Virus record (IMG/VR): IMGVR_UViG_3300010938_000950
Location: 1-64,000 of that record
Direction: 5' to 3' (one strand)
Length of the DNA stretch: 64,000 nt
The translations under genes and the position numbers were made by a program. Position 1 is the first letter of the stretch. Every line of letters begins with the position of its first letter. The notes beneath the pieces are model-generated. The model searched no databases. It saw only the letters and a program-made list of their open reading frames with translations, and was not told the origin of the DNA. This document shows, piece after piece, positions 1 to 64,000 of this stretch.

Positions 1-741
1 AATAAATCTGATTTTGAAACAAATTTCAAGCCATTTGCTAACCAACCATTAACCCCTAATAGTAACGTTATATTAGGATATACAACATCAGTTGGAAGTG
101 CATTAACTGTAATGAGAGCAACTGCTTATTTGGAACAAACTACTAATGCACAACGTTCTATACTATCTAGTGATACTAATGACACATCAGCAGGCACAGG
201 AGCTAGAACAGTTAAAATTACTTACTACGATCAAACAATGCTAGGACCATTTACTGAAATTGTAACGATGAATGGAACAACTCCAGTTAATACGGTTGCA
301 ACCAATATTTGTTTTATCGAAAAAATAGAAACTAATACTGTTGGAAGCCAGCTAAATAATGTAGGTACAATAACTTTGAAAGCCGCATCTGGTGGAGGGG
401 GTTCTACAATTGGAACTATTGCTCCGGGAGATGGTACTACGTATTGGTGTCATCACTATGTGGGGTCTAATAAAGTATTTCAATTAGTATCATTAATTGG
501 TTCAATTGATGGAATTAATAGTGGGGTATTAGAAGTTCATCGTACTACACCTACGATTGCTAATACTCCGGAAACAACCATTTCTCCAAAACTAAGGATA
601 ACACCAAATGCAACTGGTGAGTTAACATTTAATGTTCCAATTAGAGTTGCTGGTCCGGCTCTTGTAACTGTATATGGACGCTCTGACGCTTCCAGTGGTA
701 ATTTAGATTGGTTCTCTAAAATTGGATTTTATGAGGGATAA
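1..741 (+). CDS. Hypothetical protein, paralog 1 of tandem trio (5'-truncated by window)
   Basis: Frame open from base 1 (NKSDFETNFK...) into track ORF 112..741; shares RATxY...GTGxRxVxITYYD...NGTTxV...TVATNI...WxHHYV with next two ORFs. Confidence 0.85.
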   Translation, partial: NKSDFETNFKPFANQPLTPNSNVILGYTTSVGSALTVMRATAYLEQTTNAQRSILSSDTNDTSAGTGARTVKITYYDQTMLGPFTEIVTMNGTTPVNTVATNICFIEKIETNTVGSQLNNVGTITLKAASGGGGSTIGTIAPGDGTTYWCHHYVGSNKVFQLVSLIGSIDGINSGVLEVHRTTPTIANTPETTISPKLRITPNATGELTFNVPIRVAGPALVTVYGRSDASSGNLDWFSKIGFYEG

Positions 742-1575
742 ATGCCTGTAAACGATAGACCCATAGAAAATACAATTTTATATAAAGAAGATGGTACGGC
801 TGTTTTAGTAGGTAGCCGAGGAGAAATTTATACTTCTGATTTATCCATTGCAGTTGGTCGTGGTTTAGCTACTGGAACATCTGGTATGGCTAAAGGATAT
901 GCATCTGTAAGCTCTACTGCTATTGTGCCGGTTAGAGCTACCACTTATACAGAACCAACATCCGCTGCTGCCCGTGAATTAATTTCTTCTAGTACACAAG
1001 ATGATGCAACTCCAGGAGGCACAGGAACTCGAAGAGTAAGAATTACATACTATGACAACAATATGTTGGGGCCATATATTGAAGATATTGATCTAAATGG
1101 TACTACGGCCGTTACTACCGTAGCTACAAATATCAGGTTTATAGAAAAAATGGAAAGTTTAATTGTCGGGTCCAACGGAACTAATGTGGGCACTATTACG
1201 ATACGAAATACGGGAGCAGGAGCTACTATCGGAACTATCGCAGCAAGTGACGGGTGTACGCATTGGGCACATCATTATGTAGCAGATGGCTACACTTCAT
1301 TTATTCAATCGCTAACCACAGGCATTATCGACAATGGATTGTTAGGATCTATTAGTTGTAGTATGTTTTTGCGCGCAGCTCTTCCTCTTACTGCAAACTC
1401 TTTTGAAAAGCAAATTACATTTTCATTTAGACAGCAAGGAAATCAGCCATCACAAACTCATAATGTTGTTAATGGCTTATGGGTTAGAGGTCCGGCCAGA
1501 ATAACTCTTTATGCCCGTGATGACAATACTACTGCTGGTACTGTGCACGGCGGCTTTACTTTCTATGATGTATAA
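742..1575 (+). CDS. Hypothetical protein, paralog 2 of tandem trio
   Basis: 277 aa ORF starting immediately after upstream TAA; same conserved core as neighbours. Confidence 0.85.
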   Translation: MPVNDRPIENTILYKEDGTAVLVGSRGEIYTSDLSIAVGRGLATGTSGMAKGYASVSSTAIVPVRATTYTEPTSAAARELISSSTQDDATPGGTGTRRVRITYYDNNMLGPYIEDIDLNGTTAVTTVATNIRFIEKMESLIVGSNGTNVGTITIRNTGAGATIGTIAASDGCTHWAHHYVADGYTSFIQSLTTGIIDNGLLGSISCSMFLRAALPLTANSFEKQITFSFRQQGNQPSQTHNVVNGLWVRGPARITLYARDDNTTAGTVHGGFTFYDV

Positions 1576-1584
1576 GGTGGTTTG

Positions 1585-2316
1585 ATGTCTATTATGTCTA
1601 TAAATTTAGGACAAGCAATTGCAAAAGATATAATTATCAACGGCATTAATGATACTGTAGCCGCCTATGTTGTAACTGCCAGCACTACACCCACTGTCCT
1701 ACGAGCAACGGTATATACTGAACCTTCTTCTGCTCAACAAATGAGATTAGTATCTAGTAGCACCAGTGATTCATCTGCCGGCACAGGATCAAGAACTGTT
1801 AGGATAACTTATTATGACGGCTCCATGAATGGTCCTTTCACTGAAGATTTAACTATGAACGGTACTACGCCCGTTAATACAGTGGCCACAAATATCAGAT
1901 TTATAGAAAGTATTGTATCACTAACTATTGGATCTAATGGTACAAACGTAGGAACGATATCATTACAAAATACTGCAGGATCACAAACATTTGGTACTAT
2001 TGCAGCAGGAGATGGTAGAACTTATTGGGGACATCATTATGTTGGTGTTGATAGGAAGTGTTTTATTGAAAGATTAATTCTTGGATGTACCGGAAATAAT
2101 GGTCTAGTTATGTTAAGATCAACATCAGTACTAACTGCTGATTCTTTTGATAGACAATTTACCTCAGCTATACGTGTAGTTAATGCGCAGCCATCACAAG
2201 TTTATGATATGAATCCAATATATATCAACGGTCCATGCAGATTAACTTTGTATTGGGACGCCGATAGTGCTACTGCAGCAACATGTTATGCAACAATGAT
2301 TATTGTTGATGCGTAA
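1585..2316 (+). CDS. Hypothetical protein, paralog 3 of tandem trio
   Basis: AAGGTGG Shine-Dalgarno at 1574-1580 before ATG 1585 (track uses TTG 1582); same conserved core. Confidence 0.85.
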   Translation: MSIMSINLGQAIAKDIIINGINDTVAAYVVTASTTPTVLRATVYTEPSSAQQMRLVSSSTSDSSAGTGSRTVRITYYDGSMNGPFTEDLTMNGTTPVNTVATNIRFIESIVSLTIGSNGTNVGTISLQNTAGSQTFGTIAAGDGRTYWGHHYVGVDRKCFIERLILGCTGNNGLVMLRSTSVLTADSFDRQFTSAIRVVNAQPSQVYDMNPIYINGPCRLTLYWDADSATAATCYATMIIVDA

Positions 2317-2371
2317 TTTATTGATACTATCATTATTGAAACATATAATTTGAGAAAGAGAACACACAACT

Positions 2372-3307
2372 ATGCCAAAGGGGAATAACATGGTAGTAAA
2401 TGCATTAACTAATCGTCCGGTTCCACCAAATTCAAACATGAACCGTGCAATGTTTGTTTGGGTAACCGCAACCGCATCTCAAGATCCGCTAGATACCGAT
2501 AATGATCAGCAAGCACTCTTAAATTTCTGTGGCACTAACGGTGTTAACGTAATCTTCTTAGATATGTGGAGATATTTGGGCGGAGCAAACTGGACTAACG
2601 CTAAGCGTGATAGAATTAAGCTTTTCAATGATGCTGCTCACCGCTCTGGTATTAAAGTATATGCTCTTTGTGGTGATTTGGGTTGGGGAACTCTCCAACA
2701 ATGGGTTCTAAAGAATATTTTAAACCCAATTCAAGCATACAACTCTATGTGCACTAAGACTTCTGAACAGTTTGATGGAATTATGTTAGATGTTGAATAT
2801 TGGACAGATGAAGTCAACTATCCAGCAGCAACACATCTTCCAGGTTTCTGTGATTTAGTAAAAGCTATGCGTACTGCATCAGATGGTGAACTAGCTATTG
2901 GATGCTTTGCTGGTTTCTTTTTGAAGGACAGCTCTGGTACTCGTACACTAATTGATTATAACGGCAAATTAGCTCAAGATGGCGAACACATGATGGATGT
3001 TTGTGACTTCGTTGTTGTTGGTGCTTATCGTGATCACGCCAATGATAATGGTACTGATGGTCCTGGTCAAATTACTTTGTTCCAGCCATGGTATGATTAC
3101 GCAGCTAACCAAGGTAAGAATTTTGGATTGTATTGCGGATCTGAAACCATTAACGTAACCCCAACTTACATTACGTATTTTGGTGCTACTAAGGCCGCAA
3201 TGGAAGCTGAGCACACCTTGATTTCCAACACTTTCAAAGTTGAAACTAATTCTGTTTTCTTAGGACAAGCAGTTCACAGCTATGATGGCTGGAAAGCAAT
3301 GACCTAA
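2372..3307 (+). CDS. Putative TIM-barrel glycoside hydrolase-like protein
   Basis: NGVNVIFL...AAHRSGIKVYAL...FDGIMLDVEYW pattern typical of GH-like (beta/alpha)8 folds; alternative start ATG 2390 with AAGGGG SD. Confidence 0.5.
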   Translation: MPKGNNMVVNALTNRPVPPNSNMNRAMFVWVTATASQDPLDTDNDQQALLNFCGTNGVNVIFLDMWRYLGGANWTNAKRDRIKLFNDAAHRSGIKVYALCGDLGWGTLQQWVLKNILNPIQAYNSMCTKTSEQFDGIMLDVEYWTDEVNYPAATHLPGFCDLVKAMRTASDGELAIGCFAGFFLKDSSGTRTLIDYNGKLAQDGEHMMDVCDFVVVGAYRDHANDNGTDGPGQITLFQPWYDYAANQGKNFGLYCGSETINVTPTYITYFGATKAAMEAEHTLISNTFKVETNSVFLGQAVHSYDGWKAMT

Positions 3308-3332
3308 TCAGTTTTAAATATCAATTAATATA

Positions 3333-3360
3333 GAAAACGGCGCTTTTAGGCGCCGTTTTC
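3333..3360. terminator. Rho-independent terminator-like hairpin
   Basis: Perfect 11 bp inverted repeat GAAAACGGCGC-ttttag-GCGCCGTTTTC just after stop at 3307. Confidence 0.8.
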
Positions 3361-3417
3361 ATTTGTATCTTACTATTCCGATATATCTTTTAAGGGGGCT
3401 ACATTTAGTGAGGTTTA

Positions 3418-4278
3418 ATGCGAGCACTAGTTCTATCTGGCGGAGGATCTAAAGGAGCTTATCAGGTAGGTGCGCTCGAATACATATTAGGAGAAAAACG
3501 CGTAGTTTACGATGCTTTTTGTGGAGTCAGTGTTGGCGCAATCAATGCAGCGTTTCTTTCTATGTATAAATCAGGTGAAGAGCTGGATGCCATTCTTCAT
3601 CTTTCAGAAATGTGGTCAAAATTAGATAATTCTAAAATATACAAGCGTTGGTTTCCTTTTGGTCGTTGGCATGCTATTTGGAAGAAGAGCTTTTTTGATA
3701 GTTCTCCATTGCATGACCTTTTAAAAAGCGGAATCAGCTTACAAAAAATTAGAGAAAGTGGTAAACGGGTCAATGTAGGTGTGGTTTCTCTTAGTTCTGG
3801 TAAATATACTATTTTTGATCAAACTTCTGAGCATTTTATTGATGCTGTTATTGCTTCGGCATCATTCCCAGGCATGTTAACGCCTGTAAGTTTTTTAGGG
3901 CAATTATGGACTGATGGTGGAGTTAAAGAAATATCACCTATTAAGAAAGCTGTAGAGCTTGGGGCGGACATTATTGATGTAATTATCACTAATCCTCAGA
4001 CGAGAGCTAAGAAATTTATTGAAAATCCCACTACTGTAGATGTTTTAAAGCGAAGTTTAGACCTTTCTACTGATAAAATTATGGCAAATGATATTGAAAA
4101 GGTAGAAATGTACAATATTTTAGCTCAAAATGGCTTAACTGAGAAGAAATATGTGCAACTTAATATTGTTCGTCCCGATCTTAACCTAATTGAAGATTTA
4201 TTGGATTTTAGACAAGAAAAAATACAGGAAATGATGGAGAAAGGGTATAATGATGCGAAGAACAAGTACATAATGTAA
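3418..4278 (+). CDS. Patatin-like phospholipase
   Basis: GGGSKG glycine loop, GVSVG nucleophile elbow, DGG catalytic Asp motif, ASASFPG motif. Confidence 0.93.
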   Translation: MRALVLSGGGSKGAYQVGALEYILGEKRVVYDAFCGVSVGAINAAFLSMYKSGEELDAILHLSEMWSKLDNSKIYKRWFPFGRWHAIWKKSFFDSSPLHDLLKSGISLQKIRESGKRVNVGVVSLSSGKYTIFDQTSEHFIDAVIASASFPGMLTPVSFLGQLWTDGGVKEISPIKKAVELGADIIDVIITNPQTRAKKFIENPTTVDVLKRSLDLSTDKIMANDIEKVEMYNILAQNGLTEKKYVQLNIVRPDLNLIEDLLDFRQEKIQEMMEKGYNDAKNKYIM

Positions 4279-4308
4279 TAATTCTACATACTAGTACGAG
4301 GTATTTCG

Positions 4309-4665
4309 ATGAGTTTTCCTTACGACCGCTCTAATAATCCAAGAGGACCAATCCAATACGGTAAAGATTTTAATTTCTTTAGGAACGTTACTCCAAGCTC
4401 ATCTGGATCTGGTGTTTTTGCCGCCAATTGTGATATAGTTATTACTTTTCCAACATATACAGTTACTTTTTGGATGGGCTCTGGTTTAGGCGCTGGTACT
4501 GTACAATATTCTTTCAATGGGACCGATATTCATGGTACTTTAGACAGTACAGGAAGTACTGCTCCAGCTACTTTAACTTTTGAAAATAGACAACTTTCTA
4601 AGATTTGGTTTTCAACGATTTCAGGAACTCCAGTTGTTCGTGTCGAGGCTTGGGGCACCCGTTGA
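4309..4665 (+). CDS. Hypothetical protein (small beta-rich)
   Basis: 118 aa ORF with GAGG SD; no recognised motif. Confidence 0.7.
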   Translation: MSFPYDRSNNPRGPIQYGKDFNFFRNVTPSSSGSGVFAANCDIVITFPTYTVTFWMGSGLGAGTVQYSFNGTDIHGTLDSTGSTAPATLTFENRQLSKIWFSTISGTPVVRVEAWGTR

Positions 4666-4683
4666 TCTGATATAAGTAAGTGC

Positions 4684-5001
4684 ATGAGTAAGTTGATCAA
4701 AAATAAATGTGAAATAGAATCTTGTAATGTTACGGACCCTAAGCTACTAGAATTGCATCACATTATAGAAAGAACGGAGTTAAACACGACCAATCATGAT
4801 TTTAATCTAGCGATTTTATGCGCTAATTGTCATGCAATGACTCATACTGGTCGTCTTAAAATTATCGGTGTTTATCCATCTACACTGCCCCCAAATGGAA
4901 GAACTCTTATCTATGAATTAGATGGAAAACGAAACATCGAAGGTATCGATAGGCCATATATAGAATTCAAAAATAAATCCTTCAAAATCAGGAGTAAGTA
5001 A
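4684..5001 (+). CDS. HNH endonuclease
   Basis: CEIESC...LELHHII...NLAILCANCHAMTH: CxxxxC, HH, N, CxxCH motifs. Confidence 0.88.
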   Translation: MSKLIKNKCEIESCNVTDPKLLELHHIIERTELNTTNHDFNLAILCANCHAMTHTGRLKIIGVYPSTLPPNGRTLIYELDGKRNIEGIDRPYIEFKNKSFKIRSK

Positions 5002-5361
5002 ATGAGTAAGTTAATTGGTTCATCTAAATTTCATATGGATACTACTAATCCGGATGATGTAAGTAGTAGAGTTACTGATGAGAAGGAAACTCGTAAGAAA
5101 TTTTTAACAGTTTCTAGGTGGGCGGGACGCGAAAGAGATATGCTAATACTCTTTGCTAAGTTTGACAAACTTCAAAGAGAAACCAATGATCCAGAAAAGC
5201 AAAAAGATATTGCTAAAATTGGAGCTGTTGAAGTGTACAAACTATTGGGCGAATGTTTTGCTTCATTAAAATCAAGCGGCGCCCTTGCTATTCCAGGTTT
5301 GGACTCTCATATGGGAGAACTTTGGGTGGATGGCGAGTTAGTATATAAGGACAAGAAATGA
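5002..5361 (+). CDS. Hypothetical protein
   Basis: 119 aa ORF abutting HNH stop, ATGA overlap with next gene. Confidence 0.7.
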   Translation: MSKLIGSSKFHMDTTNPDDVSSRVTDEKETRKKFLTVSRWAGRERDMLILFAKFDKLQRETNDPEKQKDIAKIGAVEVYKLLGECFASLKSSGALAIPGLDSHMGELWVDGELVYKDKK

Positions 5362-5591
5362 CCGACGAAAAGTTTTATGGCGAAGTATTATGGTTTGATC
5401 CTAAACGCGGTTTTGGTTTCATTGGATGGGAAAAAGAAGGCGTCAAACAAAAAGACATGTTTGTACACTTCTCTGATATTTCCTGTGAAGGATTCAAAAC
5501 GCTCTACAAACACCAAAAGGTATCTTTCGGACTCGGTGTTAACAAACACGGCACTCCAAAAGCTGTTAATGTGGAAATAATGAAGAACTAA
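5358..5591 (+). CDS. csp: Cold-shock domain protein
   Basis: GEVLWFDPKRGFGFI (RNP1) and DMFVHFSDI (RNP2), GFKTL, KAVNV. Confidence 0.95.
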   Translation: MTDEKFYGEVLWFDPKRGFGFIGWEKEGVKQKDMFVHFSDISCEGFKTLYKHQKVSFGLGVNKHGTPKAVNVEIMKN

Positions 5592-5903
5592 TTACTTCTT
5601 CAAGAAAATCTGAATAATTTGTGCTACTAAAGCCAATAGTCCAGTAACGAATAGTACTTGAATTTTAAATAACTCTTTGGAAGTTTCTTCTGATTTTTCC
5701 AAAATCTTATCTAATTTCTCTTCAATTTGTTCTTGGGATTTTTGGTTATCATTAAGTAAGCCAATGATCTCTTCATTCTGATCGGCTACTGCTGTTTCAA
5801 TTTCTACAGCTTTACGATTCACTTCTAGAATGATCTCTAAATCCCTTTTATTGAGCCGTTCGGCCAACGGGATGATTCTATCCTTGTCTTTGTCAATAGG
5901 CAT
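5592..5903 (-). CDS. Coiled-coil protein with C-terminal membrane anchor
   Basis: E/K/N-rich heptads then hydrophobic IQVLFVTGLLALVAQIIQIFL; TAATG coupling with upstream minus-strand gene. Confidence 0.7.
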   Translation of the reverse strand: MPIDKDKDRIIPLAERLNKRDLEIILEVNRKAVEIETAVADQNEEIIGLLNDNQKSQEQIEEKLDKILEKSEETSKELFKIQVLFVTGLLALVAQIIQIFLKK

Positions 5904-6100
5904 TAGCCCCCAGATTTTTGAGTGGTTTTCTTACTCTTTTTCTTGCCTTTCCTGTCTTTAATTTTGACAATTGTGGCTTCACACTTGTCATTCAACTTCT
6001 TATAATCTTCAACTATTGAAGACTCAACCTCTTCAAGTTGTTCTTTCTCTGTTGTAATAATTTGATCGATTACGTTAGCCAACCGTTTGCGAGAATGCAT
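5903..6100 (-). CDS. Small basic hypothetical protein
   Basis: 65 aa, Lys-rich C-terminus, packed between two minus-strand ORFs. Confidence 0.6.
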   Translation of the reverse strand: MHSRKRLANVIDQIITTEKEQLEEVESSIVEDYKKLNDKCEATIVKIKDRKGKKKSKKTTQKSGG

Positions 6101-6102
6101 AG

Positions 6103-6531
6103 TTACACCTTCTTAGGGGGATTGACAACACTTCTCTGGATATCAATTTCAACCAGATCGGCGTTCTCTTTAGCGAAAATTTCATCTTGCTTTTTCTGGT
6201 CTTCCTCTGAAACTTTAAGCTCATCGTATTCTTGTTCCTCAATTTGAAAAAGAGAACGCATTCTGTCAGGAATAATGGCACCATATACAATTGGTACTTT
6301 ATTCTTTTCCGGATCAGGAGGCGGAATATGTCTTACTACAATTTTATCTCTCTTTTTAAATAGAGAACCAGATTCTTTTGATTTTAGAAGTTGCTCTAAT
6401 GTATATTTATAGTGCTTTTTATCCAATAGATTAACAGTGGAGAATGCCTTGATATTCAAGGCTAAATCTGCCAGCGTTACATTCATTGCTGATACATTAG
6501 TTACCCAAAAGGTTTGCTCTTTAGTTTTCAT
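6103..6531 (-). CDS. Hypothetical protein
   Basis: 142 aa ORF heading a 3-gene minus-strand operon, divergent from 6621. Confidence 0.75.
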   Translation of the reverse strand: MKTKEQTFWVTNVSAMNVTLADLALNIKAFSTVNLLDKKHYKYTLEQLLKSKESGSLFKKRDKIVVRHIPPPDPEKNKVPIVYGAIIPDRMRSLFQIEEQEYDELKVSEEDQKKQDEIFAKENADLVEIDIQRSVVNPPKKV

Positions 6532-6620
6532 AATTTACTCATTAATGCTTATATATTGATAAATTGGAGCTATACTACTATTTGAGTATTTATACAGCGT
6601 TAGCAAATTAGGGAGAAAAT

Positions 6621-7085
6621 ATGAGTAAAACCAATACTTGGGAGAGCGACCTTTTAAAACTTGTATTTAATAATACTACTGCGTCTTTAATTGGTGACGC
6701 TACCGGGTTGGTTGGTTCAAGCACGGCCGGTGTTTTATATGTAAGTTTACATACGGCAGATCCTGGTGAAGGAGGGGATCAGACAACCAATGAAGTTTTA
6801 GTTTCTAATTATACTGGGTATGCTAGAGTAGCAGTTGCCCGTACAACAGGCGGGTGGACAGTTACTACAGTAGATGTTGGCCCTTCCACTGTCACTAATG
6901 CTAGCCAGGTAAATTTCCCACAATGTACTGCTGGTACTAGCACTATTACACATGTAGGCGTAGGTACAAGCTCATCAGGCGCTGGTAAACTATTGTATAA
7001 AGGTGCTTTAGCATCTTCTTTGGCTGTGTCTCAAAATATTACTCCAAGTTTTGCGGCAGGTACTTTGGTAATTACTGAAGCATAA
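6621..7085 (+). CDS. Phage virion structural protein (fibre-associated family)
   Basis: LYVSLHTADPGEGGDQTTNE...YTGYARVAVART..GWTV...VNFP motif recalled from small virion proteins that precede fibre genes; GGGAG SD. Confidence 0.75.
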   Translation: MSKTNTWESDLLKLVFNNTTASLIGDATGLVGSSTAGVLYVSLHTADPGEGGDQTTNEVLVSNYTGYARVAVARTTGGWTVTTVDVGPSTVTNASQVNFPQCTAGTSTITHVGVGTSSSGAGKLLYKGALASSLAVSQNITPSFAAGTLVITEA

Positions 7086-7105
7086 TTAATTAATGTGGAG
7101 ATGAG

Positions 7106-10100
7106 ATGGCTGAACAGTTTGCAAATAATGCAGCCTCCACATTAAATGGAGCAATTAACAATTCTACTACCACCATTGTCGTAGCTACTGGTGAAGGATC
7201 CCGTTTTCCTTCAGTTGGTAACTTTAGATTAATGATTGGTTTAGATCCATTTACTGCGGAAATAGTTTTAGCCACTGCTCGTTCTGGTGACACTATCACA
7301 GTTGTTCGTGGACAAGAGGGGACTTCAGCCCAATCGTGGGGTAATGGCACTTCAGTTACCCATATTGTTACTGCTGGTGCAATTGAGCAAATTAGAACAC
7401 AATTTGTTACCTCTGGCGCTGAAATATACACCACTAATACAGTTTCAATTGATCCAAATGGAACCGTAGCTTCTTCTCATGGTGATGGCACTAGCAAACT
7501 ATATGTCAATGGCAATGTACAAGCTCTTAGATATTCTGCTGGTGAAATGGCAGCAGTTACTCAAGGTTTTGGATATGTATCCGATACTTTACAATCATTC
7601 GTTGTTCCTACTGGCGTAACTAGTCTTAAAGTAAAGATGTGGGGGCCTGGTGGTGGTACTGGCAGCTATAGTGCCTCTGGTGGAGGTGGCCCAGGTGGAT
7701 ATACGACTGGATTTCTCTCAGTAACACCAGGAGAAACACTATTATTAGCTGTTGGTAGTGGTGGTAAAAAACCAGTTTCTAGTACGGGTAATGGTGGTTT
7801 GGGAGGATGGCCCGGTGGTGGATTTGGTACTAGAGGAGATGCTTCTGGAGGCGGTGGAGGTGGTTTAACTGGAATTTTCACTAGCTCTATGACACAAGCA
7901 AATGCTCTTATGATTGCTGGTGGAGGTGGTGGATCCACAGGATTTGGTAATTTTGGTGCTGGTGGTGGAGGAGGTTTGACCGGAGGTTCTGGTACTAGCG
8001 GCTCTGGAGCTGGAGGTAGCCAAGTCGCCGGTGGTCTTGGAGGTGGCACCTTAAATACTTCTCCATCTGTTGGTACTGCGCTTGCGGGAGGAACTGCTTT
8101 TACCGATAATACTACTTCACAAACCAATGACTGTGGTGGTGGTGGCTCTGGATATTGGGGCGGCGGTGCTGGTCAAGGTGACGGCCGTGCTGGTGGAGGT
8201 GGTTCTGGTTTTATACATGCTACTCGTGTTTCTAGCGGGTCTACTACTACTGGAAATAATGCTGTAAGTGGTAACGCTCAGACACTACCGCCTAATACAA
8301 CGGATCCTAATTATATAGCGGGCGTGGGAGTTGGTGCAGCGACAGGTTTAACTGGTGTTGGTAATGATGGTGGTGATGGCTACATAGTCTTCCAATGGGG
8401 CGGCCAAACATCTATGGATTTAGATTCCATTAATTTTAGCAACGGCTCTATTATTAGTATTCCTGATAATCATGTTTCTATAGCTTCGGGAGGTGGTAAT
8501 GTTGTTTTATCTCCTGGAAGTAGCTCAATTACTTTACAAAGTGCTACTGATTTTATCTTATCTACACTTACAGATACTAGATTTGATATTAGTTCATCAC
8601 AAAAATTCAAAATGTATTCTTCAGGAGCAGTTGTTATTGGTACAGCAACCAATAATGATACGTCTGCTGAGGCTCAAGCCGGTATTACCGGACCAATAAT
8701 TAATATCAGCTCATCTACAGGATCTATAAGTACAACTACAAATCAAGCGACTATTTTTAATCAATCGGGAGCACTTTACTTACAAGGCAATACTGAAGTT
8801 AGATTTGCTACAAGTACGTCTACTAAGGGGTATTTTGATGTAAATGGTATTTTTAGAGCCGGACCAAGTGCCTCTTCTACGGCTACACTACAAGGTGCCA
8901 CATGGCCAATCACTGGTACCGATTATTTTTGGATGTATAATGCTAGTGGTAGTTCATGGGCCGAAATAGTTGCTGGTGGTTCTGTTAATAGATCAGCCAT
9001 TCAAGTTCTTAATAATGCAACTAGTAATACTTGTGGTGTATCATTATTTGGTGCGGGCACTGGACATGGCACGGCAGAATATGCTGGTAATGGAACTATT
9101 GAGCAATCTGGCAATAGTACATCAGCATTAGTATTTACGAAGAGAAATGGAACAGATGGTTTAAGTTTTGCATCAACTGGTGCTATTTGGCAATCTGGCG
9201 CTTGGACTATTGGTAGAGCAACTAATAATGATACCTCCTCAGAAGCACAGGCCGGATTAACTGGACCACTTTTAAATATTACACAAACTACTGGTGGAAC
9301 TCTTACTACAGTTGCCAATCAATCTTTATTATATAATTCTGCCGGGGTTAATATTTCACAGGGCCATTCCGGTGTAAGACAAATTGTAGGAACAACTACA
9401 ATTTTAGATACTACATCTACTGGAACTACAATTACCGGATTAGTTACTGCAACTAATAAATTTGTTGTGGGTACATCTGGGCCTACCATTACTCAGGGTA
9501 CTGGTGTTCCAGCAACATCTGAAAATAATGGATCTATCTTCTTGAGAACTGATGGTACGGCCAGTACAGGAATATATACGAGACAAGGTGGAGCTTGGTA
9601 TTCTATTAATTCAAGATACACTCCAACGGATAGTAATACTATAATTAACTGGAAGTTTGATGAAACTGCGGCCCCATATGTAAATTCTGGTTCGGGCTCG
9701 TCTCTCTCATTAACTACTTTTACTGGAACGCCAGTTAGTATAACTGGTTTATTTAACAAAGGTCTTGGGTGTTCGCTTTCAACTATTACGACTGGTAATA
9801 CCTCTGTTAATGAGCCCACTGGTAATTCATTGACCGTTTCTGCTTGGGTTAAAGCTCGTAGTTATGCAACATTTGCTACTGTTATTAATAAGGCTTATAG
9901 AAATGACAATACATGGTCATCGCCTTTCGTAGCTCTTTATTTAAGTTTAACTAATTCTGGCGATGGATCATGGGGTCCAGCAATTACTACAACCGGAGGA
10001 GTATTAACACAACCAGCAATAGGAGGCGCATTTAGGGTGCCATTACATGTTTGGACGCTATTGTCATATACATATGATGGAACAACTTTGCGCTCATATA

Positions 10101-10306
10101 TTAATGGTGCACTTGCACATAGCGTAAATGTTTCTGGATCTATAGATTATGGCACTCATGGGCCTTGGGATGTTGGTGGTGTTTCTAATGCTAGTGTTGG
10201 ACAATTCTGGGATGGACACATAGATGATGTTAGAGTTGAAAATGTAGTGCGCTCTCAAGCTTATTTTGAAGAAATGTATAAGAGAGGAATTGGTCAACCA
10301 GACTAA
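7106..10306 (+). CDS. Tail fibre / receptor-binding protein with glycine-rich domain and C-terminal LamG-like (concanavalin A) domain
   Basis: N-terminal EIV..TARSGDT.TVVRGQEGT anchor; VKMWGPGGG...GGGGG domain at about 7640-8400; C-terminal TVSAWVK...WTLLSYTYDGTTLRSYING...GHIDDVRV. Confidence 0.8.
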   Translation: MAEQFANNAASTLNGAINNSTTTIVVATGEGSRFPSVGNFRLMIGLDPFTAEIVLATARSGDTITVVRGQEGTSAQSWGNGTSVTHIVTAGAIEQIRTQFVTSGAEIYTTNTVSIDPNGTVASSHGDGTSKLYVNGNVQALRYSAGEMAAVTQGFGYVSDTLQSFVVPTGVTSLKVKMWGPGGGTGSYSASGGGGPGGYTTGFLSVTPGETLLLAVGSGGKKPVSSTGNGGLGGWPGGGFGTRGDASGGGGGGLTGIFTSSMTQANALMIAGGGGGSTGFGNFGAGGGGGLTGGSGTSGSGAGGSQVAGGLGGGTLNTSPSVGTALAGGTAFTDNTTSQTNDCGGGGSGYWGGGAGQGDGRAGGGGSGFIHATRVSSGSTTTGNNAVSGNAQTLPPNTTDPNYIAGVGVGAATGLTGVGNDGGDGYIVFQWGGQTSMDLDSINFSNGSIISIPDNHVSIASGGGNVVLSPGSSSITLQSATDFILSTLTDTRFDISSSQKFKMYSSGAVVIGTATNNDTSAEAQAGITGPIINISSSTGSISTTTNQATIFNQSGALYLQGNTEVRFATSTSTKGYFDVNGIFRAGPSASSTATLQGATWPITGTDYFWMYNASGSSWAEIVAGGSVNRSAIQVLNNATSNTCGVSLFGAGTGHGTAEYAGNGTIEQSGNSTSALVFTKRNGTDGLSFASTGAIWQSGAWTIGRATNNDTSSEAQAGLTGPLLNITQTTGGTLTTVANQSLLYNSAGVNISQGHSGVRQIVGTTTILDTTSTGTTITGLVTATNKFVVGTSGPTITQGTGVPATSENNGSIFLRTDGTASTGIYTRQGGAWYSINSRYTPTDSNTIINWKFDETAAPYVNSGSGSSLSLTTFTGTPVSITGLFNKGLGCSLSTITTGNTSVNEPTGNSLTVSAWVKARSYATFATVINKAYRNDNTWSSPFVALYLSLTNSGDGSWGPAITTTGGVLTQPAIGGAFRVPLHVWTLLSYTYDGTTLRSYINGALAHSVNVSGSIDYGTHGPWDVGGVSNASVGQFWDGHIDDVRVENVVRSQAYFEEMYKRGIGQPD

Positions 10307-10317
10307 TAAGGTGAATT

Positions 10318-11625
10318 ATGTCTTTTGTTGGTCAACTCGGAATACCAGAAAGTAGGCCAGGTAATATACAACTTGGTATTGTTTCCTCTGTTTCTCAGAT
10401 CAGCGCAACTATAGATTGTGTTTCAACAACTTCAGGCTCATTATTAGGTGCGGGATCTATAGTTGCACAATCTGACGGCTCATCCACTATTGTTGCGCCT
10501 ATTATCGGATACATACCTGCAACTTCTACAATTGATGGGTTTACTACAGTATCTGGATCTATTTTTGGTACTGCGACCATTTCTAGTTCAATAAATGGTA
10601 TTGCAGAATTTACACCTACTATCTTAGCTGGTGGTAGTTTATCTTCTACTATAGATTGTATATCTACTTATACTGCAGTCGTTTTAGGATTAGGAGCAGT
10701 CATTTCAACTATAGATGGTTTGGCAACCTTTTCTGGATCTTTACTTGCAAGTGGAGATTTAGTAGGCACTATTTCTGGGGTCGCTAACTTATCAGCTTCC
10801 ATTTCGGCTAGCGGATCTTTATCAGGAACTATTGATGGTATTTCTGATTTATTAACTAATATAAATGGCATTGGTATCATTACTTCGACCATAGATGGTT
10901 TAGCAAATTTTTCTAGTACAATATTGGCTACTGGAAACTTACAATCAACATCTAGTAGCATCGCTACTATGTCTGCAACTATTTTGGCAAGTGGCAATCT
11001 AACGTTTACGCAAATTAATGGAACATCTACTATTATTGCTCCTATTAATGGCATCGCTGCGGCATCATCTTCTGTTTCAGGAAATTCTGAATTAGTATCT
11101 AACTTAGTTGGAATTGCACACATATTATCTAATATCAATGGCACGTCTACAATTAATAGTTTGTTAGTTGGGTTTGCGTCAATTACTGCACAAATTAATG
11201 GTACATCTAATTTTACTGCCGGTTTCTTATTTGGAGAAGTATTAATTAGTGGATCATCTGCTATATTTGCTAGACTAGTTAATTTCTTACAAGATAAAGC
11301 CATAGAAGATCCTATTGATTTAATTAAAAGCAATCAACATCAGGATCCATTCTGCCCACCAATAACAATTACTCTATGTCCAGTTCAACCATTTCCATTG
11401 GTAGAAGAAACGGATCCATTACCTCCAGCACCTGAACTACCAGGGCCAACTGTGTTAGTCCCTCCTCCATTGGTTGATTCAAATGTTCCAGCAAGTTTAG
11501 CGACTGTTCAAGCATTTACTTTGGTTAAAGTGACTCCACCACCTCCTCCCGAACCGCCACCGCCGCCACAACCAGCACCAGAAGATATTCCTATAGTAAG
11601 TTCCGGCATTAAACTTCTGCATTAA
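10318..11625 (+). CDS. Repeat-rich fibre/shaft-like virion protein with Pro-rich C-terminus
   Basis: About 14 tandem 20-aa repeats, then PPPPPEPPPPPQP tail; GGTGA SD. Confidence 0.7.
   Translation: MSFVGQLGIPESRPGNIQLGIVSSVSQISATIDCVSTTSGSLLGAGSIVAQSDGSSTIVAPIIGYIPATSTIDGFTTVSGSIFGTATISSSINGIAEFTPTILAGGSLSSTIDCISTYTAVVLGLGAVISTIDGLATFSGSLLASGDLVGTISGVANLSASISASGSLSGTIDGISDLLTNINGIGIITSTIDGLANFSSTILATGNLQSTSSSIATMSATILASGNLTFTQINGTSTIIAPINGIAAASSSVSGNSELVSNLVGIAHILSNINGTSTINSLLVGFASITAQINGTSNFTAGFLFGEVLISGSSAIFARLVNFLQDKAIEDPIDLIKSNQHQDPFCPPITITLCPVQPFPLVEETDPLPPAPELPGPTVLVPPPLVDSNVPASLATVQAFTLVKVTPPPPPEPPPPPQPAPEDIPIVSSGIKLLH
10402..11244 (+). repeat. Degenerate 60-nt (20-aa) coding tandem repeat, about 14 units
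   Basis: SATIDCVSTTSGSLLGAGSI / TSTIDGFTTVSGSIFGTATI / SSTIDCISTYTAVVLGLGAV / ISTIDGLATFSGSLLASGDL / TSTIDGLANFSSTILATGNL etc. Confidence 0.85.
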
Positions 11626-11649
11626 ATTGTATAAGAATTAAGGAACACT

Positions 11650-12018
11650 ATGTCAACTCTGCTCTATTATTTCCCAGGACAAAAAGCTACTATTTTCCTA
11701 GAAACTAAGGACGGTTATGGCCAGCGCGGGGATAACAACACGTCATTTGATGGTTATTTAACTCCAGTTATTACAAGAGTTATCTTTCCTGACCTGTCTC
11801 TAGCAGCCGGGTTCCCCCAACCAATGGTTAAGTTAGATACAGGTCTTTATTTCTTCCAATTTACCGTTCCAGTTGGTGGAAAATCTGTTGGTAGTTTTCT
11901 GATAGATGTTACGTATAATAATCCGGGAAATCCTCTAGATTTGACTCAAACGTATCAATTAGTAGTAACGGCTCCGTTCGGTAATTACGGGGTTACAACC
12001 TTTGGGAGTGCAACGTGA
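11650..12018 (+). CDS. Small Ig-like putative virion protein
   Basis: 122 aa beta-rich (TGLYFFQFTVP...GSFLIDVTY); AAGGA SD; two DGY motifs. Confidence 0.6.
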   Translation: MSTLLYYFPGQKATIFLETKDGYGQRGDNNTSFDGYLTPVITRVIFPDLSLAAGFPQPMVKLDTGLYFFQFTVPVGGKSVGSFLIDVTYNNPGNPLDLTQTYQLVVTAPFGNYGVTTFGSAT

Positions 12019-12914
12019 CCATTAAGGCTCGCGGTGAGTTAATTGACGTCACAGATCAAGTTAATTTAACCGTACAATTTAAAGATCAGTTCGGGAACCC
12101 CATTGACACGGATTCCTTCCCGACAATTTCTATTGTTCAGCCAAGTGGCTTAGTAGCACTAGCTCCAACTTCAGCCGGCGTTACACGTGTATCAACCGGC
12201 AAATATTCTTTTGTTTTTACGGTTCCAATCAATGGCCCCTATGGGGCTTTTAATGATATTTGGGTTGGGTACATCAATGGATTTCGTGTTGAAACTACTT
12301 TTACATTTGTAGTCGCACATACACAAATTCCAAGCATAAATTCAGATGGTTATGTACATTTAGGTGATGATCCTGGTTTTAGTTATTCGCAATGTGCCAC
12401 TATTAATATCAATAAGCTAATAAAATCTCTTAAAGCAAGATTAAACAGTGCCGGTAAAGCAAAATCATCGGATGCCTATGGAAACACTATCTATGTCGAT
12501 TGTGATATTTTCTCTATTGCTATGCTTACAACTTTTCTCGCTACTGCTTTATGGGATTTCAACCAAGTACCTTACTTCACATTCTTCAAATTCGATGATG
12601 ATGATTTCGTTGATCAGTTTGGTGAAATTCTGGTAGAGGGAGCCACTCTATACGCATTAGCATCTAAAGCATTAATTGAGCGTGGTCGTGAATTTCAAAT
12701 CACGGATAACGGTTTGAGCTTTAATCCTCCAACAGTTTCTGAATTGATGCAAACGCAATATAGCACACTACTATCTCACTACTGGGAAAAACTAAAGTAC
12801 ATAAAGAATAGCTTACGTCCAGCACCAAGAGGATTGGGCGTGTTCAGCATGAATAGTGCTATTAATCCGGCTTTTGCTAGATTGAGACACTTAAGAGCCA
12901 GAAGATTGATATGA
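12015..12914 (+). CDS. Putative head-tail adaptor/neck protein with N-terminal Ig-like domain
   Basis: GTG start overlapping upstream TGA, GGAG SD; beta-rich N-half (TGKYSFVFTVP), helical C-half; position upstream of tail genes. Confidence 0.5.
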   Translation: MTIKARGELIDVTDQVNLTVQFKDQFGNPIDTDSFPTISIVQPSGLVALAPTSAGVTRVSTGKYSFVFTVPINGPYGAFNDIWVGYINGFRVETTFTFVVAHTQIPSINSDGYVHLGDDPGFSYSQCATININKLIKSLKARLNSAGKAKSSDAYGNTIYVDCDIFSIAMLTTFLATALWDFNQVPYFTFFKFDDDDFVDQFGEILVEGATLYALASKALIERGREFQITDNGLSFNPPTVSELMQTQYSTLLSHYWEKLKYIKNSLRPAPRGLGVFSMNSAINPAFARLRHLRARRLI

Positions 12915-13228
12915 AGTATGATGAGTTGGTAAGAAAATGTGAAATGTTTTATAAAACAGCCGTTTCACATCTCTCAGAATTAACAATTGATCCATCAGGC
13001 ATGCGTGATGAATCATTAGAACTAGTACGTAAACAACGCAAATCTAATGTAAAAATGAGGCCGATAGAAATAGAAATCTATCCTGGACACAAACCATTTT
13101 TAGCAGACGGTAGGCACAGACTATCTATTGCCAAAGAGCGTGGCGATAAAACTATTGATGCTATTGTGCGCTATTATGATGAAGAAGCAAATGTAATCAA
13201 AACTGATAAAATTGTTCTAAGTATTTAA
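12911..13228 (+). CDS. ParB/sulfiredoxin-like domain protein
   Basis: RPIEI...FLADGRHRLSIAKERGDKTIDAIV matches ParB-N DGxHR motif. Confidence 0.8.
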   Translation: MKYDELVRKCEMFYKTAVSHLSELTIDPSGMRDESLELVRKQRKSNVKMRPIEIEIYPGHKPFLADGRHRLSIAKERGDKTIDAIVRYYDEEANVIKTDKIVLSI

Positions 13229-13842
13229 CGTTCTATTTTTCTTCGCTCTTTAGATGGAATCAAAAAGTCCTGTAAAGGATTTCCAGCAATCTTCTCGAAG
13301 ATTTCAATCTTTTTGAGCAGCAAAGCATTTTTGTCTATGTTTGGTCCAGCGAGTGGAAACGTAACAAAAATACGATCATCCCCGTGGTCCCCGCCCCATA
13401 ACACAATTTCTGAAACCACGAACTCTACTGGATGAAACTTCTCATCATCTGGTTTTTCATCCGCATACGCTAAAGTAACATGTGGTTTGAAGTCTTTGAA
13501 GGTCTTGGAAAACTCTATTTTTTCTTCATCAAAGTTATCAGCTAACTTTTTGCGCAATTTCATTAGTTCATCTGACTCTACCTTGCCAATAATTGGCACC
13601 TTACCTTCTGGATTCTTTGAAAAAGAAGTCATTTTACCAATGGAAACTAAGAATGGATGAAATTTAGATACCACATCGTAGGTGACCTCAATAGATTTAC
13701 TTAATTCTGAAATTGGCCACTCACTTTGAAAATGTAAGAGAGTAATATGCATCTCAGATGTACTGATTTTTTCACCTGGAACATCAATTTGAGCAAGTAA
13801 ACGTCCAGTTTCGTGTGGTATTCGTATTCCTAGAAAAGCCAT
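13225..13842 (-). CDS. 2H phosphoesterase (2'-5' RNA ligase/ThpR/Acb1-like superfamily)
   Basis: Two HxT motifs (MHITLL, PHVTLAY) about 90 aa apart; GAGG SD on minus strand. Confidence 0.88.
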   Translation of the reverse strand: MAFLGIRIPHETGRLLAQIDVPGEKISTSEMHITLLHFQSEWPISELSKSIEVTYDVVSKFHPFLVSIGKMTSFSKNPEGKVPIIGKVESDELMKLRKKLADNFDEEKIEFSKTFKDFKPHVTLAYADEKPDDEKFHPVEFVVSEIVLWGGDHGDDRIFVTFPLAGPNIDKNALLLKKIEIFEKIAGNPLQDFLIPSKERRKIER

Positions 13843-13878
13843 GCTGCCTCGATAATATGACTATTTAGCCATAAATGT

Positions 13879-14403
13879 ATGGGTTCTAATAAAGAAGAGA
13901 AAATTCCACTTTCTCAAGTCAAAAAGCTGCCTTATAAGTCTTTAAATCGCATGATTAAAAAGATGCGCGAATACCTCAAACAAAATGAGGTAGTTCAAAA
14001 GATGTTTGAAGAATATGAAGTGGATATTAGCGAAATTGATCTTATTCCGATGATGTTTGGCAATTTAGATGTATCTGCCAAAACCGATCATGGTGTTATT
14101 ATTTTCAATTACAAACTTTTAACTGATGGTGATTGGTTTAAGGATTTTTCTTACGGTGTTCATGAGATGACTCATTGGTTACAACAAACAACCGGTACCA
14201 AAGCGACTAAAAGTTCTGATGATGGTAGCTATTTGGACAACCCATATGAACAAGAGGGCTTTCAAAACCAAGTTGAGTATATTGCTGATCAATTTGGCGA
14301 AGATGAAGCCGAACAATACGTGGATGACCTATTAGAGCACCATGAAGTTGAAGATAAAAAGGAAATCAAGGAAAAGAAAGAAACCTTGATGGCAAAAGTC
14401 TAA
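13879..14403 (+). CDS. Putative zincin-like metallopeptidase (HExxH)
   Basis: VHEMTHWLQ followed by YLDNPYEQEG third-ligand-type motif. Confidence 0.7.
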   Translation: MGSNKEEKIPLSQVKKLPYKSLNRMIKKMREYLKQNEVVQKMFEEYEVDISEIDLIPMMFGNLDVSAKTDHGVIIFNYKLLTDGDWFKDFSYGVHEMTHWLQQTTGTKATKSSDDGSYLDNPYEQEGFQNQVEYIADQFGEDEAEQYVDDLLEHHEVEDKKEIKEKKETLMAKV

Positions 14404-14457
14404 TCATTCCGCTATTGCGTGTCCAGTCCTCGGCTAATAAAATCGAATTAGAGTATC

Positions 14458-16035
14458 ATGGTCCACTACTCTAATCCCATTATGTCTGGTTTGGATGCTG
14501 TTCGCTCTCTTGGGGACGGCCATACTATAAATATGGCTTGGTTTCCAGCACGTCCAGACTCTCCAACAAACCAGATTGCCTATCATCTTTATTATTCTAC
14601 AGATAGGAGAACTGTGTTCTCTGAAGGGGTTAAATTTGTCATTGTGGATGGATCTACATCTGCAAACATTACTGATTTGGTTCCCGGACAAAATTATTGG
14701 TTTTCTATGAGGCCAGTAGAATACAATCCATCGATTATAACGTTTTTGCAAAATCTTCCAGTTGCTCACGATAACGTGCGCTTCTATCCAAGCACTATGT
14801 TGAGAAATAATATCACCAGTAGTGATTTAATCATTCCACTGATTGATGTAGATGGATTTCCTAGTACCGGTATTATTAAAATTGGAGTTGAACTCATTTT
14901 ATATTTAGCAGTAGATATTGTAAATAGAAATCTAATCGTGCCTGCCAATGGAAGAGGTTATAATTTAACACCTATCACTTTACACACAGTATCTGGTTTT
15001 GATGGATACAATACTTGGAGCCCAATCGTTAGCATGTTTGCGATTGAGGAGGATGAAGGTTGGGATGCTATTTTTGCATGTCAATCGCGTTTTGAATACC
15101 CTAATTATCCATTTACAATAATTGATGGTTATCATCAAGTTGCTAAAGATTTATTGTCTACAGATTTAAGTGCAGCAGATGCTGCAAATGTACAATTTCC
15201 ACGATATGATTTCGCTGGGTATCATAGAACAGATCCTGTACAGCTTTTAAATGGAACGTGTGTTGGAAGTTACATTGGCGGTGAAATGGGATGTATAGAT
15301 GCTTATGGAAATTTTAATATTTTCCGTGGTATGTCATTACAAGATCAAAATACACAACGCCAGGATCTTTTACTATCAGTGACTGGTCGCCCAGCCGTAT
15401 TACTTAGAAGAGTCAATACAGGAATTACCTGTTCTTGTTATTTGGCTTCTAGTGAATATCCTGATGACAGATGTCCATTCTGCTATGGCACTAAATTTGT
15501 CTTTGGCTATGAACAATATTTTAATCCTCGTAGATCAGATGGAAGAATCTTAGTTCGCCCAGGGCCAACGGCAGAAAATCTTAAAATGCATGAAGCTGGA
15601 TTAGAGTCAGAGTTTCCACTTGATCTTTGGACATTAACTGTTCCTACTATTAAAACTAGAGATGTTCTAATTCTTTTTGATCAGGATGATAATGAAGAGT
15701 TTAGGTATGAAGTAGCCGACGTAACTCGTAATAATACTATTAATGGTTTAGATGGTGGTCAGCACCTTAAAACATTTAGAATCCGTAAGTTTGATCCGGC
15801 CTATCAAATCAGGGCTTTCAGAAATACGTCAGAATTTCCATCTAAACTTAATACTAGTCTCGGATTTACTCCAGGAATTCCTCCTCACAGTCACGAAATT
15901 GTAATAAATGAAAAAGTTTTGTCAGTTTCACAAATTAATCAAACTACAGGAATATCTCAAGGCCATAACCATCCAATTGTAAATGGGCAAGTTATGGAAG
16001 TTTTAGGTCATACCCATACAATCATTTTGCCATAA
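14458..16035 (+). CDS. Putative head-closure/neck protein with FN3-like N-terminus, Cys cluster and His-rich tail
   Basis: FN3-like (MAWFP..YHLYY..NITDLVPGQNYWFSMRPV); TCSC...RCPFCYGT; C-terminal HSH/HNH/HTH. Confidence 0.5.
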   Translation: MVHYSNPIMSGLDAVRSLGDGHTINMAWFPARPDSPTNQIAYHLYYSTDRRTVFSEGVKFVIVDGSTSANITDLVPGQNYWFSMRPVEYNPSIITFLQNLPVAHDNVRFYPSTMLRNNITSSDLIIPLIDVDGFPSTGIIKIGVELILYLAVDIVNRNLIVPANGRGYNLTPITLHTVSGFDGYNTWSPIVSMFAIEEDEGWDAIFACQSRFEYPNYPFTIIDGYHQVAKDLLSTDLSAADAANVQFPRYDFAGYHRTDPVQLLNGTCVGSYIGGEMGCIDAYGNFNIFRGMSLQDQNTQRQDLLLSVTGRPAVLLRRVNTGITCSCYLASSEYPDDRCPFCYGTKFVFGYEQYFNPRRSDGRILVRPGPTAENLKMHEAGLESEFPLDLWTLTVPTIKTRDVLILFDQDDNEEFRYEVADVTRNNTINGLDGGQHLKTFRIRKFDPAYQIRAFRNTSEFPSKLNTSLGFTPGIPPHSHEIVINEKVLSVSQINQTTGISQGHNHPIVNGQVMEVLGHTHTIILP

Positions 16036-16076
16036 TGCAATAAGTCGGCATAATATAGGAAATTTAAGGGAAATAC

Positions 16077-17846
16077 ATGAGTCCAATTAACCCTAACTTT
16101 AAACCTGGCGTTGGCCACCTAGTTACCGATAGATTTGATTTTCAAAAACATATCGATGGGGAAAACTTTAGGCATGAAGCAGGTTCTATAGACTTAAATC
16201 CAAGTGTTACTATTGGTTCAACTGTAATTACAGATGTTCAAACGGCTATTGCTGCCCTAGCTGGTACTATCATAGTCCCATCAGTACCAGATGCAACTAC
16301 AGTAAGTAAGGGTGTTATTCAATTAGGTGGAGACCTATTTGGTACAGGAACAACAGCCGTCGCTCCTAAAGTAAGTGGACTGCAAGGATTTCCTGTCAGT
16401 GCAGCTACTCCAGCAACTAATCAAGTTTTGACATGGACAGGAACCACATGGGCGCCTTCTGTCATTGTTAACGCAACATCAGCAGTTTTTGGTACTATTA
16501 AATTATTGGGCGATTTAAATGCTGGTACAGCTAGTTCGCCAGTAGTTACTGGCATTCAAACTCGTCCTGTTAGTGCAGTGGCTCCTCTTTCTGGTCAAGC
16601 TTTGGTATGGAATGGTTCTGTTTGGATTCCAACCGGTATTCCAACTACTCCAACAGGTACTGGTTTTGCTACTTTAACGGGCGGCACTTATGATGCCTCT
16701 GCTACGGCGAATATTAGGTATACTGGTGGCAAATTACAGACTGATACTAACATTCAGTTCAAAAATGCCGCTATTACTGGGGATTTAGCGTGGACTCCTA
16801 CAGGCGTTAACAAAACAATAACTTTACCGGACACTACTGACACGCTTATTGGTTTGTCAACAACTGACGTATTAGCCAACAAAACCATTAATGCAACAAC
16901 CAATACTATTACTGATACTGGAGCTGCTTTGGGAGATATTTTAGCCGTAGTTTCTGGTACTAAATTTACCAGATTAGCTAAAGGTGCTAACGGTACATTC
17001 TTGGGCGTTTCTGGTGGTGTTCTTGGATATTTTACTCCGTCTGGTAGTACTCCAGCAGGTACCGGTTTTGCTACGGTAACTGGTGGTGTATTTGATTCAA
17101 ATGCAACAGCAAATATTAGATATACAAGCGGTAAATTCCAAACTGACGTATCTTTACAATTTAAAAACGGTGGTATTACCGGAGATTTAGCTTGGTCACC
17201 ATCTATTTCAAATAAAACACTAACTTTGCCAAATGCTAATGATACATTGGTTGGTCAAAATACAACAGATGCTTTAACTAATAAAATTCTTGTGGCCTCT
17301 TCAAATACCATCACTGATACTGGTATAGCGCTTGGTGATTTATTAAAGAGCAATGGTACTTCATTTGTACGATTTGCTAGAGGATCAGCATTACAGGTTT
17401 TGAGAACTAATTCAGGTGGTACTGACTTAGAATGGGCGACGGTATCATTCCCTCCAACATATGTATCAATAAACCAGAGTGGTGCAGGTCAGCTTAATAA
17501 TATTCCAAGTGATAGCGTTGGAGATACAACAGGTAATCCTGCCGTTTGTATAAGATTTACTGGTGATGGTGCAGGAACTGACATTCTACTTAGTGGAATT
17601 AATCGTTTACCATTAGATTCTACTAATGTCAGAAGAATTGTTTTAATGCCAGTAAGTACATCCAGATTAATTCTTTCTAATTTAGACCCTAACAGTAGCT
17701 CCAGTAACCAAATTAAGTTTTTTAATAATACTGCTAGCGCACAATACGTTGTTGGAGCTGATGGATATTCTTGTGAAGTTATGTACGATAGTTCTTCACT
17801 CAAATGGAGACTAGTCAATGATTACAGGTCAGTACAATTAGCATGA
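16077..17846 (+). CDS. Fibre-like virion protein with two internal duplications
   Basis: DATT..KGVIQLGGDL fibre motif; T/G-rich; 60-aa and 134-aa internal repeats. Confidence 0.7.
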   Translation: MSPINPNFKPGVGHLVTDRFDFQKHIDGENFRHEAGSIDLNPSVTIGSTVITDVQTAIAALAGTIIVPSVPDATTVSKGVIQLGGDLFGTGTTAVAPKVSGLQGFPVSAATPATNQVLTWTGTTWAPSVIVNATSAVFGTIKLLGDLNAGTASSPVVTGIQTRPVSAVAPLSGQALVWNGSVWIPTGIPTTPTGTGFATLTGGTYDASATANIRYTGGKLQTDTNIQFKNAAITGDLAWTPTGVNKTITLPDTTDTLIGLSTTDVLANKTINATTNTITDTGAALGDILAVVSGTKFTRLAKGANGTFLGVSGGVLGYFTPSGSTPAGTGFATVTGGVFDSNATANIRYTSGKFQTDVSLQFKNGGITGDLAWSPSISNKTLTLPNANDTLVGQNTTDALTNKILVASSNTITDTGIALGDLLKSNGTSFVRFARGSALQVLRTNSGGTDLEWATVSFPPTYVSINQSGAGQLNNIPSDSVGDTTGNPAVCIRFTGDGAGTDILLSGINRLPLDSTNVRRIVLMPVSTSRLILSNLDPNSSSSNQIKFFNNTASAQYVVGADGYSCEVMYDSSSLKWRLVNDYRSVQLA

Positions 17847-17914
17847 TAAGTTTCTGTTTTCCATATCAATTCTTCCACATATCATAAAGAGTTTTGACTC
17901 GTGTAAGGAGTACT

Positions 17915-18412
17915 ATGGATGCATTAATACAAGCCTTTTTAAGTTGGCAATTTTTATTTTTCTGCCTAGCAATTGGTGCTGTTGTCTTTGTTATTAGGCA
18001 AGTGGTTGAATATGGTATGGAAAATTGGTGGCCACTAAAACAATGGAAAGCGGCACATAAAGACGCAAAACTATGGAGAAGTTTGATTCTTCCAATTCTA
18101 CCAATTTTATTAGGACAAGCTGGGGCCCTTTTGGCAAAAAGCTATCCTTATCCTGAAGGCTTTTCCTCCACCAGTGGAAGAATTGTTTTTGGTCTAGTTG
18201 CTGGTTTTACTTCTGGTTTAATTGTCAGATTGTTTAGATCATTTTTGTCCGATAAAATTTCAGAATTTAAAAATAATATTCAGTATAGAATGACTAACCT
18301 TATGCCTCCAGCCCCTCCACCAACACCTGAGGTTCCTCAAATCAATAATGTAGTACAAATTAATAATACGAATGATGATCTTAAAGATGTTCCAAAAAGA
18401 GGTCAACCATAA
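17915..18412 (+). CDS. Multi-pass membrane protein, holin-like
   Basis: AAGGAG SD at 17905-17910 favours ATG 17915 over track TTG 17894; three hydrophobic segments then Pro-rich hydrophilic tail. Confidence 0.55.
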   Translation: MDALIQAFLSWQFLFFCLAIGAVVFVIRQVVEYGMENWWPLKQWKAAHKDAKLWRSLILPILPILLGQAGALLAKSYPYPEGFSSTSGRIVFGLVAGFTSGLIVRLFRSFLSDKISEFKNNIQYRMTNLMPPAPPPTPEVPQINNVVQINNTNDDLKDVPKRGQP

Positions 18413-18441
18413 CTAAGATTTAGTTATATAATTGGTGAAAT

Positions 18442-21400
18442 ATGAGTAACTATCCAAACAATTTTGATGATGATTCAACCTTGCCGGTTGTAAACGATAA
18501 TCTCACAGAGATTGGTGGCGATGCTATCAATGCTTTGCGAGATGCTGTTTTTCAAATAGAGCAAGCATTAGGTCTAAATATTGCTGGAGTTACTCCATCA
18601 TTAGCTGCCCGTCTTGGTGTATTTATTAATCCAGATGGCTCACCCAATGCATCTGTTTTGACTAGTTTGGGGCTAGTTACTCTACCAATCAGAAATGACC
18701 AAATTGCGGAAGCGGCTGGTATTCCAGAATCTAAACTACGTCTTGACTTTAGAACTCAAGATTTATTTAATTACATACGAGATTTATCTCTTGACATAAA
18801 TACTACTCTTGGATGGATTAATACTCAAGGTATCAAACTAGAGCCTCATTTGATTGGCGCAATCTATCGCCATACCATGGATCAGATAGATGTTAGCAAT
18901 AGCACCGGCGACTTCTTAAGCAATGTTTTCCGTACTCTTAGAGACAATACACAATCATACACTCTTGTTAAAGATATAAATGCAGAGTTACTAGCTCATC
19001 AATGGGCCGATGGATCTCCGTTTGGTACCGAGAAAACCATTGTAACCAATAATGGCTCCGTTTACACAACTGATTTTGCACACGTTGGTAGCGGAATTTT
19101 TATTAATCCAAGTAGATTCAATAACATTCCTCAGACACTGGATAATCTTCAGTTGTTTGCTGAATTTATTGACAGTGCCAGTATTTTTCTCTTGGGCACA
19201 AGAATTCAGAACTTGTATACTAGTGGTATTTCTAGAGTATCTGAATCTTCTAATTTAACAGTGGATGGTTATGGACAGTTCCTTGTTCCTCCAACTCCAG
19301 CTAGTGCATTCCTACTAAATATTGGTAACGCAAGTGGACCATTTGATGATATCAACACTGGTGATGATATTGTTGTATTTAATCCGCCAGCCGATCTACA
19401 AACCAATAATTATTTCGATTCTCTATTCTCTTTGGTTAAGCCCGGCGACATTATCAGAGTTCATTATGGTGACGGTTATAATATAGAAGTTCCATACGTA
19501 ATTAGAGAGAAGAAATATAATCCTACCGTTGGTAATAAGAAATATCTTGTCAGAATTGCTGGTAAGAACCAAGCTTACTCACCAAATGCTATTGCGAGAA
19601 TTGATAAACCATTAGCTAATAATAATAAGTATGGAGAGCTATCTATTTCTCCTGTTAATAATGCATTTAGCGCTACACCAAGCTTGATTATCAATAATCC
19701 GCGTGGTGCTCAGGCAACAGGCGTTGGATTTGCTCCTGATCAGTTTGATGAAACGCATTACATGCTATATCTAGCGTTTTATCCAACAGGACACGCTACA
19801 GATGGGTATGTTTTCTTACCAGGAATTGATGTAACAGGTAATCAAGGAACTACACCAGGTGCGTATACTCTTGAGTCCATTGTTCAAGCTACCAACAATG
19901 CATTCCGTAAAGTAGGATACAACTATAGATTTACTGCTTTTGCGTTTGGTGGAGAGTTTGGTATCTGTCTAGCAGATTCGTACCACAACAGCGCATTTTC
20001 TATTATAAGTACTGCAATTGCACCGGATGGGTCAATTGATACACTAAGTAATAGTATCAATTTCCCAAATAATGTTATTTCGATAGTACCGACTGTTGGA
20101 ACTGTCGCAGCAGATCCATTGGGATTTGGGCCAACTGGTTCAGGCGTAGCAAGTCCTCCATTTATGACTTCTTATGGCTCGCCTGCTGCCGCTCTCAACC
20201 CAACCAAGTTATTTATTCCGCTCAGAAGAAATAACTACTATGTTAACGGCTCTGAAACCGAAAGACTTGCGAAAGAAGACTCTCAAGCTTTAGATGGTTA
20301 TGGAGATGGTTATTGGGTAGCAACCGTACAAGATATTCAAGTTCAACCAGGTCGAGTACAAACTACTTATCGTATTCCTCTTAATTTAGATACTTCTGGA
20401 TTAAAGATTGGAAAAACTATTGTTGTTCAATCACTCGGCGTTGGAAACTTAGTAGATTTTGGTAGATATATTATTCAATCTGTAAATATAAACTGTGCAC
20501 CAAATGTTTATACAGATATCACGGTTTATGATTCTGTTCACGCCAAAGGCTTCTCGCCAACAGCCACACTACAGCCATTTTCTCAGGTCGCGATTTATTT
20601 TGGATCAGACTCTGTTTCGTTTAGTACGGAATCGGCAACTGATTTTACTGTTGCAACTCCATTCAAGAGACATTTTGAAGTATATGTAGACCAAAATGGA
20701 AAAACTTTCACTCATGAACGCGGCAGACTAACACTTAGTGGTGGCAACATAACCGTTAATGGTACTACATTATACGGATATGCACAACTTAATAAATTAG
20801 ATATTGTTACCATATCTCCTAAATTAAGAGGCTATCAGTTTGGTTCTATAAACAAGATTTCTTTGAGAATGTTCAACTTCTCCAGTACCACTGGAGTATT
20901 TGACGGATATTTAGCATCATATGATGGAACCAATTTCACTCATTTTGGTCCGCGCACCACTGGTAAGAAGGGCGATGTTGTTAGATTCTATGATGAAACA
21001 CATGTTGACTACATTGACGTTATTATAGATCCAAATACCGTTGTTAATGATTTTACTGATCAAGTAATTGACTTTCAATTATTCCCATCACTTCAATTAG
21101 ATACTGAATTAATGTTGATTGGTACATGCCAAGTCAATGACACTACTCAGGTAGTTAGCAAGATCATTGATAGGCGCCAATTCGGCAATACAAGCGAAAA
21201 AGATTTAAGTGATTCAGTATTTGATTATATGGCGGTACCTGAAAAGCTATTGCACTCTAATGGAGTTATTAGAGGATTCGATATTTTCAATGTGTATGAT
21301 GGTGCTGCCGGTATCATTAATTTTACCGGAGGTGTTGTCTTAGTTGATGGCAAAATCATTAATATCAACAATGATTCTTTGTCTATACCTCTCGTTAAAG

Positions 21401-22980
21401 AGTCATTTAATTTTGTCAATTATAATATCAATTGGGCAGTCTGTATAAATAAAGATGGCGATTATGATGCCATTCCTTTATTAGATTTTGACTCTAGTCT
21501 ATCTACGCCAAGCAATACAAATAGAACATTCACTGCATTTGATGTAGTTAGCTCTACTTCATATGTTTTGCCTGCAACTACATTCTCCGATCTAATAAAT
21601 AAGAGAACCGATTTAACATTATTATATGTAGTATCTTCAACCGTTTCCGGATCGGGCTCAGGCGCAACTATTGATTTGCAAACAGTAGATGCTAGAAAAT
21701 TTGTTGCTAAAAAAGATTGGGGAGAGATAGCTACCCTTTGTGTTGATGCAAATAATGGGGAATTTAGAAGTTTCGATGCATTAGAAACATGGATCAACTT
21801 TAATGCAAAATATAATAGCCTAATACATGTTAAAGGAACATTTACTTCTCTACCATCTACACTTACCTATAATAATCCAGTTAGATTTATTGGTGATGGC
21901 ACAACAGTATTTAGTCCTACTAGTGCATTATCTGTTTTGAATGTTGAGTTTAGTAATATTACTTTGAATGTCAATACGTTTGATTTTAATGGTTCTCCAA
22001 TGGATAGATGCATCATTAATTTCAATCCAACTCCAAGTGGACATTTGGTTACGCTTAACACATTGATTACTAACACTACCATTAATTTCTCTGGTAGTGG
22101 CGGCCCAATCAACTTCTTAGCAAATACTAGACTTGAAAATGTTACAATCAATGTTACTGGAGCAAACGAAGCAGTAACACTCAGCGGATGTATTGCTAAA
22201 GATTGTACTTTTAACATTACTGGCACCGGATGTACATTAACTATTGATTCTAATGCAACTATTGAAAGCTGCACATTTAATATGAATGCAAGTAGTACAA
22301 CCTGGAGTTTCCAAGGTTCAGCAATCAATTGTACATTCAATTTTAATGCTGTTGGCACTCAGTTGCCTGTATCGGCAAGCAGCTCTTCTACTACAGGATT
22401 TAATTTCTCTGGAAATAGATTTATTGTTAATGCAGTATCTACTCCTCCAAGTAGTATAATTTCAGTATCTAATGGTTCTAACGGCAATATAATTGATAAC
22501 TTCTTCTTTAGATCAGGAACTACACTTACTAATGGATATATTTTAGCCCCTGCAACAGGCACAGTAACAGTTGTGGGCAACTTCTTTGATAGTACCACTT
22601 ACAATGGTACTGATCTTAACTTAGTTAAAAGTTTACCATTAACTTGGATCTACCAAAACAACCTCAATACGCCAACTACCAGAAATCTACGTAGAATTAC
22701 TGGAGGCAGCTCGTACACGGTAGTGCCAGTTGATCATATATTGTCTTTTGATTTAACAACCGGCCCTATGACGGTCAGCTTGCCATCGGTCAGCTTGGGT
22801 CCGCCAGGCAGAATATTAGTAATCAAAGATGCTACTGGTAATGCAGATATTAGACCAATTACGCTGGCCAGAGCAAATGTCAGTGAAACTATTGAAGGAC
22901 TAGCATCTGATTACGTATATAATATTCCATTCGGTTCCATCACATTAATAGCAGATTCTGGTGGATGGGTTATAATATGA
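18442..22980 (+). CDS. Large tail fibre/spike-like virion protein with C-terminal beta-helix-like region
   Basis: N-terminal YP..D...INALRDAVFQIEQALG anchor; N/I/T/C-rich beta-helix-like repeats at about 21900-22600; terminal TVSLP...GRILVIKDATGNA..PITL..TIEG module. Confidence 0.7.
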   Translation: MSNYPNNFDDDSTLPVVNDNLTEIGGDAINALRDAVFQIEQALGLNIAGVTPSLAARLGVFINPDGSPNASVLTSLGLVTLPIRNDQIAEAAGIPESKLRLDFRTQDLFNYIRDLSLDINTTLGWINTQGIKLEPHLIGAIYRHTMDQIDVSNSTGDFLSNVFRTLRDNTQSYTLVKDINAELLAHQWADGSPFGTEKTIVTNNGSVYTTDFAHVGSGIFINPSRFNNIPQTLDNLQLFAEFIDSASIFLLGTRIQNLYTSGISRVSESSNLTVDGYGQFLVPPTPASAFLLNIGNASGPFDDINTGDDIVVFNPPADLQTNNYFDSLFSLVKPGDIIRVHYGDGYNIEVPYVIREKKYNPTVGNKKYLVRIAGKNQAYSPNAIARIDKPLANNNKYGELSISPVNNAFSATPSLIINNPRGAQATGVGFAPDQFDETHYMLYLAFYPTGHATDGYVFLPGIDVTGNQGTTPGAYTLESIVQATNNAFRKVGYNYRFTAFAFGGEFGICLADSYHNSAFSIISTAIAPDGSIDTLSNSINFPNNVISIVPTVGTVAADPLGFGPTGSGVASPPFMTSYGSPAAALNPTKLFIPLRRNNYYVNGSETERLAKEDSQALDGYGDGYWVATVQDIQVQPGRVQTTYRIPLNLDTSGLKIGKTIVVQSLGVGNLVDFGRYIIQSVNINCAPNVYTDITVYDSVHAKGFSPTATLQPFSQVAIYFGSDSVSFSTESATDFTVATPFKRHFEVYVDQNGKTFTHERGRLTLSGGNITVNGTTLYGYAQLNKLDIVTISPKLRGYQFGSINKISLRMFNFSSTTGVFDGYLASYDGTNFTHFGPRTTGKKGDVVRFYDETHVDYIDVIIDPNTVVNDFTDQVIDFQLFPSLQLDTELMLIGTCQVNDTTQVVSKIIDRRQFGNTSEKDLSDSVFDYMAVPEKLLHSNGVIRGFDIFNVYDGAAGIINFTGGVVLVDGKIININNDSLSIPLVKESFNFVNYNINWAVCINKDGDYDAIPLLDFDSSLSTPSNTNRTFTAFDVVSSTSYVLPATTFSDLINKRTDLTLLYVVSSTVSGSGSGATIDLQTVDARKFVAKKDWGEIATLCVDANNGEFRSFDALETWINFNAKYNSLIHVKGTFTSLPSTLTYNNPVRFIGDGTTVFSPTSALSVLNVEFSNITLNVNTFDFNGSPMDRCIINFNPTPSGHLVTLNTLITNTTINFSGSGGPINFLANTRLENVTINVTGANEAVTLSGCIAKDCTFNITGTGCTLTIDSNATIESCTFNMNASSTTWSFQGSAINCTFNFNAVGTQLPVSASSSSTTGFNFSGNRFIVNAVSTPPSSIISVSNGSNGNIIDNFFFRSGTTLTNGYILAPATGTVTVVGNFFDSTTYNGTDLNLVKSLPLTWIYQNNLNTPTTRNLRRITGGSSYTVVPVDHILSFDLTTGPMTVSLPSVSLGPPGRILVIKDATGNADIRPITLARANVSETIEGLASDYVYNIPFGSITLIADSGGWVII

Positions 22981-22989
22981 AAGGTAAAT

Positions 22990-24084
22990 ATGAGTAGCCC
23001 TAGACTTTTTAAACAATTTTTTACAACACCAACTTCTTTATTAGGAGCAGGAAGCATTCTTTACACAACAGTAACGGCCGCTTCAAATAACGTTGTGTTA
23101 CCAACTGGTACTATTAATGTTAACTCTACCGCTGGATTCCCAACTAGCGGGCAAATAGGTGTACAAGTTATCATAAACTTTTCTTATGCTTATGTAACAG
23201 TTAACTATACTGGAATTACCGCTACTAGTTTTACAGGATGTACTGGCGGATCTGGTACTATGGTTACTGGCTCTCAAATTGGTGCAATCGGATCTATTGT
23301 AACTGGTACTTGGACTTGTCCTGCTGGCGTCAAATATGCTATTGTTACTGGTTGTGGTGGTGGCGGTGGCGGAGGAGGTGGTGCCAGTTCTTCAGGAAGA
23401 AGCATTACCTATTTTGCAGGCGGTGGTAGCGGAGGACATCCTGCGCCAACATCAACTCAAATAGTTCAAGTTACACCTGGAGTAGTTTATACTATTTCTG
23501 TTGGTCAGGGAGGTATAGGCGGAACTTCAAACTGTGTAGCCAATATCGTAAGCCCAAGCGGTGGTGGTACAAAACCTGGTAATCCTGGATCAGATGGATC
23601 TGCTAGTATATTTGGTTCTCTTATATTTCCAGGTGGTAAGGGAGGTAGAGAGGGGCAATTAATTTCTATCAACACTCTTACATTCCCTGTTGGAGCAGAC
23701 TGTTCTAATGCTGCCTTCTCTGGTTCTACTAACCCAACACCACAAAATATTCAGGCGGCAGCCGAACGCGCCCCATTTACTCCTGCTGGTGCTTTGCAAG
23801 GAATAGCGCATGCAGTCAATCGCGCTTCAAATCAATACTCTTTATCTGGTGGAGGAACCGCAGGAGGAGTATCCAATAATCATTTATCAACTGCAGGAAA
23901 TGGTGGGCAAGGAGCACAAGGATTTGATGGATACCCATTCGCCGGCTACGGAGGTAATGGTACCTATGGTGGAGGCGGAGGAGGTGCTGGCGGAGGAGAG
24001 AACTGGGACTATAATAATACTCATGACGGCGGTCTCGGTGGTTGGGGAGGCTCCGGATTTATTGAAGTAGCATGGATGGCATAA
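22990..24084 (+). CDS. Glycine-rich tail fibre-associated protein
   Basis: WTCPAGVKYAIVTGCGGGGGGG...GGSG..GGSGFIEVAW glycine-rich domain. Confidence 0.75.
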   Translation: MSSPRLFKQFFTTPTSLLGAGSILYTTVTAASNNVVLPTGTINVNSTAGFPTSGQIGVQVIINFSYAYVTVNYTGITATSFTGCTGGSGTMVTGSQIGAIGSIVTGTWTCPAGVKYAIVTGCGGGGGGGGGASSSGRSITYFAGGGSGGHPAPTSTQIVQVTPGVVYTISVGQGGIGGTSNCVANIVSPSGGGTKPGNPGSDGSASIFGSLIFPGGKGGREGQLISINTLTFPVGADCSNAAFSGSTNPTPQNIQAAAERAPFTPAGALQGIAHAVNRASNQYSLSGGGTAGGVSNNHLSTAGNGGQGAQGFDGYPFAGYGGNGTYGGGGGGAGGGENWDYNNTHDGGLGGWGGSGFIEVAWMA

Positions 24085-24468
24085 ATGAAATACATTGCAT
24101 ATAAAACAGCACAAAATGACCCTAACTTACCAAACGGGTTTATTACTGAACATTTTGAAACAGATCAAGCGACTTTAGAGGGCTATACTGTTGTTACTTT
24201 GGAAGTTTTTAACGCGCTATATCAAAATAACGTTAATTTAGTCAGAAAAGCAGAAGCAGATAGAGGAATCATACCTCAACATCCTGCATTACCGGCCCCA
24301 GTATTAAGGCCGGCCTCAGACGTGGAACAAGTACCAGCAAATTTTGTTCCCCCACCTCCTGCTCAGGCTCCTGGAATGCCACAATCAGTAGATCCTTCTA
24401 ATCAAGAACTATTTAATCAGTTTTTGGCATGGGTTGCAGCAGGTAAACCTCCTGTAAATAACACATAA
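24085..24468 (+). CDS. Hypothetical protein, possible fibre assembly chaperone
   Basis: 127 aa directly after glycine-rich fibre gene; position-based inference. Confidence 0.4.
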   Translation: MKYIAYKTAQNDPNLPNGFITEHFETDQATLEGYTVVTLEVFNALYQNNVNLVRKAEADRGIIPQHPALPAPVLRPASDVEQVPANFVPPPPAQAPGMPQSVDPSNQELFNQFLAWVAAGKPPVNNT

Positions 24469-24482
24469 TTTGACATTAATTT

Positions 24483-25310
24483 ATGTCGTCCAATAATTTC
24501 TTTAGATCAGACCTTTTTGGAATATACAATATCATCCAAGCATCGATGATTGTTTATCCAAAAGAGATAGTCATCGCTACACTGAGAGATTTCTTTTCTA
24601 AGGATAGTTATTATCATTTTTCAAAAGATCAATGGGGATTTCCTAATACGGTAGATCATACAGATTTACCTCCAGGGGCTGATCTGCCTTATGGGCCAGG
24701 TGCACAACCAGAATTAAATCCGCATCCTATTTTACCAACCCGCTTATTTATTGGGGAGAATTATCGTTATGATGGTATTTTCTATCCTGCGGTTTTGGTT
24801 AAAAGTGGTGGCAGCCGTTATGTACCTATTTCTATTAATAGAGATCAGGGATTAGTCAAATATGATAATATCCTTTATGTTGATGGATATGGCAATGAAA
24901 CAATTGTAAGAAAACCAATTGCCTTTTTGACATCTGGAGCTTGGGAAGGATCGATAATTATTGATGTAATGAGCCGCAGTTTACGCGCTAGGGACGATTT
25001 AGTTGAATTAATTGGAATGTGTTTTACTGAAGTACATTTTGATACACTTCATGAAATAGGAATTGTGGTTAAACCAATTTCAATTGGGGCACCATCAGAG
25101 ACGGATGATCGAAACGATAAGTTATTTAGGCAAAGTCTCACATTAGATATAAGAACTGAATGGGCAAGAGAAATACCGATATCCAATACAATCGACGCCA
25201 TTCTCTTTACAGCCAGTTTTGGTGATTTGTCAAAACCAAACAGTCCAATAGCGGCAAACCTAACTGTTAATACGGAAGTTAACACGTCAGATATGCTACT
25301 AAAACTGTAA
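24483..25310 (+). CDS. Putative tail terminator/completion protein
   Basis: Immediately upstream of sheath; YPAVLVK...IIIDVMSRSLRARDDLVELI...FRQSLTLDIRTEW pattern. Confidence 0.65.
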   Translation: MSSNNFFRSDLFGIYNIIQASMIVYPKEIVIATLRDFFSKDSYYHFSKDQWGFPNTVDHTDLPPGADLPYGPGAQPELNPHPILPTRLFIGENYRYDGIFYPAVLVKSGGSRYVPISINRDQGLVKYDNILYVDGYGNETIVRKPIAFLTSGAWEGSIIIDVMSRSLRARDDLVELIGMCFTEVHFDTLHEIGIVVKPISIGAPSETDDRNDKLFRQSLTLDIRTEWAREIPISNTIDAILFTASFGDLSKPNSPIAANLTVNTEVNTSDMLLKL

Positions 25311-25449
25311 AATACTGTGGCTGAATAGGGTGAAATTGAAAAGTTTAAGACCCAGCAAGTCAACAAAATGTGTTAATATAGCGTCAAGGATAGCAATATT
25401 ACTACATTTTAGTGATACAATCCACAAAACCGAGTGAGAAGGATTTAAC

Positions 25450-28275
25450 ATGGCAAATATACCAGGCGCAACAAATGCCTTACCAGGAGTATTCACCGAC
25501 GTAATTACCCAGTCAAGTGGTGTTGCGATCCCTGGAGGTTCTCGTGTCGTAGCTATGATCGGTCAAGGCTCGACAAACGAGATTCTAGTTTCTCAAGCTT
25601 TAGGCAGTGGTCAAGACGGACTCAATGCTACATATACCTCTAGTTCAGGTTCTGATGGTAGACACTTTTTACTTTCAAATTTTCCATTAATTCAGAACCG
25701 CACAACTCTATTTAAGAATGGAGTTCCATTAGTTGGGCTTGAACTTGGACCAATTACATCAACTACAACTTTTAGTTTTAAGTATGATTATCAATTAGAC
25801 CCAACAACCGGTCGTGTTCTATTACAAGCGGCCCATCTTCAAGATCAGGGTGGCTCATTTTACACTGCACTAAATACAAATGTCGGTTTAGGATCAATCA
25901 ATAGTTTAACTCTACAAGATAATAACTCTCCACCAGAAACTTGGACAATTCGTTGTATCTCAGTTCAAAGAAACCCAATGAACCAACCAATTGCTGGAAC
26001 TGCTAAGTTCTTAGCATTTGGATCCGTATCTGGCGCAAAGTTGGATGCAAATGGTAATCCAATTGTTTGGATTGCTAACGGACAAACCGTAAGCAACGGT
26101 GTATTGAGCTTTAACATCACAGAAACTGCAGTATCCAACGTGGTAGTATCTCCATTCCGTGAGGGTGATGCTTTCACCATTATTGTATCAAGTGGTGTTC
26201 TAGTTCGTGGAGATTCATTAACTGCAACTTGTATTCCATTACAAAATATCAATAACCCAACTCTAGTTCAAGGAATTTCTGATATTACAAACTTCAGCGG
26301 CCCAGCAAGCTTGACAAATAATCTTAGCTTGGGTGGTCAGCTATTGTTTGCTAATGGTGCCTCTTCTATGATTGCGGTGCAGGCAGCCCCTCCACTTCCA
26401 AGAAGAACTTCTTATGTAATGGACCCATCTGTTGATGCGCTATCAACTAACGTAGATGAATTTATCTTTCCATTCCCAATTGGTGTCGCTCCAGATTTGA
26501 ATGCTAATATTCATTTCTTTGTAACTAACCCAACTACTCAAGTTGAAACTCAGTTACTACCTAATAAGCACCCATATTATACTTTGGGTACTGCTGGTAA
26601 TCCAACTGTAACACAGTTTGTTTTTAGCGATCTACAGCCACCTTCTGGTTATTCCTTCGGTTACAGCGTCATTCAAAGTTTTGAAACTGTTGTCACAGGA
26701 TTTGATGGTTATGTTGGTAGATTACCTGCTTTCGGAACTCAAGCAGTCTTCCGTGCCGAAAGTGGTGGTTTTGATTCTACTTTTGTTGGTAAGCTAATCA
26801 AGATTATTGAGTCTAATAATAAAGCAAACATAGGAACATTTGAAATTACCGGTGTTTCCAATGGTCAATTAAGTATTCAGACTATCTTGACTGGTCAACC
26901 AGGTTATCCAACTCCATTCCCAAGCCCAACTGGATTCCCAGACTTTGTTTCACAAACAGGTACAGCCTTTGAATTAATTCAAATTTCAACTGGATTACCG
27001 GTTGCTGGAAAATCTGGAACTGATGGTACATTAGTTGCGCTATTAAATACTGCACAAGGTACATTAACTAGCACAGCAGTTAACTTTAATATACCAGATT
27101 TGGTTACTAACTATAGATTACAAATCAATGGATCATCTGTTGGAAATGATGGTTTGTACGATATCATAGGATATGATACATTTACTAACACACTCACCTT
27201 GCAGATGGCTTTCGTAAGTGAAACCAACACAAGATATGAAGTAATTGATCCTCTTGATGTAAGCACTTACTTAGTAGTAAACCATAACATTGTTCCAAAT
27301 GGATATCAATTAAGAGTTACTATTGTAGATGCAAGAGATGCCTCTTTCTTCGATGCTGGTTGGCTCAACGCTCTAGAAGTTCTAGAAACTGTCGAATGTG
27401 ATATTTTGGTACCACTACCAAACCAAACAATGTCAGTAATTTTCCAGAACTGTCTAAGCCATTGTATTACAATGAGCAATATTGCTAATAGAAAAGAGCG
27501 CGTGTTGTTCATTGGAGCTATCCAAGGTTTGACGCCTGCTAATTTGACTGGCGCACAACCAGCCGCTGTAGAAGATATTGGTATCCTAGAAGGTATCCAA
27601 GGTGATAATATCACTGATATCTTAGCAGGTAACGTTGAAGACTTAGCTAACTACTCCGTATCTAATTCTTACGGACAGACATTCCGTTGTGTATACTTCT
27701 ATCCAGATCAGATTGTTGTTCAGGCTGGAGCAGAGAATGTTCTTGTCGATGGTTTCTATATTGCAGCCGCTGCCGCAGGTTATGCAAATGCAGACTTAGC
27801 ACTACAGAATCCATTTACTAACAAGGTATTCAGTGGATTTACTATCTTAAGAAACAAGACCTTCTCTCCACTAGTTCTAACTCAACTAGCAGAAGCCGGT
27901 GTAACTACGCTGCAACCGGTTGCTGGTGGTGGTAGAGTTGTATGGGGTATCACAACTAGTCAGTCTGGATTCCCAGAAGAACAAGAAATTTCTATTGTCT
28001 TTATCAGAGATAGAGTTGCTAAGGTTCTACGTTCTGGTTTTGCAGGATTCATTGGAACTCCAGAGAGAGTCGATACGGCAACTCAATTGAGTACCGAAGC
28101 GGTTATCTTATTGAACTCCTTGATTTCTCAGGGACTAATCACTGCCTTCAGAGGACTAGCAGTACAAAGAGATTCAGTAGATCCTCGTCAGTGGAATATT
28201 GCAGTAAGTGTACAGCCAGTTTACCCAATTAACTGGATCTATATTAAGGTAACAGTTACCAATTTGGGAGCTTGA
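25450..28275 (+). CDS. Contractile tail sheath protein
   Basis: N-terminal LPGVFT; C-terminal EISIVFIRDRVAKVLR...DPRQWNIAVSVQPVYPINWIYIKV; AAGGA SD. Confidence 0.92.
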   Translation: MANIPGATNALPGVFTDVITQSSGVAIPGGSRVVAMIGQGSTNEILVSQALGSGQDGLNATYTSSSGSDGRHFLLSNFPLIQNRTTLFKNGVPLVGLELGPITSTTTFSFKYDYQLDPTTGRVLLQAAHLQDQGGSFYTALNTNVGLGSINSLTLQDNNSPPETWTIRCISVQRNPMNQPIAGTAKFLAFGSVSGAKLDANGNPIVWIANGQTVSNGVLSFNITETAVSNVVVSPFREGDAFTIIVSSGVLVRGDSLTATCIPLQNINNPTLVQGISDITNFSGPASLTNNLSLGGQLLFANGASSMIAVQAAPPLPRRTSYVMDPSVDALSTNVDEFIFPFPIGVAPDLNANIHFFVTNPTTQVETQLLPNKHPYYTLGTAGNPTVTQFVFSDLQPPSGYSFGYSVIQSFETVVTGFDGYVGRLPAFGTQAVFRAESGGFDSTFVGKLIKIIESNNKANIGTFEITGVSNGQLSIQTILTGQPGYPTPFPSPTGFPDFVSQTGTAFELIQISTGLPVAGKSGTDGTLVALLNTAQGTLTSTAVNFNIPDLVTNYRLQINGSSVGNDGLYDIIGYDTFTNTLTLQMAFVSETNTRYEVIDPLDVSTYLVVNHNIVPNGYQLRVTIVDARDASFFDAGWLNALEVLETVECDILVPLPNQTMSVIFQNCLSHCITMSNIANRKERVLFIGAIQGLTPANLTGAQPAAVEDIGILEGIQGDNITDILAGNVEDLANYSVSNSYGQTFRCVYFYPDQIVVQAGAENVLVDGFYIAAAAAGYANADLALQNPFTNKVFSGFTILRNKTFSPLVLTQLAEAGVTTLQPVAGGGRVVWGITTSQSGFPEEQEISIVFIRDRVAKVLRSGFAGFIGTPERVDTATQLSTEAVILLNSLISQGLITAFRGLAVQRDSVDPRQWNIAVSVQPVYPINWIYIKVTVTNLGA

Positions 28276-28303
28276 TATATAATATCTTAGGGAGTTAAAT
28301 AAT

Positions 28304-28987
28304 ATGGTTACAGGCTATCCACAAACAGGTTCACTACTTAATCTAGGTGACGGATTTGGTACTAATACTACCAATACTGCAATTTCAACTAACATCTTAT
28401 TAGCTGTGAGAACTCCAAGTGGTTATCAACCAATTGGTGCAGTTCAATCTATGGCAATTTCTGAAAAGAGATCAATTAAGATGATTGATGAAGTTGGAAC
28501 TGATGGTCACATTGATTCTGTACCAAACCAATCAACTAACATCACTGGAACTTGTCAAAGAGTAAGATTCCAGAAATTAAGAGTAGCAGAAGCTTTTGAC
28601 AGAGGCTTTTTGCATGTAGCGTCACAAGTTTATCCTTTTGATATTGTTATTTTCGATAAGCAGAAATTTCAAGTAAATGCTCAAGTAACTACAATTATCA
28701 AAAACGTATGGATTTCTGGTATTGATTATACTTATCAAGTAAGTGATTGGGTGATCACTGATAGTTTAACTTGGGAAGCAGAGCACATTTATAGTACAGT
28801 TAATGGTGGCCCTGCTGCTGTTGGCGGTCAGAATAACTTGTATAAACCATTCGGTGGCGCTTCTAATCCAAATTGGATTGAGTCTCAAACTGACACCGGA
28901 GCAAGTGGCAGAAGAGGATCTTTGGATGCTGCTGGTCTTATCGACATTGGTTCTGGTCAGTACCCAGGTTCTGTTGGAATCTTCTAA
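28304..28987 (+). CDS. Tail tube protein
   Basis: Follows sheath; IGAVQSMAISEKRSIKMIDEVG...TNITGTCQRVRF; GGGAG SD. Confidence 0.85.
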   Translation: MVTGYPQTGSLLNLGDGFGTNTTNTAISTNILLAVRTPSGYQPIGAVQSMAISEKRSIKMIDEVGTDGHIDSVPNQSTNITGTCQRVRFQKLRVAEAFDRGFLHVASQVYPFDIVIFDKQKFQVNAQVTTIIKNVWISGIDYTYQVSDWVITDSLTWEAEHIYSTVNGGPAAVGGQNNLYKPFGGASNPNWIESQTDTGASGRRGSLDAAGLIDIGSGQYPGSVGIF

Positions 28988-29015
28988 TACTTTCTAATAT
29001 CCTTAGACTACTTAA

Positions 29016-29056
29016 AATAAGCCCTACTTTGATATATAGTCATTGTAGGGTTTATT
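29016..29056 (+). terminator. Imperfect hairpin followed by T-rich run after tail tube gene
   Basis: AATAAGCCCTAC...GTAGGGTTTATT 12 bp stem (one G.U) with inner TGA/TCA pairing. Confidence 0.55.
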
Positions 29057-29071
29057 ATTTGTGGAGTTATA

Positions 29072-29755
29072 ATGCCAAAGTTTGATAGTCCAATTGGAAG
29101 TAAACAATTTTCTAGTCCTCCTATGAGAGATTTTAGTGTGCCTGATGAAAGTGGTTATGAACCACCACCTCAAATGCCACATCGTCCAGCGAGGCATATG
29201 AATGAACCTCCTGTATTTGATGAAATGGCTATGAGAGAATTTCAAGCACAAATGCAGCCTCCAATGGGCTCTCCGGTTCGAGAAATAACAGACGTAGAAA
29301 AGAATATTTTAGCAGCAAAGAAAGCCAAGCGTGAAGGTAAAGAAAGGCTATCAGAAGGCGCTAAACGACGTATAGAAATGCTGATAGGCATGATTAGACT
29401 GTCCAGGGAGGTTGATATTGGTGGACAAATGTATAAGTTGCAAACGTTGACTTCGCAAGAGTTGCGTGATGCGCTTGTAGCCACTGCTGAGTTTGACGGA
29501 ACTGTGGAATTCATTTTTGAAACTAGAAAACAATTACTTGCCCGTTCTTTAGTTGTAGTATCTGGAGTTGAAATAGAACAATTTTTACACTCTAGAGAAT
29601 TAGAGGATAAATTATATTTTATTGAATTACTAGACCATGCTCTTTTAACAAGATTATATAATGAATATTTAGAATTAGCAAAAGAAGCTCAAGATAAATA
29701 TAGCCCCAAGACTGATGCTCAGGTCAAGGAGGTTGTGGAAGACCTAAAAAAATAA
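29072..29755 (+). CDS. Tail assembly chaperone (G-type)
   Basis: Between tube and tape measure; ends GAC CTA AAA AAA TAA slippery site; GGAG SD. Confidence 0.82.
   Translation: MPKFDSPIGSKQFSSPPMRDFSVPDESGYEPPPQMPHRPARHMNEPPVFDEMAMREFQAQMQPPMGSPVREITDVEKNILAAKKAKREGKERLSEGAKRRIEMLIGMIRLSREVDIGGQMYKLQTLTSQELRDALVATAEFDGTVEFIFETRKQLLARSLVVVSGVEIEQFLHSRELEDKLYFIELLDHALLTRLYNEYLELAKEAQDKYSPKTDAQVKEVVEDLKK
29746..29752 (+). promoter_or_regulatory. Programmed -1 ribosomal frameshift site A AAA AAA
   Basis: X XXY YYZ heptamer in the last codons of the chaperone; -1 frame open into the next ORF. Confidence 0.85.
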
Positions 29756-30111
29756 TAAATGAACCGGAACATCGTTTTCATTGGTATTTGATGAAAATGA
29801 AGAATACTATCCATGTAGATGATCCTGAAATTGTCGAAATGGATCCGGTTCGTAAAATGTGGCTTTTTGAACAATGGTTGGGCGATCATCGTGATGATGC
29901 CGAACTAGCTAAAAATCACGCATATCTATTAGGGTCTTTCTGGAATGCTGAGGCAGTCCAGCAGATGCTTAATGATAATGTTCATGAATCCTCAGATGAA
30001 GATATGGAAGAATCCATGCGAATGGTTACGGAAGGTTTGCCTGGAATATTTGATGTACCACAAGAAAAACCTCTACCTAGAAGAAAACGTAGAGCCGCTC
30101 TAAAGGAATAA
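29752..30111 (+). CDS. Tail assembly chaperone frameshift extension (GT-type)
   Basis: -1 frame reads IINEPEHRFHWYLMKMKNTIH... continuously into track ORF 29788..30111, which lacks its own SD. Confidence 0.8.
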   Translation: MINEPEHRFHWYLMKMKNTIHVDDPEIVEMDPVRKMWLFEQWLGDHRDDAELAKNHAYLLGSFWNAEAVQQMLNDNVHESSDEDMEESMRMVTEGLPGIFDVPQEKPLPRRKRRAALKE

Positions 30112-30114
30112 TAA

Positions 30115-32472
30115 ATGGCCGATCCACCAACCCCATCAGATCCAACAACTACAGTAGCAGCTCCTACTGAAAGTCAGCTTGATGCATGGCAAGCATTAGA
30201 TAGATATGCTGCTGCTTCTGGTGCAACATTACAGGGTGTGGGAACTATAAGCTCTGCTGTTGGTGATATTTTTACTGGCCTATCTGATTCTCTTAAAAAA
30301 GCCGGACTTTCACTTAATAGCTTGTCAGATAGTTCCAGTGTTGCAGCTAGACAAGCCGGATTGCTGACCACAGCTTTCTTGGGTGCTAGGGAGGCTTTTG
30401 TTAATATCGCTAATGTTGATTCATCTAGATTAGTTACTACTGGAGATCAGCTTAGAGATTTATATGAAATTATCAAAACAGGTCCTGGAACTGCGTTGGC
30501 AGCTAAAGCCATTGAAACAGTACTAGGAGCAATGACGTCTCTTGGAGCATCTTCCGATACAACCAGGAAAGCACAACAAGAATTAAAAAGCGGAGTAATG
30601 AATACTGCAATGGCGTTTTTTACTAGCGCTGATAATGTTAAGCGTCTACAAAACTCCATGATACAAATGACGGTCAGTGGAAGCGGACTTGATAGTTTAT
30701 TAAAAGCCGTTGGATCAGATTTTCAAAATCTAGATAAAGTAAATCAACAGTATGTATCAACTTTAAATAAAGTCACAACAGCTTTAGGTGGAACTAAAAA
30801 AGCACAAGAATTAGCCGCATCATATATGGCAACTATTAATCAAATTCCTGGTGGCTTATCATTACTAACCAAAAATACAGAAATCGCCGGTAAACAGACG
30901 GACCTATTAACAGCAACACTAAATATTGCATCTGCCTCTGGAAGAGATGAAAAAGAAGTATTAGCAGACATTACCTCTGTTGTTAGAAGCTACAAATCTG
31001 CTTTAGATGATTCCAATGAGGTTGCTGGTGCTGCCGCTACACTTACAAGTAGAATGGGAGAAATAGCTGGACATCTAGGGGCTAATATTAAGGATGTACA
31101 TAGTGCCCTAATGGAATCTACAGACGCTTTTAAAATGTACGTTATGGACGGTGCCGATGCTGCTAAAATGACACAAGGCATGGCACAGGCGATGGAAAAT
31201 TATACTTCTAGTTTAGAAGCAGTTGGTGTACCAGCAGCAAATGCTATTGAAATGTTCAAAAACTACACCAATGTTATGAAGAATATGAACACTGGTCAAC
31301 TAGCATTTATTTCTACAATGTCTGGAGGCGCTGGGGGCTTACGAGGCGCTCTTAAAATGCAAGAAGATATTGCCAAAGGAAATATTGATGAAATAAGGCA
31401 AAGAGTAGAGGCAACTATCAAGAGAATAAGCGGCCCACTTATTACCAGAGAAGAAGGTATGAGAAGTGAGGCTGGAGCTGCCCAATATATGAGGCAAGTA
31501 CAAATTTTACAACAGGGCCCCCTCAGCAGTATGGCTCGTTCTCCAGCCGAAGCAGAAGCTCTTATTAGAGCAATGAAAGAGGGAAGAAGACTTCCAGCAA
31601 CAGAGGCAGCTAGGGCAGAAGACCCTATGAAGGGTATGCAAGATGCTATGAAAGCTGGCCAGAAAATACAAAAAGACTCGTATAGTGTTTTAGTTGACAT
31701 TAACGCCTCTCTCAATGAGTTGGTTATGCAAGCCGGCTTAGCTAATCGTAAAACCGAAAGAGAAATTCTAGGAACTAGGAATCTCGGAGCTTATGGTGGT
31801 GGAATTGGTGGTGGTGGCGGAGGTATTACACCTAGTCCAACCGGTGTAGTAGGCCCTACTACTACAGATTTAAGCAAAATTTCAGATATTGCTATCAGTT
31901 TACCTAAAACTGTTAAAGATGCTTGGGATTCTTTTAAAGAGGTATTAGGAACAGGCAACAAAGAATCTATACAAAAAGCTAATGATAAAATGTTAGCTGC
32001 CATTAAAGAGCAACAAGCCGTTTGGGGCTCCTTGTCGGACAGTCAAAAATCTGCAATGACAACTGTTCAACAAGCATTTAATGCAGCCAAAACAGAGACT
32101 GCAACAACAACACCACCAACTACTGCCACTAGACCGGGCACTACTGGTCCGGCCGTATCCCCTACAGGTACAAGACCGACCACCGCTGCTCCAAGAATTA
32201 ATTTTACACCAATAGAAAACTATGCAAGACCAGGACAAAGAATACCCGCGCCATTACCACCAACAACTAATGCACCTGCTACCACGGCAGGTACGGCAGC
32301 AAGACCAACTGGTGGCCTTGGAACGGGCGCTCCTGGACAAGCAGTTCCAGTCACTTTAGCACCAGGATCTGCAATAACCGTCAATTTTACTGGCGCATGT
32401 CCTCACTGTGGAGGAAATATCCGTCACGGCACAAATGGTGTAGTTTCACCACAATCTGATCATCCACACTAA
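30115..32472 (+). CDS. Tape measure protein
   Basis: Directly after G/GT chaperone; A/Q/K/M-rich helical composition; Pro/Thr-rich C-terminus. Confidence 0.85.
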   Translation: MADPPTPSDPTTTVAAPTESQLDAWQALDRYAAASGATLQGVGTISSAVGDIFTGLSDSLKKAGLSLNSLSDSSSVAARQAGLLTTAFLGAREAFVNIANVDSSRLVTTGDQLRDLYEIIKTGPGTALAAKAIETVLGAMTSLGASSDTTRKAQQELKSGVMNTAMAFFTSADNVKRLQNSMIQMTVSGSGLDSLLKAVGSDFQNLDKVNQQYVSTLNKVTTALGGTKKAQELAASYMATINQIPGGLSLLTKNTEIAGKQTDLLTATLNIASASGRDEKEVLADITSVVRSYKSALDDSNEVAGAAATLTSRMGEIAGHLGANIKDVHSALMESTDAFKMYVMDGADAAKMTQGMAQAMENYTSSLEAVGVPAANAIEMFKNYTNVMKNMNTGQLAFISTMSGGAGGLRGALKMQEDIAKGNIDEIRQRVEATIKRISGPLITREEGMRSEAGAAQYMRQVQILQQGPLSSMARSPAEAEALIRAMKEGRRLPATEAARAEDPMKGMQDAMKAGQKIQKDSYSVLVDINASLNELVMQAGLANRKTEREILGTRNLGAYGGGIGGGGGGITPSPTGVVGPTTTDLSKISDIAISLPKTVKDAWDSFKEVLGTGNKESIQKANDKMLAAIKEQQAVWGSLSDSQKSAMTTVQQAFNAAKTETATTTPPTTATRPGTTGPAVSPTGTRPTTAAPRINFTPIENYARPGQRIPAPLPPTTNAPATTAGTAARPTGGLGTGAPGQAVPVTLAPGSAITVNFTGACPHCGGNIRHGTNGVVSPQSDHPH

Positions 32473-32482
32473 GGATACTTAA

Positions 32483-33439
32483 ATGGCAAATTTTTCTCTT
32501 GATGATGCAATTGAAGGAATTAATAGTGTTCAGTCCACTTTAAATGGAATGAATCCTCTTACACAAAGTCAATTAGCATCTTTCCGTTCAAATGGATTTT
32601 TAGTTTCTTCTACTCCATCCGCAGATGGAAATGGTTTGCCATATACCAAAATTGCTCCTGGTGTGGCTGGAAAGATTGGAAGAAATATCATCACCTGGTT
32701 CGTTCCACAATTTGGTACTGTGAGAATGTTTATTAATCCACAAAACATTACTTACACTCACAAAAAACTAATTAGTAAAGATAGAACTAAGGGTGGATAT
32801 ACATTACAATACTGGGGAGAAGAGTTAAGTCAATTAAATATTAGTGGTACAACTGGCAGTTCAGGTATTGAAGGAATTAATATGTTGTATGAATTATATC
32901 GTGCTGAACAATATGCATTTGATGCTGTTGGATTAACACTTGCTGCTAATAATGCTGCTGCTGATTTAGCAAATAATTTAGTACAAGGTATTGGTGGTGC
33001 TATTGGTCGTGCTATTGGTGGTAATAATGTAACTGCGGAAGCGAGTGGAGCTGGTTTGCTTGGAGGTATTCTTGGTTTAGATTCTCCAAATAATAATTTA
33101 TCCGCTAGAAATATTCCATCGTTGGCAGCGCTAGCATTTGGTGTAGAAATGTATTATAACGGTTGGGTTTATCGTGGATTTTTTGATAGTATGACTATTA
33201 CCGAAAGAGCAGATAACTTCCTATTAGACTACAATATGGTATTTATGGTAACTCAAAGAAGAGGATATCGTACAAATTACTTTCCATGGCACAACAGCCC
33301 AGTTAGTGGCCCAAGTCAGTATAATACGCCTGGTTCTTTCAATGGAAATACTCAATTGAATACAAATGATAGTATTGCCAATATCGCAAATCCTGGCAAC
33401 GCTGGTGGTATAGTAGGAGCATTAGCAGGACTTCTATGA
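32483..33439 (+). CDS. Baseplate/tail tube initiator-like protein
   Basis: After TMP; MFINPQNITY..K...RTKGGY..QYWGEE...ISGTTG pattern. Confidence 0.7.
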   Translation: MANFSLDDAIEGINSVQSTLNGMNPLTQSQLASFRSNGFLVSSTPSADGNGLPYTKIAPGVAGKIGRNIITWFVPQFGTVRMFINPQNITYTHKKLISKDRTKGGYTLQYWGEELSQLNISGTTGSSGIEGINMLYELYRAEQYAFDAVGLTLAANNAAADLANNLVQGIGGAIGRAIGGNNVTAEASGAGLLGGILGLDSPNNNLSARNIPSLAALAFGVEMYYNGWVYRGFFDSMTITERADNFLLDYNMVFMVTQRRGYRTNYFPWHNSPVSGPSQYNTPGSFNGNTQLNTNDSIANIANPGNAGGIVGALAGLL

Positions 33440-36400
33440 GTTTTTTGGGCGATCTAGCAGATCAAATTAGTAGCCAATTTAATCTAGGCGAGAATACTAC
33501 AACATCTTTGGACGCAGTAATTGATGGACAAAATGTAAAGTATGGCTCTTTGGGTGATTTTGCATCAAAATTTGATCAATCTGCAGAGAGAAGATATGTA
33601 GAAGAAGGATATCTTAGGAAAGATCCTTATAATACAGATCCAAAACAATTTGAAACGCTATGGCAAGAGCCCAATGCTACCGTTTTAGTAAAGAAGAGAA
33701 TGTTTTCCTCTATTGCGGAAAACTATCGACCTGATTTTATGGATGCGGATGAAAAGCTTTATTATAAAGCTATGCGTATTCTTTTTCAGAACAAATGTAA
33801 TCAAATATCTGCACTAGAGAAATTAAGCAAGATTCAGAAAATTACTGCTGCTGTTGGCGATGTTAATGCACAATTAGTTCCACTAATTATTTCACTAGCA
33901 GACACTGCCAACAATGGGTTTGGCAGTGGAAGTAATTTATTTGGACTTTTCCCAAGTGGTGGAAACCCATTCAGTACACAGGATAGCTCTAATTTTATTA
34001 AAGTGGTAGATAGATTACGAACTTTACAAGCTTATAATCAAACTAATGCGTATACTACTTGGATAACAGATCCTACTAATTTATTTAAGTCTACTTTTGG
34101 TACTGGTACTGGTGTAATCGAAGTTACCAATTTTACTAGAATTAGCACCACAACTACTACTGATATCAAATCTCCAGGAAGATTTAGTCTTTCTATATCG
34201 GATCCATATGAATCAATGTTGATTACCGAATATGATATAGAAGTAGCCCTTAGCGATGCGACCAACTTATTTTACAATAGCAAGGCGTTTCAATTCGGTG
34301 TTACTTCATCCAATGAGGTATTGCGTAATCAACAAAATAGATTAAATAGCATTAGGCATGCTAGAAATGCCAGCCCAATTACTTTTAAAGTAGAACCAGA
34401 TACATTGTTAGGTAAAAGAGTTAGAGCAATTATTGATCGTTTGGGTGTAGAAATTCAATTTGATTATAATCCATTGGGCGCATTGAGTATAGGTGGTTCT
34501 GGCGGCGTTGATGTTAATGGGTCTTTTCTAAAAGGCGGTGACATTGCGGGATATGATGGCTTGGATACGGGGCCAGGTTATACTGGATTCCCATGGACCA
34601 ATAATGCTCGCAGTAAAAGCCACGGTAATTCAGAATTGCAAGCATTTCAATCTATCATTGGAACAATCTATCAGCAATTAACGCTACTAGCTAATTCGAA
34701 GGGTAATTTTACAGCCAATAACAACTCTTATAATTATGCGCGTAGAAAACTACGTTTTAATTTCGCTGGCAAACTTATTATACAACCAATGGATGTAGTC
34801 CATGTGTATATGAAATCAAAAAGTCAATTTGACAATAAAATATTGTCTGGATTGACACAGATGTTTAGCGGGTTTGGAATTCTACAAAATATAAACAATA
34901 CTTTAACTGCAATCACTAATGCTACAGACACATTATTTAATCCATCAGCCAATATTGCTGTTCAAGCAGAAAAGAATATGTTTGTAGGACCTGATTTTCC
35001 TAATTACCTCTGGGCAACTATGAGAGGAGAGTTTGTTAGCGAAAAAGAAGGAACGCATGTTTTTGCGGGTGTAGTTGAAACCGCATTGGATAATTGGAGT
35101 GGTGGTAAATTTACTATCGATGTTAGCGGATCTGATAACTCTATTTATTTTAGACAGGGTAAAGTAAATTTCAAGCCTGGCGCTGATAATTTCAATGGTT
35201 TAATTTTTGATCCACTTACTCCATTTAAATCAAATTTTGATTCTATCACTGTTAATAATGCAGTGCCTGGTAGTACACCTCAATTACTAGATGAGAATGT
35301 TTATTTGTTATCTCAAACAGGATCATCATCTCTAGTTAAATATAAAAGAGGCGCTCTAACTGGAGAAAAAGCCACTCAAGGAAACTATATTCAAGATCAA
35401 AGCATCGATCCGGCTACTGGACGATTAACCAGAGTATTCTATGCTCCAGATGGTCTTGCCTACAAATGGAAACAGGGAATTGGAATTTTCGTGCAAAATG
35501 GTACGATTAATACTATTAATGACCCCAATTTAGTTGGCATCACTAATCCATATCAACAACCATTTGCTGGATTAGATGTAATGAATGTCATTTCATTGTT
35601 AATTACTGGAACGCCGTATAACTATGCCACATATTTTAGGGCTACTCAAAATTTGTATGGTATTAATGGTGATCCTCAAACACAACAAGATCCATCATAC
35701 TCATTCATTAATTCTTTAAGAAGCAGTTTGACAAAAACTAATGCGCTTTGGGGTAATTTCATACCATTCAAAAACTTAATTATGAGTGAAGCTGCCATTG
35801 CACAGTCAATGCAAGCACAAGCAACCATTACCCAAAAGAATGCTGATTTAGACAATAAACTTCAACAACTTGCAGAATATCAAAGAGCATTAGTAAACTT
35901 AGGTGCAATTAATGCACTATCTACTAGTTTGCCAGATCAGGTTGGTATATCTACAAAATCTGCCATTAAAGATTTAGAGGCAAAAGTAGAAAATCTTAAG
36001 AAGAATATTAATACTTCCATAGAACAGTTTCAATCAGCCACCCAACAATTTTTTAATCAGGTAGATGTTAGTAAGTCTTACGATAGTAATTACTTAATTG
36101 ATGGTAAAAATAATCCATCAGATTCCAAAGCTCGTAAAAATTTGCGCAAACAAACCAACTATCTAACTAGGCGCATGTCTTATGATGTCCGAGGTAATAC
36201 TGATAAAAATCTATTTATCGTAGATGATTATTATGATGTCGATTACGATATTGCAGCTTTCAATAAAGCACTTTCAAAAGGTGCAGAAATGTATGCTACC
36301 GAATATAGTGATGTAGCTACACAAATTACTCATGTAGCTGACTTATTAAATTTGGAAGTATTTTGCGATTCGCAAGGTCATATAAGAGCAAGACCACCAC

Positions 36401-38487
36401 AATATAATAGAATGCCAAGTTCGGTGTTTAACAGAATGATATATCTAAAAAAGGCGCTAGGTGTTAGAATATTTCCTGCCTTCTTAGATCAGTTATTTGT
36501 TGATCAACTAACAACATTAAAAAATCGCATTGAGGTTATTGAAGATCAAATTAGATTAGATTGTGCAATTTTAGGTCATTTCCCAAGTATTGATGATGAA
36601 GGTGATATTAGAGCATCTGATTTCTTGGCTGACGCACAAGTTACTAGTGCTAAAAGTGGTACATTTAATTTCATTTCTAATTCTAGCGGAGAAATTACTA
36701 ACGTAAATAATTTGGTTACTCAAGCAAATCAAGAGGCCAAGGAAGGGACAGTTGGTAAATCATTTTCTGACTATGATCGTATTGCAAATAGTGGAACCAT
36801 AACAAAACAATTATTTGGTAATTCTGAAAAATATATTATATTACGACAAGCTTTACAGGCACAGATTGATGCTCAAAAGGGAATAAATACTGGCAGCGCA
36901 CCATCCACTTCTATATTTCAACAAAGCGTTGTACAGCAGCTCATTACACGTATTCAAACAAAATCTGGGCAATATATTACGAGTAAAGATTATTTAACAT
37001 CAGCAGGACCAAATCAAGCCATTGAAGTTAATACTGGACAGACTATAGATGTATTTAAAGTTGTTAATGAGTTAACATCTTTTATTCAAGAGTGGCAAGC
37101 AGCCGTTAAATTATTTTATCATACGATAAAAAATGCAGCAGAATTTAAATCGCTGGATGATGACGCTACTACATCTAATAGTCTATTAAATCCTGGTACC
37201 TTTAATAATGCCTATATACCAGAAGTATTTGAGCATATGATTGAAGATGAAACATATGATGATTATGGTCCAGGTTCTGGTACTAGATATGTAATTAAGA
37301 GAGCACAAATTCGTAGTTTAAGAATTGGTGAACGCGCCCCTAACTATACAAGCGTTGAAGTTCATGGAACTTTACCATTCTTTTCAGAAAATGAAGGCGG
37401 TGGTGGTCCTCCTGGATTGAATAACTTCCCAGGTGGAGGTAATGGGTTGGTTACGGCTATTGCTATAGACTATGATATGTGGCGTAACTATGGATTTAAA
37501 CAGCCCTATGTAATTAATGTTCCTTTCCTTACAGATCCTCAATCTCAATTGGGTCCGTATGCGGCCATGATACTTGCTCGTGATAGACACAATATTTTAA
37601 GCGGATCTCTTACTATTTCTGGTAATGAGTACATGCAGCCAGGTGAAGTTATTTTCTTAGAAGATCGTAATATGCTATTTTATGTTACTTCTGTAACTCA
37701 TTCACTAGATGTGGGATCTGGATTCACTACATCTTTAGAGTTATCTTATGGCCATACTATGGGCGAGTATATTCCGACTGTAATGGATACAATTGGCAAA
37801 CTTATATACAAGAATAAAGATATTGCTGATATGGTTGTTCACAGACAGGGCTCTTCTGCTAATGAAGAGAATATTGGAGTATTTCAATTATCATCACCAA
37901 ATGCTACGATACAGGTTAATACAGGACAAGAAGATAAGTCTATTGATTCATTTACGACAACTAATACTAAAGTGTTTAATAATATTCTTTATAATACCCA
38001 ATATATATTAAACTTGAATGATTCTGTTGGTAACAATGTTAAAGCTAAGATTGAGCTAAGAATTTATCACGATAATTCTACTTCTGTCAGCTCTAATTTA
38101 CAAAAGCAAGCACAAGGAATAGCAAATCAACTATTAGATCCCAATGGCGGCCCCACACAAATTGGTTATCAAAATCAACCAATTCAAAGTCGAGGACTGC
38201 CAAAAGGTTCAGTTACAGTTGTAGCTGTCAACATGGATGATCAATCATTGAGGCTGTCGCCGTCTCAGAAAGCTATAGATGCAGCTAGAAATCAAATGGC
38301 TAATAATTCTACTAATTCTGGTTCAGCCAGCTCTTCTAATCCAATAGGAAATGATGATGGTACTGATGCTTCGGCAATTTCTGCAAACAATAACGCTTTA
38401 AGAAAAGCCCTATTCAGTTATATAATTGATTGTTGGGTTACTTTTGAACAAGTTTCTTCTGAAGTAGCAAATTCAACTATAGCCTAA
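33436..38487 (+). CDS. Baseplate hub protein (gpD/gp27-like), very large
   Basis: LEVFCDSQGHIRARPP and GSLTISGNEYMQPGEVI...FYVTSVTHSL..GFTTSLEL hub motifs; position. Confidence 0.75.
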   Translation: MSFLGDLADQISSQFNLGENTTTSLDAVIDGQNVKYGSLGDFASKFDQSAERRYVEEGYLRKDPYNTDPKQFETLWQEPNATVLVKKRMFSSIAENYRPDFMDADEKLYYKAMRILFQNKCNQISALEKLSKIQKITAAVGDVNAQLVPLIISLADTANNGFGSGSNLFGLFPSGGNPFSTQDSSNFIKVVDRLRTLQAYNQTNAYTTWITDPTNLFKSTFGTGTGVIEVTNFTRISTTTTTDIKSPGRFSLSISDPYESMLITEYDIEVALSDATNLFYNSKAFQFGVTSSNEVLRNQQNRLNSIRHARNASPITFKVEPDTLLGKRVRAIIDRLGVEIQFDYNPLGALSIGGSGGVDVNGSFLKGGDIAGYDGLDTGPGYTGFPWTNNARSKSHGNSELQAFQSIIGTIYQQLTLLANSKGNFTANNNSYNYARRKLRFNFAGKLIIQPMDVVHVYMKSKSQFDNKILSGLTQMFSGFGILQNINNTLTAITNATDTLFNPSANIAVQAEKNMFVGPDFPNYLWATMRGEFVSEKEGTHVFAGVVETALDNWSGGKFTIDVSGSDNSIYFRQGKVNFKPGADNFNGLIFDPLTPFKSNFDSITVNNAVPGSTPQLLDENVYLLSQTGSSSLVKYKRGALTGEKATQGNYIQDQSIDPATGRLTRVFYAPDGLAYKWKQGIGIFVQNGTINTINDPNLVGITNPYQQPFAGLDVMNVISLLITGTPYNYATYFRATQNLYGINGDPQTQQDPSYSFINSLRSSLTKTNALWGNFIPFKNLIMSEAAIAQSMQAQATITQKNADLDNKLQQLAEYQRALVNLGAINALSTSLPDQVGISTKSAIKDLEAKVENLKKNINTSIEQFQSATQQFFNQVDVSKSYDSNYLIDGKNNPSDSKARKNLRKQTNYLTRRMSYDVRGNTDKNLFIVDDYYDVDYDIAAFNKALSKGAEMYATEYSDVATQITHVADLLNLEVFCDSQGHIRARPPQYNRMPSSVFNRMIYLKKALGVRIFPAFLDQLFVDQLTTLKNRIEVIEDQIRLDCAILGHFPSIDDEGDIRASDFLADAQVTSAKSGTFNFISNSSGEITNVNNLVTQANQEAKEGTVGKSFSDYDRIANSGTITKQLFGNSEKYIILRQALQAQIDAQKGINTGSAPSTSIFQQSVVQQLITRIQTKSGQYITSKDYLTSAGPNQAIEVNTGQTIDVFKVVNELTSFIQEWQAAVKLFYHTIKNAAEFKSLDDDATTSNSLLNPGTFNNAYIPEVFEHMIEDETYDDYGPGSGTRYVIKRAQIRSLRIGERAPNYTSVEVHGTLPFFSENEGGGGPPGLNNFPGGGNGLVTAIAIDYDMWRNYGFKQPYVINVPFLTDPQSQLGPYAAMILARDRHNILSGSLTISGNEYMQPGEVIFLEDRNMLFYVTSVTHSLDVGSGFTTSLELSYGHTMGEYIPTVMDTIGKLIYKNKDIADMVVHRQGSSANEENIGVFQLSSPNATIQVNTGQEDKSIDSFTTTNTKVFNNILYNTQYILNLNDSVGNNVKAKIELRIYHDNSTSVSSNLQKQAQGIANQLLDPNGGPTQIGYQNQPIQSRGLPKGSVTVVAVNMDDQSLRLSPSQKAIDAARNQMANNSTNSGSASSSNPIGNDDGTDASAISANNNALRKALFSYIIDCWVTFEQVSSEVANSTIA

Positions 38488-38496
38488 TAGGAACAA

Positions 38497-40593
38497 ATGA
38501 CAACTATAAAAGCAGGCGTTAATATATTTGATCCACCACCAGGCATGCTACGTGCGGGATCTATTGTGGACTCTTCTGGCGATACTTTTCGTGTTCAGCT
38601 TACAGAAGTTCCTGCTATTAGAGGTAAGGCGCCTTCAGTTCCTATTCCTAGAGTTTTCCCACTCATAGATAGCTCTGGTTTATTTATTGGCTCTTTACCA
38701 GCCAAAAATACTCCAGTTACAGTAGCACAAAGTTTGGGTGGACAATATCATTTTGTTAATTACGAACCAGAAAATAGTAATATTATACCTGATTTGCAAC
38801 CTGGTCAATTACTTATTCGTTCAACAAATACTTCTAAGATTTTAATGGACCTTGAAAGTAATATTAAAATTGGTTCTGATGTCAACAATATCCATGTATT
38901 TGCTAGCAGCCAACGATTTCCTAAAAGCAATTTGGTAACTTTCAATTTCGAGAACGAAAACCATTTCACACAAGGCTATCGTGAAATTGGTGGACTCGTT
39001 AAAAGAGATTTAAGACCGAATCCCCAAGCATCTTCTTACAGCGGTAGTTCTAAACTAGAAGATGATAGTTATGATCCTATTTTTTCTTTTGTAGGTTTAG
39101 ATCCTACATCTACAGCTAATGATATTAAAGTTGGTCCAAACAAGAATCCTCCATTAGTTGAACACAGACAAATTATCTATGAATTCCAATATCAGTCTAA
39201 TATAGAAGATGATAAAATTGAGGCAAATAAGTACACCACTACATCGCAGTCAACTAATTTTTATACAACACCAAATAGACGCAGTAGTCGTGCTGATACA
39301 CTGAGTCTTAGTCTAGTTGCTCCTAATTTTTTAATAGAAGAAGTTAGAGGAACAACAGTTGATATTTTTGGTAACATACTTGATTTGAATAGATTGCCCC
39401 TTCCAGTGGGTTTAACTGCTGAAACCACATTGCGCACAAATGGAACAGTAGCCACTACCGACTCTAAAAAATCATTTATGAATATTAGGGCGCTAGAAAG
39501 AAAGAGCGTGGCATTCCATTTTGAACTCAACGCTCGTAAAGATCCACAACCCACGAACCAGGGAACTAAATTAACCATCAATGATGATAACTATAATGCA
39601 AAATTGCAGCGTAGTAGATTCTTTTTTGATATTGATAAAGAAGGACAATTCAAATTAAACGTTCCAGCTTCCAGTGAGTCTGGTAACATTCCATTGTTAG
39701 TTAGACCAGAAAATTATTCAACATTTGGAACTACCGATAGTGGTAATCCTAATCAGTTATGGTTTACTAAGAGTGGGCAACAAGTTAGTCAAGATATTTA
39801 TGTTGATTCTTTCGCGGCCCCAATGTTAGAAACTAGTGCCGCTGATGTTGGTGCCAAGCCCCAATTTGCGCATGGGTCTATTCAATTAATAGATGGTACC
39901 AATAATAATGATGCTGGTCCTCCGGATCGTATTAGCCAGTTTGTAGATAAAAGCCCTTACAATATAAGACATGGTACAGCTTATCATGATATTTTAAAAA
40001 CATGCACCTTACATCAAGATGGTAGGACTATAGAAAATTATCAACTACAAACAATGGAAGATCCAATTGATACATCTTATATTAAGGATCTTACTGATTT
40101 AGTTAGCACTAAAATTAAAGTGTCGGGTGCTGGAGCAAATGCTGGTGGGCGCAGTGGTTCTATTAATTTAGATGGATCATTAGAAATGAATATTGGCGCT
40201 AATACCGTAGATAGACAATCATTATGGTTAGATACAGCCGGTGGAATATTAGCTAATATTGGAAGAGACCGTAATAACAGAAGTGCTATGGTCAATTTTG
40301 ATGGAGATGTGTTTATCCAAATTGGAGGATTTGGAATTGCTGCGAGTGATGCAAGATTCCAAGGCAAAGATGGTGCCTGGATTGCGACCATGGACTTAAG
40401 AGTATTTGCTGGTGGTTATGCACATATGTTTAGAGTGGATGAAAAGGGTGTTACCGTTATGACTCCACAAGTGCTCAATCTTTATGGTGCACAAGGAATC
40501 AATATGAAGAGTGATGGTCCAATTTATATTGATGCAGATAAACTATATTTGAATCACAGAGAGGTTAATTTGATGCCTCCTACATCTATTTGA
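38497..40593 (+). CDS. Baseplate central spike-like protein (gpV/gp5-like)
   Basis: OB-fold-like N-terminus (LPAKNTPVTVAQ), beta-strand-rich C-terminus; between hub and gp25-like gene. Confidence 0.6.
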   Translation: MTTIKAGVNIFDPPPGMLRAGSIVDSSGDTFRVQLTEVPAIRGKAPSVPIPRVFPLIDSSGLFIGSLPAKNTPVTVAQSLGGQYHFVNYEPENSNIIPDLQPGQLLIRSTNTSKILMDLESNIKIGSDVNNIHVFASSQRFPKSNLVTFNFENENHFTQGYREIGGLVKRDLRPNPQASSYSGSSKLEDDSYDPIFSFVGLDPTSTANDIKVGPNKNPPLVEHRQIIYEFQYQSNIEDDKIEANKYTTTSQSTNFYTTPNRRSSRADTLSLSLVAPNFLIEEVRGTTVDIFGNILDLNRLPLPVGLTAETTLRTNGTVATTDSKKSFMNIRALERKSVAFHFELNARKDPQPTNQGTKLTINDDNYNAKLQRSRFFFDIDKEGQFKLNVPASSESGNIPLLVRPENYSTFGTTDSGNPNQLWFTKSGQQVSQDIYVDSFAAPMLETSAADVGAKPQFAHGSIQLIDGTNNNDAGPPDRISQFVDKSPYNIRHGTAYHDILKTCTLHQDGRTIENYQLQTMEDPIDTSYIKDLTDLVSTKIKVSGAGANAGGRSGSINLDGSLEMNIGANTVDRQSLWLDTAGGILANIGRDRNNRSAMVNFDGDVFIQIGGFGIAASDARFQGKDGAWIATMDLRVFAGGYAHMFRVDEKGVTVMTPQVLNLYGAQGINMKSDGPIYIDADKLYLNHREVNLMPPTSI

Positions 40594-40612
40594 AAGGATA
40601 TATAATTAAACA

Positions 40613-42808
40613 ATGTGTCCTTGTAATCCAAATGATGTATCATTTCCATCACCTTCTGGCCCGAGTGGTCCTTCTATTCCACCGTTTGGCGTTCCATCTG
40701 TTTTGCCAGTGCCATCCATTCCATTTCCTGATGGATTTCCAGAAGATTTATTGGATTTAATGAATAGGCTTCAAATGCTTATTCCCCCAGGGGCATTAAA
40801 GCCTCAACTTAATCCTAATTTTGGTAAAGATGTTTATGATGCTATCATGAAATTGCTTGATCAGTTCATGCCATTTCTGATGTTATACAAATTCTTTTTA
40901 CCAATTTTAAATCTTATTATTTGTATTATAGAAGTTTTATGCGCACTAATGAATCCGTTTGCGCTAATTTCTGCACTCAATAGATTATTCACACAGTGTA
41001 TTCCAGAATTTTTAAATCTATTTCCTATATTTGCTTTGATCTTAATGATCATTTCATTATTACTATTATTGTTGGCTTTAATATTATACATTATTGATCA
41101 GATTTTAAAGTTTATCAAAGCTATTCTTAGAAACATTAATGCGCTGGCAAAGGCTTTCAATTCGGCAAATGCCACTAGTGTACTAGCAATTGCAAAAAAA
41201 CTAGGAGCACTACTCTGTATTTTCCAAAATCTTTTCGTTCTTCTGGCATTATTTGGAATTATCATTCAGGTTATTAAAGATATCTTGAGTCTAATTTTCT
41301 CTATTCCTCCGTGTGATGGTGGTGGTCCAGGAAGCACTGATGGATGCTGTGCTGCAACCTACTGCCCAACTATAGTACAGGGACAAATTAATAACAAAAC
41401 AGGTACACTACAATATCTACCACAAGCGGGATATCAGACTAATGTTCCTCTCGGCTCACTATTTTTAACTTCTGATTTGCGATCTGAAAGTTGGCAATTG
41501 TTTGATGCTCAACAAAGTCAAATTCAAGCGTTCTATAATATTGTTGATGCTTTTGATGTTTCTCCAACAGTTATTCCAAAGCCAGTATATTTCCCAACAG
41601 ATGCAAATTATACTGCTGCCACGCCTCCTGGTCAAGCCGCTTACACTGTAGATTTAAGATTATTTTATAATCCAGCACAATGGGGTAGAGCCGGAGATCC
41701 ACAATACATCAGATTTAAAGATTGTATAGTGTTGAAAGTTCCATCTCAAAGTTTAAATACATACAATAATGGAACGGCTAATATTACTACGGGAGTTTTG
41801 GCTATTGCGGGCGGATTTGGGTATTTAGATGATGGCACCACAAAATTAACTGGATTTGCTCCAGATGGTGTAACCCCAATTGCTGATCAAGCTACTCTTA
41901 ATAACTTTTTGCATAAAGAAGGACAGTTTTCTACTAACCCAGTTCTGACACCAAATGATGGTTATACTTTCTTTGATATGGAGTATACCTTCAAACCAAA
42001 TCTACCAGTACTGCTACAAAAGAATTTAGTGAATGCAAGATGCATGCCAGCCATTGCTCAAAATCAGGCATTTTTAAGTTCAGTAGTATTTTCTCAAGTA
42101 GGATTCCAGGCTGCTGCACTTTCCGATCAAGTAAATGGAAGAAATGGTAGAACTTTCCCAGATCCAAATGGCGCCTTGGAGTGTTTGAATACAGCTATCT
42201 CTAATTTACGATCTAATATGACCGTACAAGGAGTAGCAGATTTTCAAACTACTTGTTTTACATGCCTGGATAAATTACAACAGGATACTAAAGATGCCAT
42301 TTTTGGGCTCATTGGCATAGGATTTAATCCATGTAAGAGTGATTTCAGTATTAGTCCAGTTACACAGTTTACTACCCAACCAATTGTGGTGACAGTTAAT
42401 ATAAACGAAAATGGTGGTTTGCCTATTACGAATGGTATTCCCGAGGATGTTGCAGCTAATATTGCTCGAAACATTAAGGCAACACCAACAGTTGGCACTA
42501 TTGGGCCATTCTCATACGATGGTTATCAAGCATTTACTGCCAATTTGTCAAGCCCAGATCCTGGTAAGGGAGAAATTATGGTCTCTTTCTTGAATCAGGT
42601 ATTTTGTAAAGATACACTTGGAACAGTCAACGATGCTACTGGAGAGTTGACCACGCCTCCATCTCACGTTCTTCAGAATTTGAGTTATGAATTTGTATTC
42701 TCTCCACATGCTCCTGGTAATATTCCTCTCACTGGCGAAGGCGATACCACTGGTACTCAACCACGTCGTGATGCTGGTGATTTACTTAGAGATAAGGATA
42801 ACGGCTAA
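40613..42808 (+). CDS. Cys-rich protein with extended hydrophobic helices within the baseplate cluster
   Basis: 731 aa; hydrophobic helices at about aa 85-230; many Cys. Confidence 0.65.
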   Translation: MCPCNPNDVSFPSPSGPSGPSIPPFGVPSVLPVPSIPFPDGFPEDLLDLMNRLQMLIPPGALKPQLNPNFGKDVYDAIMKLLDQFMPFLMLYKFFLPILNLIICIIEVLCALMNPFALISALNRLFTQCIPEFLNLFPIFALILMIISLLLLLLALILYIIDQILKFIKAILRNINALAKAFNSANATSVLAIAKKLGALLCIFQNLFVLLALFGIIIQVIKDILSLIFSIPPCDGGGPGSTDGCCAATYCPTIVQGQINNKTGTLQYLPQAGYQTNVPLGSLFLTSDLRSESWQLFDAQQSQIQAFYNIVDAFDVSPTVIPKPVYFPTDANYTAATPPGQAAYTVDLRLFYNPAQWGRAGDPQYIRFKDCIVLKVPSQSLNTYNNGTANITTGVLAIAGGFGYLDDGTTKLTGFAPDGVTPIADQATLNNFLHKEGQFSTNPVLTPNDGYTFFDMEYTFKPNLPVLLQKNLVNARCMPAIAQNQAFLSSVVFSQVGFQAAALSDQVNGRNGRTFPDPNGALECLNTAISNLRSNMTVQGVADFQTTCFTCLDKLQQDTKDAIFGLIGIGFNPCKSDFSISPVTQFTTQPIVVTVNINENGGLPITNGIPEDVAANIARNIKATPTVGTIGPFSYDGYQAFTANLSSPDPGKGEIMVSFLNQVFCKDTLGTVNDATGELTTPPSHVLQNLSYEFVFSPHAPGNIPLTGEGDTTGTQPRRDAGDLLRDKDNG

Positions 42809-44664
42809 TGACTGATACTGGAATTGATACACCACAGGACAATTTCATTAGTAATCAGAATTTTGATCCTGATGTTAAGAAGATGTTTAAACATTTTGTC
42901 ACTGGTGGTCATACACCTGATGATAATGAAACCACTCAAAATATCGGAATAGATGATATTAGGGGACAGATTAGTGTATCTATTACGGGCGATACTACAA
43001 AGAACCTAATCAAATCCTTAAATATTAATCCGGCCAGTAATACTATTGCTGGGACACCAAATACGACTACTCCTGTTCAATTGGCACAGGAGAGTAGGTG
43101 CCATGCCTTTTATAGGATTATTGGGTTTCCGGTAGTTAATTCTGACCAGAGTGATTTTTATAATCCAGGTCTAGATATTGTTAAGGGCAAAGGCATTACT
43201 CGTGAAGTTACATTGGAAAGAAAATTACGAATTGCTAGTAATGTTGGGGCAAAATTTGAAGCATTGTCGCAAGCAAGAGAACAATATGCATCACAGTGTT
43301 CTCAAATATTTTCAGTTCCTACGTCTATAGAAGCTGGAGTGTTAGCTTTAACATCAGGAACGTTTGGAAATAAAGGAAATGTTAATAAGCGCAAATTTGC
43401 ACAACCTTTTGAAAAAAGTAAAGAGCCATTTGATTATGATCCTGAAAAACAATCATACTCTTCCCCTGGTGATATCACGTCCACTTTTAGTTTAGTTGGT
43501 AACAATGAAGTATTACTGTCTGACTATCAAGACCCTGACGCTTCATCTGATGAAAATTTTAAACCCAAAGTAGCGACAGGCGGTGGTATTTTATTTGGGC
43601 ACCGACATATCATAAAGCCATTTATAGTAGATCCTAGAATTGATTTTAGTATATGGTCTTCTGAATCAAAAACTTCTAGTGGTGTTTCTAGGCGTATCGC
43701 AGTACCGTTTGTTCCTGACGCTAGTTATTTAAGAACTAGCAGCACTGCCACGGCAGAAAGACCATTGCTAGAAAAAATTATTACAGAAAGATTTGCTGTT
43801 ACCAAAGTACAAGATGCTGGAACTGCTTCAAGTAATTTAATCGAGTATGTAATGAGCTTTAAAGACATACAAAGTATAAATATTGGTAGTACGCCTATTT
43901 CTGATATTTTCAGTGGTAATGTATTTAAGCTGTCACAGCAGCAAGCTTTCGCTCAATATTTATCTACTATACAGGCATTAATGTTCAAACTGGTAGACGC
44001 TATGAGAATAGTTCATGCCAGACAGGGCAGTTATTATTGGCTTCCAATCCCTGATGTATCTGGGCCTGAAGGCGGCTGTAGTACCCGAGATGTGCCTATA
44101 AGACTAGGTACTAATTTGGATAGAAACTTACTTACAGTTAATGATTTTGATATTATAGAAAAACAAGCATCTACACTTTTATCTAATCTACATAGTTCTA
44201 TTTTACAAACTAACAACAAACCAGTGTCTGATGTGGGTGGATATGCATTTTCTAACTATAAACTTACACCAGATCCTGGCAATTCAGACTCGTATGGCAA
44301 TTTGAGCCAGAAAACCCAAAATAATCTAGAATCTATTAGATCAACGTCTTTGAATCAAGCAGCCGACGCTCTACAAATAATTGAAATGATTATGGGCGAA
44401 TTTAGCGGATTAGGATTGGCAGATATTGTTGCTATTATAGGATCTTTGTACGTAATGCCAATTAATGATTTACTGGGGTTTTTGGATGATGATGCTATTG
44501 TTAGGGCTGAAACTTCGTTAAAACAACAGTCAGGAAGTTTAAAGGGCAATAGATCGGGCATAGTTCCGGCTATGACGTCTTTGTGCAATACTGTCAATGG
44601 TTTCTATCAAATTATGGATAAGATTTTTGAGGACTATATAAACAATAATGCTCTCAGCCTTTAA
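42808..44664 (+). CDS. Hypothetical baseplate-region protein
   Basis: 618 aa, TAATG coupled to upstream gene. Confidence 0.7.
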   Translation: MTDTGIDTPQDNFISNQNFDPDVKKMFKHFVTGGHTPDDNETTQNIGIDDIRGQISVSITGDTTKNLIKSLNINPASNTIAGTPNTTTPVQLAQESRCHAFYRIIGFPVVNSDQSDFYNPGLDIVKGKGITREVTLERKLRIASNVGAKFEALSQAREQYASQCSQIFSVPTSIEAGVLALTSGTFGNKGNVNKRKFAQPFEKSKEPFDYDPEKQSYSSPGDITSTFSLVGNNEVLLSDYQDPDASSDENFKPKVATGGGILFGHRHIIKPFIVDPRIDFSIWSSESKTSSGVSRRIAVPFVPDASYLRTSSTATAERPLLEKIITERFAVTKVQDAGTASSNLIEYVMSFKDIQSINIGSTPISDIFSGNVFKLSQQQAFAQYLSTIQALMFKLVDAMRIVHARQGSYYWLPIPDVSGPEGGCSTRDVPIRLGTNLDRNLLTVNDFDIIEKQASTLLSNLHSSILQTNNKPVSDVGGYAFSNYKLTPDPGNSDSYGNLSQKTQNNLESIRSTSLNQAADALQIIEMIMGEFSGLGLADIVAIIGSLYVMPINDLLGFLDDDAIVRAETSLKQQSGSLKGNRSGIVPAMTSLCNTVNGFYQIMDKIFEDYINNNALSL

Positions 44665-44709
44665 TCCTTCGAATTACCTAATAATTTCGTATTACAGGGT
44701 GGAGCAGGT

Positions 44710-45141
44710 ATGTCTTTCGATCTAAAAATAGTTAACGGTGACCTAGTAATTAATCAGGGAGCCTTACAAACCGTTGAAGATAGCGAAAAGCTTATTCAAG
44801 ATATTTTAAAGATTTGCCTAACGGATGTTGGTGGCAATCCATTGCATCCATCCTATGGATCATTTTTGTCGAGATCAGTTGTGGGAAATGCCCAACAAAC
44901 ACAAATGATTGTACAGATAGCTAAATCACAATTAAATACTTGTTTAACTAATCTACAGCATTTACAAAAACTACAGATTCAATCTTTACAAAAAGTGAGC
45001 GCTGATGAACAACTTGCAGCAATAACAGGTATATCTGTAGTAAGAAGTGCATTTGATCCAAGACTTTTCAACGTTAAAATTAGTGCTGTGACTAAAGGTT
45101 TTAAACCAATCACCACTGCTTTTAGCATATCAACAATCTAA
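44710..45141 (+). CDS. Baseplate wedge protein, gp25/gpW-like
   Basis: MSFDLKIVNGDLVI...KLIQDILKICLT..G.NPLHPSYGS; directly before J-like gene. Confidence 0.82.
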   Translation: MSFDLKIVNGDLVINQGALQTVEDSEKLIQDILKICLTDVGGNPLHPSYGSFLSRSVVGNAQQTQMIVQIAKSQLNTCLTNLQHLQKLQIQSLQKVSADEQLAAITGISVVRSAFDPRLFNVKISAVTKGFKPITTAFSISTI

Positions 45142-45150
45142 GGATAGCTT

Positions 45151-48100
45151 ATGGTCACAATAAGATCAGTAAATGAAATTATTGCCAACCTGATAGACTT
45201 TTTCAGAATGGCTCAGCCCAACTTGGATACTAAACCAGGTACAGTAGCTAGAGATTTATTTATCGAAGGTCCATCAGCGCAGTTGTCTTTATTGTATGAT
45301 GAATTACAGGGCGTATCTAATAAGCAGTCTTTGAGACTTTCCATTGGTACTGATTTAGATAAATTAGGTAAAAACTTTGGATTAACTAGAAAACAATCTA
45401 CTCCATCTACTGGTGTTGCATTGCTTACTTTTTCTTCACTTAATGCAACTATCAATATCAACCCCGGCGCCCCAATTTATACTTCAGGAGGACTAGGTTT
45501 TACCGTCATCAATGGTATATCCATCGTTCCATCCAACATTAACTTCTATCGTTCAGTAGCCACTAAGTTTGCGGCTCAGCTTGCATTTGCTGGTATTACA
45601 GATCAATATGCAGTTGAAGTAAGTGTAATTGCTTCGGCTCCCGGATCCTCCGGCAATATTGGGCAGTATACTCTTGCGAAGGTTAATATTCCTGGTATTA
45701 GCAACGTAACTAACGTAGCTAGTTTTGCTGGAGGTACTGACCAAGAAACCGATGCTGCTTTCAGAAATCGTATTTTATCTACTTTCAGTGGATCTAGCGT
45801 GGGCACTCAGCTTGGTTATTTAAACGCCGCACTAAGTGTAACTGGAGTACAAGATGCAGTAGTTATTGAGCCGGGTGATCCTTTAATGACACGTGATGGT
45901 TCTGTAGTAGAAACTATTAATGGTGTTTTAACTGTAGTACAAGAAGGTGCGGGCGGTAAAGTAGATGTAGTTGTCTTAGGAACCAACGATGTTGCTAATA
46001 CAGATACTTTTATCTATCAAGATAAGAGCAACAACAACGATCCAACCAGCTCTAAAAATAATTTTGTGTTGGGGCAAATTGCTTCCGATGCTAACTTAAG
46101 TATCTCTCAAAAAAGAGTAAAAAATATCAAAAACGGACAAACGCCAGCGCAACCAGTTAGCTCCATTATACAGGTTACAGGTTCAAGTAGTGGATCCAAT
46201 TTTATTCCATACACAGTTGATCAATATGGGCGTGGCACTGGAAATTATCTTTTGGTCAAAGATACCGGTGTTTATGGAGGAAGCCCATTTGGATTTGATA
46301 CTTTTGTATGGAAAAATGATCAGATTGAATTCCAAGAGGATATTATCAAGGGACAATCTAATGGACAGGACCCAACAACATTCACCGAAGTCCAGAAAAT
46401 TTCCAATGCGCAACAGCAACTTAGTGTAACCAATGAAAATAGTTTGGTTACTAGTGATCGCTCTATTATTCAATTGTTACATTATCCCGCTACCAACGTA
46501 ACTAGAGTTTTTAACACCAATACTGGTGAAAGATATCTAATTACTAATCAAAATGTAGACAATACATCCCCATATAACTCAACAGGAAGAATTCAAGTTT
46601 CTGGAAATACATTACCATCACCAAGTGATGTACTACAGGTGGACTATACCTGGGTATTGGATTACGATAGATATTCAGATTTCGATGGCCTAGAACATAC
46701 ACAAAATCCAAGATCCGTTACTGATAGTATAGATTGGGGATATCCTTCATCCATCAAAAATGAAGTAATTGAATTTTCTTTAAGCCCAGGAAACAATTTT
46801 TATATCGGCACAGCATCTCATCCTGTAGATACAATTATTTCTACAGACAGTTTTCTGCAAGTAGATGGATATGTACAAATTATTGGTTCTGGTGCCTTTG
46901 TTAATAGATTATCTGTAACTTTATTAAATCTTGCAGACCCTTCTACATCTGTTGATTCTGTTGTTTGGAAAAATAACAGCACTGAACTTTATAAAACTGA
47001 TCAGCTCGACGGATCTTTTTCTAATGTTGCCGGAGTAGTTGGTATCAATGTTCTTTATACTACTACCATTATCTTACCAACAGATACACCAGCTCAAATT
47101 GGTGATAGAGTAACTGTCTATTTAAACAGCACTAATATTTTCCAATCTAATACTCTTCAGGGTAGCAGCAATGGAACACAAATTACTATTCCTTCATCGT
47201 TAGTTAATTCCACGGCAAACAGAATTAATTTAAGGGTAACTTACATTGCAAACGTTAATGATTTGTTCTCATCTGTAACTACAGTACTACCAACCAGCCG
47301 TATAGGAAATGGGTACGCCCTTTCTAATAATAGTGGATTTAATAATTTCAGTATTGCTAATATATCAAGAAGAGAAAATCAAGTTGTTCAAGTTAACTTA
47401 AGCAATCAATCATTTGTTGAATTAAGTTTACCAATCTCAGATTATAGCTTGTCAGCCGATAATGTTTTATCAGTGGTAAGATTAACAGATGGCAAAGAAC
47501 TATGGAACTCAGATAATAAAGGAACAGTAATAAATGGTGTGAGCGGCAACTATCAACTTATCCTAACAGGATTTAATACTCCTGCCGCGGCTGATCGCGT
47601 ATTAGTTATTTACTATGCTACAGATATTAGAAGATTTCAGCCATTTAGTTTTACTAATAGGGTTATTAAAACTCGTATTAATAATTTAAGTGAAGATCCT
47701 ATCACGAAAAACTTTACGGTTCCACTAGTTCAATTTACTGCACAATCTAGTGGACTAAAATTTGACGTAGTTGAAACAAATAGTAACACTATTTTGTTTA
47801 GTGTAACCGACGGCTATTTAACTCCAATTAGTTCTACGCAAGCCAATCTTAATAGCTTGACTGTTAATTTTTCAGGTTTGCCAGATTTAACTAATAAAGT
47901 AGTTAAGATTACAGGGGCGACGGCACCTAATAATGATGGTTATTATGAAATCGTATCTTATAATATAAGCACAAATAATATCACCATTACCACCACTCTA
48001 AATAATATTACTGCAAATCAAATTTCAGTCGTTAGATTATTAGATGGAAAAGAGCTGTGGAATTACACCGGAACTATAGATCTAGCTAATAATAGATTAA

Positions 48101-49245
48101 TTATCCCAAAATCTACAAATGCACTGGCTGGTGATTTAGTTTACGTTATGTTCTTTAATTTTAACAATCTGCGTAAAGCCCCAACGCGCATTATAGGTAC
48201 CATTGTAGATCAAATAGTTAATACTGGAGTAGTGTCTGTTGTTGGAACAACAATGGCTTTAGCAACAGATGTAATCTTTACTGCAACCAGCACTGGTTTA
48301 CAGCAAAATCTACAAGAAGCATTACGAAAAGCTTTAAATCTTAGTTCGACAGCCAGTATCCCTAGTACGATTAAAATAGCAAAAATTGTTAAAGCTGAAA
48401 AAGTTACGACATTTTCGGCAGGTAGCGATATTGTAACTAGCGTATTGACAACTTATGATACAGTTGGTACAACAATTTCTAGTAACCTATTCTTCTCAGA
48501 CACAATGAGAGAGAATCCATTATTATCAGGGGTTGATTTTATATTGCCATCTACCACTAATAATACATTAACTGGATCAATTAATAACTTACCAACAGTG
48601 GGAGATTTAATTAGAGTTACTTTCTATTATACAACTGAAAATGATTCTGAAAATCTTGCATATACTAGAATTGGTTCGTTATATACAAATAAGAAGTTTG
48701 CTTTAATAAATCAGATTTATGTAAATAGTGGGTTTCAGTCTTCCCAGGCCACAAAGTTTACGGCAACTTCATTTACTAAACCAAGTGTTGGTGCCAGATA
48801 TACGGCTTTTTACAACTATAAAGCACCAAAACAAAACGAGAGAATTCTCATACAGTACAACTATAATAAGTTGATCTCAGATACAACTTTTGCTATTGAG
48901 AGTAGTCGTCCAATTAATGCAGATGTGCTGGTTAGATCGGCCAAGTTAATACTAATTGATTTAACTATGAATGTAGTAATTAATCCAAATTTCCTAACTA
49001 CATCATCTACAGTTCTGCAAAATTTGCGCAATCAGCTTGTAGCTACACTCACGAGCACTCAGTTAGGACAAACGATAGATCAAATTACATTAATCAACAT
49101 AGCACAGGGAGTACAAGGTATAGATAGAGCTAGAATACTTTTCTTCAATAAAACTGGGCTACCAGGCCAAGTATTAAGTATTACGGCCGCTGAAGATGAA
49201 TATTTCCAGTCGAATACTATCACTATCAATACTGAAACCAGATGA
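45151..49245 (+). CDS. Baseplate J-like (gp6-like) wedge protein with large insertion
   Basis: DLDKLGKNFGLTRKQ, G.SGNIG..T, GGTDQETDAAFRNRI J-family motifs; 1364 aa. Confidence 0.88.
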   Translation: MVTIRSVNEIIANLIDFFRMAQPNLDTKPGTVARDLFIEGPSAQLSLLYDELQGVSNKQSLRLSIGTDLDKLGKNFGLTRKQSTPSTGVALLTFSSLNATININPGAPIYTSGGLGFTVINGISIVPSNINFYRSVATKFAAQLAFAGITDQYAVEVSVIASAPGSSGNIGQYTLAKVNIPGISNVTNVASFAGGTDQETDAAFRNRILSTFSGSSVGTQLGYLNAALSVTGVQDAVVIEPGDPLMTRDGSVVETINGVLTVVQEGAGGKVDVVVLGTNDVANTDTFIYQDKSNNNDPTSSKNNFVLGQIASDANLSISQKRVKNIKNGQTPAQPVSSIIQVTGSSSGSNFIPYTVDQYGRGTGNYLLVKDTGVYGGSPFGFDTFVWKNDQIEFQEDIIKGQSNGQDPTTFTEVQKISNAQQQLSVTNENSLVTSDRSIIQLLHYPATNVTRVFNTNTGERYLITNQNVDNTSPYNSTGRIQVSGNTLPSPSDVLQVDYTWVLDYDRYSDFDGLEHTQNPRSVTDSIDWGYPSSIKNEVIEFSLSPGNNFYIGTASHPVDTIISTDSFLQVDGYVQIIGSGAFVNRLSVTLLNLADPSTSVDSVVWKNNSTELYKTDQLDGSFSNVAGVVGINVLYTTTIILPTDTPAQIGDRVTVYLNSTNIFQSNTLQGSSNGTQITIPSSLVNSTANRINLRVTYIANVNDLFSSVTTVLPTSRIGNGYALSNNSGFNNFSIANISRRENQVVQVNLSNQSFVELSLPISDYSLSADNVLSVVRLTDGKELWNSDNKGTVINGVSGNYQLILTGFNTPAAADRVLVIYYATDIRRFQPFSFTNRVIKTRINNLSEDPITKNFTVPLVQFTAQSSGLKFDVVETNSNTILFSVTDGYLTPISSTQANLNSLTVNFSGLPDLTNKVVKITGATAPNNDGYYEIVSYNISTNNITITTTLNNITANQISVVRLLDGKELWNYTGTIDLANNRLIIPKSTNALAGDLVYVMFFNFNNLRKAPTRIIGTIVDQIVNTGVVSVVGTTMALATDVIFTATSTGLQQNLQEALRKALNLSSTASIPSTIKIAKIVKAEKVTTFSAGSDIVTSVLTTYDTVGTTISSNLFFSDTMRENPLLSGVDFILPSTTNNTLTGSINNLPTVGDLIRVTFYYTTENDSENLAYTRIGSLYTNKKFALINQIYVNSGFQSSQATKFTATSFTKPSVGARYTAFYNYKAPKQNERILIQYNYNKLISDTTFAIESSRPINADVLVRSAKLILIDLTMNVVINPNFLTTSSTVLQNLRNQLVATLTSTQLGQTIDQITLINIAQGVQGIDRARILFFNKTGLPGQVLSITAAEDEYFQSNTITINTETR

Positions 49246-52200
49246 CAACACTCAGAATCGTTAATGTAGTAATAAACAGCAGCACAAGTATAGATGTTTC
49301 ATTTACTGAAACGTTAACTGGTAATTTGTTGCCTGCAAATGCTTCTATTATTTCTCAAACGGAAAATATACCCGATTCTGAAGTATTAGAAGTGTCAATA
49401 ACTGGTAATGTATTTTCTATCACATGTCAGCCGCTAACTCCATATGCTGCTTATTATCTGCAGTTTCAATCAACAGATACACATCCATTTACTTCAATAA
49501 ATGGCGATGTAAAACTTTCTGAAGATGGTGTTTCTAATAGGATTATTATTACTGGCCCTCTGCCAGCAGATAATCCTGTTAATGATTATTTACAATCATT
49601 TTATCAGAATAACATATATAAAGCCAGCGATAGTACAACAATTATAAACAAATATCTACAATCTATTGCTGTGAATTTTTCAAAGGCATTATATGATATT
49701 AGACAGCTTGCCAATGAAAATTACCTCTCTTTTACGGTAGTAGACGAATTTCACACTAAAGGTGAAACTCCCTTTGAAAGATTATATGAAGAAGCGGCCT
49801 ATGAAGTATTTAGAGTAGGATTCGGTGCTACTTCTGCTCCAGTACCTAATACTTTCATTTTTGATAGTTTCCCTTCATACCCTGTTACATTACAAAGACA
49901 ATCTGCTGTAGAAATTATTAAACCATCTTCTAATGATGCTAGTGGCACTTTTGACATCAATAATTTAATTTTTAATCTTAGTAACAAGCCAGTTACCAAA
50001 GTTAATAAGATTACTTTTACTCTGACCACTACTAATCCAGTTTTTGAATATGATATTTCTAAATTAGGATATCAAATATTAGATTCTAGATTTGATCAAG
50101 ACTATGCATCTAGCTATCTTTTGTTAGAAAATAATCAAGTAAAAATAAATGAATCTATATTGGAGGACCCTGATTTTTCGTTGGATCAAATTTTTCATAT
50201 AATGGTCGAATATGAATATAAGGGCCTAGGAATTCAAATTGATCCTGACTCTGTAAGTACATATACTACATTACAGTCGGTTAGAGAGGTTTTGCCTCCT
50301 ATCATAAATATATTTAGTTTGGAACATGCACCAATTACTGATATTAATAATACAATTCCAAAGATTGGTGGTGTTACATTTATCGATCCTAATTCTGGCA
50401 CTGGAATGCCTCATCCGGCATTTCTAACAGAAATACCATTCAGTTTGAGTGCGTTACCATCTTCTCCTGGCGTATACTCTATTGATTATACAACAGGCAC
50501 TGTATACGTATATGGAGAAAATAGCAATAATGATGGCACCGGCCCTTCTCCACCGCTGGCAACTTACTATTACAAATTTACATTCACGCCAGAAATTGAT
50601 TATGTCTATGATAGTGATTTAAGAGAGATAGTTGCATTACCTTTGGGTAACTTAGTAAATCAACCGGGTACAATTTCATTTAACTATGAACAAGTTTTAG
50701 TACCAGGTGTAGATTACGAAGCTAATACTCATAAAGAATCAATAAATGAAAGAGTTGGAAATCAATTAACCGCTCTCAACTCGCTGAGAACTGCTAACTC
50801 GCCTATTACAAATGTTTTCCAGGTTTTTAATGAAACTTCTGGTGAAATCTATCTTATAGATAGATGGAATGAAAATACTGTTTATTTTAGATTTAACAAG
50901 CCGCCTAGAGTTTTACAGCGAACTGGTGAAGTAGCCACATTTGAAACTGTTACCAACGAACTATTAGGAATAAATACCACTAGCACAAACGCTAACAGTC
51001 TACGTATTTTTACTATATTTTTGGCCAATAATACAATTATTAATTCATCACAAGATGGAATTGGCGCTTCTTTTAACACCAGCGTAACATTTACAAATGG
51101 AAATGTTTTTGTTACAGAAATGTGGTATGATCAGGAGTTTAGCTCAACTACAAATATTAACGGTCTCAAAAATATAGGTGAGTATACGATCGACTATAAA
51201 AATGGAATTGTATATGTTGCAGTTTCAAATAATCAAAGTAATGATATTGGTACGGTAACGTACAAGAAAAATAGTATTACACCAAACTTTCCTCACGTAA
51301 TTAGTGTTGATGACCTATACTATCGTATAAGTATTTTAAACCCCAAAAATAAACAATTTTCTTACATTTCATTTGAAGATGGAGCTATAGTTCCAGACGG
51401 CTTAGAAGTTTCTGATGAGGCATTTTTAAATGGTGTTATAGGCGCACCATATCAGATTTTTCAAAATCAAGTTGGCGCTTTTGTAGATTCTACATTTGTG
51501 CCCGGAGTTACTAACGTTGTTAAATTTGTTAGAAGCGTTTATGAGTTTAATGACTTATCTAATAGTTCTAATCCTATTAATTTTGGATTTGTAAGTACTG
51601 CAAATAATTTTAACATCACTGTAGGTACGATAAACAAGCAATCTTTCGAAACTGTACAGTTTGATGGAATGAATTATTTCATTTTACTTAATGAAAATAT
51701 TCCTTATTTATCGCCAGGTATAAATTACACTTTTAATGTAACCAGAACATCAGACTCTCAATCGTTGTGGAACGGATCGGGAACTATTGTTCCTGGTAAT
51801 CCATTAAAACTCATTCTTCCAGGAATTGGTTCCCCACAAATAGGCGATTTAGTTAGCGTTACTTATTCGTTTTCTATTATACCATTGCAAAGAGTAATAG
51901 TAGACTACAATAAAGGTGATTTCTTTGTTGATTATACTTATGTTGCGGATGAAATTTTAGTTAGTTATGAATATGGTGATAATGTAATCGATTTCCGCAA
52001 GAATCTTAATTTACCTACAGGATCTGATTATTATGTATCATATAAAGTAGGTGCCTTACGAGATGCTCTTCTCAAAAATTTTGGAACTCTAGTAAATGTT
52101 CCAACCCTTTCTAATTTTGATCTTAGTTTAAATAGAGAAAGATATCGTGAAGCTTTACAGGCCGCCTTGTCATCGTTTATTCAAGGACCAACTGTTGCTG

Positions 52201-55200
52201 CTATTAAAAACATCGGGCAAATAATTACTCACGTAGAGCCAGAGGTAATTGAGTCTGCTTTTGAAATTTGGTCATTAGGTAGTAGCTTACTATTTCCTAT
52301 TGGCGTAGAAACCACCGGAGATTTCCAATTATTACCAGCTCATTATGGTAATGGTGTATTACTAGACCAACCAGATCAAACCATTACTATGCCGATAAAT
52401 TCTAATCTAAGATTAGAAGAGGGCACATTTGAAACATGGATTCTTCCTCAGTGGAATGGAATCGACAATGATGCCATTTTGAATTTTAATATTACTAGAG
52501 ATGGATACGCTATTGATCCATTCAGAGTATTTATTGGTGGCTCTGAGTATCATCCAACTCTAGATTCCAAAAAACAATTTACTCTGGATAAAAAGTCAAA
52601 TGTTACTGGCCGCCCTAACAAAAATAAAGACGGTATCTTCATATTTTATGACAAAGATATTTCAGGTAGCTTCTATCGTTGGTATGTGGAAGTTATCGAT
52701 GGATATGTGGCTCCTAACAATCATACTTACCAACTCCAAATTTTCTCCACGGGTAAATTCTATGATGTTAAATCTATTAGTCCAATTAAGCCGGCTAATA
52801 TGACTACATTTACAGGTACCAGCAAAGTTAATTTAACTTTGCGTCCAAGAATAGATGGATATGGTATCGATGAAGGAATCACATTCGTATCTGACATTGA
52901 ACATTACATTTTAGATTTTGGCAAAACCAAAGATTCTAGTAGGCTATCTATTTTCAAAGATGTGAGCGGTTACATAAACTTCCGAGTTTATGATAGAGAT
53001 CATAAGATGTGGAATATTAGCGCCGATGTCTCTTCCTGGAGAGTTAATGTTCCTCACATGATTGCTGCATCATGGAAACTGAACACAAGAAATAATCGTG
53101 ATGAAATGCACTTATTTATTGATGGTTTGGAAGTTCCAAATATCATTAAATATGGACAAAAACTACAACCATATCTACACGAAAAATTCAGAACTGTTAA
53201 CCCAGAAGAAATAGTGGGCCTTGCAACTCGTGATATTGTAGGCTCTAACGATTTATCTACTACTGCTGGTTCATCGTTGGTTACATCCAGTATTAATTTT
53301 AGTCAGTTTAATATTTTTGTGGGAGATACCATTTTAATTAAAGAGGAAGGATTCGACCCGCTAGGCTACACAATTATTGGTATTAATGGTCAAGAGCTAA
53401 CTTTGAATACTATATTGCCAATTACAATGAGTGGCGGTGAATTTTCCATTAATCAAACTGATTATTTTGTTTCGTCGGACATCAATATCGTGCCAAATAT
53501 TGCGGTAACAACTATCCACACTTTCGTTGAAGGTATGGATCTTATTACTACTGCAGGCTCTGCAACAGTTACCTCCCCAGGCACTAATTTTACTACACTT
53601 AATGTTAAACCAGGATTTTTGCTTAGAATAGATAATTCTTCATTTGCACTTACTTATAGTATTCTACAAGTAAGTGGAAACTCTCTTACTATTACGGATT
53701 CGGCCCCGATCAGTTTGTCAGGAGCTACTTTCCAAGTATATTCTAATACAGAAAATGAAATACCTGGAGTTAGAGCACTCAAGCCATCTTACAGCATTAG
53801 TCAAGACAATAATTTTAATAATATTTTAACTATTTCAAATGATGTTTTTGCTAACGATCTAATCCTTATAAGAACATTAGGCTTAAATTACAGAGATGTA
53901 AAAAAGCAATACTATGTTTGGAGTTCGCAATTAGAAAATGTTTTGCAGACTCAATTGCCGCCGCCAATTAATCTAGATGAAGCCGCAATCACCAGAATAA
54001 TAACTCCAACGACAGCTATTGGCCCATCAAATTCTACTTTAATGAGTGGGGTATTCGTATCAAACTATCTTCCAACTGCTGCACCATCAAATGCTCAAAT
54101 TGGTAGAACTATTCAAGCTACAATTAGTGGTACCAATGTAGATTTTTCTACGCCAGTTCAAGTAACTATTAATGGTGTTTCTGGAATAAATACTATTAGT
54201 GAAACGATTACATTTACAGATTATGGCACGTTAGATTTTACAAATACATTTGTCTCACTGAATTATATGTGGGTAAATGTTAAGCCACTAAATTCTAGCA
54301 AAAATGCATTAGCTGTCGAATTAAGAGAAAAATATCCAATTACTCACAGTGAGTCTAGTGGATTTGTTCCTGTTGTTAAATACAGCTATCACATTAATGG
54401 TGGATATAATCTTTCTGGCGATGGAACAAACAATATTGTAACAGATCTAAATAATACATTTAGTGCATTAGATATTGGTAATACTCTGATCATACACACT
54501 CCTCCTACTGTTGCTGGCTTCTACAAGGTTATTGGTTTATCATCTGATAGACATTCTTTGATTATAGAATCTACCGCAGCATCATTTCCGGTACCACTTC
54601 CAGCTTTTACTGGTGCAAAATATCAAGTACTTAATACCACTCAATATCGTAGTGGATTACAAAATGGATTTTTTACATTAGAAGCTAGTGTACTACCAAG
54701 CCAGCAGTATTTCTTAGATCAAGGATTTTATGAGTTAGAATATTCTACATATGCTAGAATTAAGTTTGATTCATTAAATGGTAAAATGTATTTTGGTAGT
54801 GATTTCCAGGGCAATAACCAAGCTAATGCTATTATGGATCACGCTACTATTTATTCTATTATGTTAACAGACACTAGAGTAGGAGAAGTAGTTTCTCTTA
54901 ATAAGCGTTCCGTAACTAAAGATTACAATACACTAAAGCCATTTAAACCAGATTCAAATACTCTGGTCTTGATAGATTTTGATAGTTTTCCATTCGACAA
55001 TATTGCTAAATTCTATGCTAGCACTAATAATGATCATAAACATTTCCAGTCCGATTTTACTGTTAATGATAATTTCAGTGAAAGTATAGTAATTCTAGAT
55101 GAGCCAATTGTATTATCTAACGATGGAATTTTGGATGCTAGAAATCAGGGAACCATTGAATTCTGGATGAGCCCTCTTTTTGATACAGCTAATGATCCAA

Positions 55201-56393
55201 ATCTAAGATACTATTTTGATGCATATGGTGCTGTCAAAGAAACGGTCACCAGCGTTAATAATGTGTCAGTTAAAATCTCATCACCAGCATCTAAGATACT
55301 CAGTGTAACTTTAGAGGCTGGAGATCCTAAGATCGACTATTTTGCTGGTGGTAAATTAGAGATTGATACTCAGCAAGCAATACAAGAAGATACTGTAGTT
55401 GCCGGCACATCTGTTCTTATTGTTTCCCAACCTATACTACAAGTTATTTCTGTGAAAGTAATTGGAGACTTTACAGAAAAGGATTATTTTGCAGGTGGGT
55501 CGGTGGGCGCAGACCGAAAGACTGTTTTTCTAGGAACGGCATTACCACAACCAAATATGCAAGTTCTTGTTACGTATCAAACTACGAATAATAACAATGT
55601 TACTATCAATACTCAAGTTATTCGATTAAATAGAAAACTGCCCGCCCAAAATTCTAAGGTTGTTGTAACATATTTGCCAACGGGACTCCAAGGTGACCGC
55701 ATCTCAATTTATAAGGATCTATACGGCTATATAAATTTCCAAATCAGAGCATCTGGGTTTGATTACGTAGTACGTGGCCCAACTCGCTGGGCCAAGAATA
55801 CTTGGCACCGTGTCAAGGCTAGCTATAAAATTAATGGAAGTGTTGGCAGTGATGAAATGCGTCTATTCTTGGATGGATATCAATATACGGATGTTTTATA
55901 CGGCCAAGAATTACAATTTGGTAAATTCCCAATGGTTTATGGTTCAGTTACCGTAGGAGATGGTTATGGTTTAATTGGAAGCATTCCATTTAAAGATCCA
56001 ATTAACATTTTAAATATTGGGGCAGATTATCAAAAAAATAATCCAATCTTTACTTTGCTGGATAATTTTAGGGTTAGCAATATGTCTAGGCCAATTTATG
56101 CTCCATATGGTGAACCACTAGATGCTAACTTTAGTAATAATTTAAGTACTGTTTTCCCGGTTACCAAAGACCTATATACTACTTTGTTGTTAGATTTTGA
56201 CAGGTTAAATGCCCTAAATACCAATTTTGCTACATTGATTAATAGAGCAACCGGCGCATTTGATTTTACTGTAAATATCTTCGATTCTTTTGGTATAGTA
56301 AGTAGTAGCGCTAAAGTTAAAGAAGTACTTGAAAACCTTATTAATATCCTGAAGCCAGCTAACTCCAGGGTGTTTATCAAGTATATTACCTGA
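49242..56393 (+). CDS. Giant baseplate wedge protein (gpI/gp7-like) with LamG-like domains
   Basis: ATGA overlap with J; RERYREAL...QGPTVAAIK and ENLINILKPANSRVFIKY wedge-like motifs; GTFETWI, GTIEFWM, WHRVKASY..MRLFLDG LamG-like motifs. Confidence 0.7.
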   Translation: MTTLRIVNVVINSSTSIDVSFTETLTGNLLPANASIISQTENIPDSEVLEVSITGNVFSITCQPLTPYAAYYLQFQSTDTHPFTSINGDVKLSEDGVSNRIIITGPLPADNPVNDYLQSFYQNNIYKASDSTTIINKYLQSIAVNFSKALYDIRQLANENYLSFTVVDEFHTKGETPFERLYEEAAYEVFRVGFGATSAPVPNTFIFDSFPSYPVTLQRQSAVEIIKPSSNDASGTFDINNLIFNLSNKPVTKVNKITFTLTTTNPVFEYDISKLGYQILDSRFDQDYASSYLLLENNQVKINESILEDPDFSLDQIFHIMVEYEYKGLGIQIDPDSVSTYTTLQSVREVLPPIINIFSLEHAPITDINNTIPKIGGVTFIDPNSGTGMPHPAFLTEIPFSLSALPSSPGVYSIDYTTGTVYVYGENSNNDGTGPSPPLATYYYKFTFTPEIDYVYDSDLREIVALPLGNLVNQPGTISFNYEQVLVPGVDYEANTHKESINERVGNQLTALNSLRTANSPITNVFQVFNETSGEIYLIDRWNENTVYFRFNKPPRVLQRTGEVATFETVTNELLGINTTSTNANSLRIFTIFLANNTIINSSQDGIGASFNTSVTFTNGNVFVTEMWYDQEFSSTTNINGLKNIGEYTIDYKNGIVYVAVSNNQSNDIGTVTYKKNSITPNFPHVISVDDLYYRISILNPKNKQFSYISFEDGAIVPDGLEVSDEAFLNGVIGAPYQIFQNQVGAFVDSTFVPGVTNVVKFVRSVYEFNDLSNSSNPINFGFVSTANNFNITVGTINKQSFETVQFDGMNYFILLNENIPYLSPGINYTFNVTRTSDSQSLWNGSGTIVPGNPLKLILPGIGSPQIGDLVSVTYSFSIIPLQRVIVDYNKGDFFVDYTYVADEILVSYEYGDNVIDFRKNLNLPTGSDYYVSYKVGALRDALLKNFGTLVNVPTLSNFDLSLNRERYREALQAALSSFIQGPTVAAIKNIGQIITHVEPEVIESAFEIWSLGSSLLFPIGVETTGDFQLLPAHYGNGVLLDQPDQTITMPINSNLRLEEGTFETWILPQWNGIDNDAILNFNITRDGYAIDPFRVFIGGSEYHPTLDSKKQFTLDKKSNVTGRPNKNKDGIFIFYDKDISGSFYRWYVEVIDGYVAPNNHTYQLQIFSTGKFYDVKSISPIKPANMTTFTGTSKVNLTLRPRIDGYGIDEGITFVSDIEHYILDFGKTKDSSRLSIFKDVSGYINFRVYDRDHKMWNISADVSSWRVNVPHMIAASWKLNTRNNRDEMHLFIDGLEVPNIIKYGQKLQPYLHEKFRTVNPEEIVGLATRDIVGSNDLSTTAGSSLVTSSINFSQFNIFVGDTILIKEEGFDPLGYTIIGINGQELTLNTILPITMSGGEFSINQTDYFVSSDINIVPNIAVTTIHTFVEGMDLITTAGSATVTSPGTNFTTLNVKPGFLLRIDNSSFALTYSILQVSGNSLTITDSAPISLSGATFQVYSNTENEIPGVRALKPSYSISQDNNFNNILTISNDVFANDLILIRTLGLNYRDVKKQYYVWSSQLENVLQTQLPPPINLDEAAITRIITPTTAIGPSNSTLMSGVFVSNYLPTAAPSNAQIGRTIQATISGTNVDFSTPVQVTINGVSGINTISETITFTDYGTLDFTNTFVSLNYMWVNVKPLNSSKNALAVELREKYPITHSESSGFVPVVKYSYHINGGYNLSGDGTNNIVTDLNNTFSALDIGNTLIIHTPPTVAGFYKVIGLSSDRHSLIIESTAASFPVPLPAFTGAKYQVLNTTQYRSGLQNGFFTLEASVLPSQQYFLDQGFYELEYSTYARIKFDSLNGKMYFGSDFQGNNQANAIMDHATIYSIMLTDTRVGEVVSLNKRSVTKDYNTLKPFKPDSNTLVLIDFDSFPFDNIAKFYASTNNDHKHFQSDFTVNDNFSESIVILDEPIVLSNDGILDARNQGTIEFWMSPLFDTANDPNLRYYFDAYGAVKETVTSVNNVSVKISSPASKILSVTLEAGDPKIDYFAGGKLEIDTQQAIQEDTVVAGTSVLIVSQPILQVISVKVIGDFTEKDYFAGGSVGADRKTVFLGTALPQPNMQVLVTYQTTNNNNVTINTQVIRLNRKLPAQNSKVVVTYLPTGLQGDRISIYKDLYGYINFQIRASGFDYVVRGPTRWAKNTWHRVKASYKINGSVGSDEMRLFLDGYQYTDVLYGQELQFGKFPMVYGSVTVGDGYGLIGSIPFKDPINILNIGADYQKNNPIFTLLDNFRVSNMSRPIYAPYGEPLDANFSNNLSTVFPVTKDLYTTLLLDFDRLNALNTNFATLINRATGAFDFTVNIFDSFGIVSSSAKVKEVLENLINILKPANSRVFIKYIT

Positions 56394-56401
56394 GAGACAT
56401 A

Positions 56402-59400
56402 ATGACAAAGCGAGCCCCCGTATCTATACAAAGACCAATTTGGTATGATGCCCAACAGGTAGATGAAACTGATCTGTCCTCTGAGCAAACAGCTAATGAT
56501 ACCATAGATGCTGCTATTATTAATAATCATGTTGGCGATGGAGTTCTTCCAGAAAATTTGGTAGCCAGAGTATTGTTTGATTCAAGTCAAGCGATAGGGT
56601 TTTTGGATGGTCTTCCAATACAAACACAAAATCAACCATCTGATAATAATTTTGGTAATCAGCTTTCTATATCTCTTACGGGCTCTAAAGCTTCAGGCCA
56701 TCGTACGATCAAAATTGGTATCATTGGTCTAGATTTTCAATCTAATCTACAGTTTGAAACTTTTTATTTTAAAAAGAATGAAACCCAAACAAGTCGCAAG
56801 CACTTTACTCAAATTTTAGTTTTACTATTTAATGATTTTATTGGCGATCCACAACTATCTTTCAATCTAGGCGGAAGAATTATCATTTCTGAAGCTTTAC
56901 CAATGACTGTGTCTAGAGACGTTGTAATGATTGCTCAAGACCAACAACCAAATTTATTCTTTAGAGATTTCTTTCTCGATCCATCTGTAAATACTGTTTC
57001 CGTAGAAGGTATGTTGCAAAACGCATTACCTCTCTATAATATAGATAGTTTAAATATCTTATCTTCCCCAGTTGATTTACTTCCAATTTTGAGTGGAGAT
57101 GTTACTACTCAAATTGGCCAAAAGTTTCAAGCAACAACTAACAGTGTTCAAAAGATTACATTGCTTTTGGCTGTTAGAAATCAAGTTGCGGGACAGCAAA
57201 ATAATTTAGTTTGGAATGGAGATATTGTTGTTAGCATTTATCCATTACAAACTAGTATAGATTGTCCAACAGATTTCTTACCAAATCTTCCGATAGATTT
57301 TTCACCATCTAATATTCCAATAGCACAAATTAGCTATAACTACAATAGTCTTCAGGATGCCGGTATAGTTTTGGATTCAGTTCCGCAACCAGTTGATTTT
57401 GTATTTAGCAATAGCCCAATTGCTGGCGGCAATGTCATGGTGCCCGGCCAATATTATGCATTAGCCATTAAACGTTCTGGCTCTGCTAACCAATGTGATA
57501 TTTTAGTTGCTACTGGTCAAAATCTAATAGATAATTCCAGAATTACCACTTTTACTGGAACACTATGGGTGGACATCCCAGATCAAGATTTATGGTTTGT
57601 AGTATGGACAGATGCTGCAAAAATATCTGACGGCCAAGCTTATGATCAGGGTCACGGTGTTACTATTCCTAAAACTACGCTGGATCCGACCACTCAATCC
57701 ACCATTGATAATGTATTTGGCGCAAAACAATTTGTAGGTAATGATGTATTTCGTGCGGTTCTCCAGGCCGTAACTGATGTTTCCGATCCTGTTCCAGATC
57801 AAAGAACTGGTAATCCAGTAGATTCTCGTCAGCAGTATGTTCCTCAAGTTACATTGATGAATACTATTGATATTGTTAATCTGGAAAAAACTTCCGAACC
57901 ACTAATTTTAGGAGCTATTTCCGATAAGAATATCAAATTCTTTGATACCAGCCAGCAAATTATTAACTCTACATTGTACAGTGCAACAATGGTTAGAGAT
58001 GAGATTGTTATTAGAGTAGTAGATGATCCAACTGATACTGTCAGATTTGATTTGGCTGTTAGTGGTTTAGCAACTAGTTTATTAAATGGCGATCTAGTGG
58101 GGGCCATAGTAAGACCCGATTCGGCGGCTCCATTTACAGCATATCGTATCGCTGATGCTAAATTATGTTCTATGATTCTCGGAGATGTCGATGGTAATGG
58201 AATCATAGACGAGAATGATTTAGCACTATTAAATACTTTTGTCGGCTATAATATGAATGTTGGCTTGCCACTTCATACTAATATTGTTACCGATGGTTAT
58301 TCTACTGTTGTACAAAATGGTTATCAAACTTTGACGCAACCATTTGCTAATTTGTTTGGTATTAGTTTTCAATTATTAAATCCAAATGATGGTTACGTGG
58401 TTGCTTCAGCTTCTGATGGTGTTTTAGTTGCCAATCCAAATGATCCGTCTTTGGCTCAATTTACTAGTGCAACCATACAATTTAATACTATCGTAGGTTT
58501 GAGTTCTTACAAACTAGTTATTTTAGATAGTGGTTCTATGGAAGCAGATTGGGGCGCTTGGAACATTGTTGCATTAGATTCTAGTTTGGATGTTCTTACA
58601 ATACAAAAGATTTATTTAACTGGTGATGTATTTGCTCAAATGATGCGAGCAGATATTAATGGCGATTTTGCTATCACTACAGCGGATGGTTATCTGTTAA
58701 ATAGCTATATCGATAGACTACCAAGTACTGCAATTCCTCCTGCTACATACCCAGCACCAAGCACCAATCCATATACTAAGATTGGTACACGATTTAATGT
58801 TATTAGATTAAGAGTAGAGAAGTTAGTAGATAGAACAGATGATTACACTGCCAATCCTGCTGACAGGGCTGATACAGTACATCCTCCACAAGATATCTTT
58901 ATAGGTGATGGTTATTTTGCTAGCCATGATTTTTATGCATCACCAATTCAAATATCTTTCACTAAACAGCTAATATGGGATCCATCTTTAGTTGTAACTA
59001 CTGCACATCCAAAATTAGTGCCTAGTGTATTTACTTCGGAAAATGGCGTAGTTCATAATGTATGTGAAATTGAAGGTATACAGTGTAATGTTTATCCGGT
59101 TCCGCAAACATTTGACCCTGGTAAAGTAGATTTCTTCGTTCCAAATAACCTTATCATTGGAGATGGAGAATTACAGAGGCCAGATGGATATTATTATAAA
59201 GTAGACTTTGAAGTTGGAACTATAGTTCTAGAAATCCCAGATGGTTTGTTTGGATCAGAAAGAACTATTGATATTATGAATGACTTTATTGCAGATTATA
59301 CTGGCAATGGAGCTACACGTCTCGGATTCCCGTCCATGAGATTCGCTGATTGTTCATATGTTCAAAGAGATGCTTTAGCAAAAGATCAAATAAGATTCTC

Positions 59401-60427
59401 GGTTTCTGTACAATCGTTCTCTCCAAATACTAATGGTTTGAGTCCAGACGGATACACTGGGGCCATTGTAGATGGTAAAATGGGTGTAAGCATAGATTTT
59501 GAAACCGGATTACTTACCTTAAACTTCACGAATTTGTATCAGGACGCTACTTTGCGTACTTTAAGTACAAAAGTACAGGTACATGTATTCTTGAAAAAAG
59601 GTGGATTTAATAACGAACCATTATTCGTAAATGCCACTAAAGTACAAAATATGCTCAGTCTAATAAGTGTATTTAGTGGTGCTAATGACGGCGGCCCATC
59701 TGCTTTGGTAGATTTAGGTAACGATGTGACTGGTATTTTACCAATTTTGAATGGTGGTACTGGTCTTAATGATGTCGGGCCATTTGGCACCGTTCTTACG
59801 AGTAATGGAAGTGGATTAAGTTATCAATTCGTTAATACATTACTTAATGTTATTCCATTCTCCACTGGTATTCCAGATGCTGATAAAGTACCAAAATTAG
59901 ATGGTTATGGATTCTTAGACCCAAGTTTTATGTACAAACAACCGATGTACATACCTATAGTTTCTGGTACATACTCTAATGATGGTTATACTCCAGCCGC
60001 AATCGGTGCCTGCATATTTAGATTTGATAGTTTCATATTAGAAGGTCTTGATTCTATCAAACTAGAATGCATTTTAGAAACAACTAACGTAGCTAGTGCG
60101 GCCGTAATTAGATTATATAATGTTAATACTAACAGCTACATATTACTAAATGGCATAAGCCCAACACTAACTACAAATAATGTTCAAGCAACTTATGTGG
60201 TTTCTCAAGACTTGAAATCACTGCTTTCTGCTGGTGCTACTAATTGGATTTATGAAGTTCATTTGAATGCCGATCCGGGTGGCAGCCTTGATACTGCTAT
60301 TTGTAAAATGGCTAGATTGGTTATGACTTATAATAATTTGACCTTGAACGGATCATCGGAAATAGCTCCTCCATTAGCTCATAGTTATAACTTTGTACCA
60401 TTCTTACCAAGCCCGACACCATCATAA
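56402..60427 (+). CDS. Large baseplate/fibre-attachment virion protein with two dockerin-like Ca-binding loops
   Basis: 1341 aa, last gene of structural block; GDVDGNGIIDENDLALL and ADINGDFAITTADGYLL; eight DGY motifs. Confidence 0.65.
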   Translation: MTKRAPVSIQRPIWYDAQQVDETDLSSEQTANDTIDAAIINNHVGDGVLPENLVARVLFDSSQAIGFLDGLPIQTQNQPSDNNFGNQLSISLTGSKASGHRTIKIGIIGLDFQSNLQFETFYFKKNETQTSRKHFTQILVLLFNDFIGDPQLSFNLGGRIIISEALPMTVSRDVVMIAQDQQPNLFFRDFFLDPSVNTVSVEGMLQNALPLYNIDSLNILSSPVDLLPILSGDVTTQIGQKFQATTNSVQKITLLLAVRNQVAGQQNNLVWNGDIVVSIYPLQTSIDCPTDFLPNLPIDFSPSNIPIAQISYNYNSLQDAGIVLDSVPQPVDFVFSNSPIAGGNVMVPGQYYALAIKRSGSANQCDILVATGQNLIDNSRITTFTGTLWVDIPDQDLWFVVWTDAAKISDGQAYDQGHGVTIPKTTLDPTTQSTIDNVFGAKQFVGNDVFRAVLQAVTDVSDPVPDQRTGNPVDSRQQYVPQVTLMNTIDIVNLEKTSEPLILGAISDKNIKFFDTSQQIINSTLYSATMVRDEIVIRVVDDPTDTVRFDLAVSGLATSLLNGDLVGAIVRPDSAAPFTAYRIADAKLCSMILGDVDGNGIIDENDLALLNTFVGYNMNVGLPLHTNIVTDGYSTVVQNGYQTLTQPFANLFGISFQLLNPNDGYVVASASDGVLVANPNDPSLAQFTSATIQFNTIVGLSSYKLVILDSGSMEADWGAWNIVALDSSLDVLTIQKIYLTGDVFAQMMRADINGDFAITTADGYLLNSYIDRLPSTAIPPATYPAPSTNPYTKIGTRFNVIRLRVEKLVDRTDDYTANPADRADTVHPPQDIFIGDGYFASHDFYASPIQISFTKQLIWDPSLVVTTAHPKLVPSVFTSENGVVHNVCEIEGIQCNVYPVPQTFDPGKVDFFVPNNLIIGDGELQRPDGYYYKVDFEVGTIVLEIPDGLFGSERTIDIMNDFIADYTGNGATRLGFPSMRFADCSYVQRDALAKDQIRFSVSVQSFSPNTNGLSPDGYTGAIVDGKMGVSIDFETGLLTLNFTNLYQDATLRTLSTKVQVHVFLKKGGFNNEPLFVNATKVQNMLSLISVFSGANDGGPSALVDLGNDVTGILPILNGGTGLNDVGPFGTVLTSNGSGLSYQFVNTLLNVIPFSTGIPDADKVPKLDGYGFLDPSFMYKQPMYIPIVSGTYSNDGYTPAAIGACIFRFDSFILEGLDSIKLECILETTNVASAAVIRLYNVNTNSYILLNGISPTLTTNNVQATYVVSQDLKSLLSAGATNWIYEVHLNADPGGSLDTAICKMARLVMTYNNLTLNGSSEIAPPLAHSYNFVPFLPSPTPS

Positions 60428-60440
60428 TGTGCGGAACCCC

Positions 60441-60468
60441 TTGACATCCTAATTTTTTGAACTAGGTT
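60441..60468 (+). promoter_or_regulatory. Candidate sigma70-type promoter
   Basis: Perfect TTGACA, 16-nt spacer, TAGGTT, in the gap after the structural block. Confidence 0.45.
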
Positions 60469-60510
60469 GCTCCTCATGTAAAGGAGCGGACTATCCGCAG
60501 AATTTAGGAA

Positions 60511-61206
60511 ATGAAAAGAATAAAATTATGGAAAATTTTCCATCTACCCTCTCCTAAGGAGTTAGGTTGGTCAAAAGGCAATGCTCTTCCAGTAGCATTG
60601 TTCAAGCAACCTAATGATAACACTCCAACTTGGGAAGACTGGGACGCAAAGATGCGACAAGAATATCCAGTTAGATATTTCTTTGCAGAAACATTACCAT
60701 TCTGGTTCAAAAATCAGATTCAAAGACGCATCAAAGATACGATATATTTTATCAAATGTCATGTGCTTCCGAGCCATCGTTATCATATGTTAGATTTGAG
60801 ACAGCCCAAGAAAAAAGGTGAATACAGCTATCGCTGGGGCTGGTTAGATTCTGATAGCAAAATTGTTTATGCTTTGTTTAATATTCTAAATACTTTCGTA
60901 AGGGATGAGCTGCCCGATATGCACTGTCCAAGCGAAGAAGAAGTGCAAGCAAATCCATATTTGCTCTCTCAGCGTAATAATTATTTGGAAATAAAAGCAA
61001 TTCATTATTGGTGGAATGTAGAACGAGTTCGTCAAAGTCAAGCGCATGATGAGATGTTAACAAAGTGGGCTGAGGCTAAACGCACCAATGATCCAAATGA
61101 ACATCAGCTTTGGGGCGATTTGCAGAAAATAGAAGCGGAAGCAGAAGCAAAAGAAGAAGAAATGATTATAAGACTTATCAAAATCCGTCGTTCACTTTGG
61201 ACTTGA
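60511..61206 (+). CDS. Hypothetical protein (Trp-rich, charged)
   Basis: 231 aa ORF, AGGA SD. Confidence 0.75.
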   Translation: MKRIKLWKIFHLPSPKELGWSKGNALPVALFKQPNDNTPTWEDWDAKMRQEYPVRYFFAETLPFWFKNQIQRRIKDTIYFIKCHVLPSHRYHMLDLRQPKKKGEYSYRWGWLDSDSKIVYALFNILNTFVRDELPDMHCPSEEEVQANPYLLSQRNNYLEIKAIHYWWNVERVRQSQAHDEMLTKWAEAKRTNDPNEHQLWGDLQKIEAEAEAKEEEMIIRLIKIRRSLWT

Positions 61207-61219
61207 TATAGATGGGTTC

Positions 61220-62365
61220 ATGAAAGTATGTTGGTTCGGTTTTCTCGCTAAAAATCATAGCTGGTCCATTGTTGCACAAAATTTATCTAGGGAGTTTATT
61301 AAACTCGGACATCAGGTAGATTTATTCTCCACAAATGGTTTACAACATTTTCCTGAAGATTTGAAACCATATTTAAAAGGGACCGTGACCGAAGAAGAGG
61401 GTGTTACTCCCGATCAATATTATGAAAAGGTAGCTTCCAAGCTCGATGCATCGTACGACATGCAAATGTCATACACGGCTCTACGTAATTTTTGTAATTA
61501 TTTTGTGAGGGGTAATAGAAACAGATTTGGCATTTGGAATTATGAAACTACCAAATTACCAACTGCTTTTTCTAAGTATGCAAAGTGTGTAGATTTAGTT
61601 TTGCCATCTTCTCAGTTTTCTAAAAAGGTGTTTACTAGTAATGGAATGTCTCCCGAAGTACAAGTGGTAGTTCCACATGGTATACATCTAGAAAGATTTG
61701 CCAATCTGGGTAAATACCCACTTAAAACTACCAAAAAATATAAGATTTTGGTTAATATTGCACAGCCTCATTTACGTAAAAATATTCCCGGATTACTGAA
61801 AGCCTTTGGTAAAGCTTTTACTAAAGAAGATGATGTATGTTTAGTTTTAAAAGTATCACGTAAAAGTGCCAACAATAACCTTATGGCATTTGATGTATCA
61901 TTTAATGATATCTATTCGCGCTGGCAAAAAGAATATCCTAAACATGCAGAAGTTGAAATCATTGACAAATTTATTGTAGATATTGAATCTCTCTACAATG
62001 CTTGCGATATCGTATTCACGATGACACACGCCGAATGTTTTTGGATGCCGGGCTTAGAGGGGTTTGCTGCTAATAAAATTGTGATTGCCCCTAGATATGG
62101 CGGCCAATTAGATTATATGAATGATGATAACTCAATTCTTATAGATGGTAAAATTATTAGAGCTGATATGAGAATGCAATATTGGGAACCGTCACCATAT
62201 GCAGAAGTTTTTGATCCTGATACAGATCAGGCGGCTGCTAAGCTTAAAGATGTAATTGCTAATTACGATGATTATTTGAAGAAGTTTTCTCCGGGTATGC
62301 AAGAAATGGCTCATAAATTTACTTGGGAAAATGCTGCAAAACAAATTATAGGACTGTGCAAATGA
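61220..62365 (+). CDS. Glycosyltransferase family 4 (GT-B)
   Basis: VVPHGI, RKNIPGLLKAF, LYNACDIVF...ECFWMPGLEGFA (variant ExxxxxxxE motif), GGQLDYM. Confidence 0.9.
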   Translation: MKVCWFGFLAKNHSWSIVAQNLSREFIKLGHQVDLFSTNGLQHFPEDLKPYLKGTVTEEEGVTPDQYYEKVASKLDASYDMQMSYTALRNFCNYFVRGNRNRFGIWNYETTKLPTAFSKYAKCVDLVLPSSQFSKKVFTSNGMSPEVQVVVPHGIHLERFANLGKYPLKTTKKYKILVNIAQPHLRKNIPGLLKAFGKAFTKEDDVCLVLKVSRKSANNNLMAFDVSFNDIYSRWQKEYPKHAEVEIIDKFIVDIESLYNACDIVFTMTHAECFWMPGLEGFAANKIVIAPRYGGQLDYMNDDNSILIDGKIIRADMRMQYWEPSPYAEVFDPDTDQAAAKLKDVIANYDDYLKKFSPGMQEMAHKFTWENAAKQIIGLCK

Positions 62366-63054
62366 CAACTCTCAGTATTGTTATCCCGGTTTTTAACAAA
62401 TGGAATTTTACCAAATCCTGTCTAAATGATCTTGCACAACTACCAAAAGATCATCAAATTATTGTTATTGATAATGCCAGTACTGATGGTACGAGCATCG
62501 AACTTGATAAGCTGATCAAAGAATTATCATCTAAATATCCAGAGCGCGCAGAAATTGGCTATGTTGTGAATGATACGAATACTTTCCATTCCAAAGCGTG
62601 TAATCAAGGTGCCCAATTAGCACAAGGCGATTATATTTTGTTTTTGAACAATGATATCAGAGTTCGAAGTAATCATGCTAATTGGACAAAAACTATTATT
62701 GATGCTTGCGAATCTACCAATGGTCTTGTCGGTCCTACCATGGGTCTTTTAGACAAAAACCTTAATTTTGTTAAAGAGGCAAACGAACAATTAACTGGTA
62801 ATTCTTATTTGGGCGGCTGGTGTATTGCTGCCAAAAAAGATGTATGGCATAAGGTTGGGTTTTGGAATGAAGAATTCCCATTTTACTTTAACGATACCGA
62901 TCTAAGTTTTCGTGCCCGCCAGAAACAGATTCCAATTACTGTTGTACATTTACCAGATATCACGCATTTTGGTAAAATCTCAGCACAACAGATTAACATT
63001 CCGAAATTGTACCAAGAAGGACGAAACGTCTTTCTTAAGAAATGGAGTAAATGA
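62362..63054 (+). CDS. Glycosyltransferase family 2 (GT-A)
   Basis: LSIVIPVFN, IIVIDNASTDGT, ACNQGA...GDYILFLNNDI, NDTDLSFR; ATG 62362 overlaps GT4 stop (ATGA). Confidence 0.92.
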   Translation: MTTLSIVIPVFNKWNFTKSCLNDLAQLPKDHQIIVIDNASTDGTSIELDKLIKELSSKYPERAEIGYVVNDTNTFHSKACNQGAQLAQGDYILFLNNDIRVRSNHANWTKTIIDACESTNGLVGPTMGLLDKNLNFVKEANEQLTGNSYLGGWCIAAKKDVWHKVGFWNEEFPFYFNDTDLSFRARQKQIPITVVHLPDITHFGKISAQQINIPKLYQEGRNVFLKKWSK

Positions 63055-63056
63055 TC

Positions 63057-63896
63057 ATGCCGGAAGGCCCTGAAGTTAAGTTAAGTGCCGATTTAATCAG
63101 ACCATTAGTAATTAATAGATCCATTATTAGTTTGGGAGTTACTGACAATAGTAGATACGCCAATTCTCCACCCGAAGGAATGAAGGCTTTTATAGATGCT
63201 ATTAGCTCTTCACCTAGCCCAACAACTGTTACTGAAGTGGAAGTTAGGGGCAAGTTTATGTACTGGGCCTTTAGTAATGGTTGGTATTTAATGAATTCTT
63301 TTGGTATGAGCGGGCAATGGTCTCCTAAAGAAGGAAAGCATCCTTGTTTCTTTTTAACCTTTGCCACACAACACGGACATGAGGACCAAATATATTTTAA
63401 TGACCCGCGTCATTTCGGAACAATAAAGTTTACAAATTCTGAAAAAGAACTCAACAAAAAACTTGATGAATTAGGTTGGGATCCGTTATCGATGCCACTT
63501 GACAAAAGTTTGCGGTGGCTTACATTTCAACTTTCCAAATCTAAAAAACCTATTGCAGAAGTTTTAATGGATCAATCACTTTTTTCTGGCGTAGGAAACT
63601 ATATCAGGGCCGAAGCGTTATATGCATGTAAGCTTTCTCCATGGAAAATTGCGAATCAGCTTTCCAAGGATCAAGTTGAATCGTTATGCATCGCTATTGT
63701 TGATGTGATGCAAGAATCATATCAACATCAGGGCGCCACCATTCATACTTATAAAACAGTGTATGGTGAAGAGGGGAATTACTCAACTAAGTTTAAAGTA
63801 TATGGCCAAAAACAAGATCCTTTAGGTCATAAAATTGTGAAACAGCAGACAGCAGATAAGCGAACGATTCACTGGTGTCCTGATATTCAATTATAA
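63057..63896 (+). CDS. nei: Fpg/Nei family DNA glycosylase/AP lyase, Nei-like, zincless finger
   Basis: MPEGPEV (catalytic Pro2 requires ATG 63057; GGAG SD 9 nt upstream), RGK, FGMSG, H2TH LMDQSLFSGVGNYIRAE. Confidence 0.92.
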   Translation: MPEGPEVKLSADLIRPLVINRSIISLGVTDNSRYANSPPEGMKAFIDAISSSPSPTTVTEVEVRGKFMYWAFSNGWYLMNSFGMSGQWSPKEGKHPCFFLTFATQHGHEDQIYFNDPRHFGTIKFTNSEKELNKKLDELGWDPLSMPLDKSLRWLTFQLSKSKKPIAEVLMDQSLFSGVGNYIRAEALYACKLSPWKIANQLSKDQVESLCIAIVDVMQESYQHQGATIHTYKTVYGEEGNYSTKFKVYGQKQDPLGHKIVKQQTADKRTIHWCPDIQL

Positions 63897-63905
63897 GGTG
63901 TTATT

Positions 63906-64000
63906 ATGTCTCCTACTTTGGTAAAAATTCTCGTTGCTGTTGGTGCTGTACTTACTCTCGGCACCTTAATTTTTATTATCTATAGTGTGCAACAAATCAA
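63906..64000 (+). CDS. Membrane-anchored protein, 3'-truncated by window
   Basis: MSPTLVKILVAVGAVLTLGTLIFIIYSVQQI..., AAGGTG SD, open to window end. Confidence 0.7.
   Translation, partial: MSPTLVKILVAVGAVLTLGTLIFIIYSVQQI

Follow-up and report, generated by a model that had tools for sequence, protein, structure and literature searches.

Gene content of the locus

In order to characterize the locus we examined a window of 64,000 nucleotides, which is the start of a 210-kb IMG/VR contig (IMGVR_UViG_3300010938_000950) from an uncultured megaphage clade. The window encodes, on the + strand, a long series of neck, tail, baseplate and fibre genes followed by genes for glycosyltransferases, and the tripeptide Asp-Gly-Tyr (DGY) is found 35 times in the encoded proteins, the first time at nucleotide 1285 and the last time at 59981-59989. 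The sequence-only reading, which first drew attention to this tripeptide, had counted about 35 motifs by eye, and every count that it gave for an individual gene is exact.

The first site (1285..1293) lies within an ORF of unknown nature encoding 277 amino acids (742-1575), for which only one ortholog was retrieved. A 1066-amino acid protein with LamG and ALK-type Gly-rich domains (7106..10306) carries one DGY (residue 424, nucleotide 8375). It is followed by a 122-amino acid Ig-like neck protein (11650..12018), which is the densest carrier with two DGY (residues 21 and 34), and by a 299-amino acid head-completion-like neck protein (12015..12914) with one (residue 111); the resemblance of these two proteins to Ig-like and head-completion domains is only a lead. 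A 525-amino acid protein with a weak fn3 match (14458..16035) has two DGY (residues 182 and 223), a 589-amino acid virion protein with DUF5907 repeats (16077..17846) has one (residue 562), a 1512-amino acid protein (18442..22980) has six (residues 275, 344, 454, 618, 622 and 821), and a 364-amino acid glycine-rich protein (22990..24084) has one (residue 313). The next carriers are a 275-amino acid tail terminator/gp15-like protein (24483..25310; residue 134), whose fold is again only a lead, and the 941-amino acid tail sheath (25450..28275; residue 419). The sheath was assigned to phrog_279, and a Foldseek search of its model confirmed the sheath fold by matches to the T4, phi812 and KP1 sheaths.

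No DGY is found in the block of inner tail genes that follows (28304..38487), which includes the tube (28304), 29072, 29788, the tape measure (30115), 32483 and the hub-like 33436. The last of these has five DG dipeptides and 38497 has six, and none of them is followed by Tyr. Further along, a 731-amino acid baseplate-region protein (40613..42808) has two DGY (residues 449 and 636), and a 1364-amino acid baseplate J (gp6-like) protein (45151..49245) has three (residues 572, 887 and 929), all of which lie outside the conserved J domain (residues 68-281). A 2383-amino acid fibre/baseplate protein (49242..56393) has five (residues 1087, 1153, 1205, 2211 and 2240), and a 1341-amino acid distal fibre (56402..60427) has eight (residues 631-1194); in the latter protein 8 of 17 DG dipeptides are followed by Tyr. 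The fibre genes are followed by a GT4-family glycosyltransferase (61220..62365), which contains no DGY, and a GT2-family glycosyltransferase with a GT-A fold (62323..63054).

Enrichment of the DGY tripeptide

In order to determine whether 35 occurrences could be due to chance, we calculated the expectation from the composition of each protein and obtained 3.12 (Poisson P about 1e-24); shuffling of residues within proteins 5000 times gave a mean of 3.13, a standard deviation of 1.74 and a maximum of 11. DGY is the most enriched of all 8000 tripeptides, the next being GGG at P about 3e-8. The observation made in the sequence-only reading is therefore confirmed. Closely related tripeptides are at chance: DGF (5 observed, 4.5 expected), NGY (4 and 4.1), EGY (2 and 1.8), DAY (3 and 2.6) and YGD, and DGW is not enriched either. 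The same reading had pointed to DAYG variants, which do occur (in 12015, 14458 and 49242), but because DAY is at chance we rejected DAYG as a variant of the motif.

The signal is at the level of protein. The DNA pattern GAYGGNTAY occurs 35 times on the + strand, always in frame 0 and never in frames 1 or 2, and four times on the - strand; ten synonymous variants are present, and codon use within DGY equals the background of the same genes. We therefore rejected a DNA- or RNA-level signal and a codon effect. Nor does the motif belong to one repeated fold, because 237 non-redundant contexts collected across the clade carry no flanking consensus (0.04-0.16 bit per flanking position).

The enrichment does not vanish when unrelated myoviruses are examined, which had been named beforehand as an outcome that would count against the motif. 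Phage G has 2 DGY with 1.8 expected, phiKZ has 5 with 2.2 expected, and T4 structural genes have 10 with 2.7 expected (7 once three Seg paralogs are removed), so that these controls are at 1-3.7-fold (at most about 3-fold in the corrected comparison) compared with about 11-19-fold here. DG is a common turn, T4 shows a mild excess, and weak structural models place some sites at hairpin turns, all of which could point to an ordinary structural preference for a D-G beta-turn followed by an aromatic residue. However, a generic hairpin or tyrosine-corner motif would be expected to tolerate Asn in place of Asp and Phe in place of Tyr and to show a domain-specific flanking pattern, none of which is observed, and homologous proteins of the DGY-free lineage described below fold without any DGY. 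This explanation, together with a shared fold and compositional or DNA-level artefacts, is very unlikely and is already largely refuted by these results.

Conservation across the clade

We extended the analysis to orthologs from the clade. DGY-bearing orthogroups contain 917 DGY compared with 49.1 expected (18.7-fold), while no other tripeptide exceeds 4.6-fold. Orthogroups of individual carriers show the same excess: 91 observed and 2.45 expected in 43 sequences for 11650, 40 and 2.5 for 12015, 124 and 5.0 for 14458, 179 and 10.8 for 18442, 76 and 5.0 for 49242, and 85 and 4.0 for 56402. Individual sites are far more conserved than their flanks, although there are also many lineage-specific gains. 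In the terminator the conservation of D, G and Y is 0.97, 0.93 and 0.95, respectively, compared with 0.45 for the flanks in 61 orthologs, and at sheath site 419 it is 0.99, 1.00 and 0.92 compared with 0.48. Sites 275, 454 and 622 of 18442 are kept in 32-38 of 43 orthologs, the site of 16077 in 6 of 7 orthologs, and site 762 of 56402 is invariant in 14 orthologs. Where the Tyr is lost, Phe makes up only 18% of replacements, compared with 52% at other conserved Tyr columns, and therefore the hydroxyl group seems to matter.

The motif is found in neck, terminator, sheath, baseplate and fibre proteins, and its position within them is uneven. In an alignment of 67 sheaths, all 134 occurrences, in 25 columns, lie in the insertion domains (residues 41-635) and none lie in the core. 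DGY columns are located near indels in 86% of cases compared with a background of 66% (P = 4e-5), which suggests loops. Models of these proteins were poor: the AlphaFold model of the C-terminal part of 56402 with all eight sites had a pLDDT of 41, and the sheath model, with a pLDDT of 67, places DGY419 inside a long predicted strand of an insertion domain, so that the exposed beta-turns proposed in the sequence-only reading remain a conjecture.

In contrast, no DGY was found in 47-75 orthologs each of the tube (0 in 63 sequences of its orthogroup), 29072 and 32483, and the tape measure has at most two in 36 sequences (none after trimming). The inner tail block has 1 DGY compared with 16.9 expected over 291 sequences, which is the 0.7th percentile of comparable tripeptides. 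Our first estimates of depletion (0 compared with 9.4 expected, and about 5 compared with 35) partly depended on the choice of gene sets and on the relatedness of sequences, and we therefore recalibrated them against all tripeptides on sets defined in advance. Enzymes, replication genes and inner tail genes together have 6 DGY compared with 37.5 expected, which is the 0.8th percentile of comparable tripeptides, while DGF is in excess in the same proteins (88 compared with 46). Depletion in the non-virion module alone is not significant once calibrated for relatedness (4 compared with 18.4, 9th percentile).

One lineage nested within the clade (P0125, the DGY-free lineage L134) has no DGY in 15 genes; every conserved site is replaced, including all six sites of 18442, and no new motif appears. 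Other than this lineage, 118 of 119 sheath homologs have at least one DGY; further sheaths without DGY (P0137, P0130 and P0154) are known only from short contigs or from protein sequence. No gene stands out as present in all DGY-positive loci and absent from the DGY-free lineage: 22990 and 24085 are missing from it, but they are also missing from most DGY-positive relatives.

No cultured relatives of this phage were found. A megablast search returned nothing, and tblastn with the sheath returned only matches of 29-31% identity over about 16% of the query, in phage G and Eggerthella LE2-3. A second, distant clade also carries DGY-rich fibres (10 DGY compared with 0.27 expected), which are encoded, together with TubZ, next to RmlA and RmlC.

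The sugar gene cassette next to the fibre genes

The last fibre gene is followed by a cassette of sugar-related genes, which comprises GT4, one or two GT2 genes (GT2 and GT2b), a gene for a 333-amino acid protein of unknown nature, and a gene for a predicted dTDP-glucose 4,6-dehydratase (RmlB). The GT4 gene follows the last fibre gene in every locus that spans the junction, and GT4, the 333-amino acid protein and RmlB are present in nearly all of these loci, while some DGY-positive relatives lack both GT2 genes. GT4 is a highly conserved core gene (more than 120 clusters at 71% identity or higher) with an intact EX7E motif (residues 272-280); among cultured phages it has only matches of 22-23% identity, in Streptomyces and Microcystis phages. 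RmlB scores 351 bits to TIGR01181, just under the cut-off of 365 bits. The 333-amino acid protein and the product of 60511 have no match in Pfam, NCBIfam, PDB or the Atlas. An Fpg gene is located inside the cassette in this genome. In the second clade, whose members are on short contigs or are absent from IMG/VR, no glycosyltransferase was seen on the short contigs available.

A possible role of the DGY motif

The strictness of the motif, its concerted loss in one lineage and its depletion elsewhere fit a motif read by a trans-acting factor, as a sequon or docking motif would be. The best explanation, which we consider possible (probability about 0.4), is that DGY is a self-contained, sequon-like recognition tag read inside the infected cell, most likely by an enzyme that modifies the Tyr hydroxyl. 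In this view the phage would place the tag in surface loops of the proteins that form the outside of the neck and tail, namely neck Ig-like proteins, the tail terminator, the outer sheath domains, the peripheral part of the baseplate wedge and the long fibres, and would keep it out of proteins that are buried (tube, tape measure and hub) or that work as enzymes. The best candidate for the reader is the cassette described above, which would coat the tail exterior with a glycan containing a 6-deoxyhexose. The tripeptide code itself, its strictness, conservation and topology, its concerted loss in one lineage and its synteny with sugar genes are established by our analysis, while the existence of a reader, its action on Tyr, any covalent modification, exposure of the Tyr and the identity of the reader with the cassette are inferred. 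The interpretation offered in the sequence-only reading, that DGY marks exposed beta-turns that are modified, possibly by GT4 and GT2, or that bind a decoration protein, is thus partly supported.

The link to the glycosyltransferases rests on synteny only, within clades that all carry both features, and is therefore confounded by descent; the one DGY-free lineage is a singleton on a 21.5-kb contig that does not reach the glycosyltransferase region. Additionally, glycosyltransferase clusters in phages can also serve modification of DNA or of the host surface, and the very strong positional conservation of the sites is more than a simple glycan coat would need.

Several other explanations should be considered. 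The motif could be an intrinsic surface element with no reader in the cell, such that an exposed Asp-Gly-Tyr turn provides weak multivalent binding to a host glycan or a metal, or stabilizes the particle, and is lost when a lineage changes its host or habitat. Asp plus an aromatic residue is a typical sugar-contacting pair, no writer has been demonstrated, and the restriction to outward-facing domains, the conservation of each site and a concerted loss on a long branch, which could reflect a host switch, are all compatible with this possibility. However, a tripeptide without any flanking consensus is unlikely to form a binding site on its own, DGW and DGF are not enriched, and avoidance in inner tail and enzyme proteins, with DGF used instead, is not expected if the motif matters only outside the cell; we regard this explanation as unlikely, though it is the strongest of the alternatives. 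A non-covalent docking tag bound by a common decoration, cement or assembly protein that coats or assembles the tail exterior draws on the same facts that point to a trans-acting reader, but it is less likely still, because protein-protein docking normally needs more than three residues and a defined context is absent, because up to 8-10 sites per fibre are irregularly spaced, and because no gene shows the matching distribution. Finally, a strict short motif avoided in non-target proteins is what a protease site could produce, but cleavage at eight sites in one fibre, within the folded outer domains of the sheath and in the terminator would fragment essential structural proteins, and no protease gene was found in the 81 kb examined, which makes processing very improbable.

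We found no report of such a motif in the literature on DGY or Asp-Gly-Tyr motifs, including those of phages and tail fibres. A more far-reaching possibility, which is doubtful but compatible with the evidence, is that DGY is the sequon of a previously unknown cytoplasmic, Tyr-directed protein modification system of giant phages, which would coat the whole tail exterior, would be written by the conserved GT4 cassette or by a writer not yet seen, and would be purged from all non-target phage proteins; this would be the first O-Tyr sequon and the first proteome-wide address code described in a virus of bacteria. If DGY is a modification sequon, it would define the first consensus for tyrosine-linked protein modification and would show that giant phages chemically coat their tails by means of a simple, portable three-residue tag, which could be useful for engineering and could affect how these phages meet hosts, defences and the environment. 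Even without a known reader, a strict tripeptide that is enriched about 19-fold across hundreds of unrelated sequence contexts, conserved site by site, avoided elsewhere and lost all at once in one lineage is unusual, and it gives a directly testable handle on a phage clade that cannot yet be grown.

Comparison with known glycosylation systems

Glycosylation of phage virions has precedent in mycobacteriophages (Freeman et al. 2023, cited in PMC12582341), where the phage encodes its own cytoplasmic glycosyltransferases next to structural genes and virion surface proteins are the presumed targets. The location of GT4, GT2, GT2b and RmlB directly after the last fibre gene resembles this arrangement. 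Glycans in mycobacteriophages reportedly sit on Ser/Thr-rich C-terminal stretches of the capsid and tail tube, and no short sequon is known there, whereas here the tube has no motif, the tag is a strict D-G-Y, and the putative targets would be the sheath, neck and fibres (the capsid gene lies outside the region examined).

Short glycosylation sequons, such as N-X-S/T, the bacterial D/E-X-N-X-S/T and the D-S/T-A/I/L/V/M/T of Bacteroidota, are likewise linear codes of three to five residues with one modifiable residue, which tolerate any flanks, sit on exposed loops and are gained and lost among relatives. DGY shares with them a short motif containing a modifiable residue and independence of flanking sequence, but the acceptor here would be Tyr, for which no sequon is known, and the sites are much more positionally conserved. 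Those systems act at a membrane, except for the cytoplasmic NGT/HMW1C enzymes.

Tyr is an established O-glycan acceptor in bacterial S-layer proteins, where the glycans have rhamnose adaptors and the systems include rml genes and GT4-family enzymes (PMC2943079). S-layer glycans are built on a lipid carrier and transferred outside the membrane by an oligosaccharyltransferase, while phage tails assemble in the cytoplasm; no such enzyme or DGY consensus is reported there. We found no oligosaccharyltransferase, flippase or initiating phosphotransferase among the genes of contig positions 1-81 kb.

Giant viruses of eukaryotes (chlorovirus PBCV-1 with Vp54, and Mimivirus with its fibrils) carry their own nucleotide-sugar 4,6-dehydratase and several glycosyltransferases and glycosylate outer fibrils in the cytoplasm, and PBCV-1 uses a non-canonical sequon; their linkages are of N- or Ser/Thr-type and no DGY motif is known in them. 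In arginine rhamnosylation of EF-P by EarP (mentioned in PMC11611912), a soluble GT-B enzyme uses a dTDP-6-deoxyhexose to modify one residue at the tip of a beta-hairpin. EarP has a single substrate, an Arg acceptor and belongs to a different glycosyltransferase family, while the GT4 encoded here keeps the canonical EX7E motif.

Enrichment of the Asp-Gly-Tyr tripeptide

In order to test whether the tripeptide Asp-Gly-Tyr (DGY) is overrepresented, we translated the 43 plausible ORFs of the window (20,740 aa) and obtained 35 occurrences, exactly the number that the sequence-only reading had counted gene by gene. Per-protein amino acid composition predicts 3.12 occurrences, and 5000 shuffles of residues within proteins gave a mean of 3.13, a standard deviation of 1.74 and a maximum of 11. 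Among all 8000 tripeptides DGY is the extreme outlier (Poisson P about 1e-24), whereas the runner-up, GGG, is at about 3e-8. The motif is very sharply defined; its single-residue neighbors are all at chance: DGF was observed 5 times with 4.5 expected, DGW 1 with 0.8, NGY 4 with 4.1, EGY 2 with 1.8, DAY 3 with 2.6, DSY 5 with 3.3, and YGD 3 with 3.1. The corresponding DNA pattern, GAYGGNTAY, occurs 35 times on the + strand, always in frame 0 and never in frames 1 or 2, and 4 times on the - strand. Ten synonymous versions occur, and codon use inside the motif equals that of the same genes overall; the signal therefore lies in the protein. DAYG, which the sequence-only reading proposed as a variant, does exist in these proteins but carries no statistical weight. 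The enrichment itself is thus confirmed, and it is much stronger and broader than could be seen from the sequence alone.

Genomic context

The window covers positions 1-64000 of IMGVR_UViG_3300010938_000950, a 209.8-kb contig. Relatives are found on contigs of 340-490 kb, and therefore we assign the sequence to an uncultured megaphage clade, which has no near relative among 50,697 deposited phage genomes. The identifiable genes start with a patatin-like phospholipase (3418-4278, +; Pfam E = 4.6e-30), which lies just upstream of the structural genes, is conserved in 24 relatives and has no DGY. It is followed by an HNH endonuclease (4684), a gp80-type fibre domain (6621), and a 1066-aa protein (7106-10306, +) that combines an ALK/LTK-type glycine-rich domain (17.7% Gly) with a C-terminal LamG/concanavalin-like domain. 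A second Gly-rich protein lies at 22990-24084 (23% Gly, Gly_rich_2). Ig-like and head-completion-like neck proteins are encoded at 11650 and 12015, although these folds are leads only. Encoded on the opposite strand inside the neck/tail module (13225-13842, -) is a 205-aa 2H phosphoesterase of the 2'-5' RNA ligase superfamily, with a weak match to the anti-CBASS protein Acb1; it is conserved in 22 relatives and is a candidate cyclic-nucleotide-degrading counter-defence gene. A gp15-like tail terminator (24483) and the sheath (25450) are followed by the tube and tape-measure block (28304-33439), a 1683-aa hub-like protein (33436), a gp25-like protein (44710), a baseplate J protein (45151) and two giant fibre proteins (49242, 56402).

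Next come two glycosyltransferases, GT4 (61220) and GT2 (62323), and an Fpg/Nei DNA glycosylase (63051-63896, +). The GT2 ORF, with a TTG start as listed, overlaps the 3' end of GT4 by 43 nt (62323-62365), and its true start may be further downstream. Beyond the window the same contig continues with a 333-aa protein of unknown function, a second GT2 and a dTDP-glucose 4,6-dehydratase (RmlB; 351 bits to TIGR01181, for which the cut-off is 365). Directly after the sugar genes is a TubZ/PhuZ-like tubulin (contig 66994-68352, corresponding to 15775-17133 of the retrieved locus L079), and then a GH25 lysozyme, a UvsW helicase, DnaC- and DnaB-like proteins, a sigma factor, ribonucleotide reductase and PhoH.

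Distribution of DGY across the clade

In order to determine whether the pattern is conserved, we extracted about 180 loci from relatives (sheath identity 48-100%) and sorted their ORFs into orthologous groups of the window's genes. The groups fall into two classes. DGY-rich groups exceed expectation 13-37 times: 91 observed with 2.45 expected for 11650, 40 with 2.5 for 12015, 124 with 5.0 for 14458, 179 with 10.8 for 18442, 50 with 3.3 for the terminator (24483), 139 with 9.9 for the sheath (25450), 76 with 5.0 for 49242, and 85 with 4.0 for 56402. DGY-poor groups include the tube (28304; 0 observed with 2.1 expected), the tape measure (30115; 0 with 1.7), 32483 (0 with 2.6), the hub-like protein (33436; 1 with 9.2), GT4 (61220; 0 with 1.65), the helicase (0 with 3.5), ribonucleotide reductase (0 with 2.2) and the patatin (3418; 0 with 1.15). 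Pooled, the rich groups hold 917 DGY with 49.1 expected (18.7x), while the next most enriched tripeptide reaches 4.6x. Additionally, in loci L142-L191 from relatives, orthologs of the 118-aa product of 4309-4665 carry 26 DGY with 0.76 expected, although the window's own copy has none; this protein may be a paralog of the Ig-like protein 11650.

The sequence-only reading had named disappearance of the enrichment against unrelated myoviruses as an observation that would refute it. We examined such controls and found 2 DGY with 1.8 expected in the tail module of phage G, 5 with 2.2 in phiKZ, 10 with 2.7 in the structural region of T4, and 0 with 0.6 in the T4 long fibres. Three of the ten T4 occurrences (5295, 32142 and 37138 of the T4 locus) belong to the conserved DGY(L/M)GSG stretch of the paralogous Seg GIY-YIG homing endonucleases, which inflates the apparent excess in T4. 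The enrichment does not disappear in this comparison and is specific to the group studied here.

Properties of individual sites

After removal of related contexts, 237 distinct DGY contexts remain, and each of the 12 positions on either side carries only 0.04-0.16 bit. There is no extended motif and no shared fold, and we consider a generic structural preference or an artefact to be a very unlikely source of the enrichment. Individual sites are under strong purifying selection. Sheath site 419 is conserved at D 0.99, G 1.00 and Y 0.92, with 0.48 for its flanks; terminator site 134 is conserved at 0.97, 0.93 and 0.95, with 0.45 for its flanks; and site 762 of 56402 is invariant. Many further sites are lineage-specific gains, with 25 DGY columns in the sheath and 46 in 18442. 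Where the Tyr is lost it is replaced by almost anything: Phe accounts for 18% of replacements, whereas it accounts for 52% at other conserved Tyr columns of the same alignments. This suggests that the hydroxyl matters, not the aromatic ring.

In 67 distinct sheaths, all 134 DGY occurrences (25 columns) lie in the insertion domains, residues 41-635, and none lie in the conserved N- and C-terminal core, although 24% would be expected there. In contractile sheaths the core forms the inner layer and the inserted domains form the outer surface. DGY columns also lie within four columns of an indel in 86% of cases, in comparison with 66% for all columns (P = 4e-5), and in the baseplate J protein the three sites lie outside the conserved J domain. 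The sequence-only reading placed the motif in exposed beta-turns, which is plausible but not shown: the predicted structure of the fibre was poor (pLDDT 41), and in the sheath model DGY419 is inside a long predicted strand of an insertion domain.

Probable avoidance of DGY in other proteins

Initial estimates of depletion were inflated by the relatedness of the sequences, and part of the effect came from defining void groups by their DGY content. Therefore, we recalibrated depletion on sets fixed in advance and compared DGY with all tripeptides of similar expectation in the same sequences. The non-virion module has 4 DGY with 18.4 expected (9th percentile, not significant alone), the inner tail block has 1 with 16.9 expected (0.7th percentile), and the union of these sets with upstream enzymes has 6 with 37.5 expected (0.8th percentile). 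In that same union DGF is overrepresented (88 with 46.3 expected), so that the DG-aromatic niche is used, but with Phe, whereas in control phages DGY outnumbers DGF (19 and 7, respectively). We regard avoidance as probable but not proven.

Concerted loss and a second DGY-positive clade

A profile search of 1.8 billion representative proteins with the sheath showed that DGY enrichment extends to distant homologs and fades in the most distant ones, and that one full-length sheath, P0125, has no DGY. In a phylogenetic tree P0125 is nested inside the query's own clade, on a long branch, as the sister of a sheath with five DGY (support 97/93). Its 21.5-kb contig (loci L134/L138) is syntenic with the window but has zero DGY in all 15 genes. 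Every conserved site in the orthologs of 18442, the terminator and the sheath is substituted or deleted, and no other tripeptide has become enriched. The ortholog of the 1512-aa gene 18442 is split there into two genes (1025 and 731 aa; L134 493-5777), genes 22990 and 24085 are absent, and three minus-strand genes are inserted after the tape measure. Of 119 further sheath homologs, 118 have at least one DGY. The homologous proteins evidently work without the motif; its value therefore depends on something else, either in the genome or in the host. An intrinsic micro-motif acting outside the cell is a possible alternative to a tag read within it, although we consider it doubtful.

Conversely, a distant clade, whose TubZ is 34% identical to that of the contig studied here, is also DGY-positive. 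In locus L192 of this clade the gene order is RmlA, RmlC (208 bits, above cut-off) and TubZ, followed by a 1784-aa protein with 10 DGY (0.27 expected) and a 1184-aa protein with 3, while the helicase, DnaC and DnaB that follow have none. Four JGI contigs show the same picture. The pairing of sugar genes with a tubulin is kept in this second clade (L192, L194-L198). In some of its members (contigs of ERZ27247916 and ERZ27247687) the UvsW-type helicase next to the DGY-rich protein carries an intein with a LAGLIDADG endonuclease.

A candidate glycosylation cassette and interpretation of the motif

We identify the most likely mechanism, with a probability of about 0.4, as a sequon-like tag that is read in the infected cell, probably by modification of the Tyr. 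The enrichment, its strict definition, the conservation of sites, their position in the sheath, the loss in one lineage and the proximity to sugar genes are results of the analysis, whereas the existence of a reader, the modification of Tyr and the identity of the enzyme responsible are inferred. The interpretation offered by the sequence-only reading, a motif that is modified, possibly by the neighboring GT4 and GT2, or that binds a decoration protein, is supported in part. A non-covalent docking tag seems unlikely, and a protease site very unlikely.

Assignment of the fibre-adjacent GT cassette as the writer is more tentative than the tag itself and rather doubtful on present evidence. This evidence is synteny within lineages that share both traits, the GT region of the DGY-free lineage not being among the loci compared. 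Phage-encoded dTDP-6-deoxyhexose genes sit next to DGY-rich fibre genes in both clades, which fits a virus-encoded cytoplasmic glycosylation of the tail exterior. Precedents are virion glycosylation in mycobacteriophages (cited in PMC12582341) and Tyr-linked, rhamnose-containing S-layer glycans made with rml genes and GT4 enzymes (PMC2943079). A literature search found no report of a DGY motif of this kind. If the favored explanation holds, it would be a previously unreported form of sequon-directed glycosylation and of phage virion glycosylation; if the reader turns out to be something else, it lies further from anything known.

In every retrieved locus that spans the junction, GT4 follows the last fibre gene, and GT4, the 333-aa protein and RmlB are present in nearly all of these loci. 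GT4 is unusually conserved, with more than 120 clusters at 71% identity or higher, and it keeps the EX7E motif of GT4 enzymes. The GT2 genes are missing in one sub-lineage that is still DGY-positive. The Fpg/Nei DNA glycosylase encoded inside the cassette is absent from many relatives and is probably incidental to it.
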